Below are positions 1-32,000 of a stretch of 32,000 bases of DNA, piece after piece (position 1 is the stretch's first letter; each line of letters begins with the position of its first letter). Source of the stretch: Patescibacteria group bacterium. Lineage in GTDB: Bacteria; Patescibacteriota; UBA1384; XYA2-FULL-43-10. A model generated the notes under the pieces. That model was not told where the DNA came from. It made no database searches and saw nothing but the letters and a program-made list of their open reading frames with translations. The position numbers were made by a program, and so were the translations under genes. The stretch lies in contig JBAYVT010000004.1 in NCBI GenBank assembly GCA_041674405.1, positions 119,611 through 151,610 on the forward strand, in the 5' to 3' direction.

Positions 1-1040
1 CTGTGCCCACCCGCTTTGAAGCCCACCTTTTTGATATGGGATAAAAATTCCGCTGGATCCTTGATGGACCTAAGGTCTTTGTAAAACCGAATTTCGCCAA
101 TTCCGTTCCCGGCACCCTCTGATAGCTCCGCAGCTATAATCAAACAACCGCCGGTTTTTATAATCGGATTTTCAACGTCGAGTAAATAATTTATTACCCT
201 AGAGGCCTGATACAGGTTTGAATCCTTGGGAAACCCCAAACCGCAAATGGCCGCATCGGCCACACCATCTACTGATAATATAAAATTCTCTTTTACAAAC
301 TTGATCCCATCCTTGTAAACCTTTTCAAGCTGGCCGGAAAAGCACTTTAGAAGATTTCCCTGGGCATCATTCACCAAATTAATTGAGTAATCGATTTTTA
401 TTGGTTTGATAATTTCCCAAAGAGTTTGATGAAAAGGATTCGACTCGGTCTCGCAAAGTTTTGTGTTCTCATCTCCAAGAAATTTAAGGCTATGGGTTGC
501 ATTTATTGTCGGTTCTCCGGCGCAACCTATCGCGATTGTTTTTGGGCCGCCGCTAAAGCCGGCATATAGATGAGGCTCAATTACCCCTATCGTCATAATA
601 AAATCATGGTTTAACAACAATTTGTTTAAAACAATTGGGACCCCCAAGGATGTAACACCCAGATTTTTGTGTGTTTTTTTGTCTTGTGTATGAGAAATAA
701 TCCGATATCTCTCTGCAATTTCTTGCCCGAACATCTCGTTTATTTGCTCTTTGTCCTGGGCTTTATGCAGGCCCGTTGCAATCAATATCTCTACTTCACA
801 ACCAGTTTTTTCAAACATCGGCAAAACTGCTTCCAAAATTTCATTAAGATGGGCCTTGCGCGTAATGTCAGGCACTACAATCAGTGCTTTTTTCCTGCCC
901 TGGATTATATTTTCCAAATCGGTAAAATCGGTTTTTGTATCCGCGATTTTTGATGGGCCCAGAGGCTTGATTATGCCAAGGAGATTTTTGCCTGAAAGGT
1001 TTACAGAAACTTGTTTTTTACCATAAGAAATATAGTGCAT
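1..1040 (-). CDS. LarA-family (DUF2088, lactate-racemase-like) protein; the C-terminus runs off the window
   Basis: Absent from the ORF track because it leaves the window. My translation from the ATG at 1040 reads MHYISYGKKQVSVNL..ALIVVPDITRKAH..ILIATGLHKA..IEPHLYAGFSGGPKTIAIG.., with no stop down to base 1. The D-x-TR, ATG-x-H and H-x-x-AGFSGG-x-K blocks match my memory of the LarA N-terminal domain. Confidence 0.75.
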   Translation of the reverse strand, partial: MHYISYGKKQVSVNLSGKNLLGIIKPLGPSKIADTKTDFTDLENIIQGRKKALIVVPDITRKAHLNEILEAVLPMFEKTGCEVEILIATGLHKAQDKEQINEMFGQEIAERYRIISHTQDKKTHKNLGVTSLGVPIVLNKLLLNHDFIMTIGVIEPHLYAGFSGGPKTIAIGCAGEPTINATHSLKFLGDENTKLCETESNPFHQTLWEIIKPIKIDYSINLVNDAQGNLLKCFSGQLEKVYKDGIKFVKENFILSVDGVADAAICGLGFPKDSNLYQASRVINYLLDVENPIIKTGGCLIIAAELSEGAGNGIGEIRFYKDLRSIKDPAEFLSHIKKVGFKAGGH

Positions 1041-1062
1041 TTATAACTCTAGTGTTAAATAT

Positions 1063-1869
1063 TTACAGGGTTTTGAATAATTTATATGGCCAACGGATGA
1101 TGCGCATTATCAGTGTGGCCAGCCTTCCATTGTGTTTATACCAAAAATACGTTTGTGATCTGTAATAATATTTCTTGCGGGCGCTGCTAGTTTTTATGCT
1201 TCTTCCTTCTAAGTGAATAATCTTGGCAGAATTCAAAACTGCGTTTTGGTACCCAACGTCCGAGAGGCGTTTGCAAAGATCATCATCTTCTAAATACATA
1301 AATATGTTTCTGTCGAAACCACCTACGTCCTCAAATTTCTTACGTTCAAGCATCATGGCGGCACCAACTACGATATCAGCAGTAAAGTACTCTTTTGAAA
1401 AATCAATCTTATGGTCGTTGTAACGGCGGATAGTTACGGAACCGAGATTTTGAAATGATGCAAAAAAGTTTTTTTGAATTATTCCGTCCTCATGATATAG
1501 GAGCGGCGATAGGGCACCAATTTTGGGATGTTTATCTAGAAAAGAAACCATTTTTGATGGAGAGTCATCCGTCAGAAGAGTGTCCGAGTTCAAAAACCAC
1601 AGATATTTTCCTTTAGCATCTTTTGCGCCTAAGTTATTCCCCTTACCAAAACCAAGATTGGTTTTTGAAAAAATGACCTTGATTTTTTCAGGAGGCAGTA
1701 ATTTGCGGAGTTTTACTGAATCTATCTTTGACTTGTCGCCGGATCCGTTGTCGACAACTATTACCTCGTAATTTAGCCGGACATATTTTGCAATTGTTCG
1801 CAAAGAATCCTGTACCAGATCAGGCGTGTTGTAATTTATCATGACAATTGAGAGTTCCGGCGTTTTCAT
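1063..1869 (-). CDS. Family-2 glycosyltransferase
   Basis: 268-aa ORF. Begins LSIVMINYNTPDLV, contains VVDNGSGD, and has an acidic EDDDLC motif typical of the GT2 (GT-A fold) family. Confidence 0.85.
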   Translation of the reverse strand: MKTPELSIVMINYNTPDLVQDSLRTIAKYVRLNYEVIVVDNGSGDKSKIDSVKLRKLLPPEKIKVIFSKTNLGFGKGNNLGAKDAKGKYLWFLNSDTLLTDDSPSKMVSFLDKHPKIGALSPLLYHEDGIIQKNFFASFQNLGSVTIRRYNDHKIDFSKEYFTADIVVGAAMMLERKKFEDVGGFDRNIFMYLEDDDLCKRLSDVGYQNAVLNSAKIIHLEGRSIKTSSARKKYYYRSQTYFWYKHNGRLATLIMRIIRWPYKLFKTL

Positions 1870-1889
1870 AACGTTTGTTGGGGATTCGA

Positions 1890-2840
1890 TTAGAAAAAAC
1901 CCATTAATTTATCCATATAACGAAAAGATACCTTGCGTTCGCGCAGAATTTTCTTTCGCTTTTCAATCATTTTTCCATGCTCGCTGATACATGTTTTGAC
2001 GGCCCAGATATATTCAGTGAAATATCCTTTTACGATTGCTGCTGCTAAAAATCGGAGCTCAGAAAGCAGAATCAGGGGGGAATAAATAATTATTCTGCTC
2101 AAAGGAAAATTTTTGTACATCACATGCCAGCGGTTTTTATTGATGTATTTAAACACAAACCCAGATTTTTTGCCTGCAGAAGCAGACCCCATGTGATAGA
2201 TTATGGCACCTGGCACAAAGAGGCATTTAAATCCTGCATATTGGGCCCTTAAGCTGATATCAACGTCCTCTAGATACATAAAGAAATCTTCGTCAAATAA
2301 ACCGATTTTTTCAAATAGCGCTTTTCTGTATACGGAAGCTCCTGCGCAGGCACCAAAAACATATTTTTCAGAATCAAAGTTTTCGTTGTTTTTTTCGTAT
2401 TTTCCGATATTATACGCCCGCCCCCACCAGTTCATCGCATCTCCGGCGGCGGCGATAATTTCGCGGTGATAATAATCAATCATTTTAGAAGCAAAAAACC
2501 CCGCTTCGGGATGATTTTTGGCTGCCACATACATCTCTGAAACCCAATTTTCATCAACTTCGGTGTCGTTATTTATGAGCCCGATTAATTCTGAATTTGC
2601 AGCCTTAATTCCCACGTTGACTGCTATTGAAAAACCGCAATTTTCTTTAAGTTTGATGAGTTTTACTTGTTTGTATTTTTTGATTATTGTTTCAGATTGG
2701 TCGCCGGATCCATTGTCCACGACAATAATTTCAATATTGTTTTCCGACTGATGGAGCAATGAATCCAGGCATTTTGATAGAAATTTCTCTCCGTTCCAAT
2801 TGGGAATAACAATGCTTAGTTTTACTTTTTGAGTTTGCAA
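1890..2840 (-). CDS. Family-2 glycosyltransferase
   Basis: 316-aa ORF. Motifs LSIVIPNWNG, VVDNGSGD and YLEDVDISLR are typical rhamnosyltransferase-like GT2. Confidence 0.85.
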   Translation of the reverse strand: MQTQKVKLSIVIPNWNGEKFLSKCLDSLLHQSENNIEIIVVDNGSGDQSETIIKKYKQVKLIKLKENCGFSIAVNVGIKAANSELIGLINNDTEVDENWVSEMYVAAKNHPEAGFFASKMIDYYHREIIAAAGDAMNWWGRAYNIGKYEKNNENFDSEKYVFGACAGASVYRKALFEKIGLFDEDFFMYLEDVDISLRAQYAGFKCLFVPGAIIYHMGSASAGKKSGFVFKYINKNRWHVMYKNFPLSRIIIYSPLILLSELRFLAAAIVKGYFTEYIWAVKTCISEHGKMIEKRKKILRERKVSFRYMDKLMGFF

Positions 2841-2855
2841 TCTGTTTGTTCCGTA

Positions 2856-4274
2856 TTACGACTTTAATATTTCTCGAAAGGTCTGTGGCTTGACAACATT
2901 AAATAGGTATAACAACAGAAAATATAAGGCGACTACGACTGGAATGAGTATGAGAAAATTCAAGTGGCTCTGTTTGCTTAGAAATCCGACAACCAAAGCA
3001 AGGAAAGCCGCCAAGAGCACCTTGAAAATTAATCGGAAATTAAATCGATATCCGACAATTTTCTGGGTGTAGTGAGCATTGATCAAGAGGAGCAACAACT
3101 CGGAAACAACGGTGGTAACGGCGGCGCCAATAAATGAGAAGAGGGGAATAAAAATCAGGTTAGCTATAAGATTAAACGATAAAATAAAAATCGAAATTTT
3201 TATCAACAATTTTCTCTCATCATTGGCAAGGAGAATTTCGCCAAGCAAATTATCAAAATATATTAAGGGCAAAGCAAAGGACAAAATCATCAAAGCCCAA
3301 CTTCCAGATAGAAAATCTGCATTACTGAGAAACAATATTATTTCCTTGGAAAACACAACGCAGGTTATTGTCAGAGGCATAGCAACTGCCAGCATAATAG
3401 TAATTGATTTCTCAATAATGTTCCCAACCGATGCTTTGTTACTCTGGATGTTTTGAGAAATGGCTGGTTTGAGCGCTGAGGAAAAATATGACCCGATAAA
3501 AGCTGTGACTTCCAAAACTTTGTAAGCAACTGTGTAGATACCGACAGCAACACTGCCCTTGATAGCAAAAAGTAGCAAGGTGTCCAGTTTGAAATAAAGA
3601 TTATTAATGATAAATACAATTCCTAGCGGCCAAGAGAGCGATAGTATCCAATTTGAAATTTGCCGATCATATTTTGGCACAAAGCTAGTAAATTTTATTG
3701 AGAACAGCCATTTAAAGATATAAATAAGCACGCCGGTAAGAGCGACAGTCGAGACAACCCAAAGGAAGCTGCCATGCATTCGTATAATCACATACAAAGC
3801 GATAATTGCGGCAAGTTTACTCAAAAATTCGGCTGTAGCCGAATATTGCATCTTGAGGCGATATTGCAAAACAATATCATAAATGCTTCCTAGTAAATTG
3901 AAAAGCAAAAAACCCGTCGCGATCAAAACGCCCAATTTTATATTGAAATTGTATTTTGTAGCAAATACGAGCGCTGACGCAATAATACAGGCAAGAAGCG
4001 CAGATACGAGCCTGATTAAAAAAACATTTGATAAGATTTTCTTTTCGTTATTGGGATTTTTAGCGATTTCCCTAACCGCTACAGAGAACAAACCCAGATC
4101 GGCAATTACAATAAAAAAATTGATATAAGTCGTTATTGTGTTATATTCACCAACACCGGCTGTGCCCAGATAATTGGTTAAAAGCTTGATCGAAACCAAC
4201 GTAAAAACCAAAGTAACCAACCTTACGGTCACTTGGGATACGGTATTTATAAATACGGCTTTTTTATCAAACAT
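2856..4274 (-). CDS. Wzx-like polysaccharide/oligosaccharide flippase (MOP superfamily)
   Basis: Polytopic membrane ORF of 12 or more hydrophobic segments. The N-terminal KNTVSQVTVRLVTLVFTLV-type start is common in polysaccharide biosynthesis proteins. I prefer the ATG at 4274 (MFDKKAV..) because the track start at 4328 would overlap the upstream gene by 46 nt. Confidence 0.7.
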   Translation of the reverse strand: MFDKKAVFINTVSQVTVRLVTLVFTLVSIKLLTNYLGTAGVGEYNTITTYINFFIVIADLGLFSVAVREIAKNPNNEKKILSNVFLIRLVSALLACIIASALVFATKYNFNIKLGVLIATGFLLFNLLGSIYDIVLQYRLKMQYSATAEFLSKLAAIIALYVIIRMHGSFLWVVSTVALTGVLIYIFKWLFSIKFTSFVPKYDRQISNWILSLSWPLGIVFIINNLYFKLDTLLLFAIKGSVAVGIYTVAYKVLEVTAFIGSYFSSALKPAISQNIQSNKASVGNIIEKSITIMLAVAMPLTITCVVFSKEIILFLSNADFLSGSWALMILSFALPLIYFDNLLGEILLANDERKLLIKISIFILSFNLIANLIFIPLFSFIGAAVTTVVSELLLLLINAHYTQKIVGYRFNFRLIFKVLLAAFLALVVGFLSKQSHLNFLILIPVVVALYFLLLYLFNVVKPQTFREILKS

Positions 4275-4282
4275 TAAATCCC

Positions 4283-6145
4283 TTAACGAGCCTCTGTATA
4301 AACGTGGCCAGTTCCAACAAACTCCCAAATCTTAGTAAGTGCCCCATTGTATCCGTAAAAGGTGAAGGCATTTTCTGATCCATCTCCATCAAGATCTAGA
4401 AACGCAACATTGTTATTATTGGTTGGGCACCAGTTGCCCTTACCGCTATCAAACCATCTTTCGGAAGTGAGAGTTGCGCCATCCTCGTGGAATATCCATA
4501 ATTTCATATATGAATTTCCATAATTATACACTACAGCAATTTCATCCTTACTATCACCATCGATATTTCCTGCGGAAAGCTCATTTCCAGAACTAAAGGC
4601 CCAGCTACCCTTACCGCTATCAAATTTTGAGCTTAAAACAAAAGTCGAACCAGATAGCTTAAAATTCCAGATTCTTGCTTGGGAATTTCCATAATCATAC
4701 ATTGCTGCGATTTCGGTCTTGCCGTCTCCATCAAAATCACCCGATGTCAGGTTGCCGGTTCGGCCAAATGCCCAATTCCAAATTCCGCTATCATATTTAA
4801 CTGATGGAGTTAGCGAACCATCACCATTTGCCTTAAATACCCAAACTTTCATCTGTCCCAAACCATAATCATACATTGCTGCGATTTCGGTCTTGCCGTC
4901 TCCATCAAAATCACCCGCAACAATATTGCTCATACTTGAAAATGACCAATTACCCGGTCCACTATCGAAAAGTTTTTGGGGGCTTAAATTTGAGCCGGAT
5001 TTGACATATGCCCAAATTGCAGTTTGCAGATTGCCGTAATTGTAAGGAATTGCCAATGCGGGATTGCTACCGACGGTGTAGGGCACCGACTTTCCTTTGG
5101 AACTAAAGAGCCAATTACCGGCACCAGAATCGTATTTTGGCGAAAGGGAAAGAGATTGATAAAAGTTTGCCTCTACGATCGCTCCGTCTGCCATGGTTTT
5201 TTTGCATACGCCGTTATCAATGGTATTGCATCCCGACCAATTGGCGAATTCAGATGCTGGATTATTGACTGCTGTGATAGAAATCGAAGTATCTTCTGGA
5301 ATTTGATAATTACAATTTGTGCTCTCGCAATTTGCAGTTGTTCCGCCATAAGAAATATTAACTGATCCCCCGGGAGATACGCGAATCGTAATTATACTTT
5401 CAAAATAGATTTTGTATAGCTTCCAAAAGTTATAATTTCCATTAAAAACATGGGGCGTGTATCTATAAAGCGAAGCTGTTGCCCTGTTGGCCGGAGTTAC
5501 GTTATAAGTTCCACTCCAGTCTGAAAAAGCCGTAGTTTGGCCAACTTGATAATCCGAAAATCCGTAATCTTGCGCTCGATACCAATTGTACCGGAATTGC
5601 CATGCTGCCCAGTCAACCTGTTTTGTAAACCCTAGTTTTGTAGGATCGCAACCACCCGAATCAGGACAACCGTAACCCATTGCGTGGGTAAGAGCGTAAT
5701 TTACATCTCCATACCCTCCGGAAATTAAACTCTGTTCTTTCTGGAGAGTTGCCAGGATAATGTGAGGACTGACCGTGCCTGTCGTCTGATTGATATCCGG
5801 AAAATCGGGATACCCATATGGTTTCCAGCCATTTGACCTTGAGTCATATGAATTTCCTTGGGCAGCATCCCAAATTATCTGGGCAGCAGATCTGCCATTC
5901 TCAAAATAGCCGGCAAGATATGATCCTTTCTCATTCAAGAAACGCTGAATTTCTTCAACGCTCATTGAGTCCTTGGCAATGAAAGCGTCATCCGAAATTA
6001 GATTGTTATAATAATGCCCATTTAAAAAATACGATGAAGATGTATCGGAAGCATAGGCATTTTTACTCCCGACATAAAAGATGCCTCCGATGGTAATAAG
6101 GGCCAAAAGGGCAATATTTACAAATTTTTTTCTATTGAACCACAT
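4283..6145 (-). CDS. Secreted multidomain protein: unknown N-terminal domain, InlB-B-repeat-like domain and about 5 FG-GAP/VCBS beta-propeller repeats
   Basis: The ATG at 6145 gives MWFNRKKFVNIALLALITIGGIFYVGSKNAYA, which is signal-peptide-like. The middle contains FANWSGCN..GVCKKTM..VEANF, a divergent InlB B-repeat signature. The C-terminal half repeats GDFDGDGKTEIAAMYDYG, which are FG-GAP Ca-binding loops. The track start at 6199 is probably an over-extension. Confidence 0.7.
   Translation of the reverse strand: MWFNRKKFVNIALLALITIGGIFYVGSKNAYASDTSSSYFLNGHYYNNLISDDAFIAKDSMSVEEIQRFLNEKGSYLAGYFENGRSAAQIIWDAAQGNSYDSRSNGWKPYGYPDFPDINQTTGTVSPHIILATLQKEQSLISGGYGDVNYALTHAMGYGCPDSGGCDPTKLGFTKQVDWAAWQFRYNWYRAQDYGFSDYQVGQTTAFSDWSGTYNVTPANRATASLYRYTPHVFNGNYNFWKLYKIYFESIITIRVSPGGSVNISYGGTTANCESTNCNYQIPEDTSISITAVNNPASEFANWSGCNTIDNGVCKKTMADGAIVEANFYQSLSLSPKYDSGAGNWLFSSKGKSVPYTVGSNPALAIPYNYGNLQTAIWAYVKSGSNLSPQKLFDSGPGNWSFSSMSNIVAGDFDGDGKTEIAAMYDYGLGQMKVWVFKANGDGSLTPSVKYDSGIWNWAFGRTGNLTSGDFDGDGKTEIAAMYDYGNSQARIWNFKLSGSTFVLSSKFDSGKGSWAFSSGNELSAGNIDGDSKDEIAVVYNYGNSYMKLWIFHEDGATLTSERWFDSGKGNWCPTNNNNVAFLDLDGDGSENAFTFYGYNGALTKIWEFVGTGHVYTEAR
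4689..4917. repeat. Two perfect 55-bp direct repeats (4689-4743 and 4863-4917) inside the FG-GAP gene
   Basis: The string ccataatcatacattgctgcgatttcggtcttgccgtctccatcaaaatcacccg occurs twice, 174 nt (58 codons) apart. I verified this base by base. Confidence 0.95.
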
Positions 6146-6590
6146 TTTGTAAAATATCCAATTGTGTTTTAAGATCCTCATTGTTTGGCAATACATCAAG
6201 CCCTTGTTCTATCACCTTGATTGCATCCTGTTTTCTTTGAAGGCCAGCCAAAGCTTGTGATTTTCCAATATAAAATTTTGCATCATCTTGTCTTAATAAA
6301 AGCGCTTTATCAAAGTAATCCAGCGCCTGGACATAATTTTTTTGGTTTAAATTTTTCTCTCCCGCTTCGTAAAGAGAATATGGGTCAGACTGGTCAATGT
6401 TATTTGAACTCTTGGTCTCCTCGGATGTCGCTTGCCCTTTGTTGTCGAAATTGTCGGTTGTGCCAGAATTAGAGTCAATATTCTCACTGGTTAGATTTTC
6501 CTCTTGAGTGCTGGCTGGTGAACTTTCTTCAACCCTAGAATAACGCCAATATCCGATTACGATACCGCACAATACAACAACCAAAATCAT
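6132..6590 (-). CDS. Membrane-anchored TPR-repeat protein
   Basis: N-terminal hydrophobic segment MILVVVLCGIVIGYW, a low-complexity S/T/E/N linker, then TPR-like YVQALDYFDKALLL..AKFYIGKSQAL. Its stop overlaps the downstream start by 14 nt (ATGTGGTTCAATAG). Confidence 0.65.
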   Translation of the reverse strand: MILVVVLCGIVIGYWRYSRVEESSPASTQEENLTSENIDSNSGTTDNFDNKGQATSEETKSSNNIDQSDPYSLYEAGEKNLNQKNYVQALDYFDKALLLRQDDAKFYIGKSQALAGLQRKQDAIKVIEQGLDVLPNNEDLKTQLDILQNVVQ

Positions 6591-6723
6591 ACCGACAAAT
6601 ATGATCGTTCTTTTTCTGTTTTGAAAATTAATACTTACTCCTCAATCCCCGTAAAACTGATTCCTACGAAAATATTATACCACAGGTGTTAAATGCTCGT
6701 GAAATCTATGATAAACTTAATTC

Positions 6724-8010
6724 GTGGATAGTAATGTACTAAAAAATAAGATCCTTCCAGTGATAATTTCATCGCTTTTTTTCTTTATGCCATTCGAGAG
6801 AATTCCCACGATAGAAATCGCCGGCTTTACGGTTAAAATCAGTTATCTGATCGGAGTTGTTTTCATTTTGATTGCAGCTACCGCCGGAATTGGCAAACTT
6901 TTTTTAAGGCACAGGCTTTCGGCCATTGACTGGTCGCTTCTAATTCTCTGGATTTTTGGTGCGCTTAGCCTTGTTAGGGCAGAAAATTTGATGCGCAGCC
7001 TGGCCACAATCATAATGTGGACATTTGTATTTATCATCTTTTTATTATTATCACGGTATCTAAAAAACAAAAAAATTCTTGCGCAAGCTGAAAATTGGTT
7101 ACTTGTCGCAACACTGATCGCTTGTATTTTTGGTATTTATCAATTCGTAGGAGATTCATTGGGCCTCTCGGCAGCATACACCGGGCTTCGCCTCCGTTAT
7201 ACAAAAGAAATATTGGGTTTTCCTCGGATACAATCATTTGCTCTTGAACCATTGTATTTTGCTAATTTCTTATTTGTGCCGTTGTTTATTACAATTCGAA
7301 ATCATATCCAGTCGGGAGAAAAAGTATTTGGAAAATATTTTTGGTTGGCAACACTTATTTTTGTGAATATAATTTTGTCTGTTTCCCGGGGTGCATACTT
7401 TGCCCTCGCGATCACCATGTTATCTGCCTTGCTGATTTTTTGTTTTAGTTGTGGTCGTAAATATTTAAAACGATTTAGCCATATTATAATTGCCGCAGTT
7501 TTTGCCCTCGCAATTTCGATCTCTCTTATCGGCATTTTCGATGGAAAAGAACAAATTCTTAGTTTTAAAAACCACGCTTTTATTGATGATTCCACAAATG
7601 CTGCTTCAGTGGTTGGGAGGCAAAAGGGATATGTTATTGCCTGGAATCAATTTAAGGCAAGCCCTGTTTTTGGCATTGGTATTGGCAACTCCGGCATTCT
7701 TTCAACGCCGGTGGTAGAGCATGGCGAGACATTTACTTACGGCTCTCTCAATAATGAATATTTAGAAATTCTGTCGGAAACGGGAATATTGGGATTTGCC
7801 GCATTTATAGGATTCCTCGTTTTTATGTTAGTGCTTATTTTCCGTAGCATAAAGTCAGCAAATGATGATAATAAAACCGATATTGCGTTGGTCGCTTTAG
7901 GTTGTCTGGCAATTTTTATTCAATATAATTTCTTTTCCACCCTTTACATTATTTATATCTGGGCATTCCTTGCGCTCTTAAGGGCCAAGGCAGAGGAGGC
8001 TATGGCATGA
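6724..8010 (+). CDS. O-antigen ligase/polymerase-like (Wzy_C family) membrane protein, paralogue 1
   Basis: 428-aa polytopic ORF with a GTG start. It has a large loop followed by the SRGAYFAL and ..NSGILS..SLNNEYLEILSETGILGF segments characteristic of the Wzy_C/O-antigen ligase family. Confidence 0.65.
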   Translation: MDSNVLKNKILPVIISSLFFFMPFERIPTIEIAGFTVKISYLIGVVFILIAATAGIGKLFLRHRLSAIDWSLLILWIFGALSLVRAENLMRSLATIIMWTFVFIIFLLLSRYLKNKKILAQAENWLLVATLIACIFGIYQFVGDSLGLSAAYTGLRLRYTKEILGFPRIQSFALEPLYFANFLFVPLFITIRNHIQSGEKVFGKYFWLATLIFVNIILSVSRGAYFALAITMLSALLIFCFSCGRKYLKRFSHIIIAAVFALAISISLIGIFDGKEQILSFKNHAFIDDSTNAASVVGRQKGYVIAWNQFKASPVFGIGIGNSGILSTPVVEHGETFTYGSLNNEYLEILSETGILGFAAFIGFLVFMLVLIFRSIKSANDDNKTDIALVALGCLAIFIQYNFFSTLYIIYIWAFLALLRAKAEEAMA

Positions 8011-9218
8011 ATTATTTGATCTATCTTAATGTTCTCTTGATCCCATCCTACATATTCCGGTTCGAATTATGCGGCATTCCAACCAATGTTTTTGAGATTG
8101 CTGTTGCTATAACTTTTATTGCGTTTCTCGCAGTTCAAATTGCCAAGAAGAAAAAAATAAAAATCAACAATGTCGATTGGGCGATCATATTTTTCCTGTT
8201 TTTTGCCTTTTTGGCAATTCTGATTTCACCTGACAAAAGGGCAGCGTTAGGGATTTTTAAAAGCTGGTTTATAGCTCCATCATTACTATATTTTATTACG
8301 AAGGAAACTATAGCCAAAAAAGACGCTTATAAACTTGCAATTCCGGTTTTCATTTCACTTATGCTAGTGACAGCTTGGGCGATTTTGCAAAAACTTGGTA
8401 TCATTTCAACTCTTTTCTATCAGGTAAACGATCTTACCTTCAATCAATATCTTCATGGCAATGTTCGTCTCTTTGGCCCGTTTGGTTCACCAAATTATCT
8501 GGCCATGTTCATTGTGCCGTCATTTTTTCTTTCGTTAGCACTTTTTTCGAAAATAAAGAATGTAGCTCTGAAAATTCTTTTTTTACTGCTTGAGGTTGCA
8601 CCACTAGTAGTCCTATACTACACGAAATCCCGCGGTGGGGTTCTCGCTTTGGGATTTGGAATGGTAATCTATGTTCTCGTTTATTCGTTGCACAAATTCA
8701 ATATTTACAAATCGTTGAATCTAAGAGCGATCATTACTTCGATCATGGCGGTCCTAACTTTTCTTGTATATGCCTTTGGGTTTTATTCTCCAAATGATCA
8801 TGCCAGGCGCGAAATATACCGATATGCTTGGCAAATGATTAAATCCCATCCGGTAACCGGTATTGGCCTCGATAATTTCCAGGGTGAGATTCTTAAACTC
8901 TCGGCTGGGAATATAAGCTTTCAACAAAATATTTTGTCCTATGCTCTGCACCCACACAATCTTTTTCTAGCGATGTGGCTTTATGTCGGTCTCGGCGGGT
9001 TGATCGCTTTTCTCATTCTCATTTTGCAATTTTTTGGCCGGGCATTTCATTCTTTGCATGATAAAATGGCTATCTTTCCGATTGCAGCGATGACTGCCAT
9101 GCTTGCCCACGGGTTGGTCGACACGACATTTTTCAAGAATGACCTATCAGCATTATTTTTTATCACCCTCGCCTTTGTAATTATTATCAACCAAAATGCC
9201 GAAAAAAATCCTCGATAA
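8007..9218 (+). CDS. O-antigen ligase/polymerase-like membrane protein, paralogue 2
   Basis: 403-aa polytopic ORF. ATGA overlap with paralogue 1. Contains YYTKSRGGVLAL, HPVTGIGLDNF and HPHNLFLAMWLYVGLGG, which are Wzy_C-like blocks. Confidence 0.7.
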   Translation: MNYLIYLNVLLIPSYIFRFELCGIPTNVFEIAVAITFIAFLAVQIAKKKKIKINNVDWAIIFFLFFAFLAILISPDKRAALGIFKSWFIAPSLLYFITKETIAKKDAYKLAIPVFISLMLVTAWAILQKLGIISTLFYQVNDLTFNQYLHGNVRLFGPFGSPNYLAMFIVPSFFLSLALFSKIKNVALKILFLLLEVAPLVVLYYTKSRGGVLALGFGMVIYVLVYSLHKFNIYKSLNLRAIITSIMAVLTFLVYAFGFYSPNDHARREIYRYAWQMIKSHPVTGIGLDNFQGEILKLSAGNISFQQNILSYALHPHNLFLAMWLYVGLGGLIAFLILILQFFGRAFHSLHDKMAIFPIAAMTAMLAHGLVDTTFFKNDLSALFFITLAFVIIINQNAEKNPR

Positions 9219-10440
9219 AATCACTTACTATTTTGCCCTTATCGTAATTGTCTTTATTCCATTTCAGACCCCGATTCAAAATTTTCTTGAAAAGAGGCTT
9301 TCTCCAAGCCTGTCTTTTTGGCTAACACATTTTTATGAGCCAGTAATTATTTTCCTGCTAATTTTTGCCATCATATCAAATGTCGCCAGGAAAGATTTCT
9401 CAAACTGGAAAGCCAAAATTCCGCCTATTCTTTTGGTTTTTTTAGGGCTTGCATCAGTTTTTTTTATTGCAACTGGTTTTAGCCGTGGCCTGCAGGGATT
9501 TCGGTTTGATTTTATCGGGGTCCTGTTTTTTCTCATATGTTCAGTTGCATTGATGCAAAAAGCAGAGAAAAAAACGTTAATTTCAGCCTATATATTCGTT
9601 GCTCTCATAGCTTCCGTCTGGGCAATCATTGAGCGGTTTCTTCCCTTAAACTACTGGCAGTTGCTTGGGGTGCCAAGCTTTGGCTGGGGGACATTTACCG
9701 TCGTTTCTGTCTATCAAAGCTCGGCTTTCCTACCTGGACCAAATCAGCTTGGAAGCTACTTATTGCCTGCAGTTTTCTTGCTTATCTTAAACAAGCCGGA
9801 ATTTTTCAAAGAGGGGATTTTGTCAAAAATCACAAGAGCCGTTGGATCAATCTTGCTCATATCGGCGATTGTTCTTACATTCTCAAGGGCTGCTCTTGTC
9901 GGATTAATTCTTGGGGTGGTTGCTTATATTATATTTATTGAAAAAAGCAGAAAAAGGCAGGCCTTATATGCAGTAATTCTGCTTGCGGTAGTGGCAATTA
10001 TGGCTAGTTATTATCTTTCAGGAGGCAGAGAAGCCAGAGATCTCTTTACCCACGGGAGTTCCCAAGCAGAGCATGAGACTGCGCTTTCGTCTTCACTTAC
10101 TGAAATAGGCCGCCGATTTTCCGAACCTTTCAAATTGACATTTGGTTCGGGAATCGGAGATGCTGGGCCTGCGGCTTTAAAGTATGCTGATGGTTTTATC
10201 TCTGAGTCTTGGTATATCCAGCTTCTTCTCGAGCTTGGAATCATCGGCCTCGCCTTGTGGCTATATTTCATTTTTGTTACACTGATCAGGCTTTATCGCG
10301 ACAAGAATGCAGGATTGTTTTTAGGCTTAATATCAGTTTCTGGCGTGGCAATTTTTCTTCACACCTGGGCTGACAATCCGGCAGTAGCGATTACGATTTT
10401 TATTTTAATCGGGAGTTATCTATATGAGAATTCTAATTGA
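9196..10440 (+). CDS. O-antigen ligase/polymerase-like membrane protein, paralogue 3
   Basis: 414-aa polytopic ORF. Contains TFSRAALVGLILG and ..ESWYIQLLLELGIIGL... Overlaps paralogue 2 by 23 nt. Confidence 0.65.
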   Translation: MPKKILDKITYYFALIVIVFIPFQTPIQNFLEKRLSPSLSFWLTHFYEPVIIFLLIFAIISNVARKDFSNWKAKIPPILLVFLGLASVFFIATGFSRGLQGFRFDFIGVLFFLICSVALMQKAEKKTLISAYIFVALIASVWAIIERFLPLNYWQLLGVPSFGWGTFTVVSVYQSSAFLPGPNQLGSYLLPAVFLLILNKPEFFKEGILSKITRAVGSILLISAIVLTFSRAALVGLILGVVAYIIFIEKSRKRQALYAVILLAVVAIMASYYLSGGREARDLFTHGSSQAEHETALSSSLTEIGRRFSEPFKLTFGSGIGDAGPAALKYADGFISESWYIQLLLELGIIGLALWLYFIFVTLIRLYRDKNAGLFLGLISVSGVAIFLHTWADNPAVAITIFILIGSYLYENSN

Positions 10441-11557
10441 TGGGCGCTTTATTGGCGTGGGCGAATCTATCTCCCGCTACACGCTTGAAATAGTTCAAGG
10501 CATCTTAAAATTGGATCAAGAGCACGAATACACTCTCTTAATCCGCCCGCAAGGCGAAAAGTTTATAGCTGACAACTTACAGCTGAAAGCTAAAAATTTT
10601 CGTACAAAAGTTTTAGATATTCCTCACTACAGCTTCAAAGAGCAAACAGAGCTTCTCAAATATTTAAATTCTGAAAAATTTGATCTTGTGCACTTTACCC
10701 AATTTAACCATCCGATTCGTTACAAAGGAAATTATGTGATCTCGGTGCATGACCTAACCCTTCTTGGGCATCTGCATCGCATGAATATTGTAAAAAGGCT
10801 GGGGTTTCGGGCTGTTATGAAGTCGGCAATAATGGATTCAAGAAAAATTATTACAATTTCGAACACAACCAAGGACGATCTTGTTGAAACATATAGGATT
10901 GATCCGGACAAAATTGCTATTACATACCTCGGCGTTGACAACAAGTATAATTCAAATTTCAAATCTCAATCCGCCAGCTGGCGGACAAAAATTAGGGATT
11001 TTAAAGAAAAGTATAAGACGGGAGAGAAATACATTCTCTATACAGGAATGTGGAAGCGGCACAAGAATCTTCTGCGTATGTTCGATGCTTTCGAGCGAGC
11101 GAAACTTTCTGATGTAAAGCTTGTGCTGGTCGGCAAAATTGATAAAGAAGAGCCGGAAATCTTGAAACGAATTGATGAAATCAATTCCAAGCAAAAAATT
11201 ATTGTAACGACCGGATTTGTTGAGGAGGAGGAACTTCCCATTGCTTATGCTGGGGCAGTAGCTTATTGCATTCCCTCGCTCTCCGAGGGGTTCGGCCTTC
11301 CACCACTCGAGGCAATGGCTTGTGGTACGCCTGTAATTTCTTCAGCAGTATCGGCGATGCCGGAAATTCTCGGCAAGGCGGCGTTCTACTTCGACCCGTA
11401 CGATATTGAAGATATGTCGATGGCGATGAAAACAATCGTCGAAGATGAAAAATTGCAAAAAGAACTATCGCAAAAGGGGTTGAAGTGGGTAGCGCGCTAC
11501 GATTGGGAGAAGACCGCAAAAGAAACTCTGGATGTGTACAAAAGTTTATTGAAATAA
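10424..11557 (+). CDS. Family-4 (GT-B, Glycos_transf_1) glycosyltransferase
   Basis: Starts MRILIDGR. The C-terminal [18 protein letters not shown] motif (E-x7-E type) is diagnostic of GT4. GGGAG lies 9-13 nt upstream of the ATG. Confidence 0.85.
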
Positions 11558-11566
11558 TTGTTCTCA

Positions 11567-11606
11567 TAAACGCGAAAACGCCGCAGATCGTACTGATCCG
11601 CGGCGT
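11567..11606 (-). terminator. Intrinsic terminator of the block-A operon
   Basis: Minus strand reads ACGCCGCGGATCagtacGATCTGCGGCGT (11578-11606) followed by TTTTCGCGTTTA, that is, a GC stem plus a U-rich tail. It lies 27 nt after the lipoprotein stop. Confidence 0.7.
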
Positions 11607-11632
11607 CCTCGGTGATACCCTCCATGGCGTGT

Positions 11633-12367
11633 CTACTTCTTGGGGCTTGTCCTCGCCAAGTCCGCGTTGTAGACCCGTTCGATGGCTTGGCTGTCCGCTT
11701 CGCCGTCTCGGATGTTGATTTCCTTCGGCCAGGGCTTTATCTTCCAGTGATTGCCCTGGTAGCCGTCGGAGATGGCCAGCCAAAGGTGCTCGCCCTGGCG
11801 AATGCCCATCGGGTAGTTGGGTCCAGCCAGCGCCAGGTCCTCCCATACAGCATCCGAGAGCTTCTGCTCGACTTCCAGCTTGATGCCGTCGAGAGTTCCC
11901 GAACCGATGACCAGACTTTGCTGCCTCCCGAGATGATGTAGCACAACGGTGACTTGGCCTTCTGGATTGTTGGGGGGCGGCAGCGGAGTGCCGGGCGCTA
12001 CCCCGGGGACCGCCGTGTTGCTGACCGGAGTGATGGTGATTTCGGTGTACTGCACGCCATCACTCGAGGTGGTGCCCACGGGGTAAATCTTGACCGAAGG
12101 CACATTCCAGATCTCCATGAGCCCCTGCATCACAGGGCCAAGGTTCGTCCAGTTCGGGTCTCTGGTGGCGAATAGCGCCATTCCTTCGTTGTAGTCAAGG
12201 AGACCGCTTGCCCCGTGATGCGTGACGTCGTTCAGGTTCTCGATCTTGTGCAAGGACGATGCCGACATCGCTGTGGTAGACGCGGTGTTGCTGCCGGTAT
12301 TGGTGCAGCCGGCAATCAACAACGCTAGCAGCAGAATCACGAGCAAAGACAACGGAACGTTTCTCAC
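11633..12367 (-). CDS. Lipoprotein of unknown function (paralogue of the 12525-13322 product)
   Basis: GGGAGGG, then ATTCTT, then GTG at 12367. The N-terminus (M)RNVPLSLLVILLLALLIAGC is a signal peptide plus lipobox (L-I-A-G-C). The GC-rich third codon positions agree with this frame. Confidence 0.75.
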   Translation of the reverse strand: MRNVPLSLLVILLLALLIAGCTNTGSNTASTTAMSASSLHKIENLNDVTHHGASGLLDYNEGMALFATRDPNWTNLGPVMQGLMEIWNVPSVKIYPVGTTSSDGVQYTEITITPVSNTAVPGVAPGTPLPPPNNPEGQVTVVLHHLGRQQSLVIGSGTLDGIKLEVEQKLSDAVWEDLALAGPNYPMGIRQGEHLWLAISDGYQGNHWKIKPWPKEINIRDGEADSQAIERVYNADLARTSPKK

Positions 12368-12524
12368 AAGAATCCCTCCCAAAGTTTCAGCCCCGCCTTG
12401 GAGGCGGGCTGTATGGCTGCGGAATCAGAATATCCGAGCGGGCTGCCCCGCACCACATGAGTGGGGGACGGCACCGCTTGGTGCTAGCCTCAATGAGACT
12501 AACCAAGCACAAGTTGTAGGGTTC

Positions 12525-13322
12525 CTAGTCCGGCTGGCCCTTGGGGTCGTACCGCGGCGTCGACGGGGGTTGTGCCGCGAACTGGACCTCGGCGTGCTCA
12601 GTTGCGAGCTTGTTGCCTTTGGTATCCAGATTCGACCAGGTGATCTTGGCGTAGACCGCCTTGACACCCCAGTACGCCTTGAGGTCTCTGACGGCATCCC
12701 CGAAACCCGCAAGCTGGGGATCCTGGGAGACCCAGTCAGCAAAGCGCGTACTGAGCGTCTTGCCGTCTACGAAGCTGAATCCGCCCTGGGACAAGCTCTT
12801 GTCTGCGATCAGCGCTTGCCGATCATGGGTTGCGAGCTTGGATTCCAGGTTGGACTCGGCCACTGATGCCAGAAAGGCCCTCTCGATAGCCTCGGGGTAC
12901 GTCTCGGTCAGGCCGACCTTGACCTTCTCTGGCCACGAGCAGAGGTTCCAGGTGGGATCGCCCATCCGCCAGACGGAAACCTCGGCGAACCAGAACTGGT
13001 CACCCCTAACGATCCCAAGACCCGAGTACGCCCAGTGTTCCATGTCCTTGTTGACCTTCGCCAAGATCGACTTGTCGCCGATCGTGAGCGAAAGGCCGTC
13101 CAGCGTGGCCGGGGAATTCATGGTTTCCCTGGTGCCAAACTTGTACAGCACCAGAGTCACCGGACCATCGGGGTTGTCAGCCGGCCGAGTGCTTGCCGGC
13201 ATCTCGGGGACGACCTTGAGGGTCACTTCGGGAGCCTCAGCCTTTTCGGTCGTGCAGCCGGGCATCCAGACTACCATCATGACAGCGATCGCGGTCATGA
13301 TGAACTTCAGAATATGCTTCAC
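12525..13322 (-). CDS. Lipoprotein of unknown function (paralogue of the 11633-12367 product)
   Basis: GGAGGG, then ATTCCC, then GTG at 13322. The N-terminus (M)KHILKFIMTAIAVMMVVWMPGC is a signal peptide plus a lipobox-like M-P-G-C. It shares the block VT-VL..G..TLDG..L....GI..G..W.A.S...WP.......AIER with the downstream lipoprotein. Confidence 0.7.
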   Translation of the reverse strand: MKHILKFIMTAIAVMMVVWMPGCTTEKAEAPEVTLKVVPEMPASTRPADNPDGPVTLVLYKFGTRETMNSPATLDGLSLTIGDKSILAKVNKDMEHWAYSGLGIVRGDQFWFAEVSVWRMGDPTWNLCSWPEKVKVGLTETYPEAIERAFLASVAESNLESKLATHDRQALIADKSLSQGGFSFVDGKTLSTRFADWVSQDPQLAGFGDAVRDLKAYWGVKAVYAKITWSNLDTKGNKLATEHAEVQFAAQPPSTPRYDPKGQPD

Positions 13323-13463
13323 GGGAATCCCTCCATGGTAGTCAGTCACGCTTGGGGGCGTGCTGTTGTTGTCGGATAGCAATCTCCGAGCGGGATGGCG
13401 CCAATCGCGAAGATTGAAGCGCCGACTCCGCTTGGGCCGACCAAAGTCGGTTTGGGCTCAATT

Positions 13464-13568
13464 CTACTTGTGGCTAAGCATCATGTGGCAAATCGCTCCG
13501 ATGAAGAGGAGTAGGCCACCGGTGCCAGCAACCAGCAGGTCATTTATTACATGCATTACTGCGTCCAT
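13464..13568 (-). CDS. 34-aa hydrophobic small membrane peptide
   Basis: Not in the ORF track because it is too short. AGGAGGAG lies 7 nt upstream of the ATG at 13568. Translation is MDAVMHVINDLLVAGTGGLLLFIGAICHMMLSHK with stop TAG at 13464-13466, which gives one predicted TM helix. Confidence 0.55.
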   Translation of the reverse strand: MDAVMHVINDLLVAGTGGLLLFIGAICHMMLSHK

Positions 13569-13672
13569 GTGTGTGCTCCTCCTGTACTGTAATCATTCGA
13601 GCAGTCTCGCTCGGCACCCTTGTGGGATGCTGAGCGGGAACTGCGCAAGTGAATGCGCGTGATGGCCAAGGG

Positions 13673-14086
13673 CTAGCCCCAGCCGTCCAAAACCGGGAAA
13701 GTGTAGGTCGCGATGACCTTGCCATCCTTGTGTGCGATGGCAGTGCACATGCCAGGCGCCTGGAAGACCCAGTTCTTGCCTGTTGGGAGGATGATGGCCC
13801 CCTTGCCATCCGTCCCCTCGGTGACCGTGATCTGCGCATCGACGCCCCCCTGGGGGCTCGGCGTGCCGATCTCCCTTGAGGCGACTACGTAGAAGTCGGT
13901 AGGGACTGTGATGGCCGTCTCGGTCGCCGGGCGCCAGACGTGATCTGTGGAGGCCCAGATCTGCATCTGGATGTGATACTGGGGAGCTGTCGGCATGGGG
14001 CTGCCGCCACCGGCGCAGCCGGCGAGCACGACAGTCAGGAGTACGGCAATCACGAACCAGCAAAACGACGAAATCTGCTTCAACAT
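13673..14086 (-). CDS. Small lipoprotein of unknown function
   Basis: GGGAGGG, then TTTCAA, then ATG at 14086. The N-terminus MLKQISSFCWFVIAVLLTVVLAGCAGGG is a signal peptide plus a classical L-A-G-C lipobox. The track ORF start at 14167 is an upstream over-extension. Confidence 0.75.
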   Translation of the reverse strand: MLKQISSFCWFVIAVLLTVVLAGCAGGGSPMPTAPQYHIQMQIWASTDHVWRPATETAITVPTDFYVVASREIGTPSPQGGVDAQITVTEGTDGKGAIILPTGKNWVFQAPGMCTAIAHKDGKVIATYTFPVLDGWG

Positions 14087-14157
14087 TTGAAACCCTCCCG
14101 GGGTAGTGGTATGGCGCGCGCAAGCGCAGCGCCTATTGTTACTCAAGGTAACCGAAC

Positions 14158-14186
14158 AATATAACATAAAATATAAGAAATGTCAA
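14158..14186 (-). promoter_or_regulatory. Sigma-70-type promoter facing the block-A operon
   Basis: Minus strand reads TTGACA (14186-14181), a 17-nt spacer, then TATATT (14163-14158). It lies in AT-rich sequence just outside the GC-rich block, about 65 nt upstream of the first lipoprotein ATG. Confidence 0.6.
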
Positions 14187-14249
14187 TATTGTTGAGCGTG
14201 GTTAGATGTGCTAATCTTACGCTGTAACAGCTAGATTGATAGGAGAATT

Positions 14250-15953
14250 ATGAACATGATCCTCGTTTTTGCGCCAATAGCGGCAGCTTTGATCTCGGTA
14301 CTATTCGGGCTTGTCACGCTTATCCGTGCAGGCAACTCTCATGTTAGTAACAAAAAAATCCTCGATGCCGGAAAAGATGTCGAAAAAAAGGTTCGCTCCT
14401 ATATCAGCCGTGAATTTAATGTACTTGCGGTTTCGGTGGTGATTTTATTCGTAATATTGCTCTATTTGCTCGGTTGGAAGATCAGCCTTACTTTTCTCGC
14501 AGGTGCCGTCATCACGATTGCGGTCAATCTTACAAATTCAATTCTATTTGCACGGGCTTATTCACGCATTGTTGAGGATACGCGCTCAAACCAAATCAAC
14601 GCTGCAAATATTATATTTACTCTTTCCGGAGCTTCGTCTTTGTTTGCATTCGGAGCGGCTCTTGTTGCAAGTGTTATAACTTATGTATTATCTGGAGACT
14701 TTGTTTTTCTGCTTTCACTCACTTTGGGCGCGATTTTGGTTGAAATTATCTCAAAACTGCGATTTCACGGGATTTCAGATAAAAACACCGAAAAAATCGA
14801 GATAAATGAGAACGATCACACCTCCGGAGGACTTATCGGCGCGGTTGCCGGAGTATCCGCGGCAGGCGTTTATTTTATCTCAAACTTATATTCAGGAACT
14901 GAAAACTCGGTGTATTTATCTTTCCTTATTCTGGGGTTGGGGGCCATTGCAATGCTAATAGGCGTACTTATCACAAGATTCCGAACCGACATGAAGCTGG
15001 GCCGGCTTATGCTCACATTCCTTATAATTCCCTCGGTGTTGATTCTGGTAGGATCATATTTTGCTGTATCTTGGTTGATTTATGGAGAAGGCTTACATGC
15101 CACGATCAATCTATCGGTTTCTGCACTCGCTGGCCTGATCGCAGCATTCATGCTGTATATATCCGGCTATTTCATCTCTCAAAAATATCGCCTTCACGGC
15201 GAAAATTATATCCTAATTTCAAATGTAATCTCGATTGTTCTCGCCATCGCTGCAATTTTGGGCATCTATACCCTAAATGGATATGCTGGAGTTTCAGTAT
15301 TCGCGCTGGCCCTGTCAGCTTTTCTTATCCCAATGATGTCGCAATCACGTATGCTTTCAACAAGTAGTAATGCCGAGTTTGTAAGAGCCATTTCTGGCAT
15401 TGAAATGGAGACAGACAAGATCAAGGGTGCGTATGACTCAACAAATGTCTTTCGCAGAAGTTTGGCAGACTACCCGTTTTATCTAGCTATCATTGTAAAT
15501 TTACTCCTCTTTTGGGTGTTTATTGGTAGAATGGGGAGCAGTATGCTTTCCGCAAATTTATCCGATCCTTACCTTATTGCCGGAATCGTCCTCGGGGGAT
15601 TGGCTGCATATGTACTTGCTATGAATCTATCTGGTTGGGTAAAACAGGGAATAATCGTGCCGATCGCTATCCTTTTAGCCCTTCCGGCTCTATCTGGACT
15701 ACTTTTGGGTGCCAGCATGTCATTCGGGGCAGTGATTGGCTATGTTGTCGTAGCGTTGATTTTGGCGGCGATCAATGATCGGGTCTCGATCAGTGTGAGT
15801 TCCATCGGGTTGATTCTGGGTGCGACATTATTTTCATCGCTAATTAAAATGGCTCCAAGTTTGCGTTTGAAACTCATAATCGGAATTGCTCTAGTCGTAT
15901 TGATCCTGGTCTATGTTGTAATGTCTCGAATGACAAAAAAGGAAGCTAAATGA
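14250..15953 (+). CDS. Polytopic membrane protein related to membrane-bound pyrophosphatases (M-PPase/HppA family) but apparently lacking the catalytic acidic motifs
   Basis: AGGAG lies 6 nt upstream of the ATG. The 567-aa product has about 14-16 hydrophobic segments. From memory of Thermotoga M-PPase, several blocks align: GWKISLTFLAGAVITIA..FARAYSRIVEDTR vs TWQTGVAFLLGAVMSA..ATRANVRVAEAAR; GVSVFALALSAF..ISGIEM vs GVAIAALGMLSF..GGISEM; and PALSGLLLGASMSFGAVIGYVV vs PLVTGFLLGAEFVGGVLIGTVL. I cannot find the GGG-x-x-TKAADVGADLVGK, DNVGDNVGD, DSYGPIADNAGG or GDTVGDP motifs. Confidence 0.5.
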   Translation: MNMILVFAPIAAALISVLFGLVTLIRAGNSHVSNKKILDAGKDVEKKVRSYISREFNVLAVSVVILFVILLYLLGWKISLTFLAGAVITIAVNLTNSILFARAYSRIVEDTRSNQINAANIIFTLSGASSLFAFGAALVASVITYVLSGDFVFLLSLTLGAILVEIISKLRFHGISDKNTEKIEINENDHTSGGLIGAVAGVSAAGVYFISNLYSGTENSVYLSFLILGLGAIAMLIGVLITRFRTDMKLGRLMLTFLIIPSVLILVGSYFAVSWLIYGEGLHATINLSVSALAGLIAAFMLYISGYFISQKYRLHGENYILISNVISIVLAIAAILGIYTLNGYAGVSVFALALSAFLIPMMSQSRMLSTSSNAEFVRAISGIEMETDKIKGAYDSTNVFRRSLADYPFYLAIIVNLLLFWVFIGRMGSSMLSANLSDPYLIAGIVLGGLAAYVLAMNLSGWVKQGIIVPIAILLALPALSGLLLGASMSFGAVIGYVVVALILAAINDRVSISVSSIGLILGATLFSSLIKMAPSLRLKLIIGIALVVLILVYVVMSRMTKKEAK

Positions 15954-16183
15954 GTATGCCAGAAGAATCAAAAACGACAACATTTACCCTTGATCGCTTC
16001 GAGGGAAGCAAAGCGATCTTGATCGGCGAACATGAGGAGGTCATTGTTCCCAAGAAAATTGTTCCCAAAGGTGTAGGCGAGGGTGATATAGTGCATCTCA
16101 CCTTGTCGTCCGATGAATTCGAGACCAAAAAACGCGAGAAAACCGCCAAAGAAATTTTGAATGAGATACTGAACCAAAAATAA
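15950..16183 (+). CDS. DUF3006-family small protein
   Basis: 77 aa. FTLDRFEGSKAILIGEHEEVIVPKKIVPKGVGEGDIVHLTL matches the DUF3006 pattern (DRFEG..AVL....E..VP...LP....EGD). ATGA overlap with the upstream gene. Confidence 0.7.
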   Translation: MSMPEESKTTTFTLDRFEGSKAILIGEHEEVIVPKKIVPKGVGEGDIVHLTLSSDEFETKKREKTAKEILNEILNQK

Positions 16184-16353
16184 CCATGGCTTACTGGTAA
16201 ATAATTTAGTATTATCGGAATAGAAAACAAAAACAGAACTACACTATTGATAGAGATTGCTTCGTTGCAAGCTCCTCGACCCAGGGGGTCCCCTTGGGGG
16301 CAATGACAAAAAGGGTTCTCAACGGGCTCGAACTAAAGGGTATTTTAAGCTAT

Positions 16354-18261
16354 ATGGCAAAGGGCAAAGAAAAGAAAAAATTACAAATTAAAATCAATTT
16401 TGATTTTTTAAAGAGTAAATATTTGCGTTATGTGGCACTAGGAATTGCTGCAATTCTTATTTTGCTTTTGATCACATTTGGTATTTATTCAATCTCGTAT
16501 GCGCATAAATCTTACAAGAATATCAAGATCGGGGATATTGCCTTGGGTGGCAAAACTGAGGGAGAAATAAAAGATATTTTACAGACGAATTCAAATCAAT
16601 TTTTGGCAAAAAATATCATTCTTTCTTATCAGGGAGACAATCCAAAAGATTATCAAGTTGCCCCTGCTGATATCGGATTGGCTTATGATGTCGATGGGAG
16701 TATGAAGAGAGTGATGGGGATCGGGCGTGATAGAGGTATTTTCCGTGACTTCTGGGAACAGCTAAAATCCGTATTTTCTGAACAAAATGTGCCAATGCTT
16801 TATAGCGTGAATGATTCAGCCCTTTCGGACAAAATTGCCGCAATTGCAAAAGAAGTTGATATACCGGAAAAAGATTATTCGATTTCGTACCAAGGTGGGG
16901 AATTTGTTCTCTCTACCGAAAGAGCGGAGGGCAAAAGGATCGATCAATTGGGATTGATCAATAATGTCAAATATCAAATTTCAAATGTCAAAAGTAATCC
17001 GATTGCATTCAACGCACAGAAATATGTGCCGCAGGTAGATGAAGTGAAGGCGCAAAAACGGCTTTCTGAGGCGCAGAATATTCTTTCTGGCGGTGATTTG
17101 GTTCTAAATTATAAAGATTTTGAATTTACCTTGGGCGGCGATGATATTGGGAAATTGATTTTATCCAAGACTGATGGAGATGATCTGAAACTATATGTGT
17201 CTTCCGAACAAGCCACGAATCAAATCAAAAACATGGCGACAACTATCAATTCCGAGCCTGTCAATGCACAATTTTCGGTTGTTGGGGGAAGCGTTACAGC
17301 TTTTGCAGTGTCGAAAGACGGATTAAAGTTGGACGAAAACCAGACCAAAGTGGATATCGAAAATGCACTACTTGGCAGGGTTTACAAAGTAGCCGAGGGA
17401 ATTGATACAAAAAAAATCAGCCTGAAAGTTGCTGTCACTAAACCGGCCGTTTCTTCGGATGATGCAGGAAAATATGGCTTAAAAGAATTGGTATCTACCG
17501 GTGTCACAACGTTTACCGGTTCGCCCTCAAATCGAATTCACAATATCAATGTGGGTGCAGCTGCTATCAATGGTGCTCTCTTGGCACCAGGAGAAACTTT
17601 CTCGACCCTAGGACGCTTAGGAAAAATTGATGCATCCACAGGTTATCTTCCGGAATTAGTAATAAAGAACGATAAGACAGTGCCGGATTATGGCGGAGGG
17701 CTGTGCCAGGTTTCAACCACCCTTTTTCGTGCAGCATTGAATTCGGGAATGGAAATAGTCGAGCGGCAGAATCACTCTTATCGCGTATCCTATTACGAAC
17801 CGCCGGTTGGGATGGACGCGACAATTTTTGATCCAGCCCCTGATTTTAAATTCAAAAATAATTACAATTCATACATTCTGATCCAAGCCCAAGTCGTCGG
17901 GACTAAGATTACTTTTCAGTTTTATGGCACAAAAGATTCAAGGATTATCTCAATTGGGACTCCGTCGGTTTACGATGTGATAAGCCCACCTACTCCTCTT
18001 GAGATACCGACAGACACTCTTAAGGTTGGTGAAAAGAAAAAAATCGACTCCGGCCATCCGGGGGCGACAGCGAGCTTTCATTATAAAGTCACCCGTGACG
18101 GAGCGATTTTACAGGAAAAAGATTTTGTATCGAAATATGTTCCTTGGCAGGAAAAATGGCTGGTTGGAACGGTTCAGCCGGAACCTGTCCCTGAGCCCGC
18201 ACCTGAACCCACTCCCGAGCCGGCTACGCCAACGGCTGATCCTGCAACTCCAACAACATAA
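16354..18261 (+). CDS. VanW-family protein with N-terminal membrane anchor and C-terminal G5-like domain plus Pro/Glu/Thr-rich tail
   Basis: The YGGGLCQVSTTLFRAALNSGMEIVERQNHSYRVSYY block is the VanW core. There is a TM helix, YVALGIAAILILLLITFGIY. The C-terminus is PEPVPEPAPEPTPEPATPT. The start is ambiguous: TTG 16294, ATG 16303 or ATG 16354. I list 16354 (MAKGKEKKK..). Confidence 0.8.
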   Translation: MAKGKEKKKLQIKINFDFLKSKYLRYVALGIAAILILLLITFGIYSISYAHKSYKNIKIGDIALGGKTEGEIKDILQTNSNQFLAKNIILSYQGDNPKDYQVAPADIGLAYDVDGSMKRVMGIGRDRGIFRDFWEQLKSVFSEQNVPMLYSVNDSALSDKIAAIAKEVDIPEKDYSISYQGGEFVLSTERAEGKRIDQLGLINNVKYQISNVKSNPIAFNAQKYVPQVDEVKAQKRLSEAQNILSGGDLVLNYKDFEFTLGGDDIGKLILSKTDGDDLKLYVSSEQATNQIKNMATTINSEPVNAQFSVVGGSVTAFAVSKDGLKLDENQTKVDIENALLGRVYKVAEGIDTKKISLKVAVTKPAVSSDDAGKYGLKELVSTGVTTFTGSPSNRIHNINVGAAAINGALLAPGETFSTLGRLGKIDASTGYLPELVIKNDKTVPDYGGGLCQVSTTLFRAALNSGMEIVERQNHSYRVSYYEPPVGMDATIFDPAPDFKFKNNYNSYILIQAQVVGTKITFQFYGTKDSRIISIGTPSVYDVISPPTPLEIPTDTLKVGEKKKIDSGHPGATASFHYKVTRDGAILQEKDFVSKYVPWQEKWLVGTVQPEPVPEPAPEPTPEPATPTADPATPTT

Positions 18262-18279
18262 ACTATATTTGTGCTCTAA

Positions 18280-18807
18280 GACGCAATTTCGGCCCAGGTG
18301 AACACACCGGGCCGAAAGGTTAACCATGCCCGAAACGGGCAGGAGAGATTGGGGGTTACCCGGGAACTCTGCTCGGCAACCGTCACCGACACCATCACCG
18401 ACAACTGGCAACGACACCGAACTCTGAGCAGTAATAGTACAGCGCTCATCAACCACAGAACCATCCGTGGTCGGGGAACGACTCTGACGCCGTGCGCGCT
18501 GACATCGGGTAACCGAAACTGGAATATCTTGACCCCGCCACTCGGCGGAGATTGGCTACGAAAGCCTGGTCGATCGAGGCATCGGTTTCACCCTTCCGGC
18601 GGAAAGCTGAACAAGCGATGCATAGCGCTATCTCCAGGCAGTCGACAGGGGAGCCACCTCCCAGCAAACAGCATACACATGCTACGCGTTTTGCGTTTGT
18701 GGTGGCGCTACGTGGGGAGAATCTCACAGCTAACATACGTACTAGCTGATCGAAACCCCTATAGGCAGTGGTTGCACCCATTTTCCATGCATGCTGCGCC
18801 TCTCTGT
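18280..18807 (-). ncRNA. Candidate large (about 530 nt) structured non-coding RNA of unrecognised class (GC-rich block B)
   Basis: GC-rich stretch between convergent and divergent CDSs. The only ORFs (179 aa plus strand, 124 aa and 115 aa minus strand) have R/C/H-rich, non-protein-like translations and no SD. It contains many local hairpins. At least two helices need G-U pairs that exist only on the minus strand: CGACCAC/GTGGTTG near 18453-18473 and CTCCGCC/GGCGGGG near 18534-18551. It is bracketed by a promoter-like site and a 9-bp GC hairpin. Confidence 0.5.
18287..18317 (-). terminator. GC-rich hairpin at the 3' end of the candidate ncRNA (could also serve the convergent VanW gene)
   Basis: TTTCGGCCC-GGTGtgttCACCt-GGGCCGAAA gives 9 + 4 bp. 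On the minus strand it is followed by TTGCGTCTT, a weak U tract. The flanks are symmetric (T-run and A-run). Confidence 0.5.
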
Positions 18808-18813
18808 ATCTGT

Positions 18814-18842
18814 AAACTATCAAACACAGCTTCCTAAGTCAA
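18814..18842 (-). promoter_or_regulatory. Putative promoter of the candidate ncRNA
   Basis: Minus strand reads TTGACT (18842-18837), a 17-nt spacer, then TAGTTT (18819-18814). The -10 is weak. Confidence 0.35.
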
Positions 18843-18961
18843 GTTTGTGTTGGATGAAAGAAAGTAATCCGTAGTCTGTGACCTGTGAAGTAAAAGAATT
18901 TTTTAAGGACTACGAAGACAGACTACAGACTAATAATTTTAGCTATGCTAAAATAAAATTG

Positions 18962-21628
18962 ATGAAAGAATTTGCCTATCATCAGTGGAGTGGTGCTGAT
19001 ATTAGGCGCCATTTTGGGGTTGATACGAAGGAGGGGCTTTCCTCGAAGGAAGCCTTATTGAGGTTGCAAAAGTACGGGGCAAATTCATTGGAGAAAGAAA
19101 AAGAGAGCTCGGTTTGGGTAATATTGGGCCGCCAATTTACTAATTTTTTTATAATTCTTTTGGTGATTGCTGCGATAATTTCTATCTTAACCGAAGGCAT
19201 GTCCTCGGGGATTATTTTTATTGTCATCATTGTCCTGAATGTTGGCATTGGCTTTTTTCAGGAGCACAAAGCCGAAAGATCATTATCACTGCTTAAAAAA
19301 TCAATCATAAGTGAGGCTAAAGTTATTCGTGATGGCAAAATTGCAACCATTGATTCGGAAAAATTGGTACCGGGCGATGTCGTTGTGGTATCAGAGGGCG
19401 ACAAGGTTCCTGCAGATTTGCGAATAATTGAAGGAAATTCTTTGCGCATGAACGAATCGGCGCTTACTGGTGAAGCAATGCTGATTTCTAAACACCCGGA
19501 AGTTTTGCCACTAGATACGATCTTGGCGGAGCGCCGAAACATGGCATATATGGGAACCTCTGCTGTTGCCGGGAGTGCAATGGGGGTTGTTGTCGGCACG
19601 GGAGAATTGACTGAAATAGGCAAAATTGCGAAATTGATTCAAACCAGCGAAGAAAAAACCCCTCTCGAGAAAAAGATTTTGTTTGTTGGGCAAATTATAT
19701 CCGGCGTAGCGATCGCAATTGCTCTGGCGGTATTTGCACTGGGCCTTATGCAGGGTTGGAATCTTTACGAACTTGTAGCATATGTGATTGCGCTGATCGT
19801 TGCTGCTGTGCCAGAATCATTGCCGACCGTCGTGACATTAACTTTGGCAATCGGCGTTATCAATATGGTGAAAAAGAATGCAATTGTCCGGCGCATGGGA
19901 GTAGTCGAAGCGCTAGGCAGTGTAAATATCATATTGACCGACAAAACGGGAACGATCACAAAAAACAACCTGGTAATTTCCAAATACGGATTTATCAAAA
20001 ATGGAGAAAGTGTCATCTATGATTCCAATTTGCCTCACTCCTCAAGTGATAAAAATCTTCTTTTGTTTGCAATGATTTGTTCGGATGTGAAAGGAAAAAA
20101 GCATGATGAAATGACGGGTGATCCGCTCGAAGTGGCAATTGCCCAAAAGCTTTTGGAAGAAAGCCACGACACGTTTGTGCGATCAAGTAAATTCGAACGA
20201 ATTACCGGCAGCCCTTTCGATTCCGGTAAAAAATACATGATGGTCGACGGCAATCTGGGCGAACAGCGCTATATCGTGATGAAGGGGGCGGTAGAGTCTA
20301 TTATTCCATTTTGCAAATTGGCAGCAGCAGACAAAAAGCTCTTACATGAGATGAATCTTGAAATGTCAGAATCAGGTATGAAAAATATTGCTGTTTGTGC
20401 CAAAAAAATTACCGGCAAGAATCTTGGAACGATGAAGAATCTTGAATTTTTAGGCGTCTTAGCATTTTCAGATGAACCGGTGCCGGAGGTAAAAGGCGCC
20501 TTTGCCGATACAATAAAGGCAGGTATCCGTCCAATTATTTTAACTGGCGATCATCCGAGTACGGCCAAATATATCTCCGAGGCAGTCGGCCTTCCGGCGA
20601 TAGACGACGAGATAATTTCTGGGCTGGAAATTTCGTCAATGTCAGACAAAGAGATTATCGATAGGCTAAAAAAAGTTAAGATATTTGCCCGTTGCACTCC
20701 CTCGGACAAAATTCGAATCGTGGGACTCTTTGAACAAGCTGGCTATACCGTTGCGGTTACTGGGGACGGGGTAAATGATGCTCCGGCCTTAAAGGCCGCC
20801 ACGGTCGGGATCGCAATGGGAATACGTGGCAATGATGTGGCAAAAGAAGCGGCAGATATTGTTCTTTCCGATGATAATTTCAGAACTATCGTCCATGCCA
20901 TAACATATGGCCGGCAGATTTATGACAATGTGAAACACGCACTCACTTTTCTTTTTGCTGGAAATTTTATTGAAATTCTTCTTATTGCGATCGCTTTTCT
21001 TGCTGCCTTACCTGAACCCCTGACAACCATCCAGATTCTTTGGATCAACTTAATAACAGATTCATTGCCGGCTATTGCGCTTTCATTTGAGAAGCCAGGC
21101 AAGAATTTGCTTGCTGAAGGACCGAGAATTGATGATAAAATTGATCTTGCGCGAGCGATGCGGTTTTCATTGTTTGTCGGTATGTTTGGCCTTTGCGTGA
21201 TGTTTCTGCTCTATCTCTCGGGCTTGCACCATTCAATTGCGCATGCGCGTACTTTGGTTTTTGCCTCTGTTGTTCTTTCGCAAATGGCGCTGGTTATGTC
21301 GGTTAGATCGAAGAAGAGGGTCTGGGAGGACTTCCGAGGGTTTTTTGAAAATGCATATTTGAATGCAGCAGTTTTGATCTCGATATTCATACAAATAATC
21401 GCTTTTGTCCCATACACTAGGTCATTCTTCGGCACGGCTCCCCTCGGATTTACGGATTGGCTTTCTGTCATCGCAACAATCATCATAGTGTTTTTCGGCT
21501 CGGAAATTATCCGTCACTATCAAGATCAGCACTATTTAAAATTGAAGCTTAGGAATAAAAAAATCGCGCTTGTCGACGAAAAAACAGGCAAAATGATAGC
21601 CGGGACATCATTAGTTCGTAGTAAGTAG
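18962..21628 (+). CDS. P-type cation-transporting ATPase, type IIA (Ca2+-ATPase-like)
   Basis: Motifs seen: DKTGTITKN (phosphorylation site), TGDGVNDAPALK (hinge), VPESLPTVVTLTLA (M4 PE-x-LP), NLITDSLPAIALSFEKP (M6 N..TD) and an N-terminal EGLSSKEALLRLQKYGANSL cation-ATPase-N domain. The track start is GTG 18878. I prefer ATG 18962 because typical family members begin about 20 aa before the GLS motif. Neither start has a clear SD. Confidence 0.85.
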   Translation: MKEFAYHQWSGADIRRHFGVDTKEGLSSKEALLRLQKYGANSLEKEKESSVWVILGRQFTNFFIILLVIAAIISILTEGMSSGIIFIVIIVLNVGIGFFQEHKAERSLSLLKKSIISEAKVIRDGKIATIDSEKLVPGDVVVVSEGDKVPADLRIIEGNSLRMNESALTGEAMLISKHPEVLPLDTILAERRNMAYMGTSAVAGSAMGVVVGTGELTEIGKIAKLIQTSEEKTPLEKKILFVGQIISGVAIAIALAVFALGLMQGWNLYELVAYVIALIVAAVPESLPTVVTLTLAIGVINMVKKNAIVRRMGVVEALGSVNIILTDKTGTITKNNLVISKYGFIKNGESVIYDSNLPHSSSDKNLLLFAMICSDVKGKKHDEMTGDPLEVAIAQKLLEESHDTFVRSSKFERITGSPFDSGKKYMMVDGNLGEQRYIVMKGAVESIIPFCKLAAADKKLLHEMNLEMSESGMKNIAVCAKKITGKNLGTMKNLEFLGVLAFSDEPVPEVKGAFADTIKAGIRPIILTGDHPSTAKYISEAVGLPAIDDEIISGLEISSMSDKEIIDRLKKVKIFARCTPSDKIRIVGLFEQAGYTVAVTGDGVNDAPALKAATVGIAMGIRGNDVAKEAADIVLSDDNFRTIVHAITYGRQIYDNVKHALTFLFAGNFIEILLIAIAFLAALPEPLTTIQILWINLITDSLPAIALSFEKPGKNLLAEGPRIDDKIDLARAMRFSLFVGMFGLCVMFLLYLSGLHHSIAHARTLVFASVVLSQMALVMSVRSKKRVWEDFRGFFENAYLNAAVLISIFIQIIAFVPYTRSFFGTAPLGFTDWLSVIATIIIVFFGSEIIRHYQDQHYLKLKLRNKKIALVDEKTGKMIAGTSLVRSK

Positions 21629-21635
21629 TTCGTAG

Positions 21636-22073
21636 TCAGCTAATAGTCTTGCGCATTTTAACATGGGGGATGCCGACTTCTTCGAATTCTTTGCCGAATT
21701 GTTCAAAGCCGAACTTTTCGTAGAAGCCTTTGGTATGGGATTGGGAATCAAGCACAATTTCTATAATATTTTTCGATTTGAGATGGTCGAGAGCTTTTTG
21801 CATTATAAGTTTGCCTAGTCCTTGCCCGCGAAGTTTTGATTTGACCGCAAAGCGTTCGATCTTTGCAATATCAGGTTCGATATATCGCAGACGGACGGTA
21901 CCGACCGGATCGCCATCTTGATAGGCTAGCACATGATCTGAATCGCTATCTAAGCCGTCGGCATCTGCCTCATGTTCGATTCCTTGTTCTTCTGTAAAAA
22001 CATCGTATCGTACACTTTGTGCGTCCGCGATGTCTTTATTTCCATCTGCGATTTTTAAAATAGTTTGACCCAT
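21636..22073 (-). CDS. GNAT-family N-acetyltransferase
   Basis: 145 aa. Contains the acetyl-CoA binding motif A, RGQGLGKLIMQKAL. It starts 2 nt after the pyrG stop, so it is probably co-transcribed. Confidence 0.8.
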   Translation of the reverse strand: MGQTILKIADGNKDIADAQSVRYDVFTEEQGIEHEADADGLDSDSDHVLAYQDGDPVGTVRLRYIEPDIAKIERFAVKSKLRGQGLGKLIMQKALDHLKSKNIIEIVLDSQSHTKGFYEKFGFEQFGKEFEEVGIPHVKMRKTIS

Positions 22074-22075
22074 AT

Positions 22076-23671
22076 TTATTTAATAGCTGCTTTTATAAAT
22101 CCATCGAAGAGTGGATGAGGTCTATTCGGGCGGGATTTAAATTCCGGGTGGAATTGCGAGGCGACAAAGAAAGGGTGGTCTTTGTGTTCGATTATTTCAA
22201 CTAATTTGTTGTCCGGTGAGGTGCCAGCGATCAAAAGTCCGGCTTTGGATAAAACCTCGCGATAATCATTGTTGAATTCATATCTGTGGCGATGCCGTTC
22301 AGAGACTTCTTTTTTGCCATAAAGATTAAGCGATTTTGAATCTTCGGAAAGAACACATGGGTAAGCGCCGAGCCGCATCGTACCGCCCTTTTCCGAAATC
22401 TTTTTTTGGTGCTCCATTATGTCGATTACTGGATTTTTTACATTTTTATCAAACTCGGTTGAATTGCAAGCTTTGGTTTTTAAGGCATGCCGGGCGAATT
22501 CGATAACGGCAATTTGCATTCCCAGGCAAAGCCCGAGATACGGAACTTTATTCTCGCGAGCATACTTGGCTGCCATAATTTTACCCTCAATGCCGCGATT
22601 CCCAAACCCGCCGGGAACGACAATTCCATCAGTATTTTTCAAATATTTATCGACCCCATATCTCTCGACTAATTCAGAATCAGTCCACAAAATGTTTAGT
22701 TTCACATGATTTTTATATGCAGCAGATTTTAATGCCTCAGTCACGGAATAATAAGTATCCTTCATGTCCATGTATTTGCCGACCAGGGCGATGTTTACCG
22801 ATTTATTTTTTTTGCTTCGGATATTCTTGTTGAGCTCAATCCAACTTCTGTCGATACGGCGCCCGAGCGGGGTTTTCAATTTTCTGGAAATAACTCGTGC
22901 TACGTTAAATTTTTCCAAAAGAAGTGGTAGTTCATAAACATTGCCCAATGTTTCCAATGGAACAACTGCATCGCGATCAATATTACAAAAAGTAGAAATC
23001 TTATCCAAGCATCTTGCTGGAATGGGGTAGTCTGCGCGGCAGAAAACGATGTCGGGATGAATTCCAAAATTATTTAAGTCGCGAATTGAATTTTGCATCG
23101 GCTTAGTTTTAAGCTCTTCGGTGGTGGCTAACCAAGGAAAAAAGCCGACGTGGCAGTAAAGCGTAGAGTCAATTCCTTTATCGCGGCGCATTTGGCGGAT
23201 TGCCTCGACAAAATGAAGTCCCTCATAATCTCCGACGGTGCCTCCGATTTCAACAATTACAAAATCTGCGTTTGACCTCTTGGCAGCATTATTTATTCTC
23301 TCTTTGATCTCATCAGTAAGATGTGGAATCATCTGAATTGTCTTACCGAGATATTTACCCTGGCGTTCATTTTCGATAATTGCTTGATATATTTGTCCCG
23401 ACATCACTGAGCTTTCGCGGGTCAAATTTTGATCGGTGAAGCGTTCATAATGCCCCAAGTCAAGATCGGTCTCTGCCCCGTCATCGGTTACAAAACATTC
23501 TCCGTGTTCCGCTGGGTTTAGGGTACCAGCGTCAACGTTAAAATATTGATCAAACTTCATCATAAAAACTTTTTTGCCGCGGGCGGTCAAAATATTTCCA
23601 ATCGATGCGGCAGTGATGCCTTTACCCAAACCCGATAACACGCCCCCCGTGACAAAAATGAATTTAGCCAT
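22076..23671 (-). CDS. pyrG: CTP synthase
   Basis: 531 aa. The N-terminus MAKFIFVTGGVLSGLGKGITAAS is the canonical PyrG start. The C-terminal glutaminase domain has GLCLGMQ (catalytic Cys) and HRHRYEFN. Confidence 0.95.
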   Translation of the reverse strand: MAKFIFVTGGVLSGLGKGITAASIGNILTARGKKVFMMKFDQYFNVDAGTLNPAEHGECFVTDDGAETDLDLGHYERFTDQNLTRESSVMSGQIYQAIIENERQGKYLGKTIQMIPHLTDEIKERINNAAKRSNADFVIVEIGGTVGDYEGLHFVEAIRQMRRDKGIDSTLYCHVGFFPWLATTEELKTKPMQNSIRDLNNFGIHPDIVFCRADYPIPARCLDKISTFCNIDRDAVVPLETLGNVYELPLLLEKFNVARVISRKLKTPLGRRIDRSWIELNKNIRSKKNKSVNIALVGKYMDMKDTYYSVTEALKSAAYKNHVKLNILWTDSELVERYGVDKYLKNTDGIVVPGGFGNRGIEGKIMAAKYARENKVPYLGLCLGMQIAVIEFARHALKTKACNSTEFDKNVKNPVIDIMEHQKKISEKGGTMRLGAYPCVLSEDSKSLNLYGKKEVSERHRHRYEFNNDYREVLSKAGLLIAGTSPDNKLVEIIEHKDHPFFVASQFHPEFKSRPNRPHPLFDGFIKAAIK

Positions 23672-23710
23672 GAGAACTCCTCATTTATCAAATAGAACGA
23701 ATACTTAACC

Positions 23711-23750
23711 AAAAAAACTCCTGTCGAGCCGATTAATTGGAGTTTTTTTT
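23711..23750 (-). promoter_or_regulatory. Terminator-like hairpin inside the pyrG 5' leader (possible attenuator)
   Basis: Minus strand reads AAAAAAAACTCC, a 17-nt loop, then GGAGTTTTTTT. It sits about 40 nt upstream of the pyrG SD (GAGGAG) and ATG, and downstream of TTGAAC-19nt-TAAAAT (preceded by TGA, extended -10-like) at about 23775-23805. Confidence 0.45.
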
Positions 23751-23822
23751 ACCACTACTATTTTATTTTATAAAACTATTTTATCATGAAATTACCCCAA
23801 GGGTTCAAAAAATTATTCACAT

Positions 23823-24509
23823 ATGAAAATTATCAAGTCTATGCGAACAAAAAACGAAAAAAGTGTGAAAAAGTATGAACGCCGCGCAAATTATTCTGCT
23901 CAGATTTTTTGTCGAATGCCATATGTTCGCGCGGTCTTCTTGACAGGCTCACTAGCATCCGGGGATGCGAATATCTCTTCCGATATTGATATGTTGGTCG
24001 TCACAAAAATGGGTCGAATTTTTACTGCACGCCTTTTTGTTATACTGGCAGCAACAATCATGGGAATAAAGCGAACAAAAAATCCGGACAAAAATCATGC
24101 TGGTAAGGTTTGCCTAAATTATTTTTTAACAGAGAACTATCTGAAAATCCCACATGGCAGAGGAGAAAAGATCGATAAATATTGCGCCGAAAATTATTCG
24201 CAAGCGAAGTTTTTGGCGGGAGATTATCAAATATTTGAAAAGTTCTTTGAAGTTAATCGAAAACTTTTTAAACAATATCAAATTACAAATATCAAATTAC
24301 AAATAAATTCTAGATCCCAATCGCATTATCCATTTTACAGAACTAGACTGGGGAATTGGTTCGAAGAACAACTTAAGGCCATCCAAATCCGGCGAATTGA
24401 GAGCGATCCCATTACGGCGAAGTATCCACATCTAATAGTTTATAATGACCAAGAACTTCGTTTTCATCCACCAAAATTTTCAAAAAATAATGGCACGGCA
24501 AGGAAATAA
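23823..24509 (+). CDS. Nucleotidyltransferase-domain (Pol-beta superfamily) protein
   Basis: 228 aa. GSLASGDANISSDIDMLVV is the G-S-x(n)-D-x-D minimal NTase signature. Confidence 0.65.
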   Translation: MKIIKSMRTKNEKSVKKYERRANYSAQIFCRMPYVRAVFLTGSLASGDANISSDIDMLVVTKMGRIFTARLFVILAATIMGIKRTKNPDKNHAGKVCLNYFLTENYLKIPHGRGEKIDKYCAENYSQAKFLAGDYQIFEKFFEVNRKLFKQYQITNIKLQINSRSQSHYPFYRTRLGNWFEEQLKAIQIRRIESDPITAKYPHLIVYNDQELRFHPPKFSKNNGTARK

Positions 24510-24531
24510 TTTTGCCTTGGCGAGCATGATA

Positions 24532-24622
24532 TTGACTTAAAAACATCCTGTCATTTATAATAGAGTCGATGGTAGCAACGACGTTTCCCCCTTGCGTTGG
24601 CGCTGCCATCATTTAATTTTTT
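24532..24622 (+). ncRNA. Promoter plus hairpin plus U-tract unit: candidate about 55-nt sRNA, or simply the terminator of the upstream gene
   Basis: TTGACT (24532-24537), an 18-nt spacer, then TATAAT (24556-24561). About 7 nt later an imperfect stem of about 13 bp spans 24568-24610 (GATGGTAGCAACG...CGTTGGCGCTGCCATC) with the loop TTTCCCCCTT. It is followed by ATTTAATTTTTT. Confidence 0.35.
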
Positions 24623-24690
24623 GCGGCTTGATCTGGGCCGCATTTTTTAGTAATATTGGAGTTGAGAGCTGGAGGGTTCCGGCTTTTTTT
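24623..24690 (+). terminator. Two further plus-strand intrinsic-terminator-like hairpins
   Basis: GCGGC-ttgatctgg-GCCGC followed by ATTTTTT (24623-24648). GCTGGA-gggt-TCCGGC followed by TTTTTTT (24668-24690). Confidence 0.5.
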
Positions 24691-24838
24691 GATCGCAAAG
24701 CGATCAACTCCGAGCCCCGAGCCGAAGGAGCCAATGCCTACCCGTTGAGTCTTCCCTTCGGGAAAGGGGACCCTTTGGGTCATGTCGAGGAGTGAACAAA
24801 CACTATGGCTCGAAGCAAACACCGCGTACCGCATGGTG

Positions 24839-24867
24839 TTGACAATATGTCAAGCAAACTTTACAAT
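24839..24867 (+). promoter_or_regulatory. groES-groEL promoter with overlapping palindrome
   Basis: TTGACA (24839-24844), a 17-nt spacer, then TACAAT (24862-24867), 31 nt upstream of the groES ATG. The -35 is part of the perfect palindrome TTGACA-ATA-TGTCAA (24839-24853). Confidence 0.65.
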
Positions 24868-24898
24868 TCATTTGCAAAATATTAATTTTGGAGGCATT

Positions 24899-25177
24899 AT
24901 GCTTAAACCACTTGGAGACAAGGTTCTGATCGAGCCGACATTGGCTGAAGAAAAAACAAAGTCTGGAATCATTATTCCTGACACTGCCAAAGAAGCCAAG
25001 GCAGAAGGCAAAGTTGTGGCACTTGGCACAGGTAAATTGCCTGAAGGTAAAAAACATGAGTTTTCGGTGAAGATTGGAGATAAAGTTCTCTACGGAAAAT
25101 ATTCCGGTGATGAAGTGAAGATTGATGGCAAAGAATACAAGGTTATGAAAGAGGATGAAATCCTCGGAATTTTCTAA
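24899..25177 (+). CDS. groES: Co-chaperonin GroES
   Basis: GGAGG lies 6 nt upstream of the ATG at 24899. MLKPLGDKVLIEP..KTKSGIIIPDTAKE.. is canonical GroES. The track ORF start at 24782 is an over-extension. Confidence 0.95.
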   Translation: MLKPLGDKVLIEPTLAEEKTKSGIIIPDTAKEAKAEGKVVALGTGKLPEGKKHEFSVKIGDKVLYGKYSGDEVKIDGKEYKVMKEDEILGIF

Positions 25178-25200
25178 TAGCTTGATAATAAGGAGAATAA

Positions 25201-26838
<1,638 letters not shown>

Positions 26839-26896
26839 ATCGCAAATAAATTTGCGAAATCAAAATTAAAAACTTAAAACTCAAAACTCTGGTAAA

Positions 26897-26931
26897 GCAA
26901 AAAGCCCCGGCGTAAACCGCGGGCTTTTTGC
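26897..26931. terminator. Bidirectional intrinsic terminator between groEL and the convergent PRC-barrel gene
   Basis: GCAAAAAGCCCCGGcgtaaaCCGCGGGCTTTTTGC is a GC stem flanked by an A-run and a T-run. Confidence 0.75.
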
Positions 26932-26945
26932 TTGGATAGCACTAT

Positions 26946-27491
26946 TTAGATAACTATACTTTTATCCAATTCCATCGCTGGGGTCTTGATCACCTCAAAA
27001 TCATCCTCGATTGTCATGCGTTTTCCCTCAAGTTTGACTACTGCATCCCGGCTTATTATTCGATCATTAAAGATTGATTTCACATAAAATTTTTCGATAG
27101 CGCCTGTTTCGTTGTGAAAGGTGTAGTCATAAACTTTTCCAATCAATTTGCCGGATTTTGTTCTGACGATCTGTCCGACACCAAACATTCGGTCTTTAAT
27201 CGCTTCAAAAACGCGAATTGATTCTTTGATTGGCACGGGGGAATTGTCATCGACAACCAGCACAGAACCTGAAGTAAATTCCTGAATGTCCGAGACGCTA
27301 ATTGCTTTTTTTTCATCGAAAAAGAATGCTCCCTCACGCATGATGACGGCTTTGACTGAGAGATCGCTTTTTTGAATTACAATATCCAAAACTCGGCCAA
27401 GCTTTTGGTAGCCTCGCATTTCATAAACAGGAGAATGGAGTATTTGAGTGTACCTAACAATCACGTTCCCTCCGGGAATGACGAATTTCAA
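26946..27491 (-). CDS. PRC-barrel domain protein (YlmC/YmxH-like, two PRC-like halves)
   Basis: Contains two segments of the pattern G..V....G..LG.V.D: MRGYQKLGRVLDIVI and FGVGQIVRTKSGKLIGKVYDYTF. The start is ambiguous: TTG at 27491 per the track, or GTG at 27464-27462, 4 nt after GGAGG. Confidence 0.6.
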   Translation of the reverse strand: MKFVIPGGNVIVRYTQILHSPVYEMRGYQKLGRVLDIVIQKSDLSVKAVIMREGAFFFDEKKAISVSDIQEFTSGSVLVVDDNSPVPIKESIRVFEAIKDRMFGVGQIVRTKSGKLIGKVYDYTFHNETGAIEKFYVKSIFNDRIISRDAVVKLEGKRMTIEDDFEVIKTPAMELDKSIVI

Positions 27492-27509
27492 ATTTCAAAC
27501 AAAATGTTT

Positions 27510-27562
27510 AATGACCAAATTTTTGAACTTCTAATTTGTCATTTTATTTGTCATTTGTCATT
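27510..27562. repeat. Cluster of TTTGTCATT repeats (three direct copies plus one near-inverted copy)
   Basis: TTTGTCATT at 27535-27543, 27547-27555 and 27554-27562. AATGACCAAA at 27510-27519 is a one-mismatch reverse complement. The cluster lies between the efp stop and the PRC-barrel gene start. Confidence 0.85.
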
Positions 27563-27585
27563 CGGATTTTGATATTAGAAAGAGA

Positions 27586-28143
27586 TTAGCCTCTTTCAAC
27601 ATAGCTTCCATCACGTGTATCTACTACAATTATATCACCAACATTGATAAAAAGTGGAGTATCAACGGAATTTCCGGTTTCAATAGTAACTTTTTTTGTC
27701 GCAGCGCCGGCGGTGTTGCCCCGAACAGAGGGCGGAGCTTCGGTCACCGCAAATTTGAGTTTGATTGGCAGGTCAATATTTATTGGAGAGCCATTAAAAT
27801 AGAGAATATCAACTTCTGAATTTTCGCTCATAAAATGAATCTGGTTGCCAATTTGGGGAAGTGCGATCGTAAATTGATCATAGGTTGAATTATCCATAAA
27901 ATTGGCATTGGAATCATCTGCATAGAGAAAAGTCGCTTTTTTCTTTTCGAGGTTGGCTTCATCTAATTTTTCAGCGCCCTGAAATGTTTTATCAAGCACG
28001 GCGCCGGATTTTAGGTTTTTGATTTTAATTTTAACGACCGATCCACCTCTGCCCATTTTTGATTGGGAGTATGACAAAACCTCATAAGGATCGCCCATAT
28101 ATGTAAGTTTGGTACCAGATTTTAGATCTGTAATTGAAAGCAT
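27586..28143 (-). CDS. efp: Translation elongation factor P
   Basis: 185 aa. MLSITDLKSGTKLTYMGDPYEVLSYSQSKMGRGGSVVKIKIKNL is canonical EF-P, including the KMGRGG loop. Confidence 0.93.
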   Translation of the reverse strand: MLSITDLKSGTKLTYMGDPYEVLSYSQSKMGRGGSVVKIKIKNLKSGAVLDKTFQGAEKLDEANLEKKKATFLYADDSNANFMDNSTYDQFTIALPQIGNQIHFMSENSEVDILYFNGSPINIDLPIKLKFAVTEAPPSVRGNTAGAATKKVTIETGNSVDTPLFINVGDIIVVDTRDGSYVERG

Positions 28144-28145
28144 AG

Positions 28146-28205
28146 CTTGATATCAAGTATAAAGTAACATGTATCAATCTTGATTCTTGATACTTAATTC
28201 TTGAT
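28146..28205. repeat. CTTGAT half-site array upstream of efp
   Basis: The perfect 12-bp palindrome CTTGATATCAAG (28146-28157) abuts the efp ATG. TCTTGAT occurs at 28178-28184, 28185-28191 and 28199-28205. Confidence 0.85.
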
Positions 28206-28215
28206 CCTGGTTGAA

Positions 28216-28440
28216 TTATTTAATTGTAAATGGTAGCAGTGCCAAATGTCTTGCGCGTTTGATGGCAACTGTCATCCAGCGCTGATGCTTGGCGCAATTG
28301 CCGTTTCTGCCGGCGGAATCAATTTTATTCCATCGGTTGAGATAACGAGAAAGAGTAGCAACATCTTTGTAATCGATCTCGGCTACCTTGGCTTTGCAAA
28401 AATTACATTTTTTTCTCATTGGTCTGAAGTCTTTTGCCAT
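28216..28440 (-). CDS. rpsR: 30S ribosomal protein S18
   Basis: 74 aa. CNFCKAKVAEIDYKDVATLSRYL..GRNGNCAKHQRWMTVAIKRARHLALLPF is the canonical S18 pattern. Confidence 0.93.
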   Translation of the reverse strand: MAKDFRPMRKKCNFCKAKVAEIDYKDVATLSRYLNRWNKIDSAGRNGNCAKHQRWMTVAIKRARHLALLPFTIK

Positions 28441-28451
28441 TTGTTTCCTTT

Positions 28452-28485
28452 AGCTTCTAGCTGTCAGCTTCTAGCTGTCAGCTTA
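28452..28485. repeat. Short tandem repeat AGCTTCTAGCTGTC x2 plus a partial copy in the ssb-rpsR spacer
   Basis: The sequence reads tAGCTTCTAGCTGTCAGCTTCTAGCTGTCAGCTTATC. Each unit contains the small palindrome GCTGTCAGC. Confidence 0.85.
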
Positions 28486-28535
28486 TCTTGTTATTTTTTA
28501 TGCTCTGCAAGCTCGACAGCTGATCGCTGCAAGCT

Positions 28536-29024
28536 TTAGAATGGTATCTCTTCTATGTCGATTTCTTCCATATCGTCTGCTGAATTTGCTGGCTTGTCTG
28601 CCTTGCCTTTGCTGTCAGACGGTGCGATGTCATCTACAGGGTTTGAATCCTTGGGCACATAAGTGCTTCCATCTCCGCGGCTGGAAAGTGCAATTACCAG
28701 GTCGGCGATGATCTCTGTTTTGTATCTTTTTACGCCATCTTGCCCTTCCCAGTTTCTGGTTTGAAGGCGGCCTTCAACATAAGCGGGGGCACCTTTCTTC
28801 AAAATCTGTGTTAGGTTTTCGGCTTGTTTACCCCAGACGACGATGTCATGGTATTCGGTAGCTTCACCAGCTTCGCCATCCTTACTGGTCCAGCGCCTAT
28901 TTGTTGCTACAGTAAAGTTTGTTACTGCTTGGCCATTTGGCGTGTATCTCATCTCTGGATCGCGTGTTAAATTTCCAATAATCTGTGCTCGATTTAGATT
29001 TAACATTTTATCCTCCCACCGCAT
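28536..29024 (-). CDS. ssb: Single-stranded DNA-binding protein
   Basis: 162 aa. The OB-fold start LNRAQIIGNLTRDPEMRYTPNGQAVTNFTVATNRRW and the acidic tip DIEEIPF are characteristic of SSB. Confidence 0.93.
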   Translation of the reverse strand: MRWEDKMLNLNRAQIIGNLTRDPEMRYTPNGQAVTNFTVATNRRWTSKDGEAGEATEYHDIVVWGKQAENLTQILKKGAPAYVEGRLQTRNWEGQDGVKRYKTEIIADLVIALSSRGDGSTYVPKDSNPVDDIAPSDSKGKADKPANSADDMEEIDIEEIPF

Positions 29025-29036
29025 TGCGGTTAATAA

Positions 29037-29867
29037 TTAGAGGTCGTCGCCGAGAATGTCGTCGAGCTCTTTATCGAGCTTGGCGAGCCTATCGGCTTCA
29101 TCTTCTACATTATCACTTTTTACCGCTTTTGTTTTAACTTTTCCGACCGCGGCTTCGGCCTTGGCCGAGACGGGTGGTTTGTCGGATGTCTTGGTAGAAG
29201 CTGTTTTGGCCGTAGGTTTTTTCGGAGTTTCTTTCTTTATTTTCTTCTCTTCTTTTTTAACCTCTCCCGCTTCCTCTTTCACTTCCTCTGTTTTTTTTGC
29301 GCGAGGCTTTCGTGCCTTTTTCTCTTCAGCCTTCACTTCCTCTTTAACTTTCAGCTCTTCTGCAGGCTTTTCTTCGGCTGCTTCTTCCGCTGGCAATTCT
29401 TCCTCTGTCTTGGTTTCTTCCGATTCCTCTTCAATTTTTTCTTCATCGCGCTTAGCCATGAGGTCGTAACTTTCTTCGGTTTCGCCCTCAATTGCCTCAA
29501 AGCTCTTCTCACCGCCGACAACTTCCTCAATTTCTTCTGTTTCGGCAATATCCTCAGCAGTCAAAGTGAGTTCTTCTTTGCCAAAGTCGCGCACGATTGT
29601 TAAATGCCGCAAAATTTCCGGTGCATGCATAATATCTTTTTCAATCTCGCGCAAATTCTCGGGTTCAAGCTCAAAATTGAGAGTAATGTAGGTTGCAAAC
29701 TGCTGCTTCTTTATTGGATAGGCAAGTTTGCGTCTGCCCCAACTCTCTTCCTTAAGCACTTTTCCTTTGGCATCGGCAATATAGCCGTTCACCTTGCCGG
29801 ACACCTTGTTGATGTCTCCCTCTGGAACATCATCAGAAATCAAATACGTAAGCTCGTATTGTCGCAT
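29037..29867 (-). CDS. rpsF: 30S ribosomal protein S6 with a C-terminal Glu/Lys-rich extension of about 170 aa
   Basis: The N-terminal about 100 aa, MRQYELTYLISDDV..WGRRKLAYPIKK..ATYITLNFE, is canonical S6. The remainder is low-complexity E/K/A-rich sequence ending in DKELDDILGDDL. Confidence 0.9.
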   Translation of the reverse strand: MRQYELTYLISDDVPEGDINKVSGKVNGYIADAKGKVLKEESWGRRKLAYPIKKQQFATYITLNFELEPENLREIEKDIMHAPEILRHLTIVRDFGKEELTLTAEDIAETEEIEEVVGGEKSFEAIEGETEESYDLMAKRDEEKIEEESEETKTEEELPAEEAAEEKPAEELKVKEEVKAEEKKARKPRAKKTEEVKEEAGEVKKEEKKIKKETPKKPTAKTASTKTSDKPPVSAKAEAAVGKVKTKAVKSDNVEDEADRLAKLDKELDDILGDDL

Positions 29868-30040
29868 AAATCTCCTTGTTTCTATCGCTTTCTTGGCACC
29901 CTTGATCCCATGAGATGGGAGGGTTCCCCTAAGGGGAAAAAGCTGTGTTGTTAAGAACAGATGTTCGCCATGAACTTCCTAGGATCCCGTCCGATCCCTC
30001 CACTCGAAAGTTCATGGCGCCTTATCCGTTCTCGATAAGC
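29868..30040 (-). promoter_or_regulatory. Structured 5' leader of the rpsF-ssb-rpsR operon (possible S6:S18 autoregulatory leader)
   Basis: About 173 nt between the predicted TSS and the rpsF ATG. It has a perfect 12-bp helix, CGCCATGAACTT (29966-29977) pairing with AAGTTCATGGCG (30008-30019). Further hairpins are CTTATC/GATAAG, CCCC-tta-GGGG and ACCCT-CCCAT-ctc-ATGGG-atca-AGGGT. Confidence 0.5.
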
Positions 30041-30046
30041 ATGCTC

Positions 30047-30075
30047 ATACTAGCAAGTTTGATCGTGTTTGTCAA
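30047..30075 (-). promoter_or_regulatory. rpsF operon promoter
   Basis: Minus strand reads TTGACA (30075-30070), a 17-nt spacer, then TAGTAT (30052-30047). Confidence 0.65.
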
Positions 30076-30093
30076 TGCTTTAGCGGAGATATT

Positions 30094-31140
30094 TTATGTA
30101 ACAAAATTTTCATGGTGAGCGAGGATTTTTTTCATTTCAATGTCAATATCGCCGCCATCGATCAGCGATTTGGCAGCTGCGAGATAGGGAAATTGCTCGG
30201 CAATCATTTTCTTCGGCATCTTCTTATGTACGGCCGAATAAATCGAGCTTACATTTGTAATGCATTCGGAAACGCCTTCGGTAACCTTCTTTCTTGATTC
30301 CTCAAGGCTAAATTTCTTGCCCATGAAGTGCCCGAGGGCGAAGTTGCGGCTTGAGTCAGATTCGCAGAGCTTAAGGTCAGCTTCGATGATGCGAAAAACC
30401 TTGGATCCGATGCGATGGATTTCCTTTGATGCACCCAATTCTCGCGCCAGCAGTTTAGCTTCCTGTCCGATGGCAGAAAAAGTAATTGCAATCGTGGAGA
30501 CCGGTGGTTTACGATGCATCATACGCTCGAAATAGCCGTATACAAAACCCTGTTCGAATGAAGCGATCGTGCGTAGCGCATTGTGAATGTTGACGCCAAA
30601 AACATCGCTTGAGCAGGTCGGCCAGATATTTGAACCAGAGAAAAGTTTTGCGAAATCATATGCTACAGATTTGTTTCTTGGGTGATGGACGACGATCATG
30701 CCAGCAGGAGCCTTGTCGGCGAGATCTTTGGCAAATCCAGCTCCGGTGAATTGGATAACCCGCGCCTTTGGATATACTTTACGCGCGACGTCGGTAGGGG
30801 TGGTGAGATCGGGAAGCATGCCTTTTTGAATCAAAACTAACGTGGAATGGTTGGAATAATTTAGCCGCTCAAGCGTACCGGCAATCCCGCTCATCGAGCT
30901 TGAAATAATCACAAAATCATAATTTTTCGAGTTCAGCTTAGGCTCAAGCGATAATTTCAGATTTTTTGGGAATTTGTGGTTGGCAAGGAAGGGATAGCGA
31001 TCACTTTTTCCGATTTTTTGCCAATGTTTGATCAAATTTTTGTCAATATCCCAAAGCGTAATATCGTGCCTGTTGCGTGCAAGTACAAGTGCAAGTGCTG
31101 TACCGAATCCTCCCGCCCCCATAATGGCAATTTTTTTCAT
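30094..31140 (-). CDS. gpsA: NAD(P)H-dependent glycerol-3-phosphate dehydrogenase-like protein
   Basis: The N-terminus MKKIAIMGAGGFGTALALVLARNRHDITLW closely follows the GpsA Rossmann start. The C-terminal half is more divergent, so substrate assignment is tentative. Confidence 0.6.
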   Translation of the reverse strand: MKKIAIMGAGGFGTALALVLARNRHDITLWDIDKNLIKHWQKIGKSDRYPFLANHKFPKNLKLSLEPKLNSKNYDFVIISSSMSGIAGTLERLNYSNHSTLVLIQKGMLPDLTTPTDVARKVYPKARVIQFTGAGFAKDLADKAPAGMIVVHHPRNKSVAYDFAKLFSGSNIWPTCSSDVFGVNIHNALRTIASFEQGFVYGYFERMMHRKPPVSTIAITFSAIGQEAKLLARELGASKEIHRIGSKVFRIIEADLKLCESDSSRNFALGHFMGKKFSLEESRKKVTEGVSECITNVSSIYSAVHKKMPKKMIAEQFPYLAAAKSLIDGGDIDIEMKKILAHHENFVT

Positions 31141-31146
31141 GAGTTT

Positions 31147-31175
31147 ATAATACTTGTTAATTATTGCTGTGTAAA
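31147..31175 (-). promoter_or_regulatory. Promoter of the gpsA-like gene; the predicted TSS is at or within a few nt of the ATG (leaderless or near-leaderless)
   Basis: Minus strand reads TTTACA (31175-31170), a 17-nt spacer, then TATTAT (31152-31147). Only 6 nt (AAACTC) separate the -10 from the ATG, and there is no SD. Confidence 0.45.
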
Positions 31176-31182
31176 CGCGAGC

Positions 31183-31216
31183 TGAAACACGAGACCCCAG
31201 CCGGGGATGGCTGGGG
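31183..31216 (-). terminator. Intrinsic terminator after the GC-rich block-C gene
   Basis: Minus strand reads CCCCAGCC-atcccc-GGCTGGGG (31216-31195) followed by TCTCGTGTTTC. Confidence 0.65.
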
Positions 31217-31247
31217 CTCGAATCTTGAAGCGTAGAGCGGGGATGCC

Positions 31248-32000
31248 CTAAGCGCTGAGTAATGCTACTATGTCCAGTTCGTCGGTGTCGACGAAGATCT
31301 CTGCCTCGCTGACTTCGGAGGGTTCGGGGACGAAACCAAGCTTGTCGCCAAGCTCGGCGTAATACTTCATGTCAGCCAGCCTGACTTTGGCTCCTCTTGA
31401 GGCGTGTTCGGCAGCGCCCTCGAGGTCGTACGCATCCATAATGGTCTCCACCACGCAGGCAGGAACCCTAGGATTACCATCTTCGTCGTACCCGAAATGC
31501 CAGTTGACTCCACTCTTGATCTGCTCCCCCTCTTTGTGCGGTAGCTTCACCGGGCCGCAGCACACGAGTCTGAAGTCCATTTCGGGATGTTCCTTGAGAA
31601 TCCTGCGGTCGAAGTTGGCCGGGGTAGCCGTATCGATGAATACGGTGCCAGGCTTGTAGTTCAGGCAGTTCTCAAGGGTGATGATGGGCTTGTCGGAGTT
31701 GGTGACGAGTATGACGATGTCGGCATCGAACCCGTCTCGGGGATCGGTAGAGATGCGGGTGGTTTTGGCAAAACCACGTAGCTTCTCTTCGTTGCGGCCT
31801 ATGGCAGTCACCTGCGCGCAGACCGATTCCAGGTAGGTCGTTGTGATCCGGCCGATAAAGCCGGAGGCGCCATAAATGGCAGCCTTAGCCATGTTCAGAG
31901 GCACCCTGGTTTTTTGCCCGGCGGCGCGTACTGTAGTGACAGAGGTGTATGCCGCGCCGTTCTCAATGGTACTGCCCAGGTTGCGTTTGTTGGTCCATGC
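31248..32000 (-). CDS. COG5322-type NAD(P)-binding oxidoreductase (acyl-ACP-reductase-like fold family); the N-terminus runs off the window
   Basis: GC-rich. The reading frame stays open from 32000, reading AWTNKRNLGSTIENGAAYTSVTTVRAAGQ.. ahead of the track start. Rossmann motif AAIYGASGFIGR. The block order resembles cyanobacterial acyl-ACP reductase as I recall it: T-G-N-x-x-TA.. then V-G-A-T/S-G-x-IG, A/GRN-x-E-x-L, DADIV.., ..IDxxxPxN.. and a C-terminal ..AC..E..... segment. Confidence 0.5.
   Translation of the reverse strand, partial: AWTNKRNLGSTIENGAAYTSVTTVRAAGQKTRVPLNMAKAAIYGASGFIGRITTTYLESVCAQVTAIGRNEEKLRGFAKTTRISTDPRDGFDADIVILVTNSDKPIITLENCLNYKPGTVFIDTATPANFDRRILKEHPEMDFRLVCCGPVKLPHKEGEQIKSGVNWHFGYDEDGNPRVPACVVETIMDAYDLEGAAEHASRGAKVRLADMKYYAELGDKLGFVPEPSEVSEAEIFVDTDELDIVALLSA

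Follow-up and report, generated by a model that had tools for sequence, protein, structure and literature searches.

Replacement-type flexible genomic islands encoding cell-surface components, also called metagenomic or glycotype islands, are known from marine bacteria and from Haloquadratum walsbyi. Variable surface lipoprotein systems, found in bacteria that lack a wall or live with a host, include Vsp, Vlp and Vsa of Mycoplasma and Vlp, Vsp and VlsE of Borrelia. Phage morons are extra transcription units with their own promoter and terminator and a deviant GC content, several of which encode superinfection-exclusion lipoproteins. To our knowledge, partner-cell recognition and attachment by ultra-small epibiotic bacteria are largely unexplained, with type IV pili and a handful of surface proteins as the known players.

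Here we analyzed a 32-kb stretch of a Patescibacteria chromosome (hereafter the window), in which a compact GC-rich block of four genes sits beside a surface-glycan cluster. What is new here is the position of this block: across relatives, the same site holds unrelated lipoproteins or nothing. The apparent orphan operon is better understood by its position than by its sequence.

Overall organization of the GC-rich block

The closest PyrG matches of the host chromosome are found in Saccharibacteria-type MAGs. The block and its borders comprise the following features:

10424..11557, plus strand: left border, GT4 glycosyltransferase, whose gene closes a surface-glycan cluster (Wzy_C x3, GT, flippase)
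11573..14150, no strand assigned: GC-rich cargo block, GC ~0.59 vs ~0.41 in the flanks
11573..11611, minus strand: terminator-like hairpin with a 17-bp GC-rich stem and a U-rich tail
11633-12367, minus strand: gene D, 244 aa, GTG start, canonical lipoprotein (..LIAGC)
12368..12524, minus strand: leader of D, paralogous to the C leader
12525-13322, minus strand: gene C, 265 aa, GTG start, atypical lipobox (VVWMPGC)
13323..13463, minus strand: leader of C, homologous to the D leader; carries the motif CCCGCTCGG, one small hairpin and a further hairpin ~10 nt upstream of the SD
13464-13568, minus strand: gene B, 34-aa single-pass hydrophobic peptide (KD19 1.97), with AGGAGGAG 7 nt upstream of the ATG
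13569..13672, minus strand: A-B spacer, a structured leader (z = -3.2) with CCCGCTCAG 70 nt upstream of the B start
13673-14086, minus strand: gene A, 137 aa, ATG start, lipoprotein (..VLAGC)
14087..14150, minus strand: 5' leader of gene A, GC-rich, with a GCGC-rich hairpin and the SD GGGAGGG
14158..14186, minus strand: sigma-70-type promoter TTGACA-17-TATATT with a TG extension (11/12 matches), in AT-rich DNA of host composition
14250..15953, plus strand: right border, divergent and shortened H+-pyrophosphatase-like (PPase) membrane protein

Genes A-D are real. The four minus-strand ORFs described in an earlier sequence-only reading are present at their positions, and the coding signal agrees with independent gene callers, which also predict A, C and D; B is called in the JGI and Logan assemblies. 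In the proposed frames GC3 amounts to 0.82 (A), 0.80 (C) and 0.76 (D), compared to 0.54-0.62 in two overlapping alternative ORFs; a third alternative ORF, antisense to C, shares the third positions of C and reaches 0.78.

The block genes are compositionally foreign to the flanking DNA. The chromosome has ~40% GC vs ~60% in the block, the GC3 of 0.43-0.45 in the flanks compares to 0.76-0.82 in the block genes, and the change is abrupt at both edges. Synonymous codon usage of the block correlates with that of host genes at only r = 0.13, and at r = 0.89 with that of a second GC-rich block of the window, located 17 kb off in another context. Both composition and codon usage deviate from the host, as expected of a horizontally acquired genomic island. 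In Patescibacteria, genomic islands occur often, as does HGT (PMC12455944; bioRxiv 10.64898/2026.09.16.751625).

The sharp composition switch at both edges, in an ENA contig derived from a metagenome assembly, would also fit a chimera or contaminant joined into a Patescibacteria contig, but this reading is effectively refuted. Three further assemblies from other runs and other assemblers reproduce the block (JGI 3300037067, Logan SRR22315508 and Logan SRR6484325). The JGI landfill contig L004 covers both junctions and differs from the window by two bases, both outside the block, and a 10-N scaffold gap, and the Logan contigs L002 and L006, from other runs, are 100% identical to the window. The four assemblies of the population are identical across the block, with zero sequence variants. 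Moreover, syntenic host genes lie on both flanks, and comparable lipoprotein inserts, likewise GC-rich, occupy this site in relatives.

Predicted lipoproteins A, C and D and peptide B

The proteins A, C and D each begin with K or R among the first 6 residues, followed by 14-17 hydrophobic residues (maximum KD19 of 1.9-2.7, N-terminal), corresponding to the basic n-region and hydrophobic h-region of a signal peptide. The lipobox rule of PROSITE PS51257, {DERK}(6)-[LIVMFWSTAG](2)-[LIVMFYSTAGCQ]-[AGS]-C, is matched by A (AVLLTVVLAGC) and D (ILLLALLIAGC), whereas C fails it, with Pro at -2 and Trp at -4. Among the three lipoboxes taken earlier as unambiguous, those of A and D are indeed canonical and that of C is atypical. 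Throughout the 32-kb window, no ORF other than A, C and D combines a signal peptide with a lipobox, and in A and D the lipobox Cys is followed by S/T/P-rich tethers. The products are accordingly predicted to be exported and membrane-tethered, as had been proposed. The mature part of A is predicted to be all-beta. In addition, B corresponds to the single-TM peptide behind a strong SD that the earlier reading had described as missed by the ORF track.

C and D have in common an X domain of ~110 aa. In C, the X domain (residues ~47-158) is followed by a C-terminal Y region and a Pro-rich tail; in D, the X domain is C-terminal (residues ~131-240) and comes after an S/T-rich linker, a Y' region on the N-terminal side and a linker rich in Pro. 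BLASTP aligned the two X domains at 30% identity over 116 aa (E = 2e-12), and the Smith-Waterman score of C vs D is 127, compared to a shuffle mean of 26.6 +/- 4.6. The motif blocks read earlier from the shared domain coincide with invariant alignment columns. The initiation regions of both genes are nearly identical (GGAGGGATTCYYGTG), as claimed, and the homology runs on ~90 nt upstream; the shared domain and the homologous leaders bear out a duplication. Since the pair has reached 30% identity yet keeps invariant motifs and open frames, it appears to have been under purifying selection since the duplication. A possible relative of the X domain is found in the cargo of the related locus L053 (hhalign P = 1.7e-4).

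Homology searches revealed no homologue of A-D in Pfam, NCBIfam, PHROGs, PADLOC or the PDB. The mature domains have no NCBIfam or Pfam match, all matches being at the level of the signal peptide. Word-indexed searches of ~5.8 billion protein clusters returned only self matches for A and C, and an exhaustive search of 1.84 billion representatives with an X-domain profile found no homologue beyond C and D. The non-self matches of this profile were solely long repeat proteins, each matched over 5-14 short stretches. A beta-propeller with arylesterase/lactonase-like blades was considered and rejected: C and D hold a single G-I-x-x-G-x-x-x-W-x-A copy, and the resemblance is amplified by the repeats.

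Phage collections contained no DNA or protein match to the block, with PHROG matches at the signal-peptide level only, and neither a donor nor a gene pool of the block was found in the protein-cluster and phage-collection searches. AlphaFold models were unusable (pLDDT of 42-46). The verdict that none of the products is recognizable is therefore borne out by family, phage, defence, structure and protein-cluster searches, and A-D belong, as judged from sequence, to no described family. The analysis adds three new orphan families of proteins, in one of which a motif-bearing domain is duplicated.

The same site in related Patescibacteria

Related loci were drawn from one pattern-seeded scan, a sample that is not systematic. 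Across loci with a GT4 47-63% identical, the gene order Wzy-GT4-gap-PPase-DUF3006-VanW is conserved, and the right-border protein of the window shares 24-29% identity with the ~700-aa PPase that relatives carry there. The gap is empty in eight loci (L042, L047, L049, L051, L054, L043, L066 and L040), in which 63-850 nt without a lipoprotein gene separate GT4 from the PPase. It is occupied in 10 other complete loci (L039, L045, L048, L052, L055, L057, L058, L059, L061 and L069) and in one partial locus (L056). The far side, PPase-DUF3006-VanW, is seen in 6/11 occupied loci, namely those whose contigs extend there, and the PPase is included in the window, L045, L052, L055, L057, L058 and L069.

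The occupied gaps hold one or two genes, in every case convergent with GT4; a lipobox is present in all of them except one. Of the 17 lipobox ORFs (100 aa or longer) counted in 283 kb, 14 fall within the 18.8 kb of slots and 3 within the 264 kb outside. All-against-all BLASTP and phmmer comparisons show no relationship among the cargo proteins, except within close-strain groups; the cargo proteins of the related loci have no Pfam match above the cut-offs, and the mature domains vary in length and predicted class between loci. Apart from a weak similarity to L039a, the leading cargo gene of the locus with the closest GT4 (L039), gene A has no homologue; its leader and initiation region also resemble those of L039 (CCCYGGGAGGGYTT..ATG).

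The GC3 of the cargo exceeds that of the flanks in most loci, with no GC contrast in L057 and L061; it is at least that of GT4 in all occupied loci but L057 (0.02 lower) and never markedly lower. Among the loci seen, the window cargo is the largest and most GC-skewed, with the steepest GC3 contrast. As a separate observation, the three lipobox ORFs outside the slots all fall in the Wzy region, on the same strand as GT4 and upstream of it, and are probably false positives.

The set A-D was not found together in any other genome, relatives having unrelated lipoprotein genes or nothing there, and no counterpart of B was found in 12 other slots, which leaves B in the window cargo only. Conserved synteny is therefore absent for the gene set and present for the chromosomal position. 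Within the 32-kb window, no integrase, tRNA, significant flanking repeats or neighbouring recombinase or transposase domains were found.

The near-consensus promoter proposed earlier was found at 14186-14158. At the scan threshold of 9/12, shuffling gives an expectation of 1.6 matches, above which a single match alone does not stand; the window promoter is credible because it is conserved in related loci. In 9/11 occupied loci, TTGACA-17(TGn)-TAnnnT lies ~100 nt upstream of the first cargo gene (among the relatives in L039, L048, L052, L055, L057, L058, L061 and L069), the match being absent from L045 and L059. The -35 box is kept in the empty loci L042, L054 and L066. Given its host-composition DNA, its conservation in relatives and the -35 box in some empty loci, the promoter is a property of the chromosomal site, not of the cargo.

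At the other end, the claimed GC-hairpin terminator is present as well: the hairpin (~-30 kcal/mol, z = -4.8) is followed by UUUUCGCGUUUAU and sits 16 nt past the stop codon of the convergent GT4 gene. The picture of a self-contained module dropped between two genes is not supported, since the promoter is host DNA conserved at the site and relatives carry unrelated cargo.

A probable variable lipoprotein slot and its alternatives

We conclude that the block is probably the present cargo of a lineage-conserved variable lipoprotein slot on the Patescibacteria chromosome. A slot with variable lipoprotein cargo fits the evidence better than a machine of four parts; the notion of one co-functioning system is at odds with four genes that co-occur nowhere else.

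A single recent transfer, in which an unsampled donor of ~60% GC passed on a self-contained envelope system of four genes whose products work as one machine, would account for the steepest GC3 contrast of all loci, the codon usage shared with the second GC-rich block (r = 0.89), the intact genes with strong SDs and a terminator, and the lack of homologues in any search. However, the promoter has host composition and is conserved in relatives, unrelated lipoproteins occupy the same site in 10 other loci, A-D are nowhere else together, and B is exclusive to the window cargo. Moreover, the A leader resembles that of L039, C and D represent a local duplication, not two different subunits, and integrase, tRNA and flanking repeats are not present, all of which makes such a transfer distinctly unlikely. 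The promoter is conserved, and the window and L039 have leader, initiation region and signal peptide partly in common, which could also suggest that nothing was transferred. A lipoprotein gene ancestral to the site and inherited vertically would then have diverged past recognition, driven by diversifying selection and accompanied by local gene duplication and loss, and its GC content would have been raised by a local bias of mutation or recombination, e.g. GC-biased gene conversion. The constant orientation and lipobox class in occupied loci, the duplication of C/D in situ, the possible recurrence of the X domain in L053, and a cargo GC3 never markedly below that of GT4, which is odd for random donors, are consistent with this. 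We nevertheless regard divergence in place as unlikely: a GC3 of 0.8 vs 0.43 over 2.6 kb with sharp edges looks unameliorated, the site is cleanly empty in eight relatives, the mature domains lack detectable similarity and differ in length and predicted class, and 17 kb off, in another setting, there is a second GC-rich block that uses codons in the same way.

It is highly improbable that the block is recent functionless passenger DNA, i.e. neutral ORFans heading for loss. Relatives with an empty slot do show that the cargo is dispensable, and the block is without homologues and known from a single population only. Four intact ORFs with good SDs within 2.6 kb, invariant motifs and open frames retained by C/D at 30% identity, conserved leader elements, and the strong enrichment of lipoproteins at the slot across genomes nevertheless argue against it.

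For the variable slot, we propose the following model. The slot is the intergenic site extending from the GT4 end of the surface-glycan cluster to the PPase-DUF3006-VanW block. A resident strong promoter with an extended -10, on the PPase side, reads toward GT4, and anything between this promoter and the GT4 stop codon would be transcribed. Across relatives, the cargo ranges from zero to several genes, nearly all for proteins with a signal peptide and lipobox; in the window, it comprises A as a small lipoprotein predicted to be all-beta, B as a membrane peptide, and the C/D paralogues derived from a leader-plus-gene duplication.

By analogy with general lipoprotein biology, Sec would export the products, Lgt would diacylglyceryl-modify the Cys and LspA would cleave, so that the products would face outward from the only membrane of a presumably monoderm cell. 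They would probably serve as strain-specific binding or recognition surfaces, with partner-cell attachment, or masking against phage or partner defences, as candidate roles. The cargo might turn over by recombination through the conserved flanks from a gene pool outside the sampled diversity.

Adhesion or surface interaction appears the most plausible role of the products, and A-D are candidates for strain-specific cell-surface recognition. That the GT4/PPase site is a dedicated expression slot at which a clade of epibiotic Patescibacteria swaps surface lipoproteins that set partner specificity or evade partner/phage recognition, with GC-rich cargo from an unsampled mobile pool and decoration of the S/T/P-rich tethers by the three adjacent Wzy_C-type enzymes (O-antigen-ligase / O-oligosaccharyltransferase-like), is a tentative and rather doubtful extension. 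If it is true, the host range of uncultured ultra-small bacteria could be read from the slot cargo as a genomic marker. A fixed site beside surface-glycan genes, with a strong promoter and lineage-specific, fast-turnover lipoproteins, is the kind of locus expected for specificity or for a target of phage or partner defence. Even a more modest view of the slot provides a simple search rule: GT4 - convergent lipoprotein genes - PPase.

Comparison with known systems

A and D share with bacterial lipoproteins in general, the substrates of Lgt and LspA, the n- and h-regions and the lipobox Cys, and the tethers are S/T/P-rich; C departs from them in Pro -2 and Trp -4, and the mature domains match no Pfam or NCBIfam lipoprotein family. 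Similar to phage morons, the block is a compact unit with a sigma-70 promoter, an intrinsic terminator, a GC content unlike that of its neighbours, and lipoproteins. A moron was rejected all the same, on account of flanks made of chromosomal glycan and housekeeping genes, a promoter in host DNA and no matches in the phage collections.

The slot also resembles the Mycoplasma and Borrelia systems, in which abundant surface lipoproteins form the variable face of a small-genome, host-dependent bacterium, and which combine a conserved promoter, a partly conserved leader and signal peptide, variable mature parts and local duplication (C/D here). A phase- or antigenic-variation switch was rejected: the window contains no silent cassettes, invertible promoter, site-specific recombinase, homopolymeric tract or tandem repeats, its repeats are short chance matches only, and the promoter has no flanking inverted repeats. 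The block shows no variation across the four assemblies of its population, and variation is seen only between lineages, i.e. between relatives with GT4 47-63% identical, so the slot is not such a switch.

Flexible surface islands have much in common with the slot, including a fixed position between core genes, non-homologous content of one functional class, deviant composition without integrase, tRNA or flanking repeats, and the vicinity of a glycan-synthesis cluster. Compared to these islands, which usually hold tens of kb of glycosyltransferase and polysaccharide genes, the slot is only 0-2.7 kb long and carries small exported lipoproteins only, under one resident promoter. Moreover, flexible islands vary between strains of one species, whereas variation at the slot is documented here between Patescibacteria genera or families.

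A GC-rich block of four genes

The four-gene stretch on the minus strand spans positions 11567-14186 of the window, with a GC content of 57-65% from ~11573 to ~14150 against a surrounding background of ~40%. It encodes three lipoprotein-like proteins (A, C and D) and a small membrane peptide (B).

Genes of the block
13673-14086, minus strand: gene A, 137 aa, ATG start
13464-13568, minus strand: gene B, 34 aa
12525-13322, minus strand: gene C, 265 aa, GTG start
11633-12367, minus strand: gene D, 244 aa, GTG start

In the proposed frames, the GC3 values of A, C and D are 0.82, 0.80 and 0.76, respectively, compared to 0.38-0.45 in the adjoining host genes. Two overlapping alternative ORFs reach just 0.54-0.62, and a third, antisense to C, makes use of the third codon positions of C and has a GC3 of 0.78. 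By these values, A, C and D are truly coding and foreign in codon usage; the synonymous-codon correlation of the block with nine host genes is only 0.13. Gene B, which was called by two independent gene-calling pipelines, has a Shine-Dalgarno sequence AGGAGGAG and encodes a single hydrophobic span. A scan placed the promoter at 14186-14158 (TTGACA-17-TATATT, upstream TG, 11/12 matches). At the other end, a hairpin at 11573-11611 with a 17-bp stem (~-30 kcal/mol, z = -4.8), followed by a U-rich tail, is the predicted terminator of the block. The sequence-only reading of four orphan genes between a promoter and a terminator thus stands, with one correction concerning the lipobox of C.

The N-termini of A, C and D each display a basic residue, a hydrophobic stretch and a cysteine, and these are the sole lipobox-bearing ORFs of the 32-kb window. 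All three had been taken as unambiguous lipobox proteins; A and D are indeed canonical under the PROSITE rule, whereas C (VVWMPGC) breaks it and is atypical. C is still a probable lipoprotein, though non-canonical.

Duplication of genes C and D

Sequence comparison revealed that C (residues 47-158) and D (residues 131-240) have a domain in common, termed X, with 30% identity (BLASTP E = 2e-12) and a Smith-Waterman score of 127, compared to 26.6 +/- 4.6 for shuffles. Its invariant motifs are NPxGxVTxVL, TLDG, GIxxGxxxWxA, WP and AIER. The duplication also took in ~90 nt of leader, comprising a hairpin just 5' of the Shine-Dalgarno sequence and the initiation region GGAGGGATTCYYGTG. C and D therefore arose by local duplication. 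A is related to neither C nor D.

Outside X, the C-terminal region of C (Y, residues ~160-250) is weakly similar to the N-terminal region of D (Y', residues ~22-130), with FADWVSQDP..W.V..V in C matched to MALFATRDP..W.V..V in D. An X-Y order in C and a Y'-X order in D would imply a permutation of domains after the duplication, which is suggestive but not established, since the shuffle p of Y against Y' is only ~0.004.

A sense-strand 9-mer, CCCGCTCRG, is present in each of the leaders of B, C and D, 70-75 nt 5' of the start codon.

Copies of CCCGCTCRG in the block
13630-13638, minus strand: leader of B
13386-13394, minus strand: leader of C
12434-12442, minus strand: leader of D

The window holds five matches, two of them elsewhere, compared to 0.25 expected by chance. 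The 9-mer may be a processing or regulatory site of each internal leader.

Searches for relatives and structure

None of the four products had been recognisable from the sequence, and family, profile, PDB and phage searches bear this out. Pfam, NCBIfam, PHROGs and PADLOC gave nothing past signal-peptide-level or sub-threshold matches for A-D. A word-indexed search of 5.8 billion protein clusters returned C and A only themselves, and no scoring match to the C/D alignment. The X profile, run as an exhaustive HMM search against 1.84 billion representatives, recovered C and D alone. Weak hits to beta-propeller repeat proteins were rejected as homologues of X, their scores being accumulated across numerous short segments. 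Neither A, C, D nor the X profile had a match in PDB sequence searches; phage collections (DNA, tblastn) and IMG/VR scans were likewise negative, and Rfam had no match in the block or the whole window.

Secondary structure prediction suggested that A is all-beta and that X is mixed beta/alpha with a long terminal helix. AlphaFold2 modelled A with a pLDDT of 42.3 and C, aligned with the X domain of D, with one of 45.7, and a Foldseek search of both against the PDB found none at E < 0.1 (TM ~0.2). Given the low pLDDT and the empty Foldseek result, the folds of A and C were left unassigned. Altogether, the window carries three orphan protein families in this block, and the products of A-D are predicted to be orphan exported proteins.

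Assembly and chromosomal context

The possibility of an assembly artefact was examined in independent assemblies. A JGI contig (3300037067, Southern Ontario landfill leachate well) covers window positions 16100-10848 and hence both junctions. It differs from the window by two bases, both outside the block, and by a 10-N scaffold gap (2851-2860 of this contig, L004; window ~13250) inside gene C, which accounts for the 277-aa call for C in the JGI annotation; the gap is no true sequence difference. Two further runs are represented by Logan contigs, which match the window at 100% identity over 14224-12266 and 14052-4888. All four assemblies of the window population are identical across the block, which is no artefact. 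The window corresponds to the initial 32 kb, in reverse orientation, of a 158-kb ENA contig, and the locus tags WC080_03560 and WC080_03565 belong to a MAG labelled "Patescibacteria group bacterium" by NCBI.

The block sits in ordinary chromosomal surroundings. Three Wzy_C genes, GT4, GT2s, a flippase and an FG-GAP protein lie to one side of it, and a PPase-like protein, DUF3006, VanW, a P-type ATPase, CTP synthase, GroES/EL, EF-P, SSB and S6 to the other. As possible insertion signatures, neither flanking direct or inverted repeats nor a tRNA were found at the block.

Several neighbouring features were also recorded. The PPase-like neighbour (14250-15953, 567 aa) matches Pfam H_PPase over its N-terminal ~150 residues only (E = 1.8e-8). 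Relatives have ~700-aa PPases at this position, to which it shows 24-29% identity, compared to ~50% for VanW and ~65% for DUF3006; it resembles a pyrophosphatase that has strongly diverged or is degenerating. A gap of ~600 nt (18262-18877) separating VanW from the P-type ATPase has 53-61% GC against a background of ~40%, with no ORF of coding-like GC3 periodicity. The ENA contig has no gene call there, Rfam gives no match up to E = 1, and the folding z-scores are -2.1 (plus strand) and -3.1 (minus strand). Candidate explanations of this gap are a structured RNA not yet described and a GC-rich insert in decay. A second GC-rich block lies at the contig end (31170-32000, GC 0.56-0.59). Its minus-strand gene (31248-31891, 214 aa, GC3 0.70) has a weak NAD-binding/Shikimate_DH match and a terminator hairpin of its own, and its synonymous codon usage correlates with the lipoprotein block at r = 0.89, compared to just 0.19 with host genes. 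Both the ENA and JGI assemblies end 50-110 nt upstream of this gene.

A conserved slot with empty and occupied states

Relatives of this site were found by searching metagenome contigs with the neighbouring GT4 protein, in a single pattern-seeded scan. The PPase-like protein as a query gave no match in GTDB genomes or JGI metagenomes, because the window copy is too divergent; PyrG retrieved an 80%-identical relative (L007), yet without common synteny. The GT4 query yielded 37 loci at 24-64% identity, those in the synteny comparison being at 47-63%. According to tblastn with the window proteins, many of the 37 share the order Wzy-Wzy-Wzy-GT4-[gap]-PPase-DUF3006-VanW-(P-type ATPase). A, B, C and D are absent from all 37.

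We term the gap between GT4 and PPase-DUF3006-VanW the slot, and the genes inside it cargo. The slot is empty in eight loci (L042, L047, L049, L051, L054, L043, L066 and L040), where 63-850 nt are devoid of a lipoprotein gene, and holds one or two genes in ten (L039, L045, L048, L052, L055, L057, L058, L059, L061 and L069) and in the partial locus L056. Every cargo gene of the occupied loci lies on the strand convergent with GT4, and all bar one encode an N-terminal signal peptide and lipobox (LVGC, LAGC, ISGC, LTGC, FVGC, VAGC, NAGC, FSGC, VSGC or IAGC). ORFs that are at least 100 aa long and carry a PROSITE-type lipobox number 14 in the 18.8 kb inside slots vs 3 in 264 kb outside; these three all lie in the Wzy region, 5' of GT4 and on its strand, and are probably false positives. 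Apart from the close strains L056, L057 and L061 and some weakly similar pairs, the cargo proteins are unrelated to one another, and none scored above Pfam cut-offs. B-like peptides are absent from the other slots.

The slot promoter recurs in 9/11 occupied loci as TTGACA (TTGACT in L039), a 17-nt spacer ending in TGn, and TAnnnT, with six loci matching a strict regular expression and a -10 element of TAATAT or TAATAC in L048, L058 and L069. Its distance to the ATG of the leading cargo gene is ~100-130 nt, and the DNA around it is AT-rich and adjoins the PPase gene. The -35 box and its upstream context (caatattgaca) are also present in the empty loci L042, L054 and L066. From this distribution, the promoter is part of the slot and not of the cargo.

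Two empty slots (L054 2184-2661 and L066 7091-7419) keep the TTGACA promoter, followed by a GC-richer stretch of 200-300 nt that has hairpins or a terminator and no ORF of at least 70 aa. This stretch may be what is left of lost cargo, or a small RNA. Other relatives (L065 1832-2220, L071 661-1049, and L063 and L064) have differing small inserts directly 3' of GT4. One such insert, short and GC-rich, contains a 66-aa zinc-ribbon-like ORF (CxxC...CxxC), and L063 and L064 carry a HicA-like toxin ORF downstream of GT4; the GT4 3' flank therefore takes non-lipoprotein cargo also.

Cargo composition and relatives

Cargo GC3 exceeds flank GC3 in most loci, with no contrast in L057 and L061; the window has the largest cargo and the largest contrast.

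GC3 of cargo and flanks in three occupied slots
L039: cargo 0.73, flank 0.38
L045: cargo 0.83, flank 0.59-0.64
L055: cargo 0.62-0.67, flank 0.40-0.43

The whole architecture of the window recurs in L039, the locus with the closest GT4 (63% identity). It has the same promoter, a GC-rich leader with a hairpin, an initiation region CCCTGGGAGGGCTTAGAATG compared to CCCCGGGAGGGTTTCAAATG in the window, and a terminator hairpin abutting the GT4 stop codon. Its GC-rich lipoprotein gene matches A at BLASTP E = 3e-5 and 23% identity, partly via the signal peptide. In a local HMM search of the fetched loci, the best E-value of the X profile was 0.21 (L053), not significant; hhalign gave P = 1.7e-4 and 50% probability against the cargo protein L053a, and a weak result against L044a. 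The X domain may thus recur in the L053 cargo, with a transmembrane anchor in place of the lipobox.

Discussion

The block consists of real genes of foreign composition at a conserved site with a conserved promoter, which exists in empty and occupied states and carries class-specific, non-homologous cargo. The preferred reading is that it forms the current cargo of a variable lipoprotein slot shared across the lineage. Of the earlier interpretation, the orphan exported proteins hold, but a self-contained imported system does not, as site and promoter are conserved and the cargo varies.

Based on how lipoproteins are generally made, and on the Gram-positive-like envelope of Saccharibacteria, we propose that the slot lipoproteins would be exported by Sec, processed by Lgt/LspA and displayed on the outer face of the single membrane. 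By analogy to surface-related flexible genomic islands and variable lipoprotein systems, the cargo might provide strain-specific recognition or binding surfaces, which would help the cell either to attach to a partner or to hide from phage or partner defences.

Upstream of GT4 lie three tandem Wzy_C (O-antigen-ligase-like) paralogues (6724-10440), an arrangement kept in relatives. As Patescibacteria are believed to have neither an outer membrane nor LPS, these enzymes may instead ligate a wall glycopolymer or O-glycosylate surface proteins; speculatively, their substrates could include the S/T/P-rich tethers of the slot lipoproteins.

The cargo may change by either of two routes, replacement by recombination through the conserved flanks or in-place hyper-divergence. 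Replacement is favoured by the sharp, unameliorated GC3 and by the clean empty sites. Continuity to some degree is favoured by the partial conservation of leader and signal peptide and by a cargo GC never markedly under that of the flanks.

The slot would gain interest if its cargo proves to set partner specificity. HGT and genomic islands are common in Patescibacteria (PMC12455944; bioRxiv 10.64898/2026.09.16.751625). The slot described here is a small, promoter-equipped flexible site in Patescibacteria that is devoted to lipoproteins only and, in the window, holds three orphan families.

Follow-up and report, generated by a model that had tools for sequence, protein, structure and literature searches.

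Probable insertion of GC-rich, moron-like units between conserved genes of a Berkelbacteria-like Patescibacteria bacterium

The 32,000-nucleotide stretch of a Patescibacteria contig analysed here (the window) raises the question of how three GC-rich blocks, named A, B and C, came to lie in a backbone of much lower GC content. The original prediction offered acquisition from a high-GC donor and a mosaic contig as the two answers. The reading favoured here, with a probability of about 60%, is that the blocks are moron-like transcription units of foreign composition, placed by insertion between conserved backbone genes at intergenic hot spots. Coordinates are collected in Table 1.

GC content was 0.60 in block A and 0.57 in both B and C, and 0.40-0.43 in the backbone. 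Sliding GC and maximum-likelihood change points placed steps at 11579, 14134, 18807 and 31176, within about 10 nt of the borders proposed earlier, supporting the description of the blocks as sharply bounded, except for the left edge of B, where the statistical change point (18158) fell within the VanW gene because the Pro-rich C-terminal tail of that gene is itself GC-rich. Blocks A and B had been said to begin right at the stop codons of backbone genes; the actual gaps are 22 nt past the GT4 stop and 27 nt past the VanW stop, respectively. Third codon positions were GC-rich in the block genes, as predicted (GC3 0.70-0.82 versus 0.33-0.51 in backbone genes). AAA made up 13% of the Lys codons in the blocks versus 71% in the backbone, and the FYMINK fraction was 0.21-0.25 in the blocks and higher in the backbone (0.26-0.41). 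The dinucleotide signature distance (delta* x1000) from blocks to backbone was 130-200, while distances among A, B and C were 63-85 and those for size-matched backbone pieces 58-132; the three blocks have a common dinucleotide signature, distinct from that of the backbone. Their composition is foreign at every level examined: GC3, codon choice, amino acids and dinucleotides. Strong ribosome-binding sites, also taken earlier as a hallmark of the blocks, were less distinctive: all four block A genes carry GGAGG-type sites, but such sites also precede about 10 of 24 backbone genes, among them groES, groEL, ssb and rpsF.

Table 1. Positions of the blocks, their predicted features and the recovery of their junctions in other assemblies.
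Feature	Position	Strand	Description
Block A	about 11579-14134	minus	GC-rich
Block A 3' end, terminator	11560-11611	minus	17-bp GC-rich hairpin (11573-11611), then UUUUCGCGUUUAU
A244	11633-12367	minus	244-aa predicted lipoprotein; GTG start; GGAGG 7 nt upstream; lipobox LIAGC
A244 leader	12368-12524	minus	structured, GC-rich; fold z -3.1
A265	12525-13322	minus	265-aa predicted lipoprotein; GTG start; GGAGG site; lipobox-like WMPGC
A265 leader	13323-13463	minus	structured, GC-rich; fold z -2.9; alignable with A244 leader
A34	13464-13568	minus	34-aa hydrophobic peptide MDAVMHVINDLLVAGTGGLLLFIGAICHMMLSHK; AGGAGG site
A137	13673-14086	minus	137-aa predicted lipoprotein; ATG start; GGAGG site; lipobox LAGC
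Predicted block A promoter	14158-14186	minus	TTGACA-N17-TATATT, TG upstream, in AT-rich DNA
Block B	18288-18807	minus (presumed)	roughly 520-nt GC-rich unit; no convincing ORF
Block B 3' hairpin	18287-18317	minus	13-bp stem; no canonical U tail; fold z -3.0
Possible block B promoter	18814-18842	minus	TTGACT-N17-TAGTTT, read from sequence; weak -10
Block C	31176 to window end	minus	GC-rich
Block C 3' end	31172-31220	minus	hairpin 31190-31220 (fold z -4.2), then GUGUUUCAGCUCGCGUUUA
C250	31248-32000	minus	C-terminal 250 aa of a Rossmann-fold reductase-like protein, truncated by contig end; GC3 0.70
TAAACGCGA copies	11567-11575 (A), 31172-31180 (C)	plus	sequence given for plus strand
Junction 11579			recovered in Logan SRR6484325_175405 and JGI Ga0378408_0058023
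Junction 14134			recovered in Logan SRR22315508_4711572, Logan SRR6484325_129064 and JGI Ga0378408_0058023
Both sides of block B			recovered in Logan SRR6484325_129064
Junction 31176			recovered in Logan SRR6484325_129260 and JGI Ga0378408_0158156

Block A appears to be a minus-strand operon, with a consensus promoter, four genes preceded by strong ribosome-binding sites and a terminator. Its predicted products are three lipoproteins, two of them paralogues, and a 34-aa membrane peptide. The block is judged to be truly coding because GC3 periodicity is strong (GC3 0.76-0.82 across the block; 0.76 in A244, 0.80 in A265 and 0.82 in A137), because of the four GGAGG sites and the lipoboxes, and because A244 and A265 contain paralogous domains, C-terminal in the former and N-terminal in the latter (30% identity over 117 aa, E 3e-12); the products of the block are probably cell-surface proteins. 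The last roughly 85 nt of the A244 leader also proved homologous to the A265 leader by alignment. A34 was called independently in JGI and Logan contigs, while A265 and A137 correspond to NCBI MFA7244335.1 (hypothetical protein WC080_03560, Patescibacteria group bacterium) and MFA7244336.1, respectively. The predicted promoter, an 11/12 match to consensus, was the top promoter-like site within 11000-19500, and the window holds three exact TTGACA-N17-TAnnnT sites, the other two preceding groES and rpsF; transcription would start near 14151, close to the GC step at 14134. At the other end, the terminal hairpin (fold z -4.7; GC change point at 11579) and its U tract form a putative intrinsic terminator that faces the GT4 stop codon (11555-11557). 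This end adjoins the edge of a glycan cluster of more than 25 kb (glycosyltransferase, Wzy, flippase), whose genes have backbone composition. The Logan SRR6484325 assembly breaks at 14024-14052, within block A, which hints at population variants.

Searches for relatives of the block A proteins returned little besides the proteins themselves. A244 was its own sole database match, with nothing from Pfam and NCBIfam, A265 matched only itself among 5.8 billion clusters, and an exhaustive HMMER profile search of 1.84 billion representatives retrieved A244 and A265 and nothing else. A137 had no Pfam match and no relative by tblastn among the fetched loci, and its 90%-identity cluster consists of one sequence (an exact look-up; the large-database homologue searches covered A244, A265 and C250, not A137). 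The DNA of block A gave zero matches in 50,697 phage records.

Block B showed no codon periodicity, its ORFs had no Pfam match, and against Rfam it gave nothing at the gathering threshold and chance-level matches alone at E up to 10. All blocks had been assigned to the minus strand, which agrees with the ORFs, ribosome-binding sites, promoter and terminator of A and with the ORF of C; for B the strand is presumed from a weak promoter-like site, from the 3' hairpin and from folding, which scores better on the minus strand (z -3.1 versus -2.2 on the plus strand). The consensus scan did not report the possible promoter, from which transcription would start near 18807, at the GC change point. The 3' hairpin, 27 nt away from the VanW stop codon, has no U run; the terminal hairpins predicted for all three blocks are strong, with a U tract in A and an acceptable one in C. 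Within the favoured reading, and at the same odds, block B would yield a non-coding transcript of roughly 520 nt or represent a cassette that has decayed. The earlier argument that structural-RNA GC enrichment cannot explain the blocks does not reach B, because B is non-coding.

Block C ends just upstream of a gpsA-like gene, and the sequence after its hairpin is also given as GUGUUUCAG. C250 distantly resembles the NAD(P) domain of acyl-ACP reductase or glutamyl-tRNA reductase, judging by matches to Pfam Shikimate_DH (E 1.5e-5), PDB 3oj0 (E 0.005) and NCBIfam AcACP_reductase (E 8e-6, score far below cut-off). The scores stay below the cut-offs of both families, with 25 bits where TIGR04058 requires 450 and 17 bits where hemA requires 210; the family alignment is confined to the NAD(P)-binding domain of this truncated protein.

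Presence and absence among relatives could be followed for the A and B sites. The gene order GT4-PPase-DUF3006-VanW-ATPase-CTP synthase is retained in Berkelbacteria-like relatives, with VanW identities of 47-58%. The A site was empty in three of them (L012, L013 and L014), where GT4 directly abuts PPase, and the B site in six (L012, L013, L015, L019, L095 and L101), where the gap between VanW and the ATPase is 2-130 nt, indicating by sequence comparison that A and B are insertions relative to these sites. Other cargo was found at the same places: L021 carries a different minus-strand island of 58-68% GC at both GT4|PPase and VanW|ATPase, and about nine lineages have unrelated GC-elevated minus-strand genes at GT4|PPase, including lipoproteins and an M54-like peptidase. 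In L080 the GT4-VanW spacer has an ankyrin-repeat gene at a different place, between PPase and VanW. Both sites, GT4|PPase and VanW|P-type ATPase, appear as insertion hot spots in the clade. The closest relative available has 58% VanW identity and is too distant to date the insertions.

The absence of mobility genes noted earlier was borne out: ARAGORN detected neither tRNA nor tmRNA genes in the window, and integrase and transposase domains were absent from the called genes of the window plus the next 9 kb of the contig (about 41 kb). Atypical composition and, for A and B, presence/absence fit a classical integrase-mediated island, but no integrase, tRNA/tmRNA or flanking direct repeats were found.

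That pieces of a high-GC organism were misjoined into a CPR contig is highly improbable. Sharp GC steps, the position of block C at the contig end, where the ENA and Logan contigs terminate on the same base (three assemblies stop at or near this place, window position 32000 being position 1 of the ENA contig), and a Logan contig broken within block A at 14024-14052 would all suit a chimera. Against it, each of the five junctions recurs at 99.8-100% identity in other runs assembled with other programs (Logan SRR6484325 and SRR22315508, two runs; JGI 3300037067). The same junctions occur in Logan (k=31) contigs of both runs and in a MEGAHIT k141 contig, and the JGI contigs, from a different sample, carry them with 3 mismatches over 5.2 kb; ERZ27247358 may derive from one read set also behind the Logan contigs. 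Moreover, predicted promoters and terminators sit exactly on the junctions and relatives bear islands at identical sites; for A and B the chimeric reading is already contradicted. All three blocks genuinely belong to the chromosome of a Berkelbacteria-like Patescibacteria (CPR) bacterium. For block B alone, a native structured RNA gene, GC-rich from RNA structure in an AT-rich genome and owing nothing to transfer, is possible but the less likely account. It is suggested by the lack of coding signal, by the promoter-like site, 3' hairpin and minus-strand fold, and by the 370-550 nt GC-rich non-coding units with consensus minus-strand promoters that L011 and L021 hold at the same site downstream of VanW. 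However, B matched no Rfam family even at E up to 10, its sequence is unlike those units, the short VanW-ATPase spacers of many relatives leave no room for it, its dinucleotide signature is like that of coding blocks A and C, and its z-score is modest.

Vertical inheritance seems rather unlikely. Under it, the ancestor would have had a minus-strand lipoprotein locus at GT4|PPase, plus a unit downstream of VanW, that evolved fast until no longer recognisable and was kept GC-rich by selection or by GC-biased gene conversion at a recombination hot spot. The repetition of site and minus orientation in about nine lineages, the many lipoproteins among the cargos, marginal similarities (L097_148/L099_263, E 2e-5; A137/L097_148, z 3.1) and a dinucleotide signature common to the islands of the window and those of L021 speak for it, as does a 3' junction sequence, TGYTCT.A.., common to the window and L021 at both sites. 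Yet the cargo has unrelated folds (M54-like peptidase, RpoA-CTD-like protein, orphan lipoproteins), the mature proteins lack robust homology, several relatives have clean empty sites, and the shift extends to amino-acid composition, which gene conversion confined to GC3 would not readily change. We know of no bacterial precedent for gene conversion lifting GC3 from 0.4 to 0.8 with nucleotide-sharp borders. Integron-like or Xer/dif-like cassettes, in which hairpin and junction motif would be the recombination site of a recombinase encoded elsewhere, are a quite improbable mechanism here. In their favour, the sequence said earlier to be shared by the 3' junctions of A and C was verified as the 9-mer TAAACGCGA, present exactly twice in the window, both times on these junctions, and the 17-mer TGYTCTAAATAAAAAAG is found solely at the two island junctions of L021; all units have a single orientation and a 3' hairpin, and fixed sites receive replaceable cargo. 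But these motifs were found post hoc and are missing from the junctions of other relatives, the terminal hairpins have no sequence in common, no shared element ends were found, and flanking direct or inverted repeats were not significant (shuffles reached at least the observed score in a fraction of 0.04-0.99). Nor is there an integrase in the roughly 41 kb of contig, and A and B bring their own promoter-like site, which integron cassettes do not.

Acquisition from a higher-GC source is the best reading for A and C, because the blocks deviate in GC3, codon choice and amino-acid usage alike, because A, B and C have a common dinucleotide signature unlike the backbone, and because relatives show empty A and B sites or different cargo there. 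The proposed donor itself did not emerge: neither donor nor homologue was found for A244, A265 or C250 in the k-mer-filtered (5.8 billion clusters) and exhaustive profile (1.84 billion representatives) searches, so that transfer was inferred from composition and synteny alone. That it was recent, or came from the host of an episymbiont, is speculation. Blocks A and B begin no more than about 20 nt from the predicted transcription start of a sigma-70-type promoter, and these promoters lie in AT-rich DNA, as in the recipient, which argues that the whole unit was not simply copied from a GC-rich genome. The cargo may have evolved for long in a genome of about 60% GC and then entered the lineage by horizontal transfer, with illegitimate, recombinase-independent integration at intergenic sites. 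The end of the cell-envelope glycan cluster (GT4|PPase) and VanW|P-type ATPase would be tolerant sites, repeatedly hit in the clade, at which such a unit would act like a phage "moron": extra DNA with its own promoter and terminator, leaving its neighbours undisturbed.

Phage morons, a concept of Hendrix and Juhala, are autonomous units of a sigma-70 promoter, one or more genes and an intrinsic terminator, deviant in composition and placed between genes that are adjacent in relatives. Blocks A and B likewise lie between genes adjacent in relatives, differ in composition and end in terminator-like hairpins; an own promoter is predicted at 11/12 consensus for A and with a weak -10 (TAGTTT) for B, while the 5' end of C, with its far junction, lies beyond the contig. 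Unlike morons, they reside in a bacterial chromosome segment with rpsF, rpsR, ssb, efp, groESL and pyrG; there are four genes in block A, and block B is non-coding. Integron gene cassettes are similar as short units of one orientation with a 3' hairpin and exchangeable cargo at a fixed place, but the blocks have no attI and no IntI in the roughly 41 kb of contig, and occupy scattered loci rather than an array; the 3' hairpins, where a cassette would show attC sites with conserved cores, have no common sequence, and TAAACGCGA is confined to A and C. Flexible or replacement islands at O-antigen-like glycan clusters also place lineage-specific genes at the same site at a glycan cluster edge, whereas in block A the glycan genes are not the variable part, which is instead a neighbouring GC-rich lipoprotein unit. 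The islets described in Patescibacteria (PMC12455944) agree with the blocks in deviating GC and codon usage, in presence/absence among syntenic relatives, in accessory or orphan cargo and in clustering beside a variable cell-envelope glycan cluster. The blocks differ from them in their size of 0.5-2.6 kb, in having no tRNA, integrase, flanking repeats or detectable donor, and in borders that coincide with predicted transcript ends.

Genomic islands and horizontally transferred genes constitute as much as 13% of Patescibacteria genomes and are mostly exchanged among Patescibacteria (PMC12455944), and the pick-up of small units between housekeeping genes is an already known kind of event in this group. 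A bolder proposal, to which we give little credence, is a clade-wide cassette system of Berkelbacteria-like CPR, in which promoter-to-terminator units of about 57-60% GC from a common GC-rich pool, possibly the host's or a shared mobile one, would be swapped in fixed orientation at few fixed intergenic sites, with no local integrase and with TAAACGCGA and TGYTCTAA.. marking the exchange point. If such a system existed, its cargo would furnish surface lipoproteins that change quickly, and RNAs, for use in interaction with the host.

Three GC-rich blocks (A, B and C) embedded in a low-GC backbone, as claimed in the original prediction, were recovered by sliding GC, by change points and by whole-block GC. 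A 300-nt sliding window gave three plateaus of 56-63% GC over a background of 35-47%, and the whole-block values were 0.60 for A, 0.57 for B and 0.57 for C, against 0.40-0.43 in the backbone. Maximum-likelihood change points were placed at 11579, 14134, 18807 and 31176, where the block edges are sharp as had been proposed; the left edge of block B, in contrast, was blurred (change point 18158), owing to the GC-rich sequence encoding the Pro-rich C-terminal end of VanW. Block A begins 22 nt beyond the stop codon of the GT4 gene, and the terminal hairpin of block B begins at 18287, 27 nt past the VanW stop codon.

Blocks A, B and C are genuine and not assembly errors. The window corresponds to positions 1-32000, reversed, of the 158-kb ENA contig ERZ27247358:k141_1092591, so that block C sits at a contig end. 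The block junctions recur at 99.8-100% identity in Logan and JGI contigs (see table), ruling out the chimeric or mosaic contig initially considered, with the reservation that ERZ27247358 itself may derive from one of the runs behind these matching contigs. The ENA and Logan contigs both end exactly at window position 32000, inside block C, and the JGI contig ends 54 nt earlier; the SRR6484325 assembly graph is broken at 14024-14052, where two Logan contigs overlap by 29 nt in the A137 signal-peptide region. Such breaks inside the islands may represent population variants or repeats.

Features of blocks A and B, and contigs covering the block junctions (window coordinates)
Feature	Position	Strand	Description
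Block A promoter	14186-14158	minus	TTGACA-N17-TATATT; top site within 11000-19500
A137 gene	13673-14086	minus	first in transcription order
A34 gene	13464-13568	minus	second in transcription order
A265 gene	12525-13322	minus	third in transcription order
A244 gene	11633-12367	minus	fourth in transcription order
Block A terminator	3' end	minus	17-bp hairpin followed by U-rich sequence, z -4.7
Block B promoter-like site	18842-18814	minus	TTGACT-N17-TAGTTT; predicted transcription start ~18807
Block B terminal hairpin	18317-18287	minus	13-bp, no U run
Logan SRR6484325_175405	4888-14052		100% identity; junction 11579
Logan SRR22315508_4711572	12266-14224		100% identity; junction 14134
Logan SRR6484325_129064	14024 to beyond 21261		100% identity; junction 14134 and both sides of B
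JGI 3300037067 Ga0378408_0058023	10848-16100		99.8% identity (3 mismatches, one N gap); whole block A
Logan SRR6484325_129260	27533-32000		100% identity; junction 31176
JGI Ga0378408_0158156	29183-31946		100% identity; junction 31176

Blocks A and C are coding and have a foreign codon style, in agreement with the original prediction, and a foreign amino-acid style: their GC at third codon positions (GC3) was 0.70-0.82, and both codon choice and amino-acid make-up were shifted. AAA accounted for 13% of the Lys codons in the blocks versus 71% in the backbone, CTG for 35% versus 11% of the Leu codons, and ATC for 71% versus 34% of the Ile codons. The FYMINK fraction was 0.21-0.25 in the blocks against a backbone range of 0.26-0.41, and the GARP fraction 0.27-0.30 against a backbone mean of 0.22. 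As judged from composition, the shifted amino-acid make-up is better explained by long residence in a GC-rich genome than by recent synonymous drift. In dinucleotide relative abundance, a measure corrected for base composition, the three blocks lay at signature distances (delta* x1000) of 63-85 from one another and of 130-200 from backbone segments, with 58-132 among size-matched backbone pieces; part of this shared signature may be trivial, being common to GC-rich coding DNA. The islands of a related genome, at the syntenic locus L021 (JBAZJN010000001.1), were likewise near in signature (53-121).

Block A is equipped with a consensus promoter and with a terminator. Just three exact TTGACA-N17-TAnnnT matches exist in the window: this one and those preceding groES and rpsF. 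All four block A genes, named for the length of their products in aa, are preceded by a GGAGG-type ribosome-binding site and show marked codon periodicity (GC3 of 0.76-0.82). A signal peptide with a lipobox was predicted in A137, A265 and A244, and we infer that these three block A products are surface lipoproteins. A244 and A265 have in common a domain of 117 aa (30% identity, E 3e-12) and their genes about 85 nt of 5' leader, indicating an old duplication that included the leader. The intergenic leaders of block A were significantly structured (fold z -2.6 to -3.1). The 5' leaders of A244 (12368-12450) and A265 (13323-13405) are ~65-70% identical, well above the figure for the proteins, and their match, which includes CCCGCTCGGA.ATT ... 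GGAGGGATTC, suggests a conserved cis-regulatory RNA element.

A265, deposited at NCBI as MFA7244335.1 (WC080_03560) from a MAG named "Patescibacteria group bacterium", and A244 yielded self matches alone among 5.8 billion clusters, and a profile of their shared domain retrieved just the two proteins themselves in an exhaustive HMMER search of 1.84 billion representatives. Three more profile matches (E 1.5e-8 to 8e-5) were short, multi-stretch alignments to large repetitive proteins and were taken as non-homologous. The 90%-identity cluster of A137 contained A137 alone. No family or structure match to the block A proteins was detected in Pfam, NCBIfam or PDB, nor any match to block A DNA in phage records, and the AlphaFold model of A265 obtained without an alignment was unusable (pLDDT 39).

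Block C is a minus-strand ORF cut off by the contig end, with a GC3 of 0.70; a strong hairpin lies at its 3' end, followed by a gpsA-like gene in the same orientation. The C-terminal 250 aa encoded there (C250) weakly resemble an NAD(P)-binding domain (acyl-ACP reductase, glutamyl-tRNA reductase or Shikimate_DH fold), far below the family cut-offs. Weak Rossmann-fold matches alone were obtained in Pfam, NCBIfam and PDB, with no homologue of C250 in a large protein database and no match in plasmid records.

The reading frames of block B lacked the periodicity seen in A (spread of 0.04-0.22 versus 0.24-0.44), its ORFs had no match in Pfam, and Rfam returned nothing meaningful for the block, even at E up to 10. 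Its predicted transcription start coincides with the GC change point, and folding compared with shuffles gave z -3.1 for the minus strand and z -2.2 for the plus strand. Block B was treated as a non-coding transcription unit or a decayed cassette; GC3 phase gives weak hints of a frameshifted pseudogene.

The backbone opens with a long cell-envelope glycan cluster (AftD-like GT-C enzymes, an acyltransferase, LarA, two GT2, a flippase, an FG-GAP protein, three Wzy_C and GT4), followed by a divergent H+-PPase-like membrane protein, DUF3006 and VanW, then by a P-type ATPase, a GNAT acetyltransferase and CTP synthase, and finally by groES/EL, efp, rpsR, ssb, rpsF and the gpsA-like gene. As anticipated, no integrase or tRNA was present beside the blocks, and att-like repeats were likewise not found; ARAGORN detected no tRNA in the window or the relatives, and Rfam at the gathering threshold found nothing meaningful in the whole window and the loci of six relatives. 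An exact direct repeat of 55 nt (4689-4743 and 4863-4917, 174 nt apart) lies within the FG-GAP repeat protein gene. The ribosomal protein S6 (29037-29867, 276 aa) has an acidic and lysine-rich C-terminal extension of ~170 aa, which accounts for the extreme AT and GC skew at 29000-29500. The PPase-like protein (14250-15953, 565-567 aa) matches Pfam H_PPase over its first ~160 residues only (E 2e-8); the H+-PPases at this position in relatives are ~700 aa long and none was matched by tblastn with the window protein, and that of L021, the second genome in which both sites carry islands, is also short (516 aa) and divergent. The window protein may be a degenerating or repurposed pyrophosphatase.

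The closest relatives by VanW protein (46-58% identity) included Candidatus Berkelbacteria RIFOXYA2_FULL_43_10 and Patescibacteria MAGs; a metagenome scan with the PPase-like protein found no closer siblings, and the best relatives in a VanW-profile scan reached no more than 58% identity. Relatives share the gene order GT4 - H+-PPase - DUF3006 - VanW - P-type ATPase - CTP synthase; some of them are empty at the sites of A and B, and others carry different GC-rich minus-strand cargo there. The site of block A (GT4|PPase) held a short AT-rich spacer alone in three loci (L012, L013 and L014), and a 150-aa plus-strand ORF of backbone GC, with no GC-rich island, in L011. In L021 it carried a 2-kb minus-strand island of 58-68% GC, encoding a 107-aa membrane/zinc-ribbon protein and a 441-aa protein with an RpoA-CTD-like end, and GC-elevated minus-strand genes, mostly for lipoproteins plus an M54-like peptidase, were found in seven further loci (L018, L019, L086, L091, L097, L099 and L100). 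All the cargo genes at this site are on the minus strand. Cargo of this kind in the GT4-VanW spacer also comprised a four-repeat ankyrin protein (L080, 9023-9697), and the M54 (archaemetzincin-like) peptidase lies at 4669-5343 of L018. The mature cargo proteins at GT4|PPase showed no robust homology among themselves or to block A, and block DNA and proteins had zero matches in the relatives' loci (nhmmer, tblastn and tblastx).

The site of block B (VanW|ATPase) spans 616 nt in the window and 2-130 nt in L012, L013, L015, L019, L095 and L101. In L011 it measures ~700 nt, and a minus-strand promoter (TTGACA-N17-TAATAT) precedes its GC-rich non-coding core. In L021 a 370-nt non-coding unit and the gene for a 208-aa membrane protein lie there, both of them equipped with a consensus promoter and a terminator. 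The units at this site had no detectable sequence in common, and an alignment of the non-coding ones downstream of VanW (window, L011 and L021) revealed conservation in the tail alone. L011, a Berkelbacteria relative, has a perfect palindrome-like inverted repeat (CAGAAACTGTCTTAGATTATCGTCGATCGACGATAATTGCAGACAGTTTTAAG, 9630-9680) in the interval from VanW to its GC-rich non-coding unit. In 1.15 Mb of related loci about 61 segments were flagged as GC-rich; both sites are therefore strongly over-represented, with the caveat that the lineages are not independent.

The sequence said to be common to the 3' junctions of A and C, TAAACGCGA, is exact at both and occurs exactly twice in the window, as a motif picked post hoc. 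The L021 17-mer TGYTCTAAATAAAAAAG, also post hoc, is restricted to its two island junctions (5696-5712 and 11894-11910), and its window counterparts at the orthologous positions are TGTTCTCATAAAC and TGCTCTAAGACGC (11559-11571 and 18272-18284). At both sites these near-identical sequences occupy the interval from the backbone stop codon to the island terminator, whereas the VanW proteins of the window and L021 are only ~54% identical. None of these motifs was found at the junctions of other relatives, repeats flanking the blocks (direct or inverted) were no better than in shuffled flanks, and no longer repeat common to the blocks was significant.

The blocks are best read as another case of a known phenomenon, namely small horizontally acquired islets with orphan cargo in a CPR genome. 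The cargo would have come from one or more sources of ~60% GC, of which the host, as first suggested, could conceivably be one, by illegitimate integration at permissive intergenic hot spots, and its units would be expressed autonomously, as moron-like units. A vertically inherited, fast-evolving locus, with GC held high by biased gene conversion, would be the alternative account, and we consider it improbable. Acquisition fits the published share of Patescibacteria genomes occupied by genomic islands and transferred genes, which reaches 13% (PMC12455944). Sharp GC steps in CPR MAGs, readily written off as binning or assembly errors, are real in this case, which offers a small and clean example of a streamlined episymbiont genome gaining accessory cell-surface genes without recognisable mobile-element machinery, at insertion sites reused across the clade. 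On present evidence the phenomenon is an ordinary one, a case of genomic islets with orphan cargo, and the sole part that might lead further is the pattern of hot spots, one orientation and a shared island signature across the clade. If it held genome-wide, that pattern would point to a specific means, not described so far, by which Patescibacteria gain genes, and would flag candidate host-interaction proteins.

Follow-up and report, generated by a model that had tools for sequence, protein, structure and literature searches.

A GC-rich block between the VanW and P-type ATPase genes of a Patescibacteria genome as a candidate lineage-specific structured RNA

A GC-rich, non-coding block between a VanW-family gene and a P-type cation ATPase gene of an uncultured Patescibacteria genome is best read as a stand-alone structured RNA, specific to its lineage, encoded on the minus strand and inserted into a formerly contiguous gene pair. 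We give this reading a probability of roughly 60%. Its evidence comprises base composition, a missing coding signal, strand-asymmetric fold stability, absence from Rfam and covarying RNAs at the same position in related genomes. For the RNA in the window, the 32,000-nt stretch of DNA that was analysed, the case is one of composition, thermodynamics and position, which makes it a candidate for transcriptomics to follow up and not yet an established new class. Its transcription, both of its ends and any function are what we infer from these. The features are as follows, with predicted pairing probabilities where a helix is concerned.

16294-18261, plus strand: VanW-family gene, convergent with the RNA; Pfam PG_binding_4 and VanW domains, with homologues
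18271-18807, minus strand: predicted transcript body of about 535 nt, placed from the GC island, minus-strand stability and lack of periodicity
18278-18285, minus strand: 3' strand of the predicted end-joining helix, UGCGUCUU; tail motif TTGCGTCT common to L018
18287-18317, minus strand: terminal 9+4 bp hairpin adjoining the VanW stop codon; pairing probability 0.95-0.96
18327-18341, minus strand: penultimate hairpin UGCCCG-UUU-CGGGCA; pairing probability 0.95
18365-18486, minus strand: segment with CAGAGUY copies at 18365, 18420 and 18480 and a repeat of 12-13 nt period at 18374-18418
18450-18473, minus strand: 10-bp hairpin CGACCACGGA-UGGU-UCUGUGGUUG; pairing probability 0.99
18533-18550, minus strand: hairpin CUCCGCC-GAGU-GGCGGGG, with a U-G wobble possible on this strand only; pairing probability 0.74
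18592-18606, minus strand: hairpin CUUUCC-GCC-GGAAGG; pairing probability 1.00
18727-18748, minus strand: hairpin CAGCUAG-8 nt-UUAGCUG, with a wobble possible on this strand only; pairing probability 0.96
18795-18802, minus strand: 5' strand of the predicted end-joining helix, GAGGCGCA, pairing with 18278-18285; mean pairing probability 0.93
18814-18822, minus strand: putative extended -10 element TGaTAGTTT (TAGTTT at 18814-18819), 17 nt past the -35 box; hexamer 3/6 consensus
18837-18842, minus strand: putative -35 box TTGACT, read from the sequence; 5/6 consensus, with TTGACA at the equivalent place in relatives
18962-21628, plus strand: P-type cation ATPase gene, identified by Pfam domains, divergent from the RNA promoter

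Composition, fold and predicted transcript

The block stands apart from its surroundings in composition. GC content in 200-nt windows across 18200-18800 is 0.54-0.595, against 0.31-0.46 in the flanking genes, and the stretch 18280-18840 has 54-60% GC compared with about 42% in the flanks, which agrees with the sequence-only reading that had singled out a GC-rich segment between the VanW stop codon and the ATPase gene. The block is no assembly artefact, because its sequence is identical in two further assemblies (L001 and L002) from separate sample accessions and its 179-aa ORF also lies on a 2.5-kb JGI contig. A test for mobile-element origin found no copies elsewhere in the window. The window contains a second GC island, of 60% GC, which encodes lipoproteins.

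The block bears no mark of a protein-coding gene. The long ORFs that the sequence-only reading named and dismissed all exist, and on the plus strand one frame stays free of stops for 178 codons across the entire gap, a length reached in 0.7% of shuffles. Three-nucleotide codon periodicity, proposed there as the sign of a hidden coding sequence, is absent within the block itself: the period-3 signal is 1.4-1.7, versus 6-39 in the real genes of the window, a comparison set that included the GC-rich lipoprotein genes and gene pieces of 540 nt. GC is likewise flat across the three codon positions, at 0.52/0.55/0.59 versus 0.57/0.44/0.77 in those lipoprotein genes. The block's ORFs had no match in Pfam, NCBIfam or PHROGs, and reading the sequence before them revealed no Shine-Dalgarno motif. 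Among 1.84 billion representative proteins, the 179-aa plus-strand ORF retrieved no relative except itself; one weak extra match (P0122, E 3.6e-4), in 7 short stretches, was judged not meaningful. A protein search with the 124-aa minus-strand ORF returned no relative, and six-frame tblastn of the blocks against all 170 loci found no protein-level similarity for the window's block. Flat periodicity and the absence of homologues, families and Shine-Dalgarno motifs rule against a protein-coding gene, so the non-coding claim holds for the frames tested.

The minus strand of the block folds more stably than its shuffles. A 543-nt minus-strand transcript scored z -3.59, with 0 of 100 shuffles equally stable; the plus strand of the same block scored -1.34, folding controls lay between -2.23 and +0.14, and nearby GC-rich genes between -0.7 and -2.2. 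With flanks included (616 nt, only 20 shuffles) the two strands were alike, at -2.3 and -2.5. The asymmetry within the block supports the minus-strand orientation first proposed from the letters, as do wobble pairs that can form on that strand alone. All of the stems listed in that proposal are present, most with pairing probabilities of 0.74-1.0. Its three CAGAGTY copies were also found, on the minus strand within 122 nt; the motif occurs 8 times in the whole window against 4.1 expected, which is mildly unusual at most. Pairing between the ends of the window's RNA is just mildly above shuffles. A 5'-3' closing helix as an architecture common to all blocks was considered and rejected, being not above shuffles. 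Unpaired regions showed no enrichment of GGA, the signature of a CsrA sponge, or of UCC/CCUCC, the signature of an anti-Shine-Dalgarno RNA.

The predicted transcript ends were only partly as first described. The claimed promoter, TTGACT-17-TAGTTT, has both boxes and a 17-nt spacer, and a TG one base upstream of the -10 hexamer, which we add to the original description, makes it an extended -10 element; the hexamer itself is weak, and a simple scan missed the promoter because that hexamer agrees with the consensus at only 3 of 6 positions. Near-consensus promoters occur at the equivalent place in relatives. At the other end, the 9+4 bp hairpin is real and is not a canonical terminator: a terminator scan found none there, and no U-run follows 18287-18317, in contrast to the canonical hairpin-plus-U terminators of L005-type relatives (below). 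A GC-rich hairpin comparable to the penultimate one stands directly before the terminator in relatives.

Searches placed the block in no known family. Rfam 15 gave 0 matches at gathering scores in the 32-kb window and, at E<=10 over 18100-19000, three chance-level eukaryotic matches alone (mir-602, ceN44 and SNORA70, 16-19 bits), in line with the earlier failure to match a known RNA class. Rfam 15 covers OLE, ROOL, GOLLD, HEARO, raiA, RNase P, tmRNA, SRP and 6S, as well as group I/II introns and the M-box, yybP-ykoY and cobalamin riboswitches. Six related blocks also gave nothing at gathering or E-value thresholds; a sub-threshold PrrB/RsmZ match (21.7 bits) in L003, on its plus strand, was judged chance. 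ARAGORN detected no tRNA or tmRNA in the window and, in 12 related loci, no tmRNA and one tRNA-Glu alone. Neither phage nor plasmid collections held a blastn match to the block, and nhmmer, blastn and k-mer comparison against 172 loci recovered the identical copies L001 and L002 alone. Even L003, the nearest relative (VanW 77% identical), has a block that cannot be aligned to the window's. For membership of an 'ornate' conserved class like OLE, ROOL or GOLLD there was no Rfam match and no alignable homologue among the 172 loci or the phage and plasmid records; the want of any alignable relative outside the identical copies weighs in part against the original proposal. Apart from the identical copies, none of the sequences searched could be aligned to the window's block, which therefore lacks covariation support of its own. 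Scanning a genome collection with only the ATPase as query found no relative, and literature searches turned up neither a description of such RNAs nor a report of a large RNA in Patescibacteria.

The same slot in related genomes

Comparison of the loci shows that what lies between VanW and pyrG, conserved genes that converge on this slot, varies across genomes. VanW and the ATPase are adjacent in many relatives and look like a single operon: in about 27 related loci the gap between them is under 110 nt, with no block, and in L096, L027, L037, L023, L024, L033 and L114 the short gap has a GGAGG-type Shine-Dalgarno motif and no hairpin. In the window's clade, by the same comparison, a predicted minus-strand transcription unit has been inserted between the two. 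The ATPase probably starts at ATG 18962 rather than GTG 18878, as relatives align only from residue 18-53 onward, mostly about 25-34. In L014 and L020 the slot is occupied by lipoprotein genes, GC-rich and on the minus strand, whose promoter, terminator and tail are similar.

GC-rich, ORF-free blocks follow VanW in many other relatives, in the slot and on the strand of the window's block (L003, L004, L018, L166, L005 and L008; further L010, L168, L169, L017, L013 and L029). Their promoters read TTGACA-17-TAnnnT, a hairpin and then a U-rich tail end the blocks of L003, L005, L008, L010 and L168, and in 10 of 10 blocks tested the minus strand was the more stable relative to shuffles (z -3.2 to -6.9). 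Compensatory base changes are seen in two types. The L018-type (L004, L018 and L166) has a 131-position module with a long-range helix that carries two compensatory pairs; the covariance model of this module, R1, recovered its three training sequences alone (82-155 bits) and nothing in the window at E<=10. Over a 213-nt part of the RNA, L018 and L166 share 94.8% identity, compared with about 82% for their VanW and ATPase DNA, and the similarity is equal across six reading frames. The L005-type (L005, L008, L010 and L168, plus the 3' part of L169 and L017) has a conserved core, CUUGGGAUCC...GUCGACUAGCGAUCAGG...UUGCGCGG-loop-CCGCGCAUAUCC, and a helix enclosing the 5' domain in which double changes preserve pairing (GCGUGGG/CCCAUGC, ACGCGGG/CCCGCGU, GUGUUGGU/ACCAACAC and GUGUUGGC/GCCAACAC). 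Blocks of this type are also found with no ATPase alongside. The 5' domains of the relatives' RNAs are swapped, even among near-identical strains.

The window's block shares a setting with these RNAs from Berkelbacteria-like genomes, not an alignable body. Slot after VanW, strand, putative promoter type, a GC-rich hairpin right before the terminator hairpin, a length of 330-590 nt and excess minus-strand stability are all common to them. The 3' tails are similar (TTGCGTCT / TCTTGCGTCT), and a 5' GCATGC(ATGG) motif is common to the window, L169, L005 and L004. However, nhmmer, blastn, k-mer counts and model R1 align no part of the body, nhmmer with each L005-type member gave no match in the window, and the window's RNA is rich in G and U whereas theirs are rich in C. 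Scans of viral contigs with two motifs from the relatives' RNAs found, for one, three chance 17-mers with no surrounding similarity and, for the other, none.

Beside VanW in about 45 Parcubacteria-like loci lies another RNA, an unannotated hairpin of about 130 nt. It is not in Rfam, shows strong covariation, and has an invariant loop, CACGACAAGCAUGGGGA, flanked by a basal stem of roughly 22 bp with covarying pairs. It is driven by a strong promoter and resembles the window's predicted RNA in being convergent with VanW, closed by a basal helix and tolerant of large insertions; there is also a likeness of 6-7 nt, which may be chance, between its loop AAGCAUGGGGA and GCAUGCAUGGAAAA at the window's 5' end. 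The sole partial resemblance in the window is GCAUGG(A/G)(A/G)A adjoining the 8-bp end helix. Unlike that RNA, the window lacks the invariant loop, and the iterated nhmmer profile matched 51 places, none of them in the window. Orthology by synteny was rejected: the far side differs, and there is no pyrG beside those RNAs.

Competing explanations

The block might be GC-rich DNA that was acquired horizontally, has no function left and persists in a slot made permissive by its position between convergent genes, for instance a decayed copy of the L014/L020 lipoprotein genes, perhaps transcribed and with no selected RNA function. We consider this unlikely, though deserving of real weight. It would fit the lipoprotein genes in that slot with their similar promoter, terminator and tail, the other 60% GC island and its lipoproteins, a slot content that varies across genomes, and blocks in the window and L003 that have nothing in common despite 77% identical VanW genes. 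Yet no frame retains protein-level similarity to any of 170 loci, residual periodicity and GC3 excess are both absent, the strand-asymmetric excess stability is not seen in lipoprotein genes, a 42% GC genome would be expected to pull unconstrained DNA towards AT, and constraint is evident in the analogous blocks of sister lineages.

Three other readings strike us as far less probable. An orphan 179-aa plus-strand protein (18298-18837) in a VanW-ORF-ATPase operon would account for the stop-free run that fills the gap (p about 0.007 by shuffling), and one public annotation calls it a hypothetical protein; a single 0.007 result is unremarkable, though, among 28 strand-by-locus tests. The ORF would start with GTG, with no Shine-Dalgarno motif, lacks periodicity, homologues and family matches, translates to Arg/His/Trp/Cys-rich nonsense and has no counterpart in L003, L004 or L018, so we give it very little credence. 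The sequence-only reading had offered a very long 5' leader of the ATPase, on the plus strand, as its alternative; such a leader might be a riboswitch, and the block does lie directly upstream of a cation ATPase gene on the same strand; metal-sensing leaders commonly precede such genes. This is disfavoured: no riboswitch or leader family appeared even at E<=10, the plus-strand fold (z just -1.34) is no better than controls, the wobble pairs of several stems become A-C mismatches on the plus strand, and the ATPase directly follows VanW in about 27 relatives with no block, in several with its own Shine-Dalgarno motif, while L005-type blocks exist with no adjoining ATPase. A type I toxin-like mRNA, a folded minus-strand transcript with a 62-codon ORF (18464-18276) that opens with the hydrophobic helix MVLWLMSAVLLLL, is highly improbable as well. 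The ORF and its hydrophobic N-terminus exist, the start AUG sits at the tip of the strongest hairpin (pairing probability 0.99), the element is fast-evolving and lineage-specific, and predicted 5'-3' end pairing resembles that of hok-type mRNAs. Nevertheless, an ORF of that length is expected by chance, hydrophobic codons arise by chance in G+U-rich RNA, the ORF has no Shine-Dalgarno motif, relatives have no equivalent conserved ORF (the ATG of L005 is missing from L008), and no antitoxin RNA promoter was identified.

Proposed role and comparison with known RNAs

A stand-alone minus-strand RNA, the reading we prefer, could act in cis and in trans. A sigma-70-type promoter, TTGACT-17-TGaTAGTTT, would start transcription facing away from the ATPase gene, and a heavily paired non-coding RNA of about 530 nt would run up to the hairpins abutting the VanW stop codon. 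In cis, this convergent unit and its GC-rich hairpins would probably halt read-through from VanW, in which case the ATPase would need a separate promoter within the 120 AT-rich nucleotides that precede it. In trans, the RNA would most likely work via its fold, as a scaffold for binding proteins or for regulation. Patescibacteria genomes are tiny, with little spare DNA, so a folded non-coding unit of 0.5 kb would be costly and presumably useful.

The related RNAs place the block in a wider pattern. In the sister lineages, comparison shows RNAs that are mosaics, with one module under strong constraint and other domains exchanged wholesale; the window's RNA would be a form particular to its own lineage. 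As a tentative and rather doubtful extension, it may be one form of a hitherto undescribed class whose members are large and modular, diversify rapidly and occupy the VanW-convergent slot of Berkelbacteria-like Patescibacteria; the class may descend from the hairpin RNA of about 130 nt. If so, the class would join a strongly constrained module to GC-rich folded domains that can be swapped wholesale, and keeping the scaffold while changing the domains would suggest that these episymbionts use the RNAs in conflict or host interaction. The comparative picture is worth more than the single locus: several unannotated RNA families are convergent with VanW, and in some of them one part outconserves the neighbouring genes while others are exchanged between near-identical strains.

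Two groups of known RNAs invite comparison. Type I toxin mRNAs of the hok/fst kind are, like the block, highly folded, a few hundred nucleotides long and lineage-specific, with paired 5' and 3' ends and a small hydrophobic ORF; the block differs from them in having no Shine-Dalgarno motif, no conserved ORF and no antisense partner that we found. OLE, ROOL, GOLLD and raiA share with it a stand-alone gene of about 0.5 kb, many helices and GC richness relative to the genome. Across many species those classes retain both sequence and structure. The block, by contrast, cannot be aligned to any relative, and its analogues are mosaics that evolve fast, the opposite of OLE, ROOL and GOLLD. OLE, ROOL and GOLLD form elaborate homo-oligomers (PMC12286853), and the block carries no evidence for multimer motifs. 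Bacterial structured RNAs above 300 nt are rare besides ribosomal RNA, RNase P and tmRNA, and every new class has brought new biology; OLE, ROOL, GOLLD and raiA, too, were functionless on paper when first found.

A GC-rich block without coding signal

The DNA between VanW and a P-type ATPase is sharply GC-rich and appears to be non-coding. The genome is that of an uncultured Patescibacteria member. Its VanW protein shows 100% identity to an NCBI entry, 'MAG: VanW family protein [Patescibacteria group bacterium]'; the closest named relatives come from Candidatus Berkelbacteria MAGs. Gene order is H+-PPase, DUF3006, VanW, block, P-type ATPase, acetyltransferase, pyrG.

Features of the locus
16294-18261, plus strand: VanW
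18287-18317, minus strand: strong terminal hairpin
18814-18819, minus strand: candidate -10 hexamer TAGTTT, 17-nt spacer from TTGACT
18837-18842, minus strand: candidate -35 hexamer TTGACT
next after the block, plus strand: P-type ATPase
beyond the ATPase, minus strand: acetyltransferase, then pyrG

Both claims of the sequence-only reading, a GC-rich segment after the VanW stop and its non-coding look, were borne out. GC content is 0.54–0.595 over 18200–18800, compared with 0.31–0.46 in the genes on either side. ORFs of the block matched nothing in Pfam, NCBIfam or PHROG, and large protein collections held no relative beyond the ORF itself. The 3-nt periodicity signal was 1.4–1.7, versus 6.3–39 in window genes (540-nt pieces included), and GC was flat across codon positions (0.52/0.55/0.59, against 0.57/0.44/0.77 in the window's GC-rich lipoprotein genes), a pattern that speaks against a gene, be it intact or a recently decayed GC-rich one. 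Assembly chimerism is excluded as the block's origin, because two further assemblies, each under its own sample accession (ENA ERZ27247358; Logan SRR6484325), carry it base for base and a short JGI contig has its 179-aa ORF.

Elsewhere in the window, GC rises to about 60% over a 2.5-kb island (11600–14170), in a 42–44% GC genome. Three ORFs on the minus strand of this island (11633–12382, 12525–13382 and 13673–14167; GC3 0.76–0.79) begin with lipoprotein signal peptides and have no Pfam family on record; they possibly encode horizontally acquired surface proteins.

Candidate promoter and predicted fold of the minus strand

Candidate promoter elements and predicted folding both point to the minus strand. 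The TTGACT-17-TAGTTT sequence proposed earlier as a promoter is present, with TG one base 5' of the hexamer forming an extended -10, but TAGTTT is a poor hexamer that was not listed by a simple consensus scan. All stems named from sequence were found, most with high pairing probability; the terminal hairpin is strong but has no U-run 3' of it. None of 100 dinucleotide shuffles was as stable as a 543-nt minus-strand transcript (z −3.59), versus z −1.34 for the plus strand of the same segment and −2.23 to +0.14 for controls (three GC-rich lipoprotein genes and an ATPase segment). Because the strands folded alike when flanks were included (616 nt, 20 shuffles only), we grade the folding-energy evidence as moderate, not overwhelming.

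Known RNA classes do not account for the block, in line with the sequence-only reading. Rfam 15 (4227 families) returned nothing across the whole window at gathering thresholds and only chance-level eukaryotic matches on the block at E ≤ 10. ARAGORN found no tmRNA, and phage and plasmid collections held nothing resembling the block. We found no GGA or CCUCC enrichment in it, no closing helix common to blocks and no candidate partner gene.

We favor a stand-alone minus-strand structured RNA, with a probability of roughly 0.6. We regard the block as a credible, though unproven, orphan gene for a structured RNA that fits no family, its status resting on composition, missing coding signal, strand-asymmetric stability and position, without covariation support because evidence from relatives does not transfer by alignment. 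In cis, comparison suggests that the RNA unit would split an apparent VanW–ATPase operon of many relatives; convergent transcription and GC-rich hairpins should stop VanW read-through, and the ATPase would be left with its own promoter. The listed start of the ATPase ORF is GTG 18878; because alignments of relatives begin only at residue 18–53 (mostly ~25–34), ATG 18962 is probably the true start, probably leaving about 120 nt of AT-rich upstream DNA for divergent promoters. In trans, the RNA would probably work through its fold.

A variable slot in relatives

Comparison of ~170 VanW loci fetched from genomes and metagenomes places the block in a variable slot. The ATPase follows VanW by less than 110 nt in about 27 loci; several of these gaps hold a GGAGG-type Shine-Dalgarno and no hairpin, and the short-gap pair, which we take to be ancestral, looks like an operon by sequence. 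In the four closest lineages (the window; L003, VanW 77% identical; L018/L166, 58%; L004, 58%) the gap is 617–780 nt at 49–54% GC. VanW and pyrG are convergent, and what lies between them varies among genomes: nothing (89–170 nt; L032, L100), a lipoprotein gene of high GC (L014, L020), genes for small membrane proteins (L009, L012, L169), the ATPase, or RNAs. At L008, an IS-type (rve/DDE) transposase ORF (3877–4971, minus strand) lies directly upstream of the RNA promoter.

This permissive slot, with contents that differ between genomes, is the main support for reading the block as decayed foreign DNA, which we nonetheless consider unlikely given its lack of residual periodicity, excess minus-strand stability and retained high GC. 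An orphan plus-strand protein is less probable still. It would explain why no stop codon interrupts 178 codons across the whole gap (18298–18837), a length reached in only 0.7% of shuffles. One public annotation names this run a hypothetical protein (P0121), but it lacks coding signal, and we treat it as chance because 28 such tests were made and all coding measures are negative. We give equally little credence to the block being the ATPase leader or a type I toxin-like mRNA.

Blocks of relatives share an organization compatible with the structured-RNA reading. Every long-gap block has a minus-strand promoter at its far end, which in several (L003, L004, L018) comes close to consensus (TTGACA-17-TAATAT), and a hairpin adjoining the VanW stop, with a U-rich tail after it in L003, L005, L008, L010 and L168. 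The sister clade (L005, L008, L010, L168, L169, L017) carries 330–470-nt blocks of like organization and no ATPase; L013 and L029 have smaller versions. On the minus strand, each of the 10 relatives' blocks tested exceeded its shuffles in stability (z between −3.2 and −6.9), and its z was more negative than on the plus strand.

In L003 and L013 there are two units in tandem. The second is small (~100–130 nt), separates the large RNA from VanW, and has a TTGACA-17-TAnnnT promoter and a terminator of its own (L003:2190–2350(−), L013 ~5852–5975(−)). Short tandem repeats of ~8-nt period (GGAAAGTT / GTAGAAAG / GGTGGAAG) are found between VanW stop and RNA terminator at L004:1824–1900, L018:5894–5945 and L167:4879–4950. 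One sub-threshold PrrB/RsmZ match (L003:2401–2536(+); E 0.009, 21.7 bits where the gathering score is 44) is not on the proposed RNA's strand but on the opposite one, and is probably chance.

Selection, mosaicism and a smaller hairpin RNA

Some relatives' blocks clearly behave, in their substitution patterns, as RNAs under selection. In the L005-type RNA, the helix enclosing the 5' domain keeps pairing despite double substitutions (GCGUGGG/CCCAUGC; ACGCGGG/CCCGCGU; GUGUUGGU/ACCAACAC; GUGUUGGC/GCCAACAC), an A-U pair further inside has become G-C, and single-base indels rule out coding. The L018-type has two compensatory pairs in a long-range helix, and L018 and L166 are equally similar in all six frames. 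By alignment, the relatives' RNAs are also mosaic. L018:6154–6366 and L166:5022–5234 (213 nt, RNA 3' half) are 94.8% identical, versus ~82% for VanW and ATPase DNA, and the 5' 250 nt of the two RNAs are unalignable, with nothing in common. The L008 and L010 loci (compared at L008:3527–4971 and L010:5912–6300) show 97.6% identity over 3.7 kb, but this ends within the RNA gene, and the 5' domains of the two RNAs bear no relation to each other; L169 and the L005 group share only the 3' 110 nt despite VanW identity of 79–83%.

The homologues and covariation that the sequence-only reading proposed to look for did not emerge for the window block: neither nhmmer, blastn and k-mer counts nor a covariance model built from the L018-type module linked it to any other block, L003 included. 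Common pieces are limited to the 3' tail (AAATTGCGTCTT versus GTCTTGCGTCT), the pre-terminator hairpin and a 5' motif, GCATGCATGGA, also present at the L169 5' end; GCATGC occurs at the equivalent 5' position in L005 and L004. These pieces fit, without proving, common descent of the transcription unit. The window RNA is G/U-rich, whereas those of relatives are C-rich.

Further afield, an unannotated ~130-nt hairpin RNA convergent with VanW is carried by about 45 loci, most of them Parcubacteria-like (L143:3801–3925(−), L075:5887–6012(−), L130, L135, L150, L163 and ~40 others). Its promoter is strong, its internal loop, CACGACAAGCAUGGGGA, is invariant, and Rfam has no family that matches it. 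Covariation in the basal stem is strong: pairing is kept in 85% of cells, double changes occur at 16 of 22 pairs, and the covariation score is 0.398, versus 0.181 for shuffles, none of 500 of which scored as high. Slid-partner controls gave far lower covariation. Apical insertions of up to ~130 nt are tolerated, and ~350-nt versions occur in L060, L069, L142, L125 and L065. Support for the single window locus is weak, but the pattern seen by comparison with its relatives is unusual and can be tested directly by transcriptomics and deeper sampling. The Berkelbacteria blocks may be expanded descendants of the ~130-nt hairpin RNA, though the two resemble each other over 6–7 nt only and differ in synteny.
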